The translations under genes and the position numbers were made by a program. Source: Thalia democratica (lineage: Eukaryota). From it: a DNA stretch of 64,000 bases. How positions within the stretch are numbered: the first letter of the stretch is position 1; the number at the start of each line of letters is the position of its first letter. Below the pieces are notes generated by a model, which saw only the letters and a program-made list of their open reading frames with translations, ran no database searches and was not told the origin of the DNA. The stretch is taken from the NCBI GenBank assembly GCA_965202585.1, contig OZ241828.1:41044001-41108000 (forward strand). Reading direction: 5' to 3'. Below, in pieces: positions 1-64,000 of this stretch.

Positions 1-242
1 ACTTGTACTTAACTAAGTAATAATACTAAACTCATGAATTGTTTCCTTTTAACTTATCTTATTAAGGCTGTGTAGTAGAAACAGGCATTGATGTTTTTTT
101 TTGGATTAGCTCATGCACTTTTAGTAACTAAAAAAACTAAATCAATGACATGTAGTTTGTTTTGACAATTCGAAAAAGCCTATTTACTTATAATGAGTAT
201 ACTAATACTTAATGTACTTGCAAAAACTAGATGTGTTTTCTC

Positions 243-687
243 GGGGTACGGGTCTAAATTGCACGAAGACAAAATTGCACAAGGTTACTAAATTGCACGA
301 GGGAACGAAATTGCACTAAGACGATTTTGCACCAAGGGTCAATTTTGCACGAGTTACATTTTTGCACAAGAGTAAAAAGATACAAAAAAAATAAAACAAA
401 AAAAAGAATAAAAAGTTTAATAAAAAAAAGAGTAAAAAGTTACTGACCGAGGGCAAGGGTTAGGGGTAACAGTGATAGTAAAAAAAAGTTATTAAAAATA
501 ATAATAGTAAATAAAATTAATAAGAAAATATAGAATAAATAAATAAAATTTAACCTGTGCAAAATTGTCTGCTCGTGCAAGAGTATCTTCGTGCAATTTT
601 ATCCCCTCTGCAAAAGTATCTTCGTGCACTCGTGCAATTTTGTCCTCTCGTGCAATTTTGTACGTTCGTGCAATTTAGACAGCTACC
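243..687. mobile_element. Mutator-like (MULE) non-autonomous element / MITE with long subrepeated TIRs
   Basis: Long imperfect inverted arms built of aaattgcacg / cgtgcaattt subrepeats. 9-bp TSD tgttttctc at 234-242 and 688-696. Sits in the HSP70 last intron. Confidence 0.75.
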
Positions 688-765
688 TGTTTTCTCAAGC
701 TAAATTCGTTTCGGATATTTGATTATTTTGATTTCTTTTTAGTAACAAAAATTTATATTTTGTAG

Positions 766-815
766 GTGATACAGCTTCTCCTGTCGGAGGACCGACCATT
801 GAGGAAGTGGATTGA
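766..815 (+). CDS. hsp70: Terminal exon of a cytosolic HSP70 (rest of gene upstream of the window)
   Basis: After the acceptor ttttgtag the exon reads (G)DTASPVGGPTIEEVD-stop. GPTIEEVD is the canonical cytosolic Hsp70 C-terminus. Near-identical to 31790-31839. Confidence 0.9.
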
Positions 816-1548
816 TTCATCAGGAAGAGTTAATTTTTAATACGTATTGAGTTTTTTATATAAAATGCCCTGTTTAAAATAAACATTTATAAAAGACGGA
901 CAGTTAATTCAATATTTTACATGTGCAAAGATTTTACCTCAAACAATCAACATGCAAAATGATTAGTCTGTTAAGTTGTATTAGTATTTTTTGTAATATT
1001 AGCTCTATTATAATATAATAAAATCACATTATCATTTAGTCTTACTTTACATGTTAGTAGCTAATGTATGTAATTGATAAGTGCTAACTGTAAACATTTT
1101 TACAACTTCTATGAATTTAAGTAGTTATGGTTTTTTAGTTTTAATAACATAAGTTAATAATACGTTTTTTATAAAACGTAGTTCTTCGCTTTTATACTGA
1201 CTTAACTTTAAAATTAATTTCTAATTTAATGAAATTAGTTTAATTTTATTGAACAAAGTCACGATTATCAACGGAGAAAAGCTTCAAAATACATGTATTT
1301 TTATATATTGTATACGTAAAAGCTATTTGCCTTGGGATCTAAGTTTTTTGGTATATATATATTCTTGTATTCTGCCCTATCGCTAGTTGTCAATATTTAT
1401 GTAAGAACTAACAAACTACAAAGAGATTTTACCAAGTAAATTTTGTGTTTATTAAAGCATTCAAGTAAATTTGCTTTAATAAATTCAAACCCAAATGACT
1501 TAGGTTTTAAGGACTTAAGTTTTCTATGGGACCTAACAATGACCTAAT

Positions 1549-1912
1549 AAATTGTTTTTATTGGGTCTTTTATTAATGCAATCTTTATTTTGATATAGTA
1601 TTGTAAAGATTCTCATTAATCAGTTTGCAGGTTTATCTACCAAATTTTGGGTCTATTGTAGTTGTCTTTATATTCAACTAAACTTCATTAATAATTTTTT
1701 TTTTAATTTTTGTTGTCCACCTATAATCTTTTATAGCTCTATTACTCATATATTAAAGCTCTGTTATAAAACATATTTATCAAAGGCATTTAAATAGAAA
1801 ATTAGTCGTTGTAGCATTTTTTATTTATTAATTTCATCTAGCTTACTACTTTCGTTTACTCTCTATGGTTGCTTTTTAGGAAAGAAATAATGTACAAAAG
1901 TTTTGATACTCA
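1549..1912 (-). mobile_element. Degenerate 3' end of a Penelope-like element (GIY-YIG tail); segment X, also at ~10290-10410 and ~22090-22474
   Basis: Three near-identical copies in the window. Broken minus-strand translation (...TEL..RW..TCKL..CINKRIVLMSSSRQHTRYLLEK, the last part read from the longer copies) resembles the C-terminus of Penelope-type GIY-YIG ORFs. The repetition is certain; the family call is tentative. Confidence 0.45.
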
Positions 1913-2159
1913 ACATTGTGCATCAACAAACTTAAGGGGCTATGTAGCATAGTTGAACTGTAGCTCATTTTATTATATATCAATGTTCATATTACACATA
2001 AGTATTTATACTTATATCGTTTCAGATTTTTCATTGTAAATAAAGTATTTAAACCTAAGGAGTTTTTCATCGTGAAAAACCGTTTAAGCTTATAATGGTT
2101 ATAATAAAGTACCCAATTCATTGATGTAACTACAAGACGCTAAATTACCCATGTGGTAT

Positions 2160-3392
2160 ATTTTGCAGACTTCTTGACTTGCACAAAGTAGAATATGAGA
2201 AGAATTCTGGGTCATCAAAAGCTTTTATAATGCCAAATTTACCTCAGCTATTTAGGCCAAGAGTTGATCAGGGGATCAGCCAAGAAACATGGCTCGCCTT
2301 CATTCGCAGGTGGGAGGTATTCAAAACTTGGTCGAAATAAGCAGCCAAAATGCAAACATACAGCTTTTTCAATGCGCACATGACAAACTTGGCAATCTTA
2401 TGTTCGCAAATGATCCTAGGCTGATGGCTTAGTCAAAAGAATATGTAGCTAAACTGATGGTAGCAGTCATAAAAGTTGCAATTGGGGTCAAAAGGGCAGG
2501 ACTTATGAACTTGCATCAAGAGCGCGATGAACCATTTAGGACATTTGCAACCCGTGTTCGCAGCAAAGCAGAAACTTGTAATTTTAAAACAGTCAGTAAG
2601 TATAAATGTGGATAGAAAAATGTGACAAGTTATAAGGAAGAAGTAATAAAAGACCTGATGCTTGAAGGTATAGGTGACGATTAAATTAGAAGAGAAGTTC
2701 TCAGCACTGAAGATACCTTGTCTAGGTCATCGTACCATATAATTTCTTTTATTGAAAGCAAGCAATAGAGAACTCACGTATAGTATCAGCCTTCCTTCCA
2801 ACGTCAGAAAAATAAAAAACATCAATGTAGGAGATAAGTCTCATTACATCCCTTGTCAGCGCTGTAAAAAGTTGTTCTATCCATTCAAAGAAAAAGCAAC
2901 TAGAAATGTAAAACCTTTCAAATTTTGCTTATCTTGTTGGCGCAACCAGTCAAAGAAGGTTACTGCTGTTCAAACTCATGATTGTAGTGCTATTTATTGT
3001 CAAAGAAGGTTATAGTTCCTGCTTTATGCAACAGGATACCCAGATAATGTTATTACAACACGCTAATAAGGGAATTATGTTGAACAATATTATATTTTAC
3101 AGGAAAAAATTGCGTTAAGTCAAAGCCTTAAACCATCCACGTGCATCAATTAAAGTTACTAAATACAGCACAGATAAGTTTATTAATGTTAATGCCTTAG
3201 CTGATACTGGTGCACAGTCGAGTTTTTGGGGATGGAAAGACTTTAAAGATACTGATTTTGGTAAGAATGATTTACTTCCTGTATCAATCACTTCATGATG
3301 CTAATAAAATTCTTGTAAATATTTTAGGCGCTTTTAAAGCTACTTTAAGTGGAACGTGTCTAAAGAATAAGGAAATCAGCTGCAATAGTCTT
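2160..3392 (+). mobile_element. Ty3/Gypsy LTR-retrotransposon remnant: gag and aspartic protease, with stops and frameshifts
   Basis: Gag-like QERDEPFRTFATRVRSKAETCNF...EEVIKDLMLEGIGDD*IRREVL at ~2515-2700. Protease motif ALADTGAQS at ~3196-3222. Cut at 3392 by a hAT insertion. Confidence 0.8.
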
Positions 3393-5255
3393 TAGTGATC
3401 TACCGGATCCAAGATCCGGATCTGCCCAGAAACAGCCATTTTTGCCTGGACCTAGAACCGGCCGGATTCTAATTTAAAAAAAAGTTTGGAATCGGATCCT
3501 TGTTGAGATTTGGCCGGTTCCGGATCAAGTCAGTTTGAAATACTTTTTTTTCCGCGATCAGTTTTATTGCTTATACTATTGTGTTTGGAATAATTATTAT
3601 ATATAAAATTAGTCAAGCAAAGCAGATTAATTTAGTAATTCAATTATTTGTTGTAAACATACAGGTACATACATCCATTATAGTAAAAATAGTGAATTAG
3701 TTGAGTAGTTAATTAATAAAAAGTTAATTTAAAGTTTCTTGCAGATTTAATTCTTCTATTATTGAGTTCTATTTATAAACTTAAAATATTTTATTTTGTT
3801 AATATAAAACATGTATTTAAATTTTGATGTGTTTCAATTTGTTAAAAGTCTTAACATTTTTAGTTTAACTATTTTATTCTCATTTGATTATATTAAATAA
3901 TGTAAAAACTCTACATGTACAGCTCATTTAATACTTGGTTACTGAAACTTTAAGAAGCAGCAGTAGTTCAACAAAATTTTCTGCGAGACAATTTATTTAA
4001 CATGAAGGCTGGTATGTTGTTCTTAAAATCATCTTCAGCACTTTGTTTCATTCATACGCTTCAACTGATAATTAAAGATTCACTCGTTTCAGAAAATAAC
4101 ATAAGTGTGTTAATAGCGAAGGCCCGTCAAACTGTTTGCCACTTTAATAATTCTTCTACAGCGAGCGAGAAACTAAAAAAACCCAGGTCACTTTTGGTTC
4201 ATCAGTGTCAATGCAAAAAGCCTTGCTACTTGTGCATGATTTTGAAACAAGGTGGAACTCAACCTACCTTTTATTCTGAAAATACTAGAATTATTTAAAA
4301 CAAGTTTCCAGAGAACTACGTGGCTAACAACAAATTTAACCCAAAAATTTTTTTTTCACCTGATGAATGGAAACTAACTTAGTAGCCTCCTTAATGAGCT
4401 GCTCGAACCATTTTACATAGTAACGCAGCAGTGTAGTAAAAACAACGCATTGCTGTCAAGTGTAATCCCGCATGTAGCAATACTAAAAAAATATTTTGTT
4501 CATAAAGTTTATAGTCCACCAGGTCAATGTAGTTCTTCAACCTTAGCAGAAAATATAAAAGAGGCTTTTGAAAGAAGGTTTTAAACTACTAATAACAGCA
4601 AACGAATAAACCTTCATCTTAACAACTTGTTTTTACTCACAACAGCTGTTTATCCACGGTATCGACTTAAATTTTTCCATACTAAACTCAAACAGAAGGT
4701 TGTTAAGGCTACTGAAATCAGAAGTAAAAAATCATAGTTGTTGTGAGACTGGTCAAAGTGGTCAAATTCCTCTAGTACCGCCTAATAAACCTAAAGCTAA
4801 ACTACCTAAAAATGATATTCCCAAAAACTTTTTGTCGTTCTATTCTACATTTAAATATAAAACAAGTGCAAACACTCACGAAAGTGAGCAAGAAGATTCA
4901 GTTGATCAATAGATTGAGACAGAAATTAAGTTTTTTTTTGCTGAAAAAAAATTATCTGCTGGAAAAGTTAAAGAAGCTGAAGTCTTGTCTTGGTGGAACT
5001 CAAACAAGAAAAATACACACATCTTGCCAGGTTTGCGAAAAGGTATCTTTCGGCACTACCATCTTCTGTTTAATCTTAAAGGTTATTTTCAGAAGCTGGT
5101 AACTTGTACGAACAAAAGCGAAATCAAATGCTTCCAAAAACTGGCGAAAAACATTTATATCTTCATAACAACTTGAAAAGACAAGAGTAGGTTTCTTTGT
5201 AGCTTAATAGCGTTGATATGAGTAAATGTTATTTACTAGATTAGATAAGGTTTTA
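3393..5255 (+). mobile_element. hAT (ZBED1/ZBED4-like) DNA transposon, internally deleted, right end lost (copy A)
   Basis: Left TIR tagtgatctaccggatcc with ccggatcc subterminal repeats. Transposase remnants include PCFIHTLQL-like, HDFETRWNSTYL and the hAT dimerisation region WWNS...SEAGNLYEQKRNQMLPKTGEK. Many frameshifts. Confidence 0.85.
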
Positions 5256-5529
5256 GAAATTTTGTATACATAATATTATGCAAATGAGGTAAAGTATAAA
5301 TACAGCATTTAATTAATATTATCTGAACCTATCCCTAACCAATTTTACCCAAAAATTTTGATTTGTACCCTTTTCAAAACATATAACAAATAAATTAAAA
5401 GAATATATATATTTAAAACTTAAAACAAAGCTATGTAAAATTTTAGCCAATCAGAAGCGCCGAGAATTTGCAGCTGATAGGATGAGCGTCGCTCTGATTC
5501 TAAATTAGACATTTGTTACTAACTAAAAG

Positions 5530-5775
5530 AGATCGGTATTCCCAGACTTTCAGGGTTAGCGTTTCTGAACTCTTTAATCATCTTGTATAAAACGTCTCTT
5601 CTTTAATCTTTCCTCTGCATTATCAAACTGCTGGTTTGGAGAACAAGTCAAACTTGTTTGAAAATAATAAACTATTCCGCAGCTGACGTCCATATATCGT
5701 TCTAGCTGGTGACTTAATAATCTTTTTTTGAGTGTTTTTCAGATGAAGCATCTCACCTAAAAACATACCGATATT
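5530..5775 (-). mobile_element. Ty3/Gypsy integrase C-terminal remnant, inverted relative to gag-pro
   Basis: Minus strand reads MLHLKNTQKKIIKSPARTIYGRQLRNSLLFSNKFDLFS...KIKEETFYTR, matching the gypsy integrase tail pattern MLQYRNTP..SPA..YGRQLRD. Confidence 0.6.
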
Positions 5776-7814
5776 GTAACTACAACAAAGTTGTTGTCTT
5801 ATCTTTGATCTATTGTCTCATGTTTGACTTAGTTTTTCGTCTTTGAACTAATGACTTAATTTTGGTTTGAAGTCTTAACGTAGAATCAAATACATAGTGA
5901 TTTGGTTGAATAAGATAGCTCATGAAGAATAAATTCTTATTTAATTTCATATAGACTATTTATAAACAATAAACGATCTGTAAAGATAATAGATAAAGGA
6001 ATATGATAAAATGAGCTACATAACCCTACAGTTACAGTGTGTTGATGCTGAGCATCTAATTATATTTGAAATTTTAAAGTAAAAACATAAATTATTAAGA
6101 CAAAAATTATAGTTATGAAAGTTATTTGTATATACCTAAAACGTTTTACTTTTAAAGTAAACAACAAAGTTTGATTAAAGATTATAAAAATTATGTACAA
6201 AAATTTTTAAAGAATACAAAGCTTTGAATTTTTTTTAAAGTTGAAATTAAACAACACTGTTGAAAACCAGGTGTTAACTTTTGTAAAGTATTTAAATTTT
6301 TTTACAAATAGTATATGTTATATTTTTGCAGAGATAAATCAATGTAATGCCGTTTATTTTTATAGAAAACAAATTTTTATGTACTTTTTTTTAAAACTTA
6401 TGTTTTTCTTGAATACTATATACAAGCTTATACAATATTTAAGTAACACAACATTATGGTTTTATCAAAGAAACTAAAGTTTGCATTAGTTGTATGATTT
6501 TAATTGGTTTTTATTGATTATAATTGATGCACTTTAGTCAATTGGTTTGAGTCTCCAAAGAAATCTCAATTTTAACCAATTTCAGCAGAAAGACCAACGA
6601 GCAGGCAGTTGTAAAGTTTAAATATATGTAATTTTATTTTTACTTAAAGTTAAGAAAGTAACATATTTTTAAACTTTACAAAAGGTGCATCCGACATAGC
6701 TAAAAGTTAGCTATGAAGCTTTCCATATAAAGAGTTGCAGCTAATGTTTATTAACAACACTGTTTACAATCTAATTAAAATTTAATTGATAAAAATAGGC
6801 TGCAACTCTTTGGAAACATAGTTTCTTTTTAACAAAATAAACATTTCATTTAATTAAATATAACGACTTAAAAAAACTTAAGAAATGTTAGTAATTAAAC
6901 GTCCTTGATGCAAAATTTACAGTAATAAAAATGTAAAGAAGCTAAATAAGTACTTTTTTAAGCCATATTAAAGGTAGTTGTCTAGTTTAGTTCAAGAATA
7001 TTAATAAAAAGTGGTATTTAAACTATTAACTATTTAAGTTTCAAAACATACACAGCAAAAAAAAAGAACTCTAGACAAAGAAAAGGAACTTTAAGTAAAA
7101 TCTCAAGAACAACATTTCAATTTAATTATTAAAATAAAAGTTTGTTGCTTGTTTACAGAAAAAAATATTTATAGAATTATGTTACAAATAATAAACATTT
7201 ATTTAGTTATATTATAATAACAGATTATTTCAAAACTGACATTATCTTTAAAAAAAAAAGCAAAAAATAGTTAGTTAAATGTTAGATAGTAAATAAGAAT
7301 CAAAGTCTATTATATGATTAACAAAAATTAAATTGATTCTATAAATTATAAAATAATAGTATAAGTCAAACAAAATCACTAAATTAATAATTAAAATAAT
7401 TTATTTTTGAATAAAGTTAACTAACATTTTAAAACTAATAACTTAAGCAAACTATCTATAAATGTAAGAAAATTACACACTAGAGCTTTTAGATATATGC
7501 AAGATACAAAAAATATGTTCTAAGTTATCAAAAGAAAACAAATTGAAAGCAGATCCATGAGTATAAGTTATATTTTAAGCTAGCTAGAAGTATTTTGTTT
7601 TTTAAAATTACAACTTCAAAAAAAAGACTATTTTAGTACAATCACATGAAAAAAACGTTGTGTTATTGACTAAAATACATCAAAGTGAGAAAAACGTACT
7701 GAAAAGTTTATTTTAAAGTTTTAATACGTATAGTTATAAAATTAAGTACTACTGAAGAGAGTTAAATAAAATAAGAGTGATGTAAACTAACTTGGAGCTT
7801 TTTACGATAAACAC

Positions 7815-8684
7815 TTATAATCGTTTTCTAACTCTTTTAACCTGGGTGTTGTTGCATATTCGATTGCTCTCTCTTAACTTTTTTTTGTTTGTTTTCAACT
7901 GAAAGCTTTTGCTGACCTGGTTTTGTATTACGTTTCGGTTGGTAGTAAATCTCTTTAACCCAACCTTGCATGCAACGTAATCTTTAAAGCTGTTTTTGTG
8001 GTTTTTTGAACAAGGTGTTTTACGGCCGACTACGAATAGTGGCTTTGAAGAAACTTCCTTTCGAACAACTGTGCTTGTCTGACTTCTTACACATCGGTAG
8101 CTTCTCAATCTTTTCAACGCAGCCTTGTAATCTTTAAAAACAGTTTTCGATTTGTTTAAACCATAATCTTTTTGACCGACTACAAATAGTGGCTTCGAAA
8201 AAACTTTTCGAACTTCGCGTTTGTTTTCACCACAACTGTAATGAGGTCCGCACACTTCAACCATTTCTTTAACCTTTAGCATTCTTACTTGTTTTTCTTT
8301 TATACCAATCCAAGGATCAGAAACGTCAACTAGTGTGACCGAAACGTCATCATCAGCATTTTGGCTTTGAACATTACTTTTGTTTTCTGCAGCATTTTCT
8401 TTGATTGTGGTTGTTTGAACACTGGACGGGAAAGATACTTTCCACTCATGTCGTCTTTCTAACTCATTCGGCTGGTCTTCCTCGTTTGCATCATCGAGTG
8501 TAGGACTATCGAAATTGAATCTTGTAAATTTCAAAACTAGCCTTTTACGTTTAGCTTGATCTTTATCTATATGAACTTTAGTTCTTTTGTTGCCTCTTTC
8601 ACATTTTCTAGGTTTTGCTTGTGTCTCATCTGTACGTTTTAGCATTTCACCCGAAAAAATCATAGAATTTTGAATAGAAAACAT
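7815..8684 (-). CDS. Uncharacterised, highly basic 289-aa protein with an internal tandem repeat (single coding exon)
   Basis: Uninterrupted 870-nt ORF in DNA of very low GC. First ATG at 8684; the ORF-track start at 8717 is TTG. Two copies of S-K-P-L-F-V-V-G-x-K...F-K-D-Y-x-A...L-K-R. NLS-like KRKR and KRVRKRL. Paralog at 15389-16257. No family recognised. Confidence 0.6.
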   Translation of the reverse strand: MFSIQNSMIFSGEMLKRTDETQAKPRKCERGNKRTKVHIDKDQAKRKRLVLKFTRFNFDSPTLDDANEEDQPNELERRHEWKVSFPSSVQTTTIKENAAENKSNVQSQNADDDVSVTLVDVSDPWIGIKEKQVRMLKVKEMVEVCGPHYSCGENKREVRKVFSKPLFVVGQKDYGLNKSKTVFKDYKAALKRLRSYRCVRSQTSTVVRKEVSSKPLFVVGRKTPCSKNHKNSFKDYVACKVGLKRFTTNRNVIQNQVSKSFQLKTNKKKLRESNRICNNTQVKRVRKRL

Positions 8685-8787
8685 GGTATCACTGTGATAG
8701 GTTGCAAAATTATACAAGTATAAAATACAAACTACTTATGATTTTGTACTTTTAATTAAAAATGAATTTTTAACATAACTATTCGAC

Positions 8788-8795
8788 TGACGTCA
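8788..8795. promoter_or_regulatory. Perfect CRE/ATF palindrome TGACGTCA about 100 bp upstream of the orphan ORF
   Basis: Sequence match, retained in the duplicate at 16361-16368. Function not shown. Confidence 0.4.
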
Positions 8796-10410
8796 CAAAC
8801 AAACTTACTAGATAGCTCTAAATGCATAGTTACAGTATTGCTAAAATTAATACTTTTGTATGATAAACTAATGCAACTTTGCAAGTCATCGCTTTAAAAC
8901 GTTTGTTCCAAAATAAGGGAATATTTCAGATATTTTTCTTGACTTAACAACTTCAACGTTTAATTGTTTCTTTATTCTATGTTCTTAAAGCATATTTTAT
9001 ATAGCATTGTATAGCTGAATTATTCAGCTTGAAAACCTTGTTATTTTTTTGAGTCAAAGTTGATTGGGTTGGTGCTAGAATCAATAGAAAAAGTGGGATA
9101 TTTTGGATCTTTCTTAGTTAATTTCACATATCTCAAAGTTTACATACTAAATTTGATAAACATTTTGTAAATATAGTTGAAGTTACAAACTCTACTGTAT
9201 AACGTTCCAATAAATTAAAGAAACTTATGCTTTTTCGGAATGCTGTTAATTTTAACCTTTTCAATTTTTGTCTTTGATTAGGGTATTTTTGCTGGTTTAT
9301 AAAGTATAAAATTAATTAAGAAACACTAAACAAATAATACTTTTTGTTAGACAAATACAACTAAAGAAATGCTTTTAAAAGTAAATTGAATTTTTTTTTG
9401 AATATACTACCAAAACTAAAAAAAAAATATCTAAAACTATTTTCAGTTTCTGTTTCATGTCTACTCAAAAAAGAATAGTTTTATTATCTAAAAAAATTTC
9501 AAATGGTTAATAAAATGCTCTTATTTGCTTAGTTTTTTTAAAATATTTTTAAAGTAGAATATTTTTTGAACATGCTAAAAAACCCTAGTTAAAGACAAAA
9601 ACTAAAAATATAAATTTGAGATATGATTCATAAACATTTTTTATTTAGCAAACAAACAAAATCGACTTCAACTAACAGTTATCAATTACTTTTGTTAGCC
9701 ACTAATTTTAAAATTAAGTTCTGAGTATGTAAACAGTTAGAGGTTTCATCAGAAAATATTCAATTAATACCAATTAACATAATTAAGAAAAATTAATTAG
9801 AGATAGATTAATAGTTTATAATTACATAATTATAAATAAATTACTTAGTAATTTAACTAAGATAAGCAAATGTATAAATATAAAAGTAAAACAAACAATA
9901 AACATAATAAAATAAGCGACAAACAACAATCATAACTATTTATAAAGATTAGATTTATAAACGTACTTTTGCTTGCACAAATAGGTTTAAATGTTTTTAT
10001 AATAATAATGTTAGAAAATAAAGATAATAAAAATTTATATGTTTTTTTTTTTGAGATACGTAGACAAACTAAAAAGAGCCAAAACGTTCCACTTTTTCTA
10101 TGTGATGTAACAATGACCCAATGAATTGTTGTATATTAATATTTTTAAAAGGTTTTTAATTAAAATGAAAAATATTTACACAATTACCAAAAAAAATACA
10201 AAGTATAGTTTTATATAAAAAGTGTAACACAAATAAAATTAATGTGAAAAATATTCTTTTTACTGGAATACTCTAGGATAGTATTTTAGGCTTTTTCTAG
10301 TAAATATCTTGTATGTTGTCGGCTTGAGCTCATCAATACAATTCTTTTATTAATGCAATCTTTATTTTGATATAGTATTGTTAAGGTTCCCATTAATCAG
10401 TTTGCAGGTA

Positions 10411-10504
10411 TGCTAATAAAATTCCTGTAATTATTTTAGGCGCTTTTATAGCTACTTTAAGTGTAACGTGACTAAAGAATAATGAAATCAGCTGCAATAA
10501 TGTT
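10411..10504 (+). mobile_element. Gypsy protease fragment (duplicate of ~3298-3392)
   Basis: atgctaataaaattcc...aaatcagctgcaata matches 3298-3388. Fused directly to segment X, i.e. about 1.65 kb is deleted relative to unit 1. Confidence 0.75.
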
Positions 10505-12645
10505 TAGTGATCTACCGGATCCAAGATCTGGATCTGCCCAGAAACACCCATTTTTTGCCTGGATCTGGAACCAGCCGGATACTCATTTTAAAAAAAGAGT
10601 TGGAACCGGATCCTAGCTGAGATTTGGCCGGTTCCGGATCCAGTTAGTTTGAAATACTTTGTTTTCCGCGATCAGTTTTATTACTTATAATATTTTCTTT
10701 TGTTAATATAAAACATATATTTAAATGTTGATGTGTTTCAATTTGTTAAAAGTCTTAACATTTTTAGTATAACTATTTTATGTCTTTTATTCTTTTTATT
10801 TTAACTATTTTATTCTCATTTGATTATATTTAATAATGTAAAAACTCTAAACGTACAGCTCATTTAATATTTGGTTACTGAAATTTTAAAATGCAGCAAT
10901 AGTTCAAAAAAATTTCTGCGCGACAATTTATTTAACATGAAGGCTGGTATGTTGTTCTTAGAATCCACTTCAGCACCCTGTTTCATTCATACGCTTCAAC
11001 TGATAATTAAAGATTCACTGTTTTCAGAAAATAACGTAAGTGTGTTAATAGCGAAGGCCCGTCAAACTGTTGGCGACTTTAATAATTCTTCTACAGCGAG
11101 CGAGAAACTAAAAAAACCCAGATCACTTTAGGTTGATCAGTGTCAATGCAAAAAGCCTTGCTACTTGTGCATGATTTTGAAACAAGGTGGAACTCAACCT
11201 ACCTTTTATTCTGAAAATACTAGAATTGTTTAAAACAAGTTTCCAGAGAACTACGTGGCTAACAACAAATTTAACCCAAAAATTTTTTTTTCACCTGATG
11301 AATGGAAACTAACTTAGTAGCCTCCTTAATGAGCTGCTCGAACCATTTTACATAGTAACGCAGCAGTGTAGTAAAAACAACGCATTGCTGTCAAGTGTAA
11401 TCCCGCATGTAGCAATACTAAAAAAATGTTTTGCTCATAAAGTTTATAGTCCACCTGGTCAATGTAGTTCTTCAACCTTTGCAGAAAATATAAAAAATGC
11501 TTTTGAAAGAAAACTACAGCAAACGAATAAACCTTCATCATAACAACTTGTTTTTACTCACAACAGCTGTTGATCCACGGTCTCGACTTAACTTTTTCCA
11601 TGCTAATCTAAAACAGAAGGTTGTAAGGCTACTGAAATCAGAAGTAAAAAATCATAGTTGTTGTGAGACTGGTCAAAGTGGTCAAATTCCTCTAGTACCG
11701 CCTAATAAACCTAAAGCTAAACTACCTAAAAATGATGTTCCCAAAGACTTTTTGTCGTTCTATTCTACAGTTAAATATAAAACAAGTGCAAACACTCACG
11801 AAAGTGAGCAACAAGATTCAGTTGATCAAAATATTGAGACAGAAATTAAGTTTTTTTTGCTGAAAAAAAAATCTGCTGGAGAAGTTAAAGAAGCTGAAGT
11901 CTTGTTTTGGTAAAACTCAAACAATAAAAATACACACATCTTGCCAGGTTTGCAAAAAGGTATCTTTTGGCGCTACCATCTTCCGTTTATTCTGAAAGGT
12001 TATTTTCAGAAGCTGGTAACTTGTACGAACAAAAGCGAAATCGATTGCTTCCAAAAACTGGCAGATAAAATTTATATCTTCATAGCAACTTGAACAAACA
12101 AGAGTAGGTATCTTTGTAGCTTAATGGCGTTGGTGATTGTTATTTACTAGATTACTTGATTTTATATTTGTAAACGTAAACAGTTGCTAAAGAATTTTAT
12201 GTTTATCTAATAAATCGAACTTACATAAATAAAAGTATAATGTAAAGCTTAACATAATTAAAATAAATAAAGTTTGTCATTTTTTAAAGCATTGTTACAT
12301 TTATTTCCTTTTTTTTTACGTCATACAAGGTACAAAATTCAACTTTAGTCGTATAAGTAGCTTGAAATTTAACACTTAAACTGAGATTTCATATAAGTTA
12401 GTTTTTTTTTCAACTCTCTTTTTCCTAGTGTTAAAATACAATATTTAGGCAATAACATTTTGTTTTTTTCAACAACTATTACTAACTAATTGTATTATAA
12501 TAATTAATTTTTATAAGTTTTTTCTTTATTGAAACTACATAAAACATATAGGATCCGGAACCGGATCCGGCCGGATATTAAATTAACAAATAAATTCGGA
12601 TCCAGATCCGGCCAGATTCTAAATAGTGGATCCGTTAGATCACTA
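10505..12645 (+). mobile_element. hAT (ZBED1/ZBED4-like) DNA transposon, both TIRs, defective transposase (copy B)
   Basis: TIRs tagtgatctaccggatcc and ggatccgttagatcacta (one mismatch). Transposase fragments 10871-12090. The interrupted gypsy reading frame (CNS|IIYV) resumes right after the right TIR. TSD is degenerate. Confidence 0.9.
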
Positions 12646-12870
12646 AGTATTATCTATGTTAGCGACTCAGTAACTGGTTTTTTCTATCGTATGAAACACT
12701 AGTTGAAATCCAAATTATTGATAAAGATTTTCCCACTATTGGTTCTCAGCTGCCTCATCAGCATTCTAAAATTATTGCAAATTTGAATAAAAAAAAAAAA
12801 AAAATCAAAGTGAGCTGAACTCACATGATGTAATTTGTAATTGCCCAACAAGGAGCAAAGTTCCAGAGGA
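12646..12870 (+). mobile_element. Gypsy pol continuation after the hAT insertion
   Basis: SIIYVSDSVTGFFLSYETLVEIQIIDKDFPTIG...ICNCPTRSKVP continues the protease region. Confidence 0.7.
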
Positions 12871-13625
12871 GGCGTAAACGAAGGTTTACAGCTGAAATTT
12901 TCAGCGGAACATGTGCGACGACGTACTGTCGATAAAGAAGCCCATAGGAATTGGCCTCAAAATAACCCAAGAGATCATTGCCGGGTCGGAAAACAATAGA
13001 AGGAATGAACTCGTAGGCTTCCAACAAAGTGGTTATAACCCTTTCAAACCACCCTTTAAAAACTATGAAAACAACATGCGAGGATAAAGTTGTTGTCTTA
13101 TCTTTAATCTATTGTCTAAAGTTTGACCTAATTTTTCATCTTTGAACTAATGACTTAATTTGATTTGAAGTCTCAAAGTAGAATCAATGACATAGTTATT
13201 GGGTTAATTAAGATAGCATGAAGAATAAATCCTTATTTAATTTCATTTATATTATTTATAAACATTAAACCATCTGTAATATACTATAGGTAATAGATAA
13301 TGGAATACTATAAAATGAGCTACATAACCCTACAGTTACAGTCTTTTGATGCTTAGAATCTAATCATACACAAAATCTAAAAGTAAAAACATAAATTATT
13401 AAGACAAAAAATATAGCTATAAAAGTTATTTGTATATTCCTAAAACGTTTTACTTTTAAAGCAACACAACAAAGTTTGGTAAGAGATTATAAAAAATAGG
13501 TACAAAAATTTATAAAGAATACTAAGCTTTGAATTTTTTAAAGTTGAAATTAAACAACACTGTTAAAAACCAGGTGTTTACTTTTGTTAAGTATTTAATT
13601 TGTTTTAAATATAGTATATATTATA

Positions 13626-13884
13626 AGATGTAACGTTATAAGGCGTTAAATCCTGGAGATCCTGATAAGTTAAGCTTATCGGAATGTATATCACAGATGT
13701 TCTTGTGCTAAAACTTTATTTCAACTAACGGCGTTTCACTGCTCTCAAATAAATTTAAGAACAGATCTACGGAGTCTCAAAATTCTTAGAGCTTTTTGAG
13801 ACTCCGTAGATCTGTTCTTAAATTTATTTGAGAGCAGTGAAACGCCGTTAGTTGAAATAAAGTTTTAGCACAAGAACATCTGTG
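13626..13884. mobile_element. Palindromic micro-insertion with 17-bp TSD (probable Penelope-like retro-fragment)
   Basis: Absent from copy 1 of Y. TSD atatagtatatattata at 13609-13625 and 13885-13901. Perfect inverted arms of ~96 bp (13687-13782, 13794-13889). Confidence 0.7.
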
Positions 13885-15388
13885 ATATAGTATATATTAT
13901 ATTTTTTGCAGAGATAAATTAATGTAATGCCGTTTATTTTTATAAAAACAGCTTTTCATGTACTTTTTTTTAACCTAACGTTTTTTTTTGAATACTATAT
14001 ACAAGCTTATACAATATTTAAGTAACACAACATCAAAGAAATTAAAGATTTCATTAGTTGTATGATTTTAATTTGTTTTATAGTTGATGCACTTTAGTCA
14101 ATTGGTTTGAGTCTCCAGAGAGATCTCAATTTTAAACCAATTTCAGCAGAAAGACCAACGAGCAGGCAGTTGTAAAGTTTTTAAAATATGTAATTTTATT
14201 TTTACTTAGAGTTAAGAAAGTAACATATTTTTTAAACTTTACAAAAGGTGCATCCGACATAGCTTAAAGTAAGCTATGAAGCTTTCCATATAAAGAGTTG
14301 CAGCTAATGTTTATTAATAATACTGTTTACAATCTAATTAAAATTTAATCAATAAAAATTGGCTGCAACTCTTTGGAAACTTAGTTTCCTTTTCTATTTA
14401 ATAAAATAAACATTTCATTAAACTAAATAAAACGAACTTAAAAAAATTAAGAAATGTTAATAATTAAACGTCCTTGATGCAAAATTTACTGTAATAAAAA
14501 GAAGCTAAATAATTTTTTTTTTAAACCATATCAAAGTAGTTGTCTAGTTTAGTTTAAGAATATCAATTAAAGTGATATTTAAATTATTAACTATTTAAGT
14601 TTCAAAACATACACAGCAAAAAAAAAGAACTCTAGACAAAGAAAAGGAACTTTAAGTAAAATCTCAAGAACAACATTTCAATTTAATTATTAAAATAAAA
14701 GTTTGTTGCTTGTTTACAGAAAAAAAATATTTATAGAATTATGTTACAAAAAGTAAGCATTTATTTAGTTATATTATAATAACAGATTATTCAAAACTGA
14801 CAATATTTTTTTATGAAGAAAGCAAATAATAGTTGGTAAAATAATATAAAGTAAATTCGAATCAAAGTATATTATATGATTAACAAAAATTATGTTGATT
14901 CTGAAAGTTAAAAAAATATTAGTAAGGTCAAAAAAAATCACTAAAACAATAATCAATAATAAATAATTTTACAACTAAAAATAACTAATATTAATTTAGA
15001 CAAATTATCTATACATGACTGAAACATTATACATTAGAGCGATATATGCAGGATACATAAAAGGTATATTCTAAGTTATCAAAAGCAAATAAATTAAAAG
15101 TGAATCGTTGAGTTTAAATTATATTTAGAAAAACATCTAGCTAGAAGTATTTTGTTTTTTAAAATAACATCTTCAAAAAAACTATTTTAATGTCTAGTCA
15201 CATAGTCAACTAGTCACATGAAAAAAACGTCGTATTATTGACTAAAATATATCACAGCGTAAAAAACGTACTAAACAATTTATTTAAAAAGTTTTAATAA
15301 GTATAGAGTTAAAATTTTGAACTATTAAAGAGAGATAAATACAAATAACAGTGATGTAAACTAACTTAGAGCTTTTTACGATAAACAC

Positions 15389-16257
15389 TTATAATCGTTT
15401 TCTAACTCTTTTAATCTGGGTGTTGTCGCATATTCGATTGCTCTCTCTTAACTTTTTTCTGTTTGTTTTCAACTGAAAGCTTTTGCTGACCTGGTTTTGT
15501 ATTACGTTTCGGTTAGTAGTAAATCTCTTTAACCCAGCCTTGCATGCAATGTAATCTTTAAAGCTGTTTTTGTGGTTTTTTGAACAAGGTGTTTTACGGC
15601 CGACTACGAATAGTGGATTCGGAGAAACCTCTTTTAGAACAACTGTGCTTGTCTGACTTCTTACACGTCGGTAGCTTCTCAATCTTTTCAACGCAGCTTT
15701 GTAATCTTTGAAAAAAGTTTTCGATTTTTTTAAATCGTAATCTTTTTGACCAACTACAAATAGTGGCTTCGAAAAAACTTTTCGAACTTTTCGTGTATTT
15801 TCACCACAATTGTAATGAGGTCCGCACACTTCAGCCATTTCTTTAACCTTTAGCATTCTTACTTATTTTTTTTTATACCAATCCAAGGATCAGAAACGTC
15901 AACTAGTGTGACCAAAACGTCATCATCAGAATTTTGGCTGTGAACATTACTTTTGTTTTCTGCAGCATTTTCTTTGATGGTGGTTGTTTGAGCACTGGAC
16001 GGGAAAGATACTTTCCACTCATGTCGTCTTTGTAACTCATTCGGGAGGTCTTCCTTGTTTGCATGGTCGAGTGTAGGACTATCGAAATTGAATCTTGTAA
16101 ATTTCAAAACTATCCTTTTACGCTTAGCTTGATCTTCATCTATATGAACTTTAGTTCTTTTGCTGCCTCTTTCACATTTTCTAGGTGTCGCTTGTGTCTC
16201 ATTTGGACGTTTTAGCATAGCACCCGAAAAAATCTTAGAATTTTGAACAGAAAACAT
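15389..16257 (-). pseudogene. Second copy of the basic orphan ORF, split by a 1-nt deletion in an A-run
   Basis: Same protein as 7815-8684 in two frames (15859-16290 and 15389-15856). The break is at ggt ata aaa aaa aat aag taa versus ggt ata aaa gaa aaa caa gta aga in copy 1. Could be a homopolymer sequencing error. Confidence 0.6.
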
Positions 16258-16439
16258 GGTATCACTGTAATAGGTTGCAAAATTATACAAGTATAAAATA
16301 CAAGCTACTTTTGATTTTGTACTTTTAATTAAAAATGAATTTTTAGCATAACTTTTCGACTGACGTCACAAACAAACTTACTAGAAAGCTCCAAATGCAT
16401 AGTTACAATATTGCTAAAATTAATACTTTTGTATGATAA

Positions 16440-16514
16440 GATGTAACGTTAGTATGATAAGATAAGATGTAACGTTAGTTGAAATAAAGTTTTAGCACAA
16501 GAACGTCTGTGATA
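16440..16514 (+). mobile_element. 75-bp insertion of the same family as 13626-13884, 16-bp TSD
   Basis: TSD tacttttgtatgataa at 16424-16439 and 16515-16530. Shares gatgtaacgtta and the 3' end gttgaaataaagttttagcacaagaac(a/g)tctgtgata. Absent from copy 1. Confidence 0.7.
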
Positions 16515-16910
16515 TACTTTTGTATGATAAACTTATGCTATTTTGCAAGTCATTGCGTTGAAACGTTTATTCCAAAATAAGGGAATATTTCAGATGTTTT
16601 TCTTGACTTAACAACTTCAACGTTTAATTGTTTCTTTATTCTATGTTCTTAAAGCATATTTTATATAGCATTGTATAGCTGAATTATTCAGCTTGAAAAC
16701 CTTTTTTTTTTTTTTTGAGTCAAAGTTGATGGTTGGTGCTAGAACTAATAGAAAAAGTGGGATATTTTGGATCTTTCTTAGTTAATTTCACATATCTCAA
16801 AGTTTACATACTAAATTTGATTAACATTTAATAAATATAGTTGAGGTTACAAACTCTACTGTATAATGTTCCAATAACTTAAAAAAACATATACCTCTCT
16901 AATAAAAATA

Positions 16911-17718
16911 CAGTAACCTCTCGCTTATTTACGCACATTGTGTCCACAGAAAAAATGCGCAAAGATATGAGAGATCGTAAAGATACGAGAGGTACCAAAT
17001 ATACTTACTATAATGGCAGTTTTTTGATATTGCTTCTAGTTAAAAGCTGACTGGGGACTTTCTAAATTTTAACTATTGTTTACTTTATTTATAAATAAGA
17101 AAACAAAAGATAAAACTATACATATATTGAAAAAAAAAGGTTCAAATTTATATAAAATAATAATACTCGTAAAAAAAATTTTACTAGTTTAAATAAAAAA
17201 GAGATTTTATCTTTATTTATATGTGATTTATTTGATACTTAAAACTTATATTCCATTCTATTTAGCAGATTCAATTTATAATTAAGCACTTCTTTACAAT
17301 TAAGAAATCTTGTGTTGTCTATATTTAAATTTGTTTCTATAGCCTTTTACAAAAATATGCTTTTGGTGCTGTAATGGATTTCTTCTTTTGAACAAAAATA
17401 TATGAAAAATTTTTAATGAAAATTGTTTATGTTACTACAATTTTATTTAAATTTAATCTCTTATTGTTTACAAAATTTCTGATAAACTGAAGTATAGATG
17501 TTTATGAATTAGTCAAGGAACATAAGTTTACAAAGTCTAAAGATATAGAGAGGTGAGATAGCATTTAAAAACATATTTTAAATTAAAAATATACAACAAA
17601 CCTAATTTGTGAAATATTAAAAAGAAAAGTTATATTTTGAATTTTTTAGAATTCTTAAATGCGTAACTAAACGAGAGTGCGTAACGTCACGAGTGCGTAA
17701 AGATGCGAGAGGTTACTG
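16911..17718. mobile_element. pogo/Tigger-type (Tc1/mariner superfamily) non-autonomous element
   Basis: TIRs cagtaacctctcgc and gcgagaggttactg, TA on both sides. Empty site at ~9240 in copy 1. Confidence 0.85.
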
Positions 17719-18743
17719 TACTGTTAATTTCAAGCTTTTGTATTTTTGTCTTTGATTAAGGTCTTTTTGCTGGTTTATTAATATTAATTAAAAAACATAA
17801 AACAAATAATACTTTTCGTTAGACAAATACAATTAAAAAAATGTTTTTGAAAATAAATTGAATCTTTTTTTTGGATATACTACCAAAACAAAAAAAAACA
17901 AAATTATCTATAACTTATTTCAGTTTCTATTTCATGTCTTCTCAAAATAAGAATAGTTTTATTTCTAAAAAAAGTTCAAGTTCTTTATAAAATGGTCTTA
18001 TTTGCTTAGTGTTTTTTAATTTTTTTAAAGTAGAATATTTTTTAAACATGCTAAAAGACCCAAATTAAAGACAAAAACTAAAAATATAAATTTGAGATAT
18101 GATTCATTCAAAAACATTTTTTATTAAGCAAACAAATAAAATCGAATTCGAAACTAACACTTATCTATTACTTTTGTTAGCAACTAATTTTTAAATTAAA
18201 TTTTGAGTTAGTAAACAGTTAGAGGTTTCATGATAAATTATTCAATTAATACCAATTAACATAATTAAGAAAAATTAATAAGAGATAGATTAGTAGTTTA
18301 TAATTACATAATTATAAATAAGTTACTTGGTAATTTAACTAAGATAAGCAAATGTATAAATATAAAAGTAAAACAAACAATAAACATAATAAAATAAGCG
18401 ACAAACAACAATCCTAACAAGTTATAAAGATTATATTTATAAACGTACTGTTACTTGCACAAGTTAGGTTTAAAAGTTTTTATAATAATAATGTTAGAAA
18501 ATAAAGATAACAAAAATTTATGTGTTTTTGTTGAGATACGTAGACAAACTAAAAAGAGCCAAAACGTCCCACTTTTCCATGTGATGTAACAATGACCCAA
18601 TGAATTGTTGTATATTAATATTTTTAAAAGGTTTTCAATTAAAATGAAATATATTTACACAATTGCAACAAAATCAAAAAGCATAGTTTTATATAAAAAG
18701 TGTAACACAAATAACATTAATGTGAAAGATATTCTGTTTACAG

Positions 18744-21700
18744 CAGGATTTCCAAAAGTGGGCGATATCGCCCCCCTGGGGGCGATTTTAGTATTTCGGG
18801 GGGCGATAATTAGTAAGGGGGCGAAAGGGTGGGCGATAACTAGTAAGGGGGCGAAAAAGAGGCGATTTTAAAATTTTGGGTTGTCATAAAATTTTTACTT
18901 TTATTTTGCTATCTTACTACATTTAGCTTGCTGTTAAATATTTGACCCTGTTATAAAACTTAAACAAAAAGTTTATTGTGTTTATGTAAAATATAGAGAA
19001 AAAAATCAAGTACTTATGACTCCTACTTTCAAGTTAATTACATATTTTCAATTATATATTTTCTAATTCAACACTTACATAGATCATAGACGATCGGAAT
19101 TCTTTTCACTATTTTTTTACCTTACATATATGTTATTTAGGATCATAAATGGTTTGTAAGAATCTATGTTATCTATATTAACTATCACCTCATGATGTTT
19201 CCAATTGTTTTTTGAAAAGTCATTTAGTTAGACTAAGAAATAAAACTATACAGGGTTGCCAATTTACTTAGAAAAACCTGGAATTTGACAATTTAGGCAA
19301 AAAAAAAATTTTTAATCTGGAATTTTTAACAATTTCAACATATTAAGTAAAATTTCGATTTGACACAAAAAAGCTATCATATAGATAAAAATATGGATCC
19401 CTTCGTGGCAGATCTTTTTGAAGTAAACGACTCACAGGAAACCTTCTCGGACTTACAAACTGACCTTTAACTCAAAGTAAATGTTTCCAAAGAACGAAAT
19501 GAAAGCTTTTGGACTCAACAAAAACTAAGGCAAAAGTATCCAATCATTGAGAGGAATTTAGATTGTTGTGTATAGTTTTTCCTTCTAGCTATGTTGTTGA
19601 GAAAGCTTTCAGTTTAGTTATCAACATCTTGAGCAAAATATCTAATCTAAATATTAGTAAAGGAGGTGACTTGAGGCTTTATTTGACTGATTTAGAATCA
19701 GATTATAAAAACTTGCAAGCATTCATGAACCTCATCCTTCGCATTATATTAGAATTCAGTAGCAGAAATTATTTTATGAAAGTTTTTTTTATTTATTTGA
19801 TCTTTTAAGATACTTCTTGTTTAACCTGGTTTGTATTGTTTTAAGTCTTTGTATTGTATTATGAATTCTTTTTATATAAAAAATTCTTTTAAGGTGTTTA
19901 TTCTTTAACAGGTTTGCATAATGCCTAATAAATATTAATTACGGTAGACTTCCTCTTGAGTTCGCACTTTTTACCCAAAAAAGTGCAAACTTATACTTTC
20001 TTAAATTTAACTTAAACAAGTCTATTAGTAACTAAGTATTAATAAAACAAAAAATACACAATATTTAATAGCTTATATAAATCTTTTTTTTTATGAATGT
20101 TTGTTTTATGTTTTAGTTGATTTCATGTTTATTCATAACGTTATTGCACATAACATATTTAAATTTGTCATTTTGTAAAAAAATGGTAATAATTTTTGAG
20201 TTAAAACTTTTTTATTTTGTTCAAAGTGCGAATTGAAAAGGAAGTATACTGTATTAATAAAATTTTTTATGTTTTAAATATGTTAATAGCTTTGTTTTGA
20301 CCGGGTTTATTTTGTAGTTTATATTTGTCGATTTACATTACACTAAAAGTTTTTATAGCATAGTGGTTAAAGTATTTGTTTGAAAGAAATTTATTTGACC
20401 TATTTTTGTTATTACTTGTTTAATCTGTTTAAATAAAAATACCTTGATAACCATTTAAGTTTTTATTTCAAAAGTTATTTTTGGTTTTAAAAGAGTATAG
20501 ATTTGATGTCTCTATTTGAAATGACTTCAAATTTTTCATTTAAAAGATTATTAAACTCAAATTTATTTTCTAACTTGATTTATTACTGTTAGAAAATCTA
20601 TCAAATAAAATTAAATAATTTTAAACTAATTATACAACTGTTTTGTGTTTTATTTTATTTTTTAATATATTAGCAATTAGAATATGTTGTTTATTTCAAT
20701 AGTTCAACACTAGCTTTTAGTTTTTCACTATTTTCTTCTGGTAAATTATTATAGGCTAATAACTAGAGAAAAAATAAAATTAAACAGTATTAAATAAGTA
20801 ATCAAAAAGACTTCTACAGTTACAAAAGAAAGTTCAAACACAATAAAAAGAATTTTTTAATTGATTACTTTCTGTTCACAGAATTAACTGTAAAACATTT
20901 GATTTTTTTTGAATTTTAATAAAGAAAAAAAATGTTAAAATTAAGGTTTAGTTTCCTAAAAGTTATTTTAAGTCAAATACTATTTAATGGTATTCTACTA
21001 CAAAACATAAAGTTTAAAAAGTTTAGAATTGAATTTTTAATTTTACAACTAACTTGCTTATAATATATCTCAGCATTGAAATTAATAATTTTACTGCATT
21101 AACAGAAGCTATTGATAAACCAACTTTTTATGTGAGATAATCAACCAGTCAGTCAAACTTCCTAAAACTGGATCAGCAATAATGTTTTAATATCTATTTC
21201 ATTATGTTTAAAAAATTTGTTCATTCTTTTATAGTTTTTAAATCTCTGGTATTTAATTTTAGAATATGCCTATTTATAAAATAATTTGAGTATTTTGTGC
21301 GGCTTAAATAAGTTACTTAGTATTCACTCTAAATGTCCGAAATTCGTTAAATGAGAGATAGTTATAATGTCAGGTTTCAGTTAAGGTTTCAGATGGGTAA
21401 CTTACGGTCCAGATCCAATCAAATTTCGACCCGCCAAGTAACTTGAAAATATTTTGCAAAATAAACGAAATTTAGTTTTTTGATGCTTATGATTTTTAAA
21501 TACACTTTCAATTTGGTTTTCAGTTCTATTAGTATTTCCTAGATCACAATAATAGAAAATCATTTTATTACAATTATTCTCAAGTTTTTTAGTTTTCTAT
21601 ATGTTATTTTTTTAAATTATGCAGTCCACAATTACATTTTTTTAACGAGTTGAAACAAGAAAATATTTTTTAGTAAATATGAATTGCTGACTACAAAAGT

Positions 21701-22046
21701 TGTCCACCACTACCCTAAAATTTTCATTAGTTTCAAAACTATTCATAAATAAACAGGATTGATTACTGATTACACAAGGCTTTTTAGTATTTAAGTATTT
21801 TAATACACTTTACTGGGCTTAATAAGAAAACAACATAACTTATTTTCTCAAGCCCTGTAAACTACTTTGAACACAGCCCAAAAGTGCGCGTATAAGAAAT
21901 ACCAGACTAAATTACATTTTGAACACAATTTTTTTGCTCAAAAGTTTGTACTCAAGAGAAAAACTACTTTTTAAAATCGTAGGGGGCGATTATTTTTCAA
22001 ATTTCTGAAAAGGGGGCGATTTAGTAAATGAGTTTGGGAAACCCTG
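18744..22046 (+). mobile_element. hAT Buster/Charlie-type transposon, defective
   Basis: TIRs caggatttccaaaa and tttgggaaaccctg, perfect 8-bp TSD gtttacag, gggggcga subterminal repeats. Transposase C-terminus FPSSYVVEKAFS...GGDLRLYLTDLE at ~19390-19730. Empty site at ~10258-10265. Confidence 0.9.
19942..20251. mobile_element. Tc1/mariner-type MITE nested in the Buster element
   Basis: Imperfect 29-bp TIRs cggtagacttcctcttgagttcgcacttt and aaagtgcgaattgaaaaggaagtatactg with TA flanks. Confidence 0.65.
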
Positions 22047-22489
22047 GTTTACAGGAATAATCTTAGCTTAGTATTTTAAGCTTTTTCTAGTAAATATCTT
22101 GTATGTTGTCGGCTTGAGCTCATCAATACAATTCTTTTGTTGATGCAATCTATATTTTGATATAGTATTGTAAAGATTCCCATTAATCAGTTTACAGGTT
22201 TCTCTTCCAGATCTGGGTCTTTTGTAGTTGTATTTATATTCAACTAAACTTCGTTAATATTTTATTTTTCAAACTTTTTTTGTCCACCTATAATTTTTTT
22301 TACAGCTTTTTTACTCATATATTGAAGCTCTGTTATAAAACATATTTATCAAAGGCATTTAAAAAGAAAATTAGTCGTTGTAGCATTTTTTATTTATTAA
22401 TTTCATCTAGCTTACTACTTTCGTTTACTCTCTATGGTTGCTTTTTAGGAAAGAAATAATGTACAAAAGTTTTGGTTGTCAATATAAGG

Positions 22490-24980
22490 AGTTATAAATA
22501 TTTAAAGTGTGCTTACAATAATGATATATGATTATTAAATTCCTAAATTGTCTTTGTTTAGTATTTAAATCAGTTATCATTTTGTAAAACTTTGAATTTA
22601 TATCTTTTTTTATTTAAAACTGTGTAAGTTTTTTTTATAGGGTTCTTTTTTCTACATATAATTATTCTTACGCTCAACTATTAAAGTAGTTGTTTTTCTT
22701 AAAAAAATGTAATATTAATGTTGTTTTTTATTGCAAAAATTACTTAGATTACATTTTTAGTAATTATTATTTTTTACTTATAAGCGACTAATAAAACTAG
22801 TGTGTTTTCAAAAACTATTATAACACATTGCAAATTTATAGTTTATTAGACGCAATTTCGACTTTTCATCAGTCATTATTATTTACAAATCTGTACAAAA
22901 TAACTAAAAATTAGTGTTAAACAACTAAATATATAAGAAAAATTAATTATTTATATATATATGTAAACAGTTAAATATTAAAATTATAAACTACAGTAAA
23001 ACTACAGGTTACATAAATATTTTTACATGACAAAAAGTGTATATACAACTAATCAAAATTCTTAATGTGTCGGTAATACCCGGTTTAGTTAATTGTTTGT
23101 TTAAAATTGGATTTTAACGTTTAATTATAATTGCTACACACTTCTAAAATACCAAAACTTTTAACAGTTATTCTTTCATTTTTACAATTATTACAATTAC
23201 TAATGTGGTCAGACACAGCTGTTTTACCTTTTAAATGTTCTTTGACTCTTTCTATTAGTTGTCTCGAAGTAAATCCAATATATTGGATGCTCTTATCCTT
23301 GAGCACTTTTATTCGTATACTACGTTATATTTCAATTCGTGAGATGTTTTGTCTTTGTTGCTGAAGTAATTACTTACTTTGCTTGTAGTAAAAGTAACTT
23401 TGAAGTCTTCAATGTACTAGTTTAACTAGTTTTAATTTTCTAGTTTCTTTTTATATTCGCTACTTGGTTTTCCTATGTAAGGTACTTTTAGGATGTTTTT
23501 GAAGTTTTAAGTATTTAGTTTTTCATTAGTGCACACTTTATTGTTGTTAATATATCTTTAAACTACGCCACCAGCGAATTTATTTGGGTAACCATTTTTA
23601 TGAACTTTTCTTTTAAGTTTGTGATTTCTTGTTGTAAAATGTTTCAGTAGAAGCTATAATTTTTGCTCTAAACAAAAACCACAGTATTCAAGCCCTTTTC
23701 TATTTAGTTGGTGTCATTGCACTAAAATTTAAAATAACATCTGTATCAATTTCTTTTTTGTATACCTTCGTTATTACTTTTTCTGTCGTTATTTTGATTT
23801 TAATATCTAAAAATGGGAGTTCTTTTCCACTTTAAGTGAATTTTATTGATTTATGTAGGTTGTTTAATTTTTTGTGTAAGTTTTTAAATTAAACATCTTT
23901 TCGAAAGATACAGAATATGTCATCCACATATCAGAGGTATAGCACTGGATTGTTTTCATCTTCAGTGTTAAATAGTTGTTTTTCCAATGTTCCTATAAAG
24001 TAATTTGCTGTAGTAGGAGCTAACGGGTTTCCCATACCTACACCATCTATTTGTGTGTATAATTTCTTAATATACTGAAATACGCCTCCGGTAAATATTG
24101 ATCGTGTTTGATTTTGGTATGGTACTATCGGGTACTTCATCGGTAATCATCTGTAATTGGTACATTAGTGGATAATTACGTCAAAGCTAATACAGTAGTC
24201 ACCATCTTTACGTTCGTATTTGGAGAGTTTTTCTAAAAATTCTTTGTTATTTTCTACACAATATTGTTTTGGAATATGTGGTTTGATTATTTTATTCAAA
24301 TTTTTTGCAAAGTTGTATGACGTTGGATTTAACATTGATACAATAGGTCTCAATGGGTGTTGTTATTTATGTACTTTACACGTTCCATACAATTTACCAG
24401 TCGAGTTACCACCCGTAAATAGACTGTTATATGTCTTTTTGTCTATATGAGGCTTGAGGTTTTGTTTTATTATTTCTCTTATGTGTTGGATTCTTCTCAA
24501 GGGGTGTCTGGAGTTTTTTTCTATTGTCTTTTTCAACTAATTTAAACTTAGTCTTATATTCAACAATAGTATTTAGTTTGTTTAGATAATCATCTTTTGA
24601 AATCAAGCAAATACCATTTTCTTTGTCATATTTAACTATTTTTATATTTGTCTTATTTTTCATATTAAAAAGAGTTATGTGGAATTCTTGATTTTTCCTA
24701 GTTTGACATATTTGCTTTTTTTTTATTGAGAAACGTTCTTCTTAATCCATTGTTTTCATACTTTAGGTTGTGTGGAAGGTAACCTTTTCATTAAAGCATT
24801 TTTTAAGTAACTGTTCAACTTTTATAACTCAATTTTTATTATCTCAGCATCAATCTTTTTGGTAGAAAATGATGTTTTAATCCCCTGTAAAGACAATTTT
24901 TTTCTTCAATTGTTAAATTATACCTGGAATTTAGTAAGCAGTTTTGGCTTCTCGGTCTTTGTCTAAACCACATTTTTTTT
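22490..24980 (-). mobile_element. Penelope-like retroelement (RT + GIY-YIG endonuclease), decayed
   Basis: Minus-strand fragments LRPIVSMLNPTSYNFAKNLNKII, ISFDV, QIDGVGMGNPLAP, YVDD, and GIY-YIG YIGFTSRQLIERVKEH...AVSDH. Multiple stops and frameshifts. Ends approximate. Confidence 0.9.
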
Positions 24981-25092
24981 TCAATAAATGTGTTTTTAAA
25001 CAGTTTTTATATTATTGCTTGTTTTTGTTGTTATTATATATACTTAATTATTTATACATTTTTTTTTGTGTAAAAGCAATTAAAGTGTGTAA

Positions 25093-31839
<6,747 letters not shown>

Positions 31840-32700
31840 TTCTTCAGAAAGAGTTAATTTTTAATACGTACTGAATTTTTTTATATAAAATGCCCTGTTT
31901 AAAATAAACATTTATAAAAGACGGGCAGTTAATTCAATATTTTACATGTGCAAAGATTTTACCTCAAACAATCAACATGCAAAATGATTAGTCTGTTAAG
32001 TTGTATTAGTATTTTTTGTAATATTAGCTCTATTATAATATAATAAAATCACATTATCATTTAATCTTACTTTACATGTTAGTAGCTAATGTATGTAATT
32101 GATAAGTGCTAACTGTAAACATTTTTACAACGTCTATAAGTTTAAGTAGATATGTTTTTTATTTTTAATAACTTAAGTTAATAATACGTTTTTTATAAAA
32201 CGTAGTTCTTCGCTTTTATACTGACTTAAATTTAAAATTAATTTATAACTTAATGAAATTAGTTTAATTTTATTGAACAAAGTCACGATTATCAACGGAG
32301 AAAAGTTTCAAACTACATGTATTATTATATATTGTATACGTAAAAGCTACTTGCCCTGGAATCCAAGTTTTTTGGCATATATATATATATATTCTTATAT
32401 TCTGCCCTATCGCTAGTTGTCAATATTTATGTTAGAACTAACAATCTACAAAGAGATTTTACCAAGTAAATTTTGTGTTTATTAAAGCATTCAAGTAAAT
32501 TTGCTTTAATAAATTCAAACCCAAAAAACTTAGGTTTTAATTAAGTATATGAAAATTAGATAGTTTTTAGCTTTAAAAATGGTTTAATTTTATGCAAGCT
32601 AGTGTAATTTCACAAACCAAAACAAAGTGAAAAATCTGATTGAATTTTGTTTTTTAAATTACTTAATTTATTAGTGCTGTTTATAGCGCATACCACTAGT

Positions 32701-35700
32701 TTATGTTGCTATATTTTTTGGTGTATTTTTAGGGTTTAGTCGGTTATATCTACGATTTAGGTTTGAGTTTCTTATTTCTATTTGTTTCTGAATAATATTC
32801 ATACTCTCTTTGAACTTTTCCTGGCAGCTTATTGCTTCTTTGTCGGTAAACAAGAGTTCTCTAAACTCCCCAATATAGACCTATGGTATTTAGAATATTA
32901 AAGAGTACAATATCGTACAAAGAAGTATAAAAACTAAGAAACTACAGGTAAATTTGAATATTGCAAAAATATTTATTTGATCAAAATATGAAAAACTTAC
33001 CAGTACGTCATTTATTTAACTTAAATATCACGTGTAATTTGAATATTTGTAGCTTATTTTATTCTTAGATGTTTTTTAAATTAGATAACTGTCTTACGTC
33101 AGGTTCTGTAAATTGAGATAAAATGTAAGACATTGCCACTGCTTGAGCTGATTGTTTAGCGTCTGGTAAACTTTCTAGTATACGATGCATTGAACCCTGT
33201 AATTAAGTCGATTCAGTGTTCAATAATATCGTAAACCAGTTATTATCAAAATGAATTAAGATATAAAAGTGTATATTATTAGTCTAACATAACTTATGTA
33301 AAACTTATAAATAAAATAAACGAAGTCTTATGCAACTTTTAGAAAATTCGTAATGTACTTACTTTTTTTAATCTATACTTTAATGTTGAAAACTAAAATG
33401 CCGTTAATAAAGTGACTTTGTTTAAATGTTTTGTATTTTTTTATATGTTATAAATATCTAAAAACATTTTTTTATTAAAAAAGTAAATTTATAGATTTAC
33501 AGAAGCAAAAGTACGTGTACTTTTTTATAAACTATGCAAAACAAACCATTAGTTTTCAATAGTAAAACTTTCAAAGTAGTATTCTTTAACTTTACTAGTG
33601 TTTAGATAAAAGCTTTAAACATTGATTAGCAATCAAACTATAACAATGTATATTTATGCTTGGATCATCCTGTTTTCTAAACGACGATTTAAATGCAAAT
33701 AATATAGTTTTTAGAGCTAAAATTATAATTACTATAAAAATTTATTTGTAAAAAGTTTCATTTTAAAATATAGACAACCAAACAAGGACCAATTAATTTA
33801 ATTTGAATATAAATCAGTCATGGTCAATTAAACTGAAAAATAATTTTAACTTGTTAGTTTTTTTTTATCATGATTGAACCTATACTATTTATAGTTTATA
33901 CAAGTTTTTTAAACTTAAACAATAATTCTTTTCAATATACTACTGCAATTATTGCAATATTTCTAATTCTCAAAAAAAAAATCTATGTAGATTAAAAAAA
34001 AAGTAATTATACAAACTTCTCCCTTTTTGTGAGCAGGCAGATTCATGATAGTCGGTGAGTTAGGTACAAAATGATAATCATCAAACTGACCGAAGTTCAC
34101 TGCTGTGTGCTGAACTGAACATGTAAACATGATCGTTGTGCAGAAGTCGATCTTTAACAACAGTTTTGTACTTTAGAATCTCCTCAGTTTTAAAAAATCT
34201 TTAAGACTAATATTGTTAACTTGATAAAACAACAAGCATAGTTAGTAAAATAAAAACGAAAAAACTTGTTGAAGTATTGTACAAAATTTTAAGTTGTGTA
34301 AATTACAGTATAATTTTTTTTTAATGAGCAAAAAAATGGTTAACAGGTTTTTGTGTTATCTGCTTTAATGAAAATCTTGTTATTTTGATACATCATAAGC
34401 TATAAAACATTGCGCTCAGACAGTAAATTCTTCAGTTTATTAAATTACATGTTCAATTCAAGCAGCTGTAACATCATGTGTTAATACAAATTATTTATTT
34501 GAGTAAGTTTAAAAGTTATTGGATTTGTAACTCTTACTCATTAAATATTGTTTTGGACAATATTATTTGTCTTTAAAAAATACTTGAAAGTTATGTTTGT
34601 TTATTATTGGCCTTTACTCAGTCTTTCTTAATTAAACAAGATAAACTAATCTATTCAAGAAATCTATCTTCTACAATAACTTTTTTTCTGCTAATTATTT
34701 TAGTTTAATTGAATTACTTTTATATTAAAAAAAAAAACTATTTTATTATTAATGTTACCGTTTTGTACTAATAGAGGAGTTCTTGAACTTTAATTGTCAA
34801 CTAAATTTTAATATAAACTGCTTAAAATTCTAGATACTGTATCTTCTGACCAGGGATCGGCAAACTTCAGCTACGGTACACTTTTAATCTACGGTACACT
34901 TTTCAGCTAAAAGCGTTTTTTTTTAAACCAATGAAATAACTGCTTATAAACATATAACTTTGCTTATAAACATATAACTTGGCTCATAGTTTACTAGTTA
35001 GTAACTACTAATGCTTTATTATTGTGTATCCTATCACACTTTCGGTTTAAATTATATTTTTAGTAATGACTACATGTTTTATTTAATTGCGGCCCATTAG
35101 CAACTTTTCCTAGAAAATTTTTCCCGCGACTTATATAAGTCTGCCTACTCCTAAACTAAATTTCAAAATTAAGTATTCAGCAGAAACAACGCTTTTTTTA
35201 AATCTTAGTTTTACATAAGTTCTGTTTGTTATAACTATTTTTCAATTAAAAATTAAACGGTTTTATATTATAGTGTTTATTCTACTAATCCTTTTGTTAT
35301 AATTTAAAGTTGATACTTAATTTTATAGTAGTTTAATTCAGAAAATCAATTAACAAGTGATTGAATATCATTAAACTCAGTTGGAAATCCTCTTGTGTTT
35401 CCGTCCTCCCAGGCTATACCTTCTGTGACTATTTCATTAACCCAGTCTTGTATTTCGTAATCTTCAACAATATCCTTTTAAATAAAAAATATTGGATTAA
35501 CAAAATATGTAGCTCTGTATGTTGTTTAACTTATTTCATAGATATAAAAGTTCAAGAACTATACTTTTTTTCCTTATGATATAGGAACATAAAGTTGTTG
35601 TGTTATAAAATAGTATAGTACTTTTAGCCAGCTTGTTAAAATAAAGTCTTTAATAAAAAAACCTATATTTTTACTGAGAAAAACAGTAGTTTTTTTTCTT

Positions 35701-38700
35701 TATTAGTTTTTTTAGTTGTAAACATTGTTAGTAAACTTATGTTTTTATTAAAACCTATTAAAATTAAATATAGCGTAAAAGTTTCAATTAATTTAATCTA
35801 TAAATCTTACATAGTCATTTTTGTAATAGATTCTAAGTAAGTCATCTACAAAACTTTCAATTGCTTTCCACAAAGTCAGCGCATCATGAGCATACCAAAA
35901 ATTTGGGATTTTCTCAATCTTTAAACCTGCAAACAAATTCGATAGTTTAATTGATAAAATATAATGCAGATAGATACATTTTAAAAGCAGTATAGTTTTT
36001 TGTACAAAGGGTTTAGTTTTAAAGTAATTAAAACCTTGTTTAAATTTTTCTTTTAGTGTTAATTTATTATATTTAGACACAAAATAAAAACATTAAAAGA
36101 CCTAAAATAAAAATTTACAGATTTTGTACAATATTTTAAATTGTTTATGAATTAATTTTACATAAATTCATAAAACGATACTGATAAAAACTAAGCTAAA
36201 CTCAAAAAATATATAAATTAAACATTACTAATTGTAAAAAAAAACTTAATTCTTTTTTTCATTTTATTAACAAAACAATGTTTCACTTGTTTAGTTCAAA
36301 CAAGTGAAACATTGTTTTGTTAATCAAATGTTAAAATTTGAATTGATCATTCTCCTTATCATTAAATCGAGCACTTTTATTGTGATCTATAAAGTAAAAA
36401 GTACAGAATAAAGCTTAAAACTAAATGCTTGTTCAATGATCAATCTAATTTGAATAGACTAAACTAAAATAAATTCCAAAAACTTCTGAATAAAAATTGA
36501 CCATATAATTTTTTAGATTTAGTTATGTTTTTGGTTCCGAATTAAAACGTAATTGTAATTTTAATAAAGCTGTTAACTTTTTATGTAATCATTAGCATAA
36601 AAAATAATAACAGTTGTAGTTTATACACAGGTTGTTTAACTTTTCAAAACTAGTTACTTTAATCTTAAACATAATTTATTTTCCGCTAAAACAAATCTGA
36701 CCTTTTTCTATAATTATTCGAGGTATGTTCAACATTTCCCATTTGAAGCTCTTAAACATTTTCTTGATAAATGATTTTGCATCTAAAAATAAAGAAGAAT
36801 TAATTATTAAAAAAGTTTTCAAACTTAAGTATAATATAGTATCCACAAAAACTCTTTAAGTATACTTGTTTAGAGTCTTTACATAGAACTTTTCATTATT
36901 AAAAAACGAAAGTTTTACTTACTATTTATAGCAGGGTTTCTTAAAGTGGACCATATAGCCCCCTTAGGATCCATAAGCTGCATAGGGGTCAAAGGGGGAG
37001 TTAGTAGTTAAGGGGATGTAGAGGAGCACAAGGTCATAATTTGAAACTTACACTAAATACTCTAAAGTTCATGGTAAAGAGCAAAAAAGGTCTTATGCGT
37101 ATTTAAAGGCAGTTTTGAAACTTACACTAGGCCTGGGCTTAAGGTAACCATAAGCTGCAGAAGGGGCGAGCAAAAAAATAAATATTCATGAGTTGATAAT
37201 GAAGAAAAAAAAATCCTTAGGCGTATTTAACATTATTTTTTGAGAGAGGGGGCCATAGCTCTTTTAGTTTCTTCAAAGGAGGGGACACTTATGAAAAAAA
37301 AAATCGGAAATCCTGATTTATACAATGTTCAAGACTGAAAAATTCAACCAAACTTTTCGTTAGGTATAATACTGCATAGAAAAATCAAAATGTAGAAAGG
37401 GTTAGTGCTTGTCAAAGCTACGAATCGTAATATCGTTACAACAGATACACTAAGTTTTACGGGTGGGTGTATCTATTTTGCACGAGGGGACACTTTTGAA
37501 CGAAGACTTTTTTACCTTTTGGTAATAGTTTTTATTAGGTATACATTATTTTTGTATTACTGTTACCCCTACCGTTACCCTCGGTCGGTAATTTTTTTTT
37601 TTTTTTTAGTCTATGTTTTTTTCTAGTTTTTTATTCTTTTTTTTTTATTGTTTTATTTTTTATATATCATTTATACTATCACTGTTACCACTAACCCTTA
37701 CCCTCGGTCGGTAACTTTTTTTTGTCGTTTTCATTAACTAATCTTTTTTTTTTTTCTTTTTTTTTTACAAATTATTTTTTTTTTTTTAATATATATTTTT
37801 TACTCTCGTGCAAAAATGATCCTATGTCCAAAAGTGACCCATCATGCAAAAGTGACGCTCATGCAAAAGTGACTCGTTCCCAAGTTTTACCGGATGTATA
37901 CTTAAAATTTACGTATACTTGTGTTATAAATCGTTATTACTCTTTTTTTTAATGGAAACTTTATGTCATTTTTTTGTATGGTAACACCTAAAAGTAATTA
38001 AGTTTGAATAAAGTGTACATTTGTTTTAAAATAATTTTTATTTAATTTATTTTTTAACTAAAAATATTGTTCTACATGTTTTATTCACATTATTAAAAAA
38101 AGCTTAAATATAAAGAAATAAAGCAGCAAAAAAAGGAAGTTTAGTATCTAGTACATAATTTGTTGTACTTTGTGTTTTTATCTTAAAATAAAACAACCTA
38201 CTGTTACTTTTATAATTTTAAATTTTTATTTTATCATGTACCACTAAACTGAACCATTTTATTATCAACAATTGCCCATGACATACTATTCAACCTGGTT
38301 TCGCCCTCATTAGGACTCATCATGGGTACATAGTCATGGTGAATCGCCGGTCTAACCAAACGTGATTAATTAGCTTTGTATTGAAGCATCTATTTTTGGG
38401 TTAGTCGGGATAAACTAACGCAACTAAATTATCAAAACTAAAAGTATTATTTAAAACATTAAGAATTACCCACCAAGGAATAATTTTTAACTTGACCGGC
38501 ATTATTTTTTAACATATACACAGACACTTTATTTAAATTAAAAAATTATTAAAAAAAAAGTTAAAAAAAAGTTTTTAGACATTTTAACTTTGAAAAACAG
38601 GATGATTGTTTTATAGTTCAAGACAAATTGGAACGAAGGTAAAGTAATAAGCTTGTGTCGAACGTTTCTTACTTTTAACAGCGAAAACTGAAGTTTCCTA

Positions 38701-41700
38701 TAATAACATTAAAAAAAAGACTACAAAGTTAGATTGTTAACTTTGTTTTAAAAACTTGACCCGGTTAAACAAGTAAATAAGAAACAGATACAATAAAGTA
38801 GAAACGAATTTTTCTTCAAGTTTTTTTTTGGATTATTTAAAGCACTTCCACCTGTATTTTTTTCAATTTTTCAAAAATATGAAACTAAAAAAAATCTAGT
38901 TCATCGTTAAATATTAAGTAAAACTAAAAACGGTAATACAAAAAAAAAACTCTATTTAACTCTAATCCTATCAGAGAACTTTACCAAACTATTACTATTT
39001 TTAAACTCAATTTGTTATTAGTTATGATAGCAACTTTGTCGTAAAAGTTGTAGTAGGGTATTCGTTAAATATCATTTAACAAATACTCTACTACAAATAC
39101 ATTAAAAAAATTAAAATAAAAAACTTTACCGACGGACAAAGATCCAGCAACCTTTGACTTAGGTTGAAGTAAAATACTTCTTGCCATTGTATTGATCGAG
39201 AAAATAGTTTTGAGACTGGGTCTTAAAAGTTTATACACAGGATGGCATCTTGGAAGGCACCTAAAGAGTGCTAGTGCAATTGGTTCCATAATGCCATGTG
39301 TGTGCAAAAAGTGTGCTATCCACTGTTTAATTTATGTAAACTTATCGAACTTAAAATAAAAGAATCTTTAAAATTGTGTATAGTTTATTGAATATCAAAT
39401 AAAAAAGCAGTCAAAATATTTGGTCTTAGGACGACTAAATATCAAAGTATAAGCCTAAGTATCAAAAATAGCTTTAAGTTACCAACTCGGGGTAGCACAG
39501 ATCATTTGCATAAATAAAACAGTAGCAAACTTAAAAATTCAATTTTTTATAATAAAGTTATTAATTACTATACTTTAAAAGCAATTTATACATTTTGAAT
39601 GAAAAAATTAAACCCAAATTTTCAACTAATACAGCCACAACTAATGCAAATAAAAAAGATTTATAATAAAAATTATAAAGATACGTATGTTTATCAACTT
39701 AGAAGAAAATATTAATCAACGTCAATCTGTTTTCATGTTCAAACAACTTATACAGTTAATTACTTTTTAATTTGAAATACTTAATAGTTTTAAAGAACCA
39801 GTACCTAAAAATAACTATAGTTAAACTGGTCTCCTTTTTTATCGATTTTTATAATTATACTCTTATACTTTCTGTGAAATAACCGTGAAAATTGTTTTCT
39901 TTAGTTTTATTATTTTTAACTCAACCTTTTTTTAAAACATTTGTTTATTTATTTGAAAATGTTTACTTACCATGATTTTTGATCACTTTTAAACAGTTTT
40001 CGCTGATCTGTACAGTTTTAGCAATGAACAAACAATTTTTTACTCTTAATTACGTATCGATTGGTGAAAAGTATTTTAGTTTAGAAATAGTTAACTTTTA
40101 TTGATAGTACCTACTAATTACTATCACAAAGAGCAAACTAAAAACAACTTAATATTATCATTGTAAGACAGTTTAAACAAGAAACGTCTATTTCCTTGAA
40201 CAGCCAAGAATGATGCAACTAATAATATGTATCTAACACAAATAACATATTTCTAACATTTACTTTAAATTGCATACAACAAAATTATCTGAATAATATA
40301 TTGCTTTTATTACTTTTGAAAAAAAATCTTCAACGCCACTTTGTGATTTAATATAAAAATTTGGATTTTTTAGATAACATCATTAGTTTAAAATTACCAC
40401 AAATTAATTTTATAAAATCAAATTAAATATTTAATTTCACTTTAAAGCGTAACTAGTTTTAGCTCTACATTGTTTAGTAAGTATAAAAATAAACTAGAAT
40501 TCCGTACGAAAAATACAAAAAAAGAATTGTTTATTAATTTTAAATTGAAAGACAATAACTAACTCAAAGGTTTAGTTAAATGTTCATAAGGTATTTATTT
40601 CTTATTATTAGTTTTGTACTAATAGTTTTACCTCATGATAATTTGACAAGCTGCATCTATAGTGCATTTTAGCCAACATCCAATCAACTTGTGACTGACA
40701 ATCATCATGACCGGCAATATGCAAATACTGTCTATTACTCCGTTCTAATTGGATAGCAATAGGCACGAAATCGTCATTTTTGTTGATATATAAAAGAGCC
40801 ATTGCAGGGCAGCAGCTGGCCTTTTCGTTTGATGGTAAAGTTGTGTAAACAAGCTCATTTTCATCATCATTGTAAATAATGCTAAGATCAGAAATAAAAA
40901 CTAGTCCATTCTGTTGATAATTTTTTTATTAAACTAAAAAAAAAATCAAAAGTTTACTTAGCAAAACATAAAGATTATTTTTTGAAACTAACAAGGTTTT
41001 CTAAACTAACTTTTCGATCCTAATTTTTCTAATTCAGTATTTAGTCTTTAATTGAAAACTAGCGATGAAATAATTGTATAACTACAATAAAAGTAAATAA
41101 ATTTAAATTTCACCGAACAAATAATTTTTAGTATATCCACAATTTTACTAGTAAAAAATCATTTCTAGAAAAATTTTGTTTTTAAAACTAAATTTTATTA
41201 GTTGAAATGTAAAAAACAAGTTCATAGAGATGATTATTTTTTGGTATTATACACAAAAAATATAGCGAGCAATACAAATGTTTTTGTTTTATACTGATAA
41301 AAAGCGTTTAATATTATCAAAACTTATATTTCATAATAAGCAGTTAAAATATTTGATATCACTAAATATAACATTTTAAGCAGAAAACATTTTTTTCATT
41401 ATAGTTTTGCTATAAATCACATATTTTTACCTTGGTTTGGTGGTATCTTAAAAACTGTAGAAGTCGTCTTTTATGAAAGTTCTTTTCAAGTTTGTTTAAA
41501 AGGTGTTTAAGTTTCAGTTAAAAAGCTACTGGTAGATTAAAAATTAAATTAAGTAGTTAGTGCAGAGTTTGCCAGCCGTTTGTGAAACAAAACTTACTCA
41601 TGGGCCAAATATAAAAAAAGATATTTTGCTGGCCGTCAAAGTTTAGTGTAACAGCTTAACAAAAAACTGTGTTAACAACTAAACTATAGAAGACTTACAA

Positions 41701-44700
41701 AATTAAATTTTATCAGTTGAAATTAGTTTAAAGAATTTGAAATTAGATTCTTTTAAAAAGATAAGTTAAAAGCTAATTTTTTTTTGCAATAATCTTGCTG
41801 TAGTGTGCCAATACCTGCAGTAAATATTTACTCTAAATAACATATTAGAACAAATTATTAAAAAGAAATCAGTCACTAAACCAACTTTTAGAAGTATTTT
41901 TTTGATGAGTTTGAAAACTACTTATGTTATGGTATTAAAAATGTTAAACAAGTTTTTATTAAGTTGTTTACCAACTTTTAAAAATCTTATTGTAGCATCA
42001 AAATAAAGAATTTGAAACTAGTCTAAACCGTATAGTTTTTAACTTTTCTCCAAAATAAAATACAGGGTTATGTCGTAAATCAATTAAATAAATAAAAAAC
42101 AATTTTCGTGTTAAAGGTATTATCTCCTAAGAATGCTGTGATACACTTGTTTGCTTTTAAGTAAGTTTATATAAAGATTAGAGATTTTAGATTTATTTAA
42201 ACACTGACGAGGTCTTTGACCGAAACTTAGTTTTTAAAATAAATTCTTGTAAGAATAAATTCATTATTTCTTCTCTAGTAGCTGAGATTTCATGATTTGT
42301 TTTCTTAAAACCAAAACATAAAAAAAAAGAAAAGATTACAGTGTTGAAAAGTAGCACAAAAGTTTAACACAAGACTTTGAACTAAGTAGATGCGACTGTG
42401 AGCTTTAAATAATCTTTAAATAATCATCGTTTACAACACACTCTTTAAAATGTAAAACTGTTGTAGAGTTACTTTAAGTACAAAAAAAGTATTTAGTTCA
42501 ATGCAAACAATATACTTTAATCGCTGTTTAAAGTGTGACAAATCATGGTTTTTATCTACAAGGAGTACCTTTGTTGTTTAGACTCTTTTTTGTACCAAGA
42601 TAGTTCTTTTTATGACAATTTAGGTTAAAAAATGGTCAAAAAACTGACTGTAAAATGTTTTTTAAAGTAAAATGAAATATAAAAACTTAAAATACTCTTA
42701 TTTCTTCTTCTAAAGTTTTTCCTGTTCTAAGTAAATGTTTAACATCGTTGTTTGTTACATTAAAGTATGGAGGAATTTCATGGCAAGATTCAAACGCAAG
42801 TGGTAAAGTTCCATTAAGAAGCTGCCATCCTTGTCCTTCGTCTGTCTCCCAGCTTTAATATAAAGTATTATAATTAGTTTTCTATTTTGATTATGCAAGT
42901 AAATTTTGAAAATGATGATTCTTGTCAATTTAAATTAGATTATATAAAAATATTTCAAAAACTAAACTTACTTCTTTACATAGCTGTTTTGAATATCAGT
43001 GGTCAACATACAAGCGAATTTTTTGTAGTCATCAAGGGAGTTTATTGGATGCAGCAGTGCTATAATAAACAATTAAACTTGAAACTGTTTTAGATTAACT
43101 TACTTATGAAGAGAATATACTATAAAAGTTAACAATCAAAAATTTGTTCAGTGTTATTATAAAAAGTAATTTTATCAAACTTTTTAATGTATTCTTAAAA
43201 ATTGTGAACGTATTTTAATTATACTTTAAAGCAGTAAAATATATTATATGCTTTAACTTTTGTAAATAGTGTTTATCTTGATACAACCTATAAACCTCTT
43301 ATTTTTCCTATAGTTGTTGTAAGTCTGCTTTTCAAGACGTTGTGTATAAGATCTTTACCTCTTAAATGTCCTCGCTTAAATATTTTCGGCAATTTATCGC
43401 TGCTTTTTGCATTAACAAACCTACACATTCCTTGTGCATCACTATTGTGCTTTGTCCATTCAAAATCACACTTGTTTTTGTAAACCTCCCGTTTTCGAGC
43501 TTGTATGACAACTTTGTCAGTTTGTTTTTGAGGTATTATTGCTAAAAATTAAAGAAAAAAAATAATACGGTTGTTAAAAAATATCATATTTACAAAAATA
43601 TGCAGCTTGCAACATTGATACAACGAAAATTAAAAAGCTATTAATAAGCGACGGGTCTCTTGATAAGCAGACCGGTAAGCTTTATTAGGTTAGGGTTTTT
43701 CTTATTCAAAAATGCAAGGATAAGCGACTGCTCAACTTTAATGATACTATGTATATTATTCTGATCAAGTAAATTTAAACTATTAGTTGTAGTTGTATGT
43801 ATTTAAACAGCTATCATATATTATTAGTTTATGTTCTTCTTTTTCTTTTGGTATTTTTAAAATATTTTCTAACAAGGTTTTTTTAATTTAAGATTAAACA
43901 AAAACATGTCGATTAGTATATGTTGCCCTTATTGCATGAAACTCACTCAAGACTGTGACGATAGCTAATCAATAGATATCCAAGCTAAAGAAAAACTTCG
44001 GAAACAAGGTTATTAGTTGGACAAATAAGATTTATGTTTAGATAAAAGCAAACAAAATTAGTACACAGAACAAAAAAAAGAAATGATAGCTTTTTACTAA
44101 AGTTATTTGTTAATTAAGACAAAATATTAATAACCCTTTTATTTATAGTATGAAATGTAAAAATGATATTTCTTATAGTTAAATTTTATTGAACGACACA
44201 AAAGCGCTGAAAATATTTGGTCCTAAGACCTGGTGCACAAAAAACCATTTGGTTATCGAGTCACACACCACGGGTTTTAACCTCTTGTCCAGGACAACTA
44301 TAGGACAACTTATATTCTAAACTATTAGTAAAAATAAATGAAAGTCATTTATTATAAATAAACTCATGATAATAAAGTATTTGCTTAAAACTTGTTTAAA
44401 AACCTAAAAATACTAAAACTAGTTCTAAAATAAGACAAAAACTGACTAATACAACTATATTTTACACCAGATAACTTAACACTACATTTCCTAAACTTAT
44501 AAAATAATTACAAATTCAAAAAAACGTTTTTAGTAAACAGCTATATACCGTAAGTTTATGTATTGAAAAAAAAAACCTTACTTTTGAAGATTAATGTTCA
44601 TATTCACTATTTACTGTTAAGAACATCGAATATCTTTGTTTATTATGTTTTTTAACTTTTATTAGTTTTGTGACAAACTTATTCTCGGTAATACGTTTAA

Positions 44701-47700
44701 TTTATTTGTGTTTATATTTAGCGACAAACTTTAAATTTCATATACTGACAGTAAAATTATAGTTTTTTGTTTAAATTTTTTTAAATATCTTTAGCGAAAT
44801 TACAGTTAAAAATTAGTTAAATTGTTATACACTAACATTAAAAATAGTTGTTATATTATATTTTAATACAAAACTAAAATAACAAACTCCTTGATAAATT
44901 TTTTTCCAAGAAAAAAATATTTAATTAATGTAAAATGATAGTTTAAAATTGTGGCAAACAAATGAAAAAGAATGTTATTATAATGAAGGTACTTTTGTGT
45001 AAATTAATTTTATTTAATAGTTTAAACCTTTTCGATCATTGCAGTAAAGTTTATTAAAAATAATCTTTACCTTTTTTTATTTTTTCAAGTTCTACGTGTC
45101 AATGAGAATAAATTAGCTAAAATAATTAGAAGTTAGTTAGGCATAATTGTACACAATTTCCTTTGTGTCTATATACTATAAAACAGAAAAATGTTTGCAT
45201 ATAACTTTCAATTAACAACCAATTAAGATTACAGTGAATTCAACCATGCAAATGCTCATCAAGCCAAATATTTTAGATTTTGTTATTTTAAATAACTAAT
45301 GTTTTATATTGTATGCAATTAAAGTAAAAGTATTTTCTACATGTTTCATTATAATTGACAGCTTTTTATTTGAATTCCTTCCATTACTAACATCAATCTT
45401 ATTTTTTCAGCTACAAATTTTTCAATGCTTAATATTTAATTTTTTTGAAAACTTAAATTTAGCAGCTATACTGGTTTAATATATACAATTTAAAACAAAA
45501 GGACTTGAAGTTTTTTAAATACTTCACATTGTGTTACAATAAATACATAATAAACATTTTGTACTTAAATTTTATGTAAGTTTACTTATTTACTAATTCA
45601 TTTTCTAAAAAAAAGTAACGTAAATTAAAATAAATATATAAAAAAGCATGCTTAAAAATTTACTCTTCTCAAAAATACAAACTAAATAAAAACCTTTGAT
45701 TTCTAAGGATAAGTATTTTAATAACTCTGACTTGTGTAAGAAGTTTATTAAGAAAGTACTTCTTATTTATTTAAATCTGTTGAGTATGTTTATTATAAAG
45801 TTAATAAATATGTTAAACAGTTAATTGTTGTAATAAAAAACAAAAAATATAAGTAAGGACTAAGAGTTGTTAAGTTTAAAACACTTGTTTAAAAAGCACT
45901 ACATTTTATCTATTTTGGACAAACACACTAAATAGAAACAGGAGTTACCTTTTAAGGAAAACGTTTAAAGCAAAACTTAGTTTTAATAACACTTTTTAAC
46001 TCTATTAAATAATATTTAGCTCAAATATAAAACAAATTTTAGACCTCTTCCTTCAACAATGTCGCATTTGTCTGAAATGTAGCCATATACAGGGAAAAAT
46101 ACTTCCGAATCATTTTGACGTTTAACAGACACATAATCGCACAACCAGTCGTCTTTAACGTAGAATATTTCGCGTAATCCTTTTTCATTAATTATAAATT
46201 AAAAAAACGTATGATAAAAAGTTCATAAATAAATTTTTATACAATTAGATTTGAAGTATGAGTTGACCATTTGTTAGACTAATTCAAAACTAAACTGAAT
46301 AATAATATTCTTTAGGGAACAATAAACGCTTTAAACGAAATGTAAACAACAAAGCGTTTTAATTTTTGAAACTAAATACTATTCATATAATTTTCTGAAT
46401 AGTGTCGGCAAATAACACAGTTTTATTAAAAAAGTATTGATATGAAGCAAACTTATACTTTTGTATTTAAAAAGAAAATTAAATTACTAATGTGACAATT
46501 TTTTTCTTCAAACTTTTTTATCTCTCAACTTTTCAGGAGCAAAATTATTTTTAACTAACTTATTTTTACTAGTTTTGGAGTACCGATATCTTTTATTTTA
46601 ATGTTAAAAACGTCAGTCGAGCCGTTTTTAAAGTCATCATTAAATCTAATGTCCAGCAAAATCCATCCAGTCGTGTTTTCGACTAAATTTGTTCCAACTA
46701 GTTTTATATATACATCTGAGTCTGTCCCTGCATCTTTATACATTTCTGAGGTCTAATTGTATAACAAACGCATTTTCGTAAAATGATAACATTTGTATAT
46801 TAAAATATAAAGTTATTTTTAACTTTTATAAAGCATATTAGAAAAATACGATTCAAAATATGTAGTTTGTATTGTAATGTATTGAAAATGCATTAAATTT
46901 TCCCTGCTTACTATTTTTTTTAATTTATTTTTTTTCTCTTTTAGTTTTCATTAATTTTTTATACTACTTTATATTTTTTTACTCCTCTCATAGTCTTTAA
47001 TTCCATTGGTAATGCATTACAGTATAATTAACTAACTAACTTTCAAAGTTAAAAATTGCTTAAAATATTTTTACAGTTTCTAAAGTTTTGTAAACTTTAA
47101 GGACTTTAGAATAATTCCTTCGAATTTATAACAAGTATTTGAATAATCTATTTTTCATAAATCTATTTACAATGGATATGGATTTAAGTGCTTAATTTTT
47201 TATAACATTTAAAAAAGTACAATTTTTTCCTGTAAAAAGTAAAAATCTTGTTTTTTACTGATACTATAGTATAAAAACGTTTTATGAATTATAAAAATTA
47301 CTGTTTATAATTTTTTATTTTACATACTCAACACGCTAGTTTAAAACATTTTACAGAAGTATTTAAATAATGATAAAAGTTTAAAAGTATAAGCGGTGCT
47401 TAAAACCTTTTGAAATATTTGATAAAAAGACAGTTATTGTAAACGGAATTTATAAAAAAAAATGTAATTTAACTAAATACTAAATATTATCTTTTTTTTA
47501 TTAAACAATGATGAATATGATATTTAGTAGTTAAATTTTCATAATAGTTTTAAAACAAGCTACTACTATTACTTTTTCAATTAAATTACTGTGTGTGACA
47601 AATAACATTTTCTAAATTAGATTAGTTTATTGTTATAAAAAAGCTTAGTAAAAAAATAAACAGTTTAAATTTAAGATGCAATTAACTTTTTTACTAAACA

Positions 47701-47783
47701 AGTAAAAAGAATTTAGTTCCTCATAGTTTAAATAAAACAATTACCTTCACTATAATACGATAGTTAATACAACTTTTAGACAT
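32701..47783 (-). CDS. Lipoxygenase (PLAT domain + catalytic domain), complete, 686 aa (LOX-A)
   Basis: 14 GT-AG exons: 47783-47745, 46752-46560, 46179-46045, 43541-43296, 43059-42972, 42852-42696, 40910-40632, 39322-39130, 36782-36702, 35926-35811, 35474-35355, 34151-34017, 33196-33098, 32880-32701 (2061 nt). PLAT motif YRIIVKTSEMYKDAGTDSDVYIKL; iron-ligand motifs HEWIAHFLHTH and QHTAVNFGQ; C-terminus KNIAT. Confidence 0.92.
34851..35153. mobile_element. Degenerate hAT-type MITE
   Basis: Imperfect TIRs cagggatcggcaaactt and aagtctgcctactccta. No clear TSD. Confidence 0.4.
36932..37315. mobile_element. hAT Charlie-type MITE
   Basis: TIRs cagggtttc and gaaatcctg. 8-bp TSD atttatag / atttatac (7 of 8). 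Confidence 0.7.
37461..37881. mobile_element. MULE-like MITE, related family, reverse orientation
   Basis: Starts GGG and ends CCC. 9-bp TSD aagttttac (37452-37460, 37882-37890). Carries the reverse complement of the central ...accgagggtaacggtagggtaacagtaa motif. Lies in an intron of the minus-strand lipoxygenase. Confidence 0.7.
42191..42245 (+). ncRNA. Hammerhead-ribozyme-like core (probably a Penelope-like remnant)
   Basis: CTGACGA-GGTC-ttt-GACC-GAAAC: intact catalytic boxes and perfect helix II. Helices I and III are imperfect. Confidence 0.45.
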
Positions 47784-49269
47784 GCTTTTACTCTGTCAGT
47801 TCTTGAACACTTTTCCTTTACGTTTTTTTATCAATCTCAAAACTTTTAATATAGAAGAATAACCAAAGCAATTTTTTGTTTTACTAGAAGTTCACTACTA
47901 AGAATAATCATATTTTAAAGATAGCTAAAAATATATTTAAACAACTACGTTCTTCCTTATTTGCTTCCTTGTATATCATGACGGTTTACAATACTTTTGT
48001 ACAAGATGTAAAAACGAACTTATATACATTTTGAGCTTGTTTACAAAGCGTAAGTACTGTAAAGCATTAACTAAGTTACTTATTTTAGCAAAACACACTT
48101 TAAATTTTTAAATACATTTGTTGCCTTTTTTGTAATAAAAAATACTAAAACAAACAAATTGTTTCTATTGATATAACATTTTATGTAAAAGTAATTACAC
48201 TTTTTACTAAACTATTGTAGCTTTTAATCTGTTCATAAGTTATTTAGTTACTTAGACTTCGTAATGCTTTAGAGATTATTTAATAGTAGAATATTATATA
48301 AACAATAGTTGTAATATTTTTTTAAGTAGGCTAATAACCTTTATATAACAGTTACAAAAGATTTGTGTTTTTAAACCTCGAATTTTGTATTTTAAGTTAT
48401 TGCTACCGCTTTTTTCTCTAAAAGTCTTATCTACTTGAAGGAACTTATTATTGAATTTAGCAGTTTTTTTTTATTTAACAAAACTTTTAAAATTAAGAAA
48501 AATCGTTAGGTAATGTTAATGTAAACAAAAATATAGTTAGATCAAAAATCAAAATATACATATTTAAAAACTTGGCTTATTTTCTTAAAATTTCATTTAT
48601 ACAGTAGTTTCATTTATAAAAGATAAAATATGTATGTTTTGAGGTTATTCATACTAATATTCATAACTATTCATAAACTTCAATAAATGTAAAACTAGCA
48701 TTTCCGTAAAGTTAATTTATTATTCACTCTGAGTGGTTTAAGTAAATACTTTTGCACATGTATTTTTTTATAAAAAGGCATTTAGTTTTTTATAACTACT
48801 GTTAGTATAAAAAGTCAATTATCTACCTTGTTACTAAAAATAAATCTTTCTTAAAATGTCTATTAAAATATTGAAAAATAAAAGGTTCGACTACATAATT
48901 TAAAAAAAAGTAATTCAAGGTATGTTATTATTTTTGAAAATAATATTATATTGTTTACTAAACGAAAAAATTTGCTCAAAATTTGGTCCAAGGACCTAGT
49001 GTACGTAAAAACCTTTCGGTTATATACAATAAAAACATAATTACGACGATTAGACGTGTTTAATGCTCTTTTTAAAACATTTATTAAAAAAATCCTACGG
49101 ATAATAAAGCAAGCTTCTTTTTATTTGTACATTAATGTTTTTGTTACAAAAGTATAACTTTCTTAATAAAACTTTAAATTACCCGTTTATACAAAACGAC
49201 TTTTCAATTAAAAACTGTTGTTTTATTTATTAAACTCTAGTATTTCGTACTTGTTTTATGTTTCAAATA

Positions 49270-50363
49270 CAGTAACCTGCCTACTAGGTACGCACTTTGA
49301 ACACAGCGCAAAATTTGTATTTAATCGGCAGTGCGTACCTAACAAGGTTTGGTCTTCAATTTTACACATTAATCTTAATACAGACGTGTTAAAAGCCACA
49401 AAAGTTTACAAATGACTATTAAAACATAACACCCCAATATAAAAATTTTCATCATAAAAACTAAACATATTTGTTTAAAGTTATGATAAGTTTTGGATAT
49501 TTATTATATGTATTTATTTATAATCAACCCATAAAGGTTTTTTTTATCTAATTGTATTTAGTTATAACTTTAAAATTTTTATATATATAATTATTTAAAT
49601 AATAATTTTAGATTAATAAATACTTATGAAAACATTGATTATGTTTTTATCAAATTATGTTTATTCAAAATAGCTAATTTAGGGTTTAAAAATTTGTAAA
49701 ATATTAAGCAGCACAAAGTATCTGGTAAACCTAAACGACAATCTAAACTAATAGAGATTAGTTCAAAATCATCTAGTTCTAAATCAACCTCATTTGCAAA
49801 GTTCTTTCATTTCGTTCATATCGCTTTTTTACTTTTTTCACGTTTATGTTGCAAACATGGGATGTGCTAATAATAATTGCCCTGTTGACTAATTTTATTT
49901 ATTTAAATTTTTGATTTTCATAAACTTTTTACGTTTATTTTTCAACCATTGGATGCGCAAATGTTAATTACATTGTTCATTATTTTGGTATATCGAAATT
50001 TATATGATGTTTTCAGTTTTTTATTCCTATGTTATAATTATGGGGCATGCAAATTTAAATAGCACTGTTCGTTATTTTCGCTAAATAAGTAAACTGCAAC
50101 ATGCTTGTTTTAAGTATTGGATTTGATATACAATTCTAAGTTCATAACTTAATTTTTGGTTCCTTTAGATTTAATTTATTTGAATTTAATACAGTATAAC
50201 TATTTTTTTTAAATAATACTTTTGTGTTACTACTTTAAGTTATGTTTTTTTTCAATTCATATCAAAATAAAAATAAATTTTAACACAGCGTTTTTTGGCT
50301 AAAAGTGCGTATCATACTGGCAGTATGTACCAAGGAATTGCGTATCTAGGTGGAAGGTTACTT
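49270..50363. mobile_element. pogo/Tigger-type degenerate element in the lipoxygenase intergenic region
   Basis: ta|cagtaacctgcctactaggtacgc at the left and gcgtatctaggtggaaggttact at the right are inverted. A related end fragment is at ~21850-21900. Confidence 0.5.
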
Positions 50364-51108
50364 CAGAAGGTTAAGTTTTCAACCACTTTAAGCTTACCTA
50401 CATACTTACGTTTAAATTTACGCACGTGTGTAGTATACATACTTTAAATACTTTTAACTAATGAAATGAACCATAGCATATTCATATTTTCACCTTTTTA
50501 AACAACCTTTATCCAGATATTCTTGTTTTGAAATATTATCTTAAATGTTTGTTACAACTACTTTTATAACATTAAAACATATGTACATGAGGGGTAATAA
50601 GCCTTTTTCAGTATGTAACACATTTTCAGAAAAAAAAACGAGAAGAGGAAAAAACGTATTCACTACTATTAGCAAAAAGGAACAGAGGAATACAATTTTA
50701 TTACTAGCAATGAACAAGCTTGAAACTTTTATAAACTAATAGAAATATAGTTTTAATTAATCAACCTTTTTTTACTGCTATTTAGTTATTTTTGAATCCA
50801 GTAACCATTTGACATCTTTAAAAGGTCAATTTTTTTTCGTTTAAGTTTTTTTTTTCAATAAAATGCTAACTGCAGATAAGTTTATGCAGCGTAACTTGAA
50901 ATCAATAAATTTTTATTTGTCAAACCAAAGCTTAAGTAGGGCTTGATTATAAAGTGTTATAGCAAAGTTTTATATACTGTAATGAAAAATTAATCAGTCA
51001 TACATAATCATAAAAAATGAGCCGACATTATGTATAGCAAATCTTATTGAAACTGATTTTACAATTTTTAATAAAAGATTATTACTTGTTTTAAACACAT
51101 GTAATTGT

Positions 51109-51351
51109 ACAGCTTTTTTCCGGTGCATAACTTATTTATAAAATATAACAGAATACATTTCATTTTCTTTAAACTTATTTTAGTATTTTCGTAGTAAGGC
51201 TCATCAGAAATATTTTCTTACTGAATTGGAATGAATACAAATTAGTTTGTATTCATTCCAATTCAGTAAGAAACGGTTTCTGATGAGCCTTACTACGAAT
51301 GTACTAAAATAAATTTAAAGAAAATGAAATGTATTCTGTTATATTTTTTAA
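51109..51351. mobile_element. Palindromic micro-insertion with 12-bp TSD (probable Penelope-like retro-fragment)
   Basis: TSD acatgtaattgt at 51097-51108 and 51352-51363. Inverted arms of ~102 bp (51140-51241, 51246-51347) with a 4-nt loop. Each arm carries CTGATGAG-ccttacta-CGAA. Confidence 0.7.
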
Positions 51352-51939
51352 ACATGTAATTGTGATCACAGTTGCTTTTGTTTTTACAACAATTTGTACT
51401 TAATGTTTAAATTTTAGTCGGAAAATTTTTATAATACATCTATATATTAAGTGCTTTTATGTTTTATGTTTGTAAAATATGACTTAATCGTTTTTTTTTA
51501 ATTTATAGTTCATAAATTCTGCTTTAAACCATAAAAAAATTTAATTGTTAGAAATACTATAAGGGAATTTATTGATAAAAATTGTATGGAATAGGTATTA
51601 TTTAGTCTGTAAAAGGTACTAGCTTCTTATATTTTAAAATTATCTTGTACTTACATTTTCATTTTAAAGTGAAGAAAATCTTATATAAACAAGTTTTGTA
51701 TTGTTTTAAAAAAAGTACAAAAAGACTTTGATAATGAGTAATATAGTAACAATAGTACATTTTTACGTGGTAAAATTTAAAGTAAATTAAAAATATCATG
51801 TTGCTTTTTAAACATTGAAAACTTTTAGATATGTTTATAAAATTATAATAGCTTATAGAATTTTAAATGATTGTTTTTTTAATTTTATTGTATTTTTTTT
51901 TAGTTTAATAGAGAAGTATTAATTTGCTTGGTTTTCGAA

Positions 51940-54900
51940 ATGAGTAGTAACACAACTACTTATAAAATCACGGTAAAAGTGAGTTCAAAGTTATATACTT
52001 TATTATATAAATGACAAAAGTGGTTTTTTAAATCAATTAAAATTCTCTCTGTTAGCTTTTTGCTGTTATAAAATTAAAGTAGTATAAGTAATAATAGCTA
52101 ATATTTATGTTGTGCTAATTGTAAAAACATGTGTTTTTGGGTAGCATATTTACTCGTTTGTTATCAAGTAACTTTATAAGGTGACCTTTTAGAAAAACGT
52201 TAAAACAATTGCTTTAAAAAATGTTTTAAGTTTCTATAAAGAAGAAAAAAGTGTATATCTGTAATTTACTTTTTGTCTGACTAATTTTTTTTAATTTTAC
52301 GTTGCATCACCAACGAGTTACAAAACTAAATAAAAAAAATTCTGTATTTTCTTACAAACTAGAAATTTATACTTATGGTGAAATAGATAGTTATATCCGT
52401 TAGACCTTATAAAAAACAGTATATGTAATTCAGTTTTTTTGTTTAAGAAATAAGTACTATCAAGGAATAAGTTTATTGTAGCAGTTTCCTAGTTTGGTAT
52501 ATAATGATATTAGTCATACTTTATGCTTAATATTTCAAGTTTTAATCGAGATTTTTATCTTTAACTTTATTCAACTAAACTGTGCGATAACTATAGTTAC
52601 AATTTCAAAAAACATAGCGGCTAACTATTTGTGTTTTACGAATTATTTAAATTAGTTATTAAGTACAAAACATCTTTACAAACTTATTTTAGACTTCTGA
52701 CGCTTACAGAGATGCGGGCACAAATTCGTATGTTTATATAAAATTAATTGGTTCCAATGGTGATAACGTAAAAACTGAATGGCATCTTTTGGATATTTTA
52801 CTCAGAGATGATTTTCAATTAGGAGCAACTGATGTTTTTTATGTAAAGATGAAAGATGTTGGGATACCTAAAATCATTAAGATACGTTGGTCTTTTGCAT
52901 TATTAAGTTTATTGATCTTTATTTTTTTTTGTTTGTAAAAAACTACATAATTCTAAAATAGTTTTTCTTACAATTTTACAAACACATATAAAGGTTTATA
53001 TGTATGCACTTTAGTTTTACGTAACTAAATAACTTCTTTATTTAAAAATATCAATAGTACAAAAAATAATTTGTTTCTTGAAAAGAAAGTAAATTTTTTA
53101 ACATAAAACTGTTTTTTATTATTTTATTATTTATTAAGGTCTAGTAACAATTATAATATTTTTTAATACTTATAAACTATGATATTTAATCGTACTTACA
53201 AAATTTTTGCAAATTAGTGAACAAAAAAAAACAGTAGTTTAGTGTTTTATAATCATAAAAGTATTTAAAATTTTGGTAAAAGTTTTTTACCACAGCAATG
53301 CATGAAAAGCCTAACATTTGAGTTTAGTTGTTTATTGCACAATACTCAATTTCAATTTTTCTTTACAATTTAAAAGTTTATTAAAAAAAATTATATACAA
53401 ATCTTAAAGTTTAAAGCTGTTTAATCCTTTTTATATTTAAAAAGTCACGTCAACATCACTCCTTTTGAATAGCAAACTTATTATATTTTTTTCGAAGTAA
53501 AGGAAAAAAATACATCTATAAAAAAAAAAGCAACGCACTATTTACACGAATTTATAGTAAAGTAATTTTCAAGCAGGAGATTCTACGCTAAAAGGGCAAT
53601 ATCGTTCTGTTTGAAAAAAAAGTTATTTGATTAAAATATGCCAGCAATTTTTTTCTTATAGAATGTTTTTTTTTAACTCGGGTTTAATGCATCCAAAAGT
53701 AAAAAAAAAGTACTTTAGGAATAGACGATTGGCTTTACGTAAGAGATGAATGGTTGTGTGAGACAATATCTGTTACACGTGATGATATCACAGTTTTGTT
53801 TCCGGTTTATTCATACATTGACCACGAGTACGAAATAATGGATGGTATAGGTTGGTATACGAAATTAAAAACATAGATTTAAAATCTGACTAACTTAATA
53901 ATTTAATATTTTATAAGATAATTTTTTACTTCAAAAATCGCGAAGATAAATTTGTCTTGTTTTTTTCTAAGCTTTAGTTAATATAATTATGAAAAATATG
54001 CATCAAAGTTTAAAGCTATCTTTAACTACGCTATTTGACTCTGGTAAAACATGAATAGCTTAAACAATAGTATAAACTAGATATATATAACTTCTACTTT
54101 GTGTTCAATTTTAACCTCATGTTTAAAAGCATAATTGAAAAAACGAATGTTTGAGAACTTTTTAAAGAAAGTATACTCAAATGCAATACGATATAAGAGG
54201 TCATTATTTATGCCCCATCTTCTCTGAATGCTTTTAGAATTAGTATAGCACTTTGATTGATTGAAAATCCCAAGACCAAATAAAGTTTTAAGAACATTTT
54301 GAAAACTATGTGCTACTATTAAATTTTTTTTTAGTATTTCATTATTGTGGTATTGAAACAAAAAGCATTAAAAACCTAATTTCTACTTGACGGGAATAAA
54401 TTTCTATCGAATTTAAGCAAAAAGTTTTTTATTTATATAAAAAACTATTTTAAATAAAACCAATAATTTTAACAATTTTTTAAATCAGCTAAACTTCCTC
54501 AACACGAAGCCTGTAGACGCCGCATTAAAGCTAGGTATAAGGAAATTCAAAGAAACAAAAATGAGTTCCAATGGGTAGATAGAAAAGAAGCTTCTAGCGG
54601 AGTCTGTAGGTATGTTAAAGCATCAGGTTACGAGAACTTGCCTCGTATATTCAAGCGTACTTTGTCAAGAGAAAGAGGTTTAGACGGTCATAGGTTTTTA
54701 GGACAACTGAATGCAGTAATTGCTCGAGTTGAAGGTATGCTATTTATAATTGAAGTTTATTTAAAACGATTAGAATGAATAAATGACCATCATAAAAAAA
54801 ACAAAAAACTTTAATTATGAAAATTTTATTATGTAAATTTTATTATAAAATTTTTAGCAGTATTAATTTTTTGAAAAAAAACTACAATTGTATGTTGATG

Positions 54901-57900
54901 AAAATATTTTTTTCAAAGAAAAGAAAACGATTTGTTGATTATAGTGTTATAATGAAAGTTATCTCATCATGTTATAAGTAATATAGAATAATAAGTTTTA
55001 TAATAACTAATTTGTATCATCGTACACTGTACTGTTATTAAAAAGTATATATTTTCACAAGCTAAAGTTTTAAATTTTATAAATAACTATTTTTTATTTG
55101 TTTTTATAGTTTTATTAAAACGATAAGTAATAAATTTAAGTTTTGTTCATTTCTATTGTTATTCTTGATTTTTTTAGTTTTTCTTTTTTTTTACTTGTAT
55201 AGTACATATGATTACATATTTTTTAATATCAACATTTAGATCAAAAATAAAACACCAAAGATTTTTTAACTAAAAAATCATACTAACAGTTTTCCATGTT
55301 TTTTGAAGCTTCTATTAGAACTTATTATGTTTTAGTTTTTATTTATACATTATTTCACTAAAGTTTGGTTTCTTTTTAATAATGAATAAAAAAAGCTTAT
55401 GCTGGTGCATCAAAGACAACAAAACAATTTGAAAAAACTTGCTGCTAAAACTTATTTAATAATTAATATTAAAATTTGAACAAATTTTATTTATTAAGAT
55501 AATTATTAAAGGTAATTTCTTGCAGAAACTTTTCAAAGTTTGTATCTTCCTTATATTTTTACTGTTGAAAAGTTTTGTTCTAAAAATAAAGTTTATCTAT
55601 AAAAGCAAGTTTATTTTAAAGATATAAATGTTTATAGAGGTTGTTAGCCATATTGTACATTTAAATTTTTAAATAGAACATATGCACGTGTAAGCTTGTA
55701 TATGTATATATAAAACGGTGTAATCGTGCTCAAAAAACAATGTTTTACGTAAGTTTTATTAGTACTATACATATAATATACTTTATACAAACTAGTTTAT
55801 ACAAAGTTAATTTTATACTAGTTTCAAAAATAATTATAATTCATTTTAATAACTACTTCAAAACTAGTAAACTTTCTTGTTAACCTATAAACATTATAAT
55901 GTAAATAGAAACAAAGGCATATGTATATAAATTTTCCCCATATGGAGATATGATAAATACGTTCTTTTGGTAAAAGTTACTTAAATAACATTGTTTTGCT
56001 TAAATAACAGCTCATCAGATTGAAAAAAAGTTTCACAAATAACTAAACAAGCTTTTTTATGTTTCATGATTTGTTCTTTTAGCGAAACGGTGTTACTAAA
56101 ATAAAGTTCAACAAAATATTGCTGTTAATATATAAAAATTAGCATTAATAATAGTATGTTATACAAAATGAATTTTTAACTCAAAAATAATGTTTATAAA
56201 CTATGTGTAATAATATCCTATAATAGACTATTTGTTTTGTAATTGTTATTGATCTACATAAAGTATAACATTAATAACGTCTTACAACTTTTTTATTTAA
56301 AGATGATGCACATATTATACCTCAAAATATTACATTTAATATCAATAATTAAACTAACTTGATAACAACCAAAACAATAATACGAAGCAATGGTTATAAT
56401 GTTGAGAAAATTTATGTTTTGTACAAATACAAGTTAACAGTTTTAGCATAACATTCTGTTAGTGATTTATCTTACAGTTATGTATTTTAGTTATGACTAA
56501 AAATCGTTTTGTTTAATATTCATTAATGTTAAAAAAGTAGTTTAAAACTAAAAGTTTTATAATTAGTATTTTGTTTTAAACAGCATTTTAATTTGTATTT
56601 TAATTTAAACAGCATGCTTTTAATAATATACAGTTTTAAATAAAAAACATATAATGCTAAGCCTTTAGAACTTTTAAAATATCTAAGTGACGCTAGGAAA
56701 ATTCATAACTAAAATATTTTAATTTTTACTTTTTTAATGTATTAGTATAGAAGATTCAAATGAACATTACATTGAAAACGATAACAATTTTTTTTAAGTA
56801 ATTTAATAATATTTATCAACAAAATACTATTATAAATGTATGTAGCTCAATGAACTTAATTTTACACAGTTTTTAATAAACTGTATTTGTTTTAGCTGTT
56901 TTTAAGCCTATCAAATCGCTGGAATGTTATTGGAAATTTTCACAAATGTTGCTGCCTGAGAAATTGGAATATGTAAAAGAGTAAGCTTTAAGTTTTGTTT
57001 CAAACATTAATTTTTAAAAATATTTTATTATTAAAAATGACATTCAATTAAATTAGGTACTTTATAAAAATCGTATTAGTAATTGCATTTATTACTAATC
57101 AGAATTTATCTTTTAGTTAAGCTACTTCATATGCTATTCTACAAGTTATGTCATATCTTTTTTTTTTAATAATTGGAAAATTTAGCTCAACAAACTTTTT
57201 TTTTCTCAATTGTTATGTTCTAGTAAGAAATTGAAAATAAATAATTAATGCACTTTTAAAATCTTAGTTTATTGCTTAAAAAAATATTGGAACAGGTCAA
57301 AATTGCACGAGGTTACTTAATTGCAAGATGGGAATAAATTGCACGAGAACAAGTTTGCACGAGAGCACAAAATTGCACGAAGATACTTTTGCACGAAGAC
57401 AAATTTTCACGAGGGAACAAAATTACACGAAGACAATTACACGAAGACTCCAATGGTCAGTTTTGCACGAGTTACACTTTTGCACAAGAGTAAAAAAAAA
57501 AACAAAAAAACAGAAAATAAAAATAAACAGAAAAAAAACTAAAAGATAAATTAATAACAAAAAAAAAAAATTACTGACCGAGAATTAGGGATAACAGTGA
57601 TAGTAAAATAAAAACTAATAAAAATTATTATCAAAAAAAAAACATTAATTAAAAAAAAAAGCTACCGTCCGAGGGTAAGGGTTAGGGGTAACAGTGAAAG
57701 TTAAAAACTAAAAAAAAGTATTAGTAAAAAAATCAACCCGTGCAAAAATTTATCCATCAAAAATTGTCTGCTCGTGCAAAAGTGTCTTCGTGCAAAAGTA
57801 TCTTCTTGCAATTTCATCCCCTCGTGGAAAAGTGTCTTTGTCCCCTCGTGCAATTTTGTACGCTGGTGCAAGTTTAACAGCTACCCAAAAAATATAGTTA

Positions 57901-60900
57901 TACTAACTAAAAAAATTCGTGCTAATTTCACATTATTCCAAGTGATGTTTTACACAAAAAGTCGAAGTTCTACACGTAAAATTAAGTAGTCTAAAATTAC
58001 TTTTTTTTTTTTTTCGTTTCTACAAAGTTTATTAAAGTATTATTAAAGTTTATATTGACACCCAATCAATTTCTATTTTAGACTTTTATTTTATTATTTT
58101 TAAAAGATGAAGTACAATAATGTTTTAAATCAGGTTTTGTAATTCGGTTAATGGCTTGTAGTTTTAAATTGTTTTTAGTCAAAGACAATTTTTAAACCAC
58201 TAGACCTCAATTAAGAATTAAACTATTACTAAAATTATAAATAATATTTTAATACAAATCGTAAGTTATCGTTTAAAAAAAAATATGTAAAAAGTTTTTA
58301 TTATAATTTTTTTGGTCTGCTAAAATAGCTAAATATATCTAACATAATATATAAAGATTGAAAGATATTAAAAAGTCATTCAAAGAAACAAAAATGTTTT
58401 TTTTTGTAGAACTTCCTTTATTTATTTATAGTTAATTATTTTTTGTAAAACTATTTACACATACTTAAATGTTGTTTTCAAATGATAAACATGTTTAAAA
58501 GAAGTTCTGTATATATAAAAAATTATTGATGAAGTCGATGAACTTTTTTATTAAGTATAATTAGATTTTTTTTAAATTATGAAATCCAGAAAAGTAGAAA
58601 ATAAAATTCGAATTTTAATTTATATAAATGCTGTTTAGGAAATTAAAGTTGACTTGTTTTATATGAGAAATCCTTAAAGTAACTTTAATAAAAACTTTTT
58701 AGCAGTTAAAAATGTTATTATAAGTAAAAGATGTTTTATAAAAATTTTGTTTGTAATATCAAAAAAGTAGACAGGTGATGGTAAAAACTTATCAGTTTTA
58801 TTTTACTTTTTATTTCCATAATTGTTTATCTATATACAGTTTGTAAGAGTCGAAAAATAGTTTCAAAGTACTTGCTTATCATTAGTTTTTAAAAGTTCTC
58901 TAAAAATTAATTTTAGTTTGAAGTTTAATATTACTAGCATAAGCTGGTTCTGAAAGCGTGAGACTGTTGCTTTATAAATCTAGTTTAACACTGTGTTTGA
59001 TGCTTTTTAAATAAAATATGAACAAACAAAAATTTTTAACCTTTTACGTTTTATTGTTCAAAAATCAAAAGCAAATACAAAACCAATGTATCTTAACTTG
59101 TATAGTATTTGAGTTTAAAAATGTTAATTACCAAATATTTAAGCTGGGAGACAGACGAAGGACAAGGGTGGCAACTTCTTAATGGAACTTTACCACTTGC
59201 GTTTGAATCTTGCCATGAAATTCCTCCATACTTTAATGTAACAAACAACGATGTTAAACATTTACTTAGAACAGGAAAAACTTTAGAAGAAGAAATGAAA
59301 GTAAATAATTAAAACATATAATAATTATATGCTATTCGAAAATAAATTACTTTTTCAGGAAGAAAAACTTAAGTTTAAAAATAAATGTTAAAAATACTAA
59401 CTTTACTCGTTGACGGTAACTTAAGTTTTTATATATTAAGATGTTTTGAGCAGTTTTTATTGATAATAATTTCCAGTAAAGCCAATATAAACTTTACTAA
59501 CTACTAGCAAACAAATTTTCTAAATAAAATCAAAAGATAAATCATAAAAATTTATCATTTGAAAAAAATAATGTGAAAACAGTTTATAAGAAAAATTTCT
59601 TAAATATTATTCTGTATAAGTTTGTGACATATTCATTATCAGAAAAAACTAAAATAACTATCTTTGACATTGAAACAACTTAATTTTAAATAGTATTAAG
59701 ACTCGATAAAGAATTCGAAGTACTTTAACTTTTTTTTTAGTTCAATAGTAAATGTCAGAATTTTTTATTTGTTTATACCCGATTTTGATTAACATACTTT
59801 TTTAGACCGGAAGAGTATTCATATCCGATTTGAGCAAGATTTACTTTGATAATAAAGATCTTGTTTACACAACTTTACCGTCAAAAAACGAGGCCAGGTG
59901 CTGCCCTGCAATGGCTCTTTTATATATCAACAAAAATGACGACTTTGTGCCTATTGCTATCCAATTAGAACGAAGTAATAGACAGTATTTGCATATTGCC
60001 GGTCATGATGATTGTCAATCACAAGTTGATTGGATGTTGGCTAAAATGCACTATAGATGCAGCTTGTCAAGCTATCATGAGGTACTTACATAATTTAATA
60101 AAATCTATTTTTCGTGTTCTGTTTGTAAACTACTACAAGATAATGTTATAATCCGTTCAACTAGTCTTTTTTTTAAGTTCTTATATTTTACTTTAGCCTT
60201 TTAATCTTTAGATGAAAATATGCAACTTATTTAAAAAATAATTTGTAAATGTAGATTTGCTTCTCAAATAACAATGTTCAAGAATATATATATAAGTTTG
60301 GTATAAGTAAAATATTAAATATACCTTCAATAACAGGTTTACTTTAGATAGATATTTAATTTAACTGCCTAATGAATAAAAAAATATTAGTATTATAAAA
60401 ATAAATTTTGGCAGCAGATCCGACTTTGTTAGAGTTTATTAACTTTAATTCATAAGATTTATGCTTAAAATGTAAGCAGCTAGATGTTAGGTGCATTGTA
60501 GGGTGGGAAATGTGTGGAAAAAGTTAGTTCTTTGCAGGCCGGAGCACTTCATTAAATTCACAAAAATTTACTCGATTGTTCAATTAATTTTGACAAAGTA
60601 CTTATTCTATATAACTTTTTTCACCATAACTAATGTAAGCTTCAAGTTCAGTAAATTGTACCTAAGACTTTATTTTGCTCTTCATTTCAATCTCAGAATA
60701 TCTAGTGTAAGGTACAAACATTTGTTTAGCGGGCCATTTACATGCTCGAGGTCTGCAGTTTTTCTTTTCGCAACCGGTTAAGTTTCTTTAAAGCTAAGAT
60801 TCCACTTCAGGTTTTTTAAGCATTGGCGGGCCGATCATACTTCGTGGGTCGTACGGCCCCTAGTATTAAACTTAGAATAACTTTGTCTGTTTTGTCATGG

Positions 60901-63900
60901 ATTTTGTAATGTAATTTCTGTAGTCTTTAACTTATCGTTTATCATTTTTATTTTACTTGATTTACATATTACGGACTATATTTTTATATTCTGTAAGTTT
61001 TTAAAAAGTAAAAATTGAATGTTTCTGTTTATTTCAAATGGCTACATATAGTAAGTTTATAATAATATTGTTGTACTTAAATAAAGTTTTTTTTTTAAAA
61101 CAGTGGGTTTATCACTTTCTGCATTGCCATTTTATAATGGAACCTATTGCGTTGGCTCTTTTTAGATGCTTTTCAAAAGTTCATCCAGTATATAAACTTT
61201 TAAGACCCCACCTCAAAACAGTCAATGCTATAAATGAAGTGGGTAGAAAAGTTTTGCTACCTAAAAACTCTAGACTTTCAAAGGGTTTAGCAGTAGGTTA
61301 GTAGTTTAAAATAAGTAAAATTGTACATAATTAAAAGAAAAGAAGTGCGTATTTAATGTAGCTAATACCAATAGTAATAAAAATTTTGAAAAGCCGTGAA
61401 TTTAATTGTAATTGTTTTTTCTTTTTATAAATATTTCTTCGCACATTACAGGCTAAATAATAAAAATTATTAGCTTTAGAGTCACCATTATAAAGTTTTA
61501 AACGCTATCGCTCTGTCAATTTTTTATATAGAAATTAACTTTTAGCAACTACGATTTATAAAAACAACATAAATAATATTCCTAAACTTAAAAATTGAGT
61601 TTCATAGTTTTAATTTTTCGGCTAACATGAATAGTTATAACTTTATTAATTTCTAAAATAAAAGTTTTTAAGTAACTTGTTATAAAATCGTTATAATAAG
61701 TTTTTTACCCAACTAATGTATTTACATTCATTTTTGGAAAGCTTTTAAATTACTTTTGTTAATTTCATTACTTTTAGTTTTTATAATTTAGCTCTAACCA
61801 CAAAATAAATGTAATTTAAAACGCTTATTGTTATAAAATTTTAAGCTAAGTCGTAAAAAACGTAATGCCATTATTACAAGTCTACATTTAGATACTTTTT
61901 AGCTCAAGTGTTCTAAAAGACACTTTATACTAGAATTTGTCGTAAAACACTAAACATATATTTTATAGACCCGTTCTCATTTGTTAAAAGTGGCTACAAA
62001 GATTTTATGTGGAAAGACCTTTGTATACCCGAAGTAATAAAAAATAAACGTAAGTTTCTAAACTTCTTTTAACTTTCTACAACCTATTTTAAAAGCAATA
62101 TACCTATTTTAATTTTATAACTTAATTAACAATATTAGGTGAATATATTTATAAGTTATTTAAAAGGGCTAATGATTTTTTTAGGCTTATCTGAAAAAAA
62201 TATACCAAACTATTGGTATGCTAATGATGCGTTGAAAATATGGAGTTTAATGGAAAGCTTTGTAAAAGAGTTGCTAAGCTGCTATTACATGAATGATCAA
62301 GTAAGTGTTTGCATACAATAAAATAGAAATTCAATTTATAAGTTCTCTGAAACGTTATTTGTGTGAAGTTTTTTTTTCTTCTAAAGACAAATAAGTTTAC
62401 AAAACTTTAGTTATGGAAACTTTATAAACAATTAATCTTAAAGTATGTAAAAAACAAAAGTTATACAAGTTATTGAATTACTTTTGACTTAAGTAATAAA
62501 TACTATGTATGGTTAAAACCGTTTAAGAAACTGTCTTAATTCTATAGAAAAACTTTTCTAATATTTTTTTTTATTAAAATAAACATTATCCATCATGCCT
62601 GTTCATGTTTTAGAAACCTTATTGAATAAGAACAATTTATAATGTTTATTTAAATGTACCGTACATAGTGTCTGTAGATAAATTAAAATAAACATACAGT
62701 CAATTTTTTTTCTTTGAAAAAAGATTTTTTCTTGTTATTGAAGTTGTTTAAATTAGATTAAAGTTTTTTAAAGCTTTTTGGTCTAATATAAGAATAAAAA
62801 CAGTTGTAAAACATTTTGTATAGAATCTTGATTTTTAAGTAACATTGTAAATAATACTATACACATATATATATTCAAAGAATTTAGTCATTGGCTATCA
62901 TTAGATAACAAAAACAAGTTTTCTTGCATATTCTTTAAAAATATTAAACATTAATTATAATTTAAGTCGCCATTTAATTCACTTTTAGTTTAATAAAATT
63001 TACTTTAAATAATTAATAAACTATTATCTATTGCTTTTCTTACTAAAAATTGACAATCGACATTTATTACGAGTAAAGGCATATTTAAATAGTTATATTT
63101 ATTAAGAAAATACCTTTATATTTTGTTATTTAAGTTTATAAGTAATAATATATAATATATATTCAATGAAGTACTTAAGTACTTAAGATTTATCATCAAA
63201 ACTTAAAGTCGAGTTAGTATAAACGTTTAATCACACTACATGGCATACGCAAGTCTAGGCTTAGGTTCTGTGGACTTTCGCCAATATTTTCTATACAGTT
63301 TAAAATTAACAAAACTACATGGTTCAGTACCATAAATATGTTTCTTAATTACATGAAACTAAAGCACTGTGTTGAAATTTTTTGCAACATGTTATTTTAC
63401 AGGATGTAATAGATGATACTGAACTTCAAGATTGGATACATGAAATAGTAACAGAAGGCATCGCATGGGAAGACGAAAACAATAGGGGCTTTCCAACTAG
63501 CTTTTGTACTATCAAGTCTCTGGTTAGTTTCTTACTAAACACTTATGTTATTGTAAAACATATATATTTGTAAATCTTTATGCCACGTTTTATCAAAGGT
63601 CGATTTCAGCACTACAGTTATGTTTACGTGTTCTGTTCAGCACACGGCTGTGAACTTTGGGCAGTTTGAAAATTACCATTTCGTTCCCAACTCACCTGCT
63701 CTTATGAACCTACCGAGCCACAAAAAAGGAGAGGTAATATAAGCTTATTAAAATAATACGAATTTTTAAAAACTTTGATTACAGACTGTTTTGCGTACTC
63801 TTAAATCTATGTTTGATAATGAAATGCATAATACATAAATAAAAGAAGAAATTTCAACCTAAAATACTACCAAATAATTTTTTAAAGAGAAACAACACGT

Positions 63901-64000
63901 TTTGAAATTTTAGGGCTCGATGGAAAGAATTTTACACAGTTTACCTAACCCTAGTCAGTCGGTATTGGCTATTGCGATGACGTATGGTTTGTCACAGCTA
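51940..64000 (+). CDS. Lipoxygenase (PLAT + catalytic domain), paralog of LOX-A, runs off the window end (LOX-B)
   Basis: Exons 51940-51978, 52693-52885, 53719-53850, 54489-54734, 56896-56980, 59144-59300, 59806-60081, 61104-61296, 61969-62049, 62185-62300, 63403-63522, 63599-63733, 63914->64000. Same intron positions and phases as LOX-A. Motifs YKITVKTSDAYRDAGT, HEWVYHFLHCH, QHTAVNFGQ. Confidence 0.92.
57288..57886. mobile_element. MULE-like MITE
   Basis: Same ttgcacga subrepeat arms and central motif (twice). 9-bp TSD aaaaaatat (57279-57287, 57887-57895). Lies in an intron of the plus-strand lipoxygenase. Confidence 0.75.
60500..60862. mobile_element. Probable degenerate hAT-type MITE in a LOX-B intron
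   Basis: GC-richer island with gcgggcc subterminal motifs typical of hAT MITEs. TIR and TSD not resolved. Confidence 0.35.

Follow-up and report, generated by a model that had tools for sequence, protein, structure and literature searches.

A head-to-head pair of lipoxygenase paralogs with Ala and Gly at the Coffa-Brash site in a marine tunicate

Neighbouring R- and S-type lipoxygenase (LOX) genes are known from the human 17p13.1 epidermal LOX cluster, where ALOX12B (12R-type, Gly at the Coffa-Brash site) adjoins the Ala-type ALOXE3 and ALOX15B. Among tunicates, Knight et al. (1999) reportedly described 8- and 12-lipoxygenase products in Ciona. Under the Coffa-Brash rule, Ala at this site leads to S and Gly to R oxygenation with "a few exceptions", and the accompanying model pairs a 12S-LOX with an 8R-LOX, which acts on the same face at the opposite pentadiene end (PMC13059375). 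Zebrafish LOX1, a Gly-containing 12S-LOX, falls outside the rule, indicating that Gly is no guarantee of R products (PMC6612559, PMC13059375), and the A410G exchange in M. fulvus LOX1 left the enzyme unchanged (PMC6612559). The zebrafish protein is a vertebrate enzyme and no close relative of the LOXs described here; it serves as a caution only. In the literature searched, there was nothing direct on tunicate or Hydra LOX enzymology and no biochemical characterisation of ascidian LOXs or of the subclade discussed below.

Within the window, that is, the whole 64,000-nt stretch of DNA analysed here, we modelled two LOX genes, LOX-A and LOX-B, by aligning paralogs and homologs and enumerating splice sites (Table 1). 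An initial annotation had described two divergently transcribed LOX paralogs with matching introns, and this holds. The proteins (686 and 683 aa, respectively) are 60% identical, each gene has 14 exons and 13 introns at equal positions and phases, the 26 intron ends all conform to GT..AG, and the 5' ends face each other with start codons 4,157 bp apart. Both genes are intact, but the window does not contain the whole of LOX-B: its end cuts the gene inside exon 13, and the last 371 bases, with the end of exon 13 and exon 14 (NVAI-stop), lie just beyond. LOX-A has PLAT and lipoxygenase domains, with Pfam matches to PF01477 on exon 2 (E 1.5e-6) and to PF00305 on exons 8, 10 and 12. In LOX-B, PF00305 matches exons 8 and 12; a PLAT domain in this lineage is indicated by exon 2, which is 58% identical to that of LOX-A, and by PF01477 in the LOX-B ortholog P0173.

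Table 1. Positions of the two LOX genes and of the spacer between them, in window coordinates.
Feature	Position	Strand	Remarks
LOX-A gene, ATG to stop	32701..47783	-	gene model + Pfam PF01477, PF00305
LOX-A exons 1-7	47783-47745, 46752-46560, 46179-46045, 43541-43296, 43059-42972, 42852-42696, 40910-40632	-	
LOX-A exons 8-14	39322-39130, 36782-36702, 35926-35811, 35474-35355, 34151-34017, 33196-33098, 32880-32701	-	
LOX-A exon 8	39130..39322	-	iron ligands His383, His388; Coffa-site Ala426; Leu430
LOX-A final codon ACA (Thr686) + TAA stop	32701..32706	-	ACA one transition from ATA (Ile)
Intergenic spacer, 4,156 bp between divergent start codons	47784..51939		
LOX-B gene, ATG to window end	51940..64000	+	exons 1-12 + most of exon 13
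LOX-B exons 1-7	51940-51978, 52693-52885, 53719-53850, 54489-54734, 56896-56980, 59144-59300, 59806-60081	+	
LOX-B exons 8-14	61104-61296, 61969-62049, 62185-62300, 63403-63522, 63599-63733, 63914-64012, 64192-64371	+	
LOX-B exon 8	61104..61296	+	iron ligands His380, His385; Coffa-site Gly423; Leu427

The two proteins differ at the Coffa-Brash site in exon 8, as the initial annotation had read. In LOX-A, the codon at 39182-39184 is tgc on the plus strand and hence GCA (Ala) on the minus strand, within SINTMARSIL, while in LOX-B the codon at 61242-61244 is GGT (Gly), within AINEVGRKVL. The assignment of these residues to the Coffa-Brash site was borne out when we aligned both proteins with characterised LOXs: in gap-free phmmer alignments, with the numbering checked against the iron ligands, Ala426 of LOX-A falls exactly on Ala416 of human 15-LOX-2 and on the Gly of 11R-LOX, and Gly423 of LOX-B on Gly427 of Plexaura homomalla 8R-LOX and Gly416 of Gersemia fruticosa 11R-LOX. 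One helix turn later, at +4, both proteins carry the coupled invariant Leu.

Among solved structures, the coral 8R-LOX (PDB 2FNQ, 3FG1, 4QWT) and 11R-LOX (PDB 3VF1) come closest to the LOX-B lineage, with E values of 8.6e-93 and 4.6e-97, respectively, against the LOX-B ortholog; alignments to solved LOXs extend over the full length. They share with LOX-B the PLAT + LOX architecture, the iron ligands, the Coffa-site Gly and the Leu at +4, and the small pocket residue Ala580 of LOX-B matches Ala589 of 8R-LOX. In contrast to the coral enzymes, the tunicate LOXs, which are only moderately identical to them, lack both the GGGG-H motif after the Coffa helix and a fused allene oxide synthase domain. 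Of the solved structures, human 15-LOX-2 (ALOX15B, PDB 4NRE) matches LOX-A exon 8 best, and the two share the motif INT-x-AR; LOX-A has Thr583 at the pocket position where 8R-LOX and LOX-B have Ala. Unlike 15-LOX-2 and the Ala-type S-LOXs, LOX-A is a tunicate LOX that gained its Ala secondarily from a Gly ancestor, and it ends in Thr. The predicted "allene oxide synthase-lipoxygenase protein-like" LOXs of ascidians (Ciona, Clavelina, Phallusia, Styela) likewise vary between Ala and Gly at this residue.

The host of these genes is a marine tunicate. In the mitochondrial COX1, 11 of the 16-17 AGR codons stand at invariant Gly and none at Arg, which is the ascidian code; the window LOXs nest within an ascidian LOX clade with a support of 100, their nearest named relatives being 36-41% identical; and near-identical DNA is present in marine metagenomes. 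These three observations led us to reject a Hydra or cnidarian origin, and because the host is a marine tunicate, the earlier suggestion that the genes, if from Hydra, are candidate sources of its 11R- and 12S-HETE falls as well. The only matches to a COI fragment were Tara "merc" fragments, with identities of up to 92%. GH6 and Cellulose_synt, the hallmarks of tunicate cellulose synthase, gave no Pfam match in an exon-by-exon search of the genome, which is uninformative for an intron-rich gene.

The subclade of LOX-A and LOX-B is otherwise known only from ocean metatranscriptomes. The tree resolves (LOX-A,(LOX-B,P0173)) with a support of 99, and P0173, which is 87% identical to LOX-B, is an assembled mRNA in the Tara Oceans and JGI metatranscriptomes. 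LOX-B, P0173, the sister protein P0172 and P0170/P0171 all have Gly at the Coffa site; Gly is thus the ancestral state here, and LOX-A switched to Ala.

We regard LOX-A and LOX-B as an ordinary diverged duplicate pair. The reading that we prefer, at a probability of roughly 55%, is that an animal-type LOX gene underwent an old inverted (head-to-head) duplication, and that LOX-B is now probably an R-type and LOX-A probably an S-type enzyme. LOX-B has retained the ancestral Gly together with all canonical catalytic residues (the two exon 8 histidines, His561, Asn565 and Ile683), and it is most likely an R-lipoxygenase like the coral 8R/11R enzymes, predicted to act on C20/C22 polyunsaturated fatty acids. 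In LOX-A, the Gly codon became one for Ala (GGN to GCN) once the genes had duplicated, and the enzyme is most likely an S-lipoxygenase. If the two enzymes bind substrate alike, O2 would be delivered to opposite ends of one pentadienyl radical, and the two sets of products would be distinct both in position and in configuration, for example 8R versus 12S or 11R versus 15S. This does not agree with the initial annotation, which had predicted opposite enantiomers: because the Coffa-Brash model puts the partner products at opposite pentadiene ends, partners such as 12S and 8R differ in position too (PMC13059375), and the products of LOX-A and LOX-B are not expected to be enantiomers. The gene structures, the residues, the placement in the tree, the host and the purifying selection on LOX-A are what the sequences show, and product chirality, substrate and any co-regulation are inferred. 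As the two proteins share one background and the same gene structure, they constitute a natural Ala/Gly experiment that could test the reach of the Coffa-Brash rule in invertebrate chordates.

The site itself is labile in this family. On a tree of 39 proteins, mostly tunicate LOXs, the Coffa residue changes at least 11 times, and of the roughly 15 LOX loci in the genome about 8 carry Ala, about 5 Gly and 2 Ser at this position. Because the site flips so often, a flip alone need not signal a functional shift. The frequent changes and the Ser in two paralogs suggest loose constraint, and together with the documented exceptions in zebrafish and M. fulvus they lend some weight to the possibility that LOX-A and LOX-B share one product chirality or form poorly controlled mixtures, and that the pair differs mainly in position or substrate preference. 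However, the rule holds for most characterised LOXs, both proteins retain the coupled Leu, and the solved enzymes closest to LOX-B are genuine R-LOXs that carry Gly at this very site; we consider a shared or loose chirality rather unlikely.

The predicted S-type activity of LOX-A has to be weighed against its atypical C-terminus. Its two exon 8 histidines, His564 and Asn568 occupy the other four ligand positions and the C-terminal carboxylate is present, but the terminal side chain is that of Thr. The LOX C-terminal residue is "usually Ile, very occasionally Val" (PMC13059375), and all 12 aligned homologs end in Ile, as do 31 of the 38 other proteins in the tree. The carboxylate of this residue binds the iron. 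Thr may weaken or alter catalysis, and LOX-A could be catalytically impaired or silent, or could have gained a new function such as the transformation of hydroperoxides, which would leave a single working dioxygenase at the locus. Its branch in the 39-protein tree is somewhat longer than that of LOX-B (0.38 vs 0.30), and protein (queries P0004 and P0173) and metagenome searches found no LOX-A transcript or ortholog although they did find the LOX-B ortholog; a metagenome scan with exon 8 of LOX-A returned one distant locus only, and among sequencing runs for this organism no RNA run turned up. On the other hand, the iron ligand is a carboxylate of the main chain and comes with any terminal residue, and in a few other members of the tree the last residue is Val, Leu, Ala or Ser. 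The 686-codon reading frame and all 13 introns' splice sites are also intact in a genome of 74% A+T, where stop codons arise easily. Moreover, at codons where the other three sequences agree, the LOX-A branch has 24 nonsynonymous and 23 synonymous changes over about 1646 nonsynonymous and 412 synonymous sites, corresponding to an omega of roughly 0.26, a rough value as it rests on conserved codons and parsimony. Purifying selection has thus continued on LOX-A, and loss or conversion of its dioxygenase activity seems unlikely to us. The terminal Thr of LOX-A offers a natural test of the role of the terminal side chain in iron binding. In other respects, the locus is what local duplication ordinarily yields, and the gene family has at least 15 loci.

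The mammalian epidermal cluster likewise holds adjacent R- and S-type paralogs from local duplication, in another lineage and by independent duplications. The initial annotation had gone further and proposed that the pair shares a promoter region as a signalling locus, and we considered whether LOX-A and LOX-B form a co-regulated module with one bidirectional promoter, selected for paired R and S oxylipin signals. The divergent orientation and the short distance of 4.16 kb between the start codons are in its favour. A bidirectional promoter is usually defined by start sites within about 1 kb of each other; the pair has the orientation and exceeds this distance, as judged from the ATGs. In addition, the 5' flanks of the two genes showed zero shared sequence similarity when compared. 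The genome contains two further head-to-head LOX pairs, both Ala/Ala, so that head-to-head LOX genes also occur without the Ala/Gly contrast, and a random pair drawn from the Ala, Gly and Ser loci would be Ala/Gly about 38% of the time. A selected bidirectional module is thus very unlikely in our estimation, and the best reading of the layout, which recurs in this genome, is that of a trace left by inverted duplication rather than a designed co-regulated module.

Exons 6 and 7 of LOX-A are homogenised with those of LOX-B, with nucleotide identities of 97.5% and 89.5%, respectively, compared with 49-77% in the remaining exons; the intron between the two exons does not match between the genes, and the homogenised tract ends one exon before the Coffa exon. 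That exon 8 stays diverged while the adjacent exons homogenise is compatible with selection that separates the specificities, and was the other point in favour of a selected module. One may speculate further that a planktonic tunicate keeps a divergent 8R-/12S-type pair, that selection bars ongoing gene conversion in exons 6-7 from reaching the specificity-determining exon 8, that the partner hydroperoxides from the same pentadienyl radical act as a paired oxylipin signal, and that LOX-A is the first natural active iron lipoxygenase with a metal-binding C-terminal Thr; taken as a whole, we hold this scenario to be quite improbable. An Rfam search over 30000-64000 gave no match, and the sole notable feature of the spacer between the genes is a palindrome with 115-nt arms at 51127-51360.

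The AT-rich window (22-33% G+C) contains two lipoxygenase genes, whose PLAT and Lipoxygenase exons were located by open-frame listing and Pfam scans: those of the minus strand fall at 32.7-47.8 kb, and those of the plus strand begin at 51.9 kb and continue up to the window end. The exons of the two paralogs were modeled by comparison with each other and with P0004, the closest full-length homolog, and all frame-compatible GT/AG pairs were then listed for each junction. The resulting LOX-A and LOX-B models each contain 14 exons, and all 13 introns of either gene are GT-AG. As the initial annotation had stated, the intron positions are identical, with codon position and phase matching at 13/13 introns, and the divergent starts, described as ~4.15 kb apart, are separated by 4,157 bp from ATG to ATG. 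The codons assigned to the Coffa-Brash stereocontrol site in exon 8 are also correct: GCA (Ala426) at 39182-39184 in SINTMARSIL of LOX-A, and GGT (Gly423) at 61242-61244 in AINEVGRKVL of LOX-B. The initial observation is thus borne out, and the interpretation built on it is partly supported. The locus is an uncharacterised tunicate case of a known type, in which locally duplicated LOX paralogs differ at the stereocontrol residue.

Coordinates of the lipoxygenase genes, their homogenised exons and further head-to-head pairs in the host genome (G000, contig 2)
Feature	Position	Strand	Description
LOX-A	ATG 47783, stop 32701-32703	minus	686 aa, gene model
LOX-B	start 51940	plus	683 aa, gene model; exon 13 end and exon 14 lie beyond the window and were taken from the genome (segment L017)
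LOX-A exons 6, 7	42852-42696, 40910-40632	minus	homogenised with LOX-B exons 6, 7
LOX-B exons 6, 7	59144-59300, 59806-60081	plus	homogenised with LOX-A exons 6, 7
Head-to-head LOX pair	G000:C2:24016940(-)/24036248(+)	minus/plus	Ala/Ala
Head-to-head LOX pair	G000:C2:61241652(-)/61264544(+)	minus/plus	Ala/Ala

The placement of the Ala/Gly difference at the Coffa-Brash site was upheld when exon 8 of each gene was aligned by phmmer with all PDB chains, which gave gap-free alignments to characterised R- and S-LOX structures. The LOX-A Ala aligns with the Ala of INTLAR in human 15-LOX-2 and the Gly of INTLGR in 11R-LOX, and the LOX-B Gly aligns with the Gly of INTLGR in G. fruticosa 11R-LOX and of IDTIGR in P. 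homomalla 8R-LOX. When numbered by reference to the iron-ligand histidines in the alignments, the matched positions are 15-LOX-2 Ala416, 11R-LOX Gly416 and 8R-LOX Gly427, the very residues that mutagenesis and structure have defined. The iron ligands (three His and Asn) are intact in both proteins, and both keep the invariant Leu four residues past the Coffa site, which a 2026 review couples to the Ala/Gly switch (PMC13059375).

The predicted products are a different matter. Under the Coffa-Brash rule, Ala at this site goes with S and Gly with R oxygenation, and the mechanistic partner of a 12S-LOX is an 8R-LOX and not a 12R-LOX (PMC13059375). If the rule holds here, the products of LOX-A and LOX-B would differ in both position and configuration and would not be the enantiomers initially proposed. 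LOX-B resembles the coral 8R-LOX in that its pocket residue Ala580 aligns with Ala589 and its +14 residue is small, whereas LOX-A has Thr583 at the Ala589 position and Ser at +14. Our best guess is that the pair would form an 8R/12S-type or 11R/15S-type partnership. The rule has exceptions, as the initial annotation allowed, and these are documented (PMC6612559).

The host is a tunicate and not Hydra, which the initial annotation had raised as a possibility, on three lines of evidence. First, the mitochondrial COX1 gene of the host assembly (G000:C1833, L021:1441-2937) contains 34 AGA/AGG codons; of the 16-17 AGR codons among its first 237 codons, 11 lie at Gly residues invariant in sea-anemone, octopus and diatom COX1, and 0 at Arg. 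One such AGR codon at an invariant Gly gives FFRHPEVY against the expected FFGHPEVY. This is the ascidian mitochondrial code, and it is the decisive evidence for a tunicate host. Second, a maximum-likelihood tree places LOX-A and LOX-B inside a clade with support of 100 that contains all ascidian sequences; their nearest named relatives are from Clavelina, Ciona, Phallusia and Styela, and no cnidarian was among the top matches of word-index searches or when LOX-B exon 8 served as query in an exhaustive HMMER run. Third, near-identical DNA is present in marine metagenome runs. The nearest COI fragments (92%) and P0173, a LOX-B ortholog, both come from Tara Oceans data. The host is probably a plankton species, or one with plentiful planktonic stages.

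P0173 is known as an assembled mRNA, represented in two ocean metatranscriptome records. Over aligned columns it is 87% identical to LOX-B, and its identity to LOX-A is 57-61%; LOX-A and LOX-B are 60% identical. The topology (LOX-A,(LOX-B,P0173)), with support of 99-100, indicates that the duplication is older than the split of the host species from the source of P0173. Since LOX-B, P0173, its sister P0172 and P0170/P0171 have Gly at the Coffa site, Gly is ancestral, with LOX-A having changed to Ala. The LOX-A branch is only modestly longer (0.38 vs 0.30 for LOX-B) and carries 24 nonsynonymous and 23 synonymous changes over ~1646 and ~412 sites (omega roughly 0.26), counted at codons on which the other three sequences agree. 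LOX-A is not decaying.

Between the two genes, exons 6 and 7 share 97.5% and 89.5% DNA identity, compared with 49-77% for the other exons; the intron between them is unmatched, and P0173 is equidistant from the two copies in this region. Together, these features point to gene conversion from LOX-B into LOX-A later than the species split, in a tract that ends one exon before the Coffa exon. P0173 (L018) also lacks 48 residues corresponding to LOX-B ~188-235, a stretch that runs from the end of exon 4 through the whole of exon 5 into the beginning of exon 6. The gap does not coincide with exon borders, and its source may be misassembly, the use of alternative splice sites or a gene structure that differs.

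Almost all lipoxygenases end in Ile, and the carboxylate of this residue binds the catalytic iron; a review gives Ile as the usual residue, with Val in very occasional cases (PMC13059375). Ile is terminal in 12/12 aligned homologs, and the last codon of LOX-A is ACA (Thr; 32704-32706, minus strand), a single transition from ATA (Ile). Metagenome and protein searches yielded no LOX-A ortholog or transcript. LOX-A is thus best described as a predicted, putatively expressed and active LOX gene. As a natural experiment, the pair is useful for probing the Ala/Gly rule and the part played by the terminal residue; it is not categorically new as a system.

At least 11 changes at the Coffa site are counted on a 39-protein tree. 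Told apart by exon 8, the distinct LOX loci of the host genome number at least 15, of which about 8 have Ala, 5 Gly and 2 Ser; the chance of an Ala/Gly contrast for a random pair is then ~38%. In the two further head-to-head pairs on contig 2, the exon 8s are 19 and 23 kb apart, against 22 kb for LOX-A/LOX-B, and the partners share about 88-95% exon 8 identity. The divergent layout is therefore recurrent in this genome, probably as an outcome of inverted duplication; either such duplication recurs, or the pairs evolve in concert. Ser appears to occupy the Coffa position of two paralogs, G000:C2:53222327 (L014; INADSRDFL) and the very divergent G000:C6:59460204 (L016; SATISRKNI). To our knowledge, Ser at this site is seldom discussed.

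The 4.16 kb spacer, earlier proposed as a common promoter region, is larger than the usual spacing definition of a bidirectional promoter. We found no similarity between its two sides and no recognisable feature in it besides a near-perfect palindrome at 51127-51360. Its 115-nt arms, separated by a 4-nt loop, are 91% complementary; it lies upstream of LOX-B, ~0.6-0.8 kb from the ATG, and may be a MITE-like insertion. Elsewhere, a ~360 bp repeat with 68% identity, rich in short basic-peptide-like ORFs, occurs in the non-homologous introns 8 of LOX-A (37476-37839) and 5 of LOX-B (57455-57797) and probably represents a dispersed repeat family. An intronless ORF for a very basic protein is present in two minus-strand copies, 7815-8717 and 15389-16290, the latter broken by a stop into two ORFs; the two copies are upstream of an HSP70 gene that contains introns (~25-29.5 kb).

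Follow-up and report, generated by a model that had tools for sequence, protein, structure and literature searches.

Exon-sized islands of near identity point to gene conversion between old, inverted lipoxygenase paralogs in Thalia democratica

Results

Two lipoxygenase genes lie head to head

The window analyzed here, a 64,000-nucleotide stretch of Thalia democratica DNA, carries two inverted, head-to-head lipoxygenase genes, LOX-A and LOX-B, with ~4.2 kb between their start codons. We delimited their exons from tblastx/tblastn blocks plus GT-AG junctions, and located exon 1 of each gene by motif scan. Both genes have an identical 14-exon structure with GT-AG junctions in matching phases, including intron 6 (1785 nt in LOX-A, 505 nt in LOX-B). 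A spliced 2285-nt metatranscriptome contig (record 25 of data set X7) confirms LOX-B exons 5-10.

32701..47783, minus strand: LOX-A gene, 14 exons, ~686 codons, frame open
47783-47745, 46752-46560, 46179-46045, 43541-43296, minus strand: LOX-A exons 1-4
43059-42972, 42852-42696, 40910-40632, 39322-39130, minus strand: LOX-A exons 5-8
36782-36702, 35926-35811, 35474-35355, minus strand: LOX-A exons 9-11
34151-34017, 33196-33098, 32880-32704, minus strand: LOX-A exons 12-14, with the stop codon after exon 14
51940..64000 within the window, plus strand: LOX-B gene, 14 exons, ending at 64371 just beyond the window
51940-51978, 52693-52885, 53719-53850, 54489-54734, plus strand: LOX-B exons 1-4
56896-56980, 59144-59300, 59806-60081, 61104-61296, plus strand: LOX-B exons 5-8
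61969-62049, 62185-62300, 63403-63522, plus strand: LOX-B exons 9-11
63599-63733, 63914-64012, 64192-64368, plus strand: LOX-B exons 12-14; the end of exon 13 and exon 14 lie past the window

LOX-A and LOX-B both match Pfam PF00305 above its curated cut-off, and their nearest named relatives are ascidian proteins. In lipoxygenases, the carboxylate of the C-terminal Ile binds the iron. The last residue is Ile in LOX-B and Thr in LOX-A; in the relatives P0009 and P0032 it is Ala and Ser, so the C-terminal residue is variable in this clade. Cnidarian 11R-LOX (PDB 3VF1) and 8R-LOX (3FG1) and human ALOX15B (4NRE) likewise combine a PLAT domain with a lipoxygenase catalytic domain, at an identity to LOX-A and LOX-B of only ~30-50%. 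In both genes the iron-ligand histidine motifs in the exon 8 helix align to solved lipoxygenases, and the same exon holds the residue aligned with the stereo-determinant:

39130..39322, minus strand: LOX-A exon 8, iron-ligand histidines, Ala at the stereo-determinant; unconverted
61104..61296, plus strand: LOX-B exon 8, iron-ligand histidines, Gly at the stereo-determinant; unconverted

In the alignment, the Ala of LOX-A falls on the Ala site of human ALOX15B, and the best solved match to LOX-B exon 8 is the coral 11R-lipoxygenase, with Gly aligned. A first-pass annotation of this DNA had proposed that the specificity exon stays distinct between the paralogs. Exon 8 does so, with 59% protein identity and saturated synonymous divergence (pS 0.77).

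Two stretches of exons 6 and 7 are nearly identical between the genes

All exons outside two islands are 51-77% identical between LOX-A and LOX-B. A blastn comparison of the genes returned only two strong matches (97.0% over 169 nt and 89.8% over 274 nt), and the remaining exons matched at 65-74% identity or not at all. The islands and the adjoining part of exon 7 are:

42696..42852, minus strand: LOX-A exon 6, candidate conversion island 1, 4/157 nt different from LOX-B, pS 0.06
59144..59300, plus strand: LOX-B exon 6, candidate conversion island 1, with a core (59175-59296) identical to LOX-A
40632..40814, minus strand: LOX-A exon 7, 3' 183 nt, candidate conversion island 2
59899..60081, plus strand: LOX-B exon 7, 3' 183 nt, candidate conversion island 2
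59806..59898, plus strand (LOX-A counterpart 40815-40910): exon 7, 5' 93 nt, intermediate divergence

The first-pass annotation had counted 4 differences in the 157 nt of exon 6 and about 12 in the last 222 nt of exon 7 (59860-60081), and the numbers are exactly 4 and 12. The exon 6 differences fall at LOX-B coordinates 59168, 59174, 59297 and 59299, leaving 122 identical bases in a row between the inner two. The 183-nt island of exon 7 is 96.7% identical (pS 0.15, pN 0.007), and ends sharply at 59898/59899: the 93 nt upstream, which include a 3-nt indel, are 75% identical. At 0.38, the pS of this 5' part is below that of the remaining gene sequence (Fisher P = 0.004); its pN is 0.21, its changes are mainly on the LOX-A branch, and it probably represents an eroded part of island 2. 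Exon ends coincide with three of the four island borders, for which the earlier description of tracts bounded by exon homology holds; the fourth lies inside exon 7.

As had been noted earlier, the flanking introns do not align: the 100-nt intron flanks of the islands align no better than shuffled sequence (z -0.7 to +1.4), and sensitive A/B alignment of introns 5-7 gave AT-rich noise only. The intergenic spacer yielded no A/B homology. Arm-to-arm conversion of a palindrome was rejected as a candidate because introns and spacer lack homology.

Synonymous divergence drops locally in the islands, with a pS of 0.11 versus a saturated 0.73 outside them (Fisher P = 5e-21 for synonymous sites). By exon (Nei-Gojobori), pS is 0.06 in exon 6, 0.24 in exon 7 and 0.58-1.0 in every other exon. 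This is the non-uniform divergence expected under the first-pass reading, and its internal control also behaves as described: exon 12 has 82% protein identity, yet a pS of 0.79. The longest identical runs are 122, 52, 44 and 44 nt, while 10,000 permutations of the differences (a GENECONV-type test) gave a mean maximum run of 18 and a largest of 44 (P < 1e-4). GC3 in exons 6-7 is 0.19-0.38, inside the range of the other exons. This absence of a rise gives no sign of GC-biased conversion, a signature that is frequent in gene conversion and not required.

Contigs from other sequencing runs reproduce the LOX-B islands

Near identity would also appear if, during assembly or polishing, the reads of one copy had overwritten the other, a concern raised in the first-pass annotation. 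One position is in keeping with such an error: 60018 is A in the window and G in all four of the runs compared with LOX-B, so a single-base error or private variation exists. These runs, three DNA data sets (X1, X3, X4) and one RNA data set (X7) from outside the window's assembly, nevertheless recover LOX-B exons 6 and 7 joined to their own unique introns, and confirm the assembly and exon borders on the LOX-B side. Record 18 of X4, from a lineage ~6% diverged, carries exons 6 and 7 together with introns 5 and 6 on a single contig, and record 3 of X1 runs from intron 5 through the diagnostic sites with 0 differences. Polishing is, moreover, unable to lift 65% identity to 97%. We regard an artefact of this kind as having a negligible chance of explaining the islands.

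Contig breaks and raised depth coincide exactly with the A/B-identical cores. A separate X3 contig spans exactly 59175-59296 at 2.8 times flank depth, and in both X1 and X3 one contig spans exactly 59899 to 60070, delimited by the A/B differences 59898 and 60071. The X3 contig carries LOX-A letters at 59943, 59946 and 59973 at ~1.8 times flank depth, a pattern that bubble removal in contig assembly could mimic; X1, X4 and X7 carry LOX-B letters at these sites. Judged from contig depth alone, a newer A-to-B tract may be present in exon 7 of organism B (run X3).

The islands and the rest of the gene support different trees

We compared the pair with P0045, a marine metatranscriptome mRNA that represents the LOX-B ortholog of a related species, and with P0042 as outgroup. 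Tree topology switches between the two partitions: the paralogs pair in the islands, as the first-pass reading requires, and the orthologs pair outside them. In ML trees, the islands join LOX-A and LOX-B with support 83/82, which is moderate and comes from 306 nt, and the rest joins LOX-B and P0045 with support 98/98. Informative sites in the islands divide 13 for LOX-A with LOX-B (against P0045 with P0042), 2 for LOX-B with P0045 and 0 for LOX-A with P0045; the corresponding numbers in the rest of the gene are 19, 109 and 17. The pS between LOX-A and P0045 is 0.52 in the islands and 0.76 elsewhere.

Identity that ends at splice sites is also what exon-confined constraint would produce, and we considered whether nucleotide-level selection on a splicing signal, an RNA structure or an embedded element had preserved exons 6-7 since the duplication. 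The substitution rate of the islands is, however, unchanged: pS between LOX-B and P0045 is 0.45 inside the islands and the same outside, so the islands are not slow-evolving. A closer LOX-B mRNA (X7) agrees, differing at 7/431 nt in exons 6-7 and at 7/479 nt in exons 5 and 8-10. In the lipoxygenase family, for which we built a tree from 3-kb pieces of paralog loci, few exons are as poorly conserved as exon 7 (40-42% to P0004, 35% to the C-F paralog clade), and one border lies within exon 7. We consider selection of this kind very unlikely.

Of the 10 island positions at which the two genes differ, LOX-B matches P0045 at 8. Accordingly, either the shared sequence is B-type or the copies have evolved in concert since before the P0045 split. 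The differences are lopsided, 8 on the LOX-A branch versus 0-1 on the LOX-B branch, which fits poorly with a single clean event followed by clock-like decay. Protein searches found no LOX-A ortholog of another species, and exon 7 alone had no match in a 90%-cluster protein collection. A scan of JGI metagenome contigs with exon 7 peptides gave 142 pattern matches and 0 relatives, and no record matched the 57-residue island peptide exactly.

Discussion

The sequence comparisons point strongly to interlocus (non-allelic) gene conversion between the old inverted copies, after the split from the P0045 species and restricted to the homology that still remains, as the origin of the islands. The first-pass annotation had called the conversion recent, which is a relative term: most of the A/B differences in the islands predate the split of the sampled close lineages.

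In the proposed sequence of events, an old head-to-head duplicate pair would have diverged to synonymous saturation until its introns could no longer be aligned, while two short stretches, the 157 nt of exon 6 and the last 183 nt of exon 7, were homogenized between copies on the same chromosome. Since conversion needs flanking homology, tracts would have halted at the unalignable introns, which would place three of the four borders at splice sites. A spliced transcript acting as donor in cDNA-templated repair could also account for borders at exon ends. Intron 6 is retained in both genes, however, 93 diverged bases of exon 7 separate the islands in the mRNA, and a homology-limited genomic donor gives the same borders without an extra step; a cDNA donor is in our estimate unlikely. 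Under conversion between the genomic copies, erosion would proceed from the island edges, with the 5' third of exon 7 as the recently escaped part, and conversion would end permanently in any stretch that had diverged sufficiently. Conversion may have occurred in a small number of B-to-A steps or through ongoing exchange in both directions.

It is improbable, though conceivable, that the inverted islands also act as crossover sites, in which case a reciprocal exchange in exon 6 or 7 would flip the ~16-kb segment between them. The Ala-type and Gly-type catalytic cores would thereby trade promoter, PLAT domain and exons 1-5, with both frames left open; such a reversible natural chimera switch could be one reason for island persistence.

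This is a known kind of event, ordinary conversion between neighboring duplicates, and involves no new mechanism. Human RHD/RHCE and CYP21A2/CYP21A1P, which are young and largely alignable pairs, show mosaic divergence by interlocus conversion, and the inverted arms of human Y chromosome palindromes are corrected against each other and are near-identical over long non-coding stretches. The LOX copies are inverted too, but their non-coding homology is gone; the pair is at most the last stage of a palindrome-like structure.

Conversion between adjacent inverted paralogs has been documented, and paralog conversion is usually seen in exons, introns being below the homology threshold (PMC3966223). 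The C. elegans hsp16-48 modules and hsp70-7/hsp70-8 are likewise neighboring head-to-head duplicates on one chromosome; like the LOX pair, they have short tracts, tens to hundreds of bases in length, and are mosaics that mix homogenized with diverged sequence (PMC3966223). Caenorhabditis tracts often take in tiny introns (PMC3966223), whereas in the LOX pair, with introns that span kilobases and do not align, the tracts stay within exons; the LOX pair, with dS saturated outside the islands, is also much older. The HMA4 tandem paralogues likewise keep some parts alike while others diverge, and in both systems divergence may persist where divergent selection opposes conversion (bioRxiv 10.1101/2025.10.29.685298). 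The HMA4 pair is young and largely alignable, in contrast to the LOX pair, which retains only islands of 157 and 183 nt.

The locus offers a clean worked example of conversion between old duplicates shrinking to exon-sized islands, with a gradient of divergence: most exons are saturated, the 5' stretch of exon 7 is intermediate and the islands are recent. The residue thought to determine whether the product is R or S lies one exon beyond the converted region. For enzymology, the pair would provide two natural enzymes that have ~113 codons of the N-terminal catalytic domain in common and differ at the stereo-determinant. To call this a natural domain-swap experiment, as the first-pass annotation did, overstates a sequence-level resemblance that covers less than a domain. 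Trees and dating of these lipoxygenases should omit exons 6-7, or the duplication will appear too young. A younger head-to-head pair lies on C2 (24.01/24.03 Mb); its exon pS values, which rest on numbers too small for the same exon pattern to be called, range from 0.06 to 0.31, and those of exons 6-7 fall near the bottom of that range (0.10-0.12).

Two lipoxygenase genes arranged head to head

With 26% G+C the window is AT-rich; the contig that holds it measures 101 Mb in an assembly of 802 Mb. Two lipoxygenase genes in head-to-head arrangement occupy the window from 32.7 kb up to its end. We modeled both by joining tblastx/tblastn blocks at GT-AG junctions:

47783 to 32701, minus strand: LOX-A, 14 exons, open frame
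51940 to 64371 (ending just beyond the window), plus strand: LOX-B, 14 exons, open frame

Intron phases are identical between the two 14-exon genes. Run X7, a marine metatranscriptome, contains a spliced contig of 2285 nt (record 25) that matches LOX-B exons 5-10 with borders that agree within 1-3 nt, so the limits of these exons are observed as well as predicted. The start codons point apart with ~4.2 kb between them (47745-51978); blastn found no similarity between the 5′ flanks of the two genes in this spacer, which may be a shared bidirectional control region. Intron 5 of LOX-B contains a highly abundant repeat (57248-58043; related pieces at ~31290-31730 and ~37540-37900). Its summed contig depth exceeds that of the single-copy flanks by a factor of 10^3 to 10^4 and opposite-strand joints are numerous, a pattern expected of a short element whose ends are inverted.

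Near-identity is confined to parts of two exons

The first-pass annotation had described exon-confined homogenization of the two genes, and its counts proved accurate: exon 6 (42696-42852 versus 59144-59300) differs at exactly 4 of 157 nt (59168, 59174, 59297 and 59299), with 122 identical bases between the inner differences, and 59860 to 60081 in exon 7 holds 12 differences. The start of exon 7 is indeed diverged, but over more than the ~55 nt proposed: the inner border falls at 59898/59899, with 75% identity upstream and 96.7% downstream. The second island is thus the 3′ 183 nt of exon 7 (LOX-B 59899-60081, LOX-A 40632-40814). Alignments of the neighboring introns are no better than those of shuffled sequence, as had been claimed. 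Synonymous difference (pS, Nei-Gojobori) is 0.06 in exon 6, 0.24 in exon 7 and 0.58-1.0 in every other exon, including exon 12, the proposed internal control, where protein identity is 82% yet pS is 0.79. Pooled, the islands have a pS of 0.11 versus 0.73 elsewhere (Fisher P = 5e-21), and in a GENECONV-type run check the 122-nt identical run exceeded all of 10,000 permutations (maximum 44).

A five-residue insertion ahead of the conserved DW motif of exon 7 (40680-40700, 60010-60030) lies within the second island; it is common to LOX-A, LOX-B and P0045, the LOX-B ortholog of a related species, and missing in the outgroup P0042 and a further family member, P0004.

Separate sequencing runs carry the same islands

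We compared the window with Logan contigs of four public runs (X1, X3, X4 and X7). Run X1 (organism A) matches the window near-perfectly, and one of its contigs runs from intron 5 through the exon 6 sites that are diagnostic for LOX-B, with 0 differences. A single contig of a ~6% diverged marine metagenome lineage (X4) reaches from intron 5 across exon 6 and intron 6 through most of exon 7, in the same gene arrangement, without the inversion that had been raised as an alternative. Organism B (run X3), which is ~1-2% diverged, has one contig of its own for exactly 59175-59296 and another for exactly 59899-60070; their ends coincide with the flanking A/B differences and their depths are 2.8x and 1.8x relative to flanks, as expected for two-copy sequence. 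Contigs of separate public runs thus rule out an assembly artefact as the source of the islands. At position 60018 the window alone has A, and all four runs, P0045 and LOX-A have G; the A is either an allele private to the window or an assembly error at this one base.

Islands and remaining exons support different trees

Among the ~17 lipoxygenase loci of the genome, the non-island exons place LOX-A and LOX-B as sisters (support 91/86), each on a long branch (0.38 and 0.29). P0045, found in a protein collection and encoded on a 2-kb marine metatranscriptome mRNA contig whose DNA we used, shares 80.6% identity with LOX-B and 57% with LOX-A. We compared LOX-A, LOX-B, P0045 and P0042 in a codon alignment.

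Synonymous difference, informative sites and maximum-likelihood grouping in islands and remaining exons
Measure; islands; rest
pS, LOX-B to P0045; 0.45; 0.45
pS, LOX-A to LOX-B; 0.11; 0.73
pS, LOX-A to P0045; 0.52; 0.76
Sites joining A and B against P0045 and P0042; 13; 19
Sites joining B and P0045 against A and P0042; 2; 109
Sites joining A and P0045 against B and P0042; 0; 17
ML grouping (support); A with B (83/82); B with P0045 (98/98)

Because pS between LOX-B and P0045 is 0.45 both inside the islands and in the rest, the island substitution rate is normal, and slow evolution of the islands is ruled out. Exon 7 is among the least conserved exons of the family (40-42% to P0004, 35% to the nearest paralog clade). 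The islands unite the paralogs and the remaining exons the orthologs, a conflict that, as read from these alignments, marks interlocus gene conversion later than the speciation from the P0045 lineage. The conversion proposed in the first-pass annotation is therefore supported by both the pS collapse and the tree switch.

Missing from the P0045 mRNA are 36 codons, made up of exon 5 together with 23 nt at the start of exon 6 (compared with window 56896-59166). The skip keeps the reading frame and leads to an AG within exon 6; it is either an isoform or lineage-specific.

Direction and borders of the probable conversion

At 8 of the 10 island positions where A and B differ, the ortholog agrees with LOX-B, whose branch in the island tree is of zero length. 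This leaves two readings: the shared sequence is B-type, or LOX-A and LOX-B had been evolving in concert since before the split. In organism B, the X3 contig at 59899-60070 carries LOX-A letters at 59943, 59946 and 59973, where X1, X4, X7 and the ortholog have LOX-B letters. The depth of this contig suggests that it stands for both copies, in which case organism B would have gained a more recent A-to-B tract, 31-172 nt long. Bubble removal by the contig assembler could also have left these letters, which would then show nothing about a newer tract; we consider this somewhat the weaker explanation.

Gene conversion requires homology on each side of a tract. The introns of LOX-A and LOX-B are long and unalignable, so exon sequence would be the sole remaining substrate. 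Paralogs are usually found to convert in exons, introns being below the homology threshold, and adjacent inverted paralogs do so too (PMC3966223). The process is well known; what is new is the gene pair. A cDNA donor, which could also yield exon-bounded tracts, is not needed and is hard to square with the retention of intron 6 and with the divergence at the 5′ end of exon 7. There, the first 31 codons show intermediate divergence (pS 0.38 between LOX-A and LOX-B), with pN, the nonsynonymous difference, at 0.21 on the A branch versus 0.08 for LOX-B and its ortholog. From these small numbers we infer a late escape: these codons may once have belonged to the island and dropped out of conversion later, perhaps aided by amino-acid changes in LOX-A.

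Protein context

Exon 6 aligns with residues 229-280 of coral 8R-LOX (3FG1) and the exon 7 tract with residues ~323-383; in the gene models, exon 8, with the iron-ligand histidines, follows directly. As the first-pass annotation held, the specificity exon is distinct: the aligned stereo-determinant in exon 8 is Ala in LOX-A and Gly in LOX-B. Lipoxygenases with Ala at this site reportedly make S products and those with Gly R products (Coffa and Brash). The converted region ends one exon ahead of this site. The best solved matches are human ALOX15B for LOX-A and coral 11R-LOX for LOX-B. Lipoxygenases usually end in Ile, whose carboxylate binds iron; LOX-B and P0045 do so, and LOX-A ends in Thr (32704-32712).

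The nearest named relatives of the two proteins are ascidian, and the window DNA occurs in marine metagenomes; the source is probably a pelagic tunicate. Two further head-to-head lipoxygenase pairs lie at C2:24.01/24.03 Mb and C2:61.24/61.26 Mb; the former is younger, with introns still alignable at 68-76% and exon pS of 0.06-0.31.
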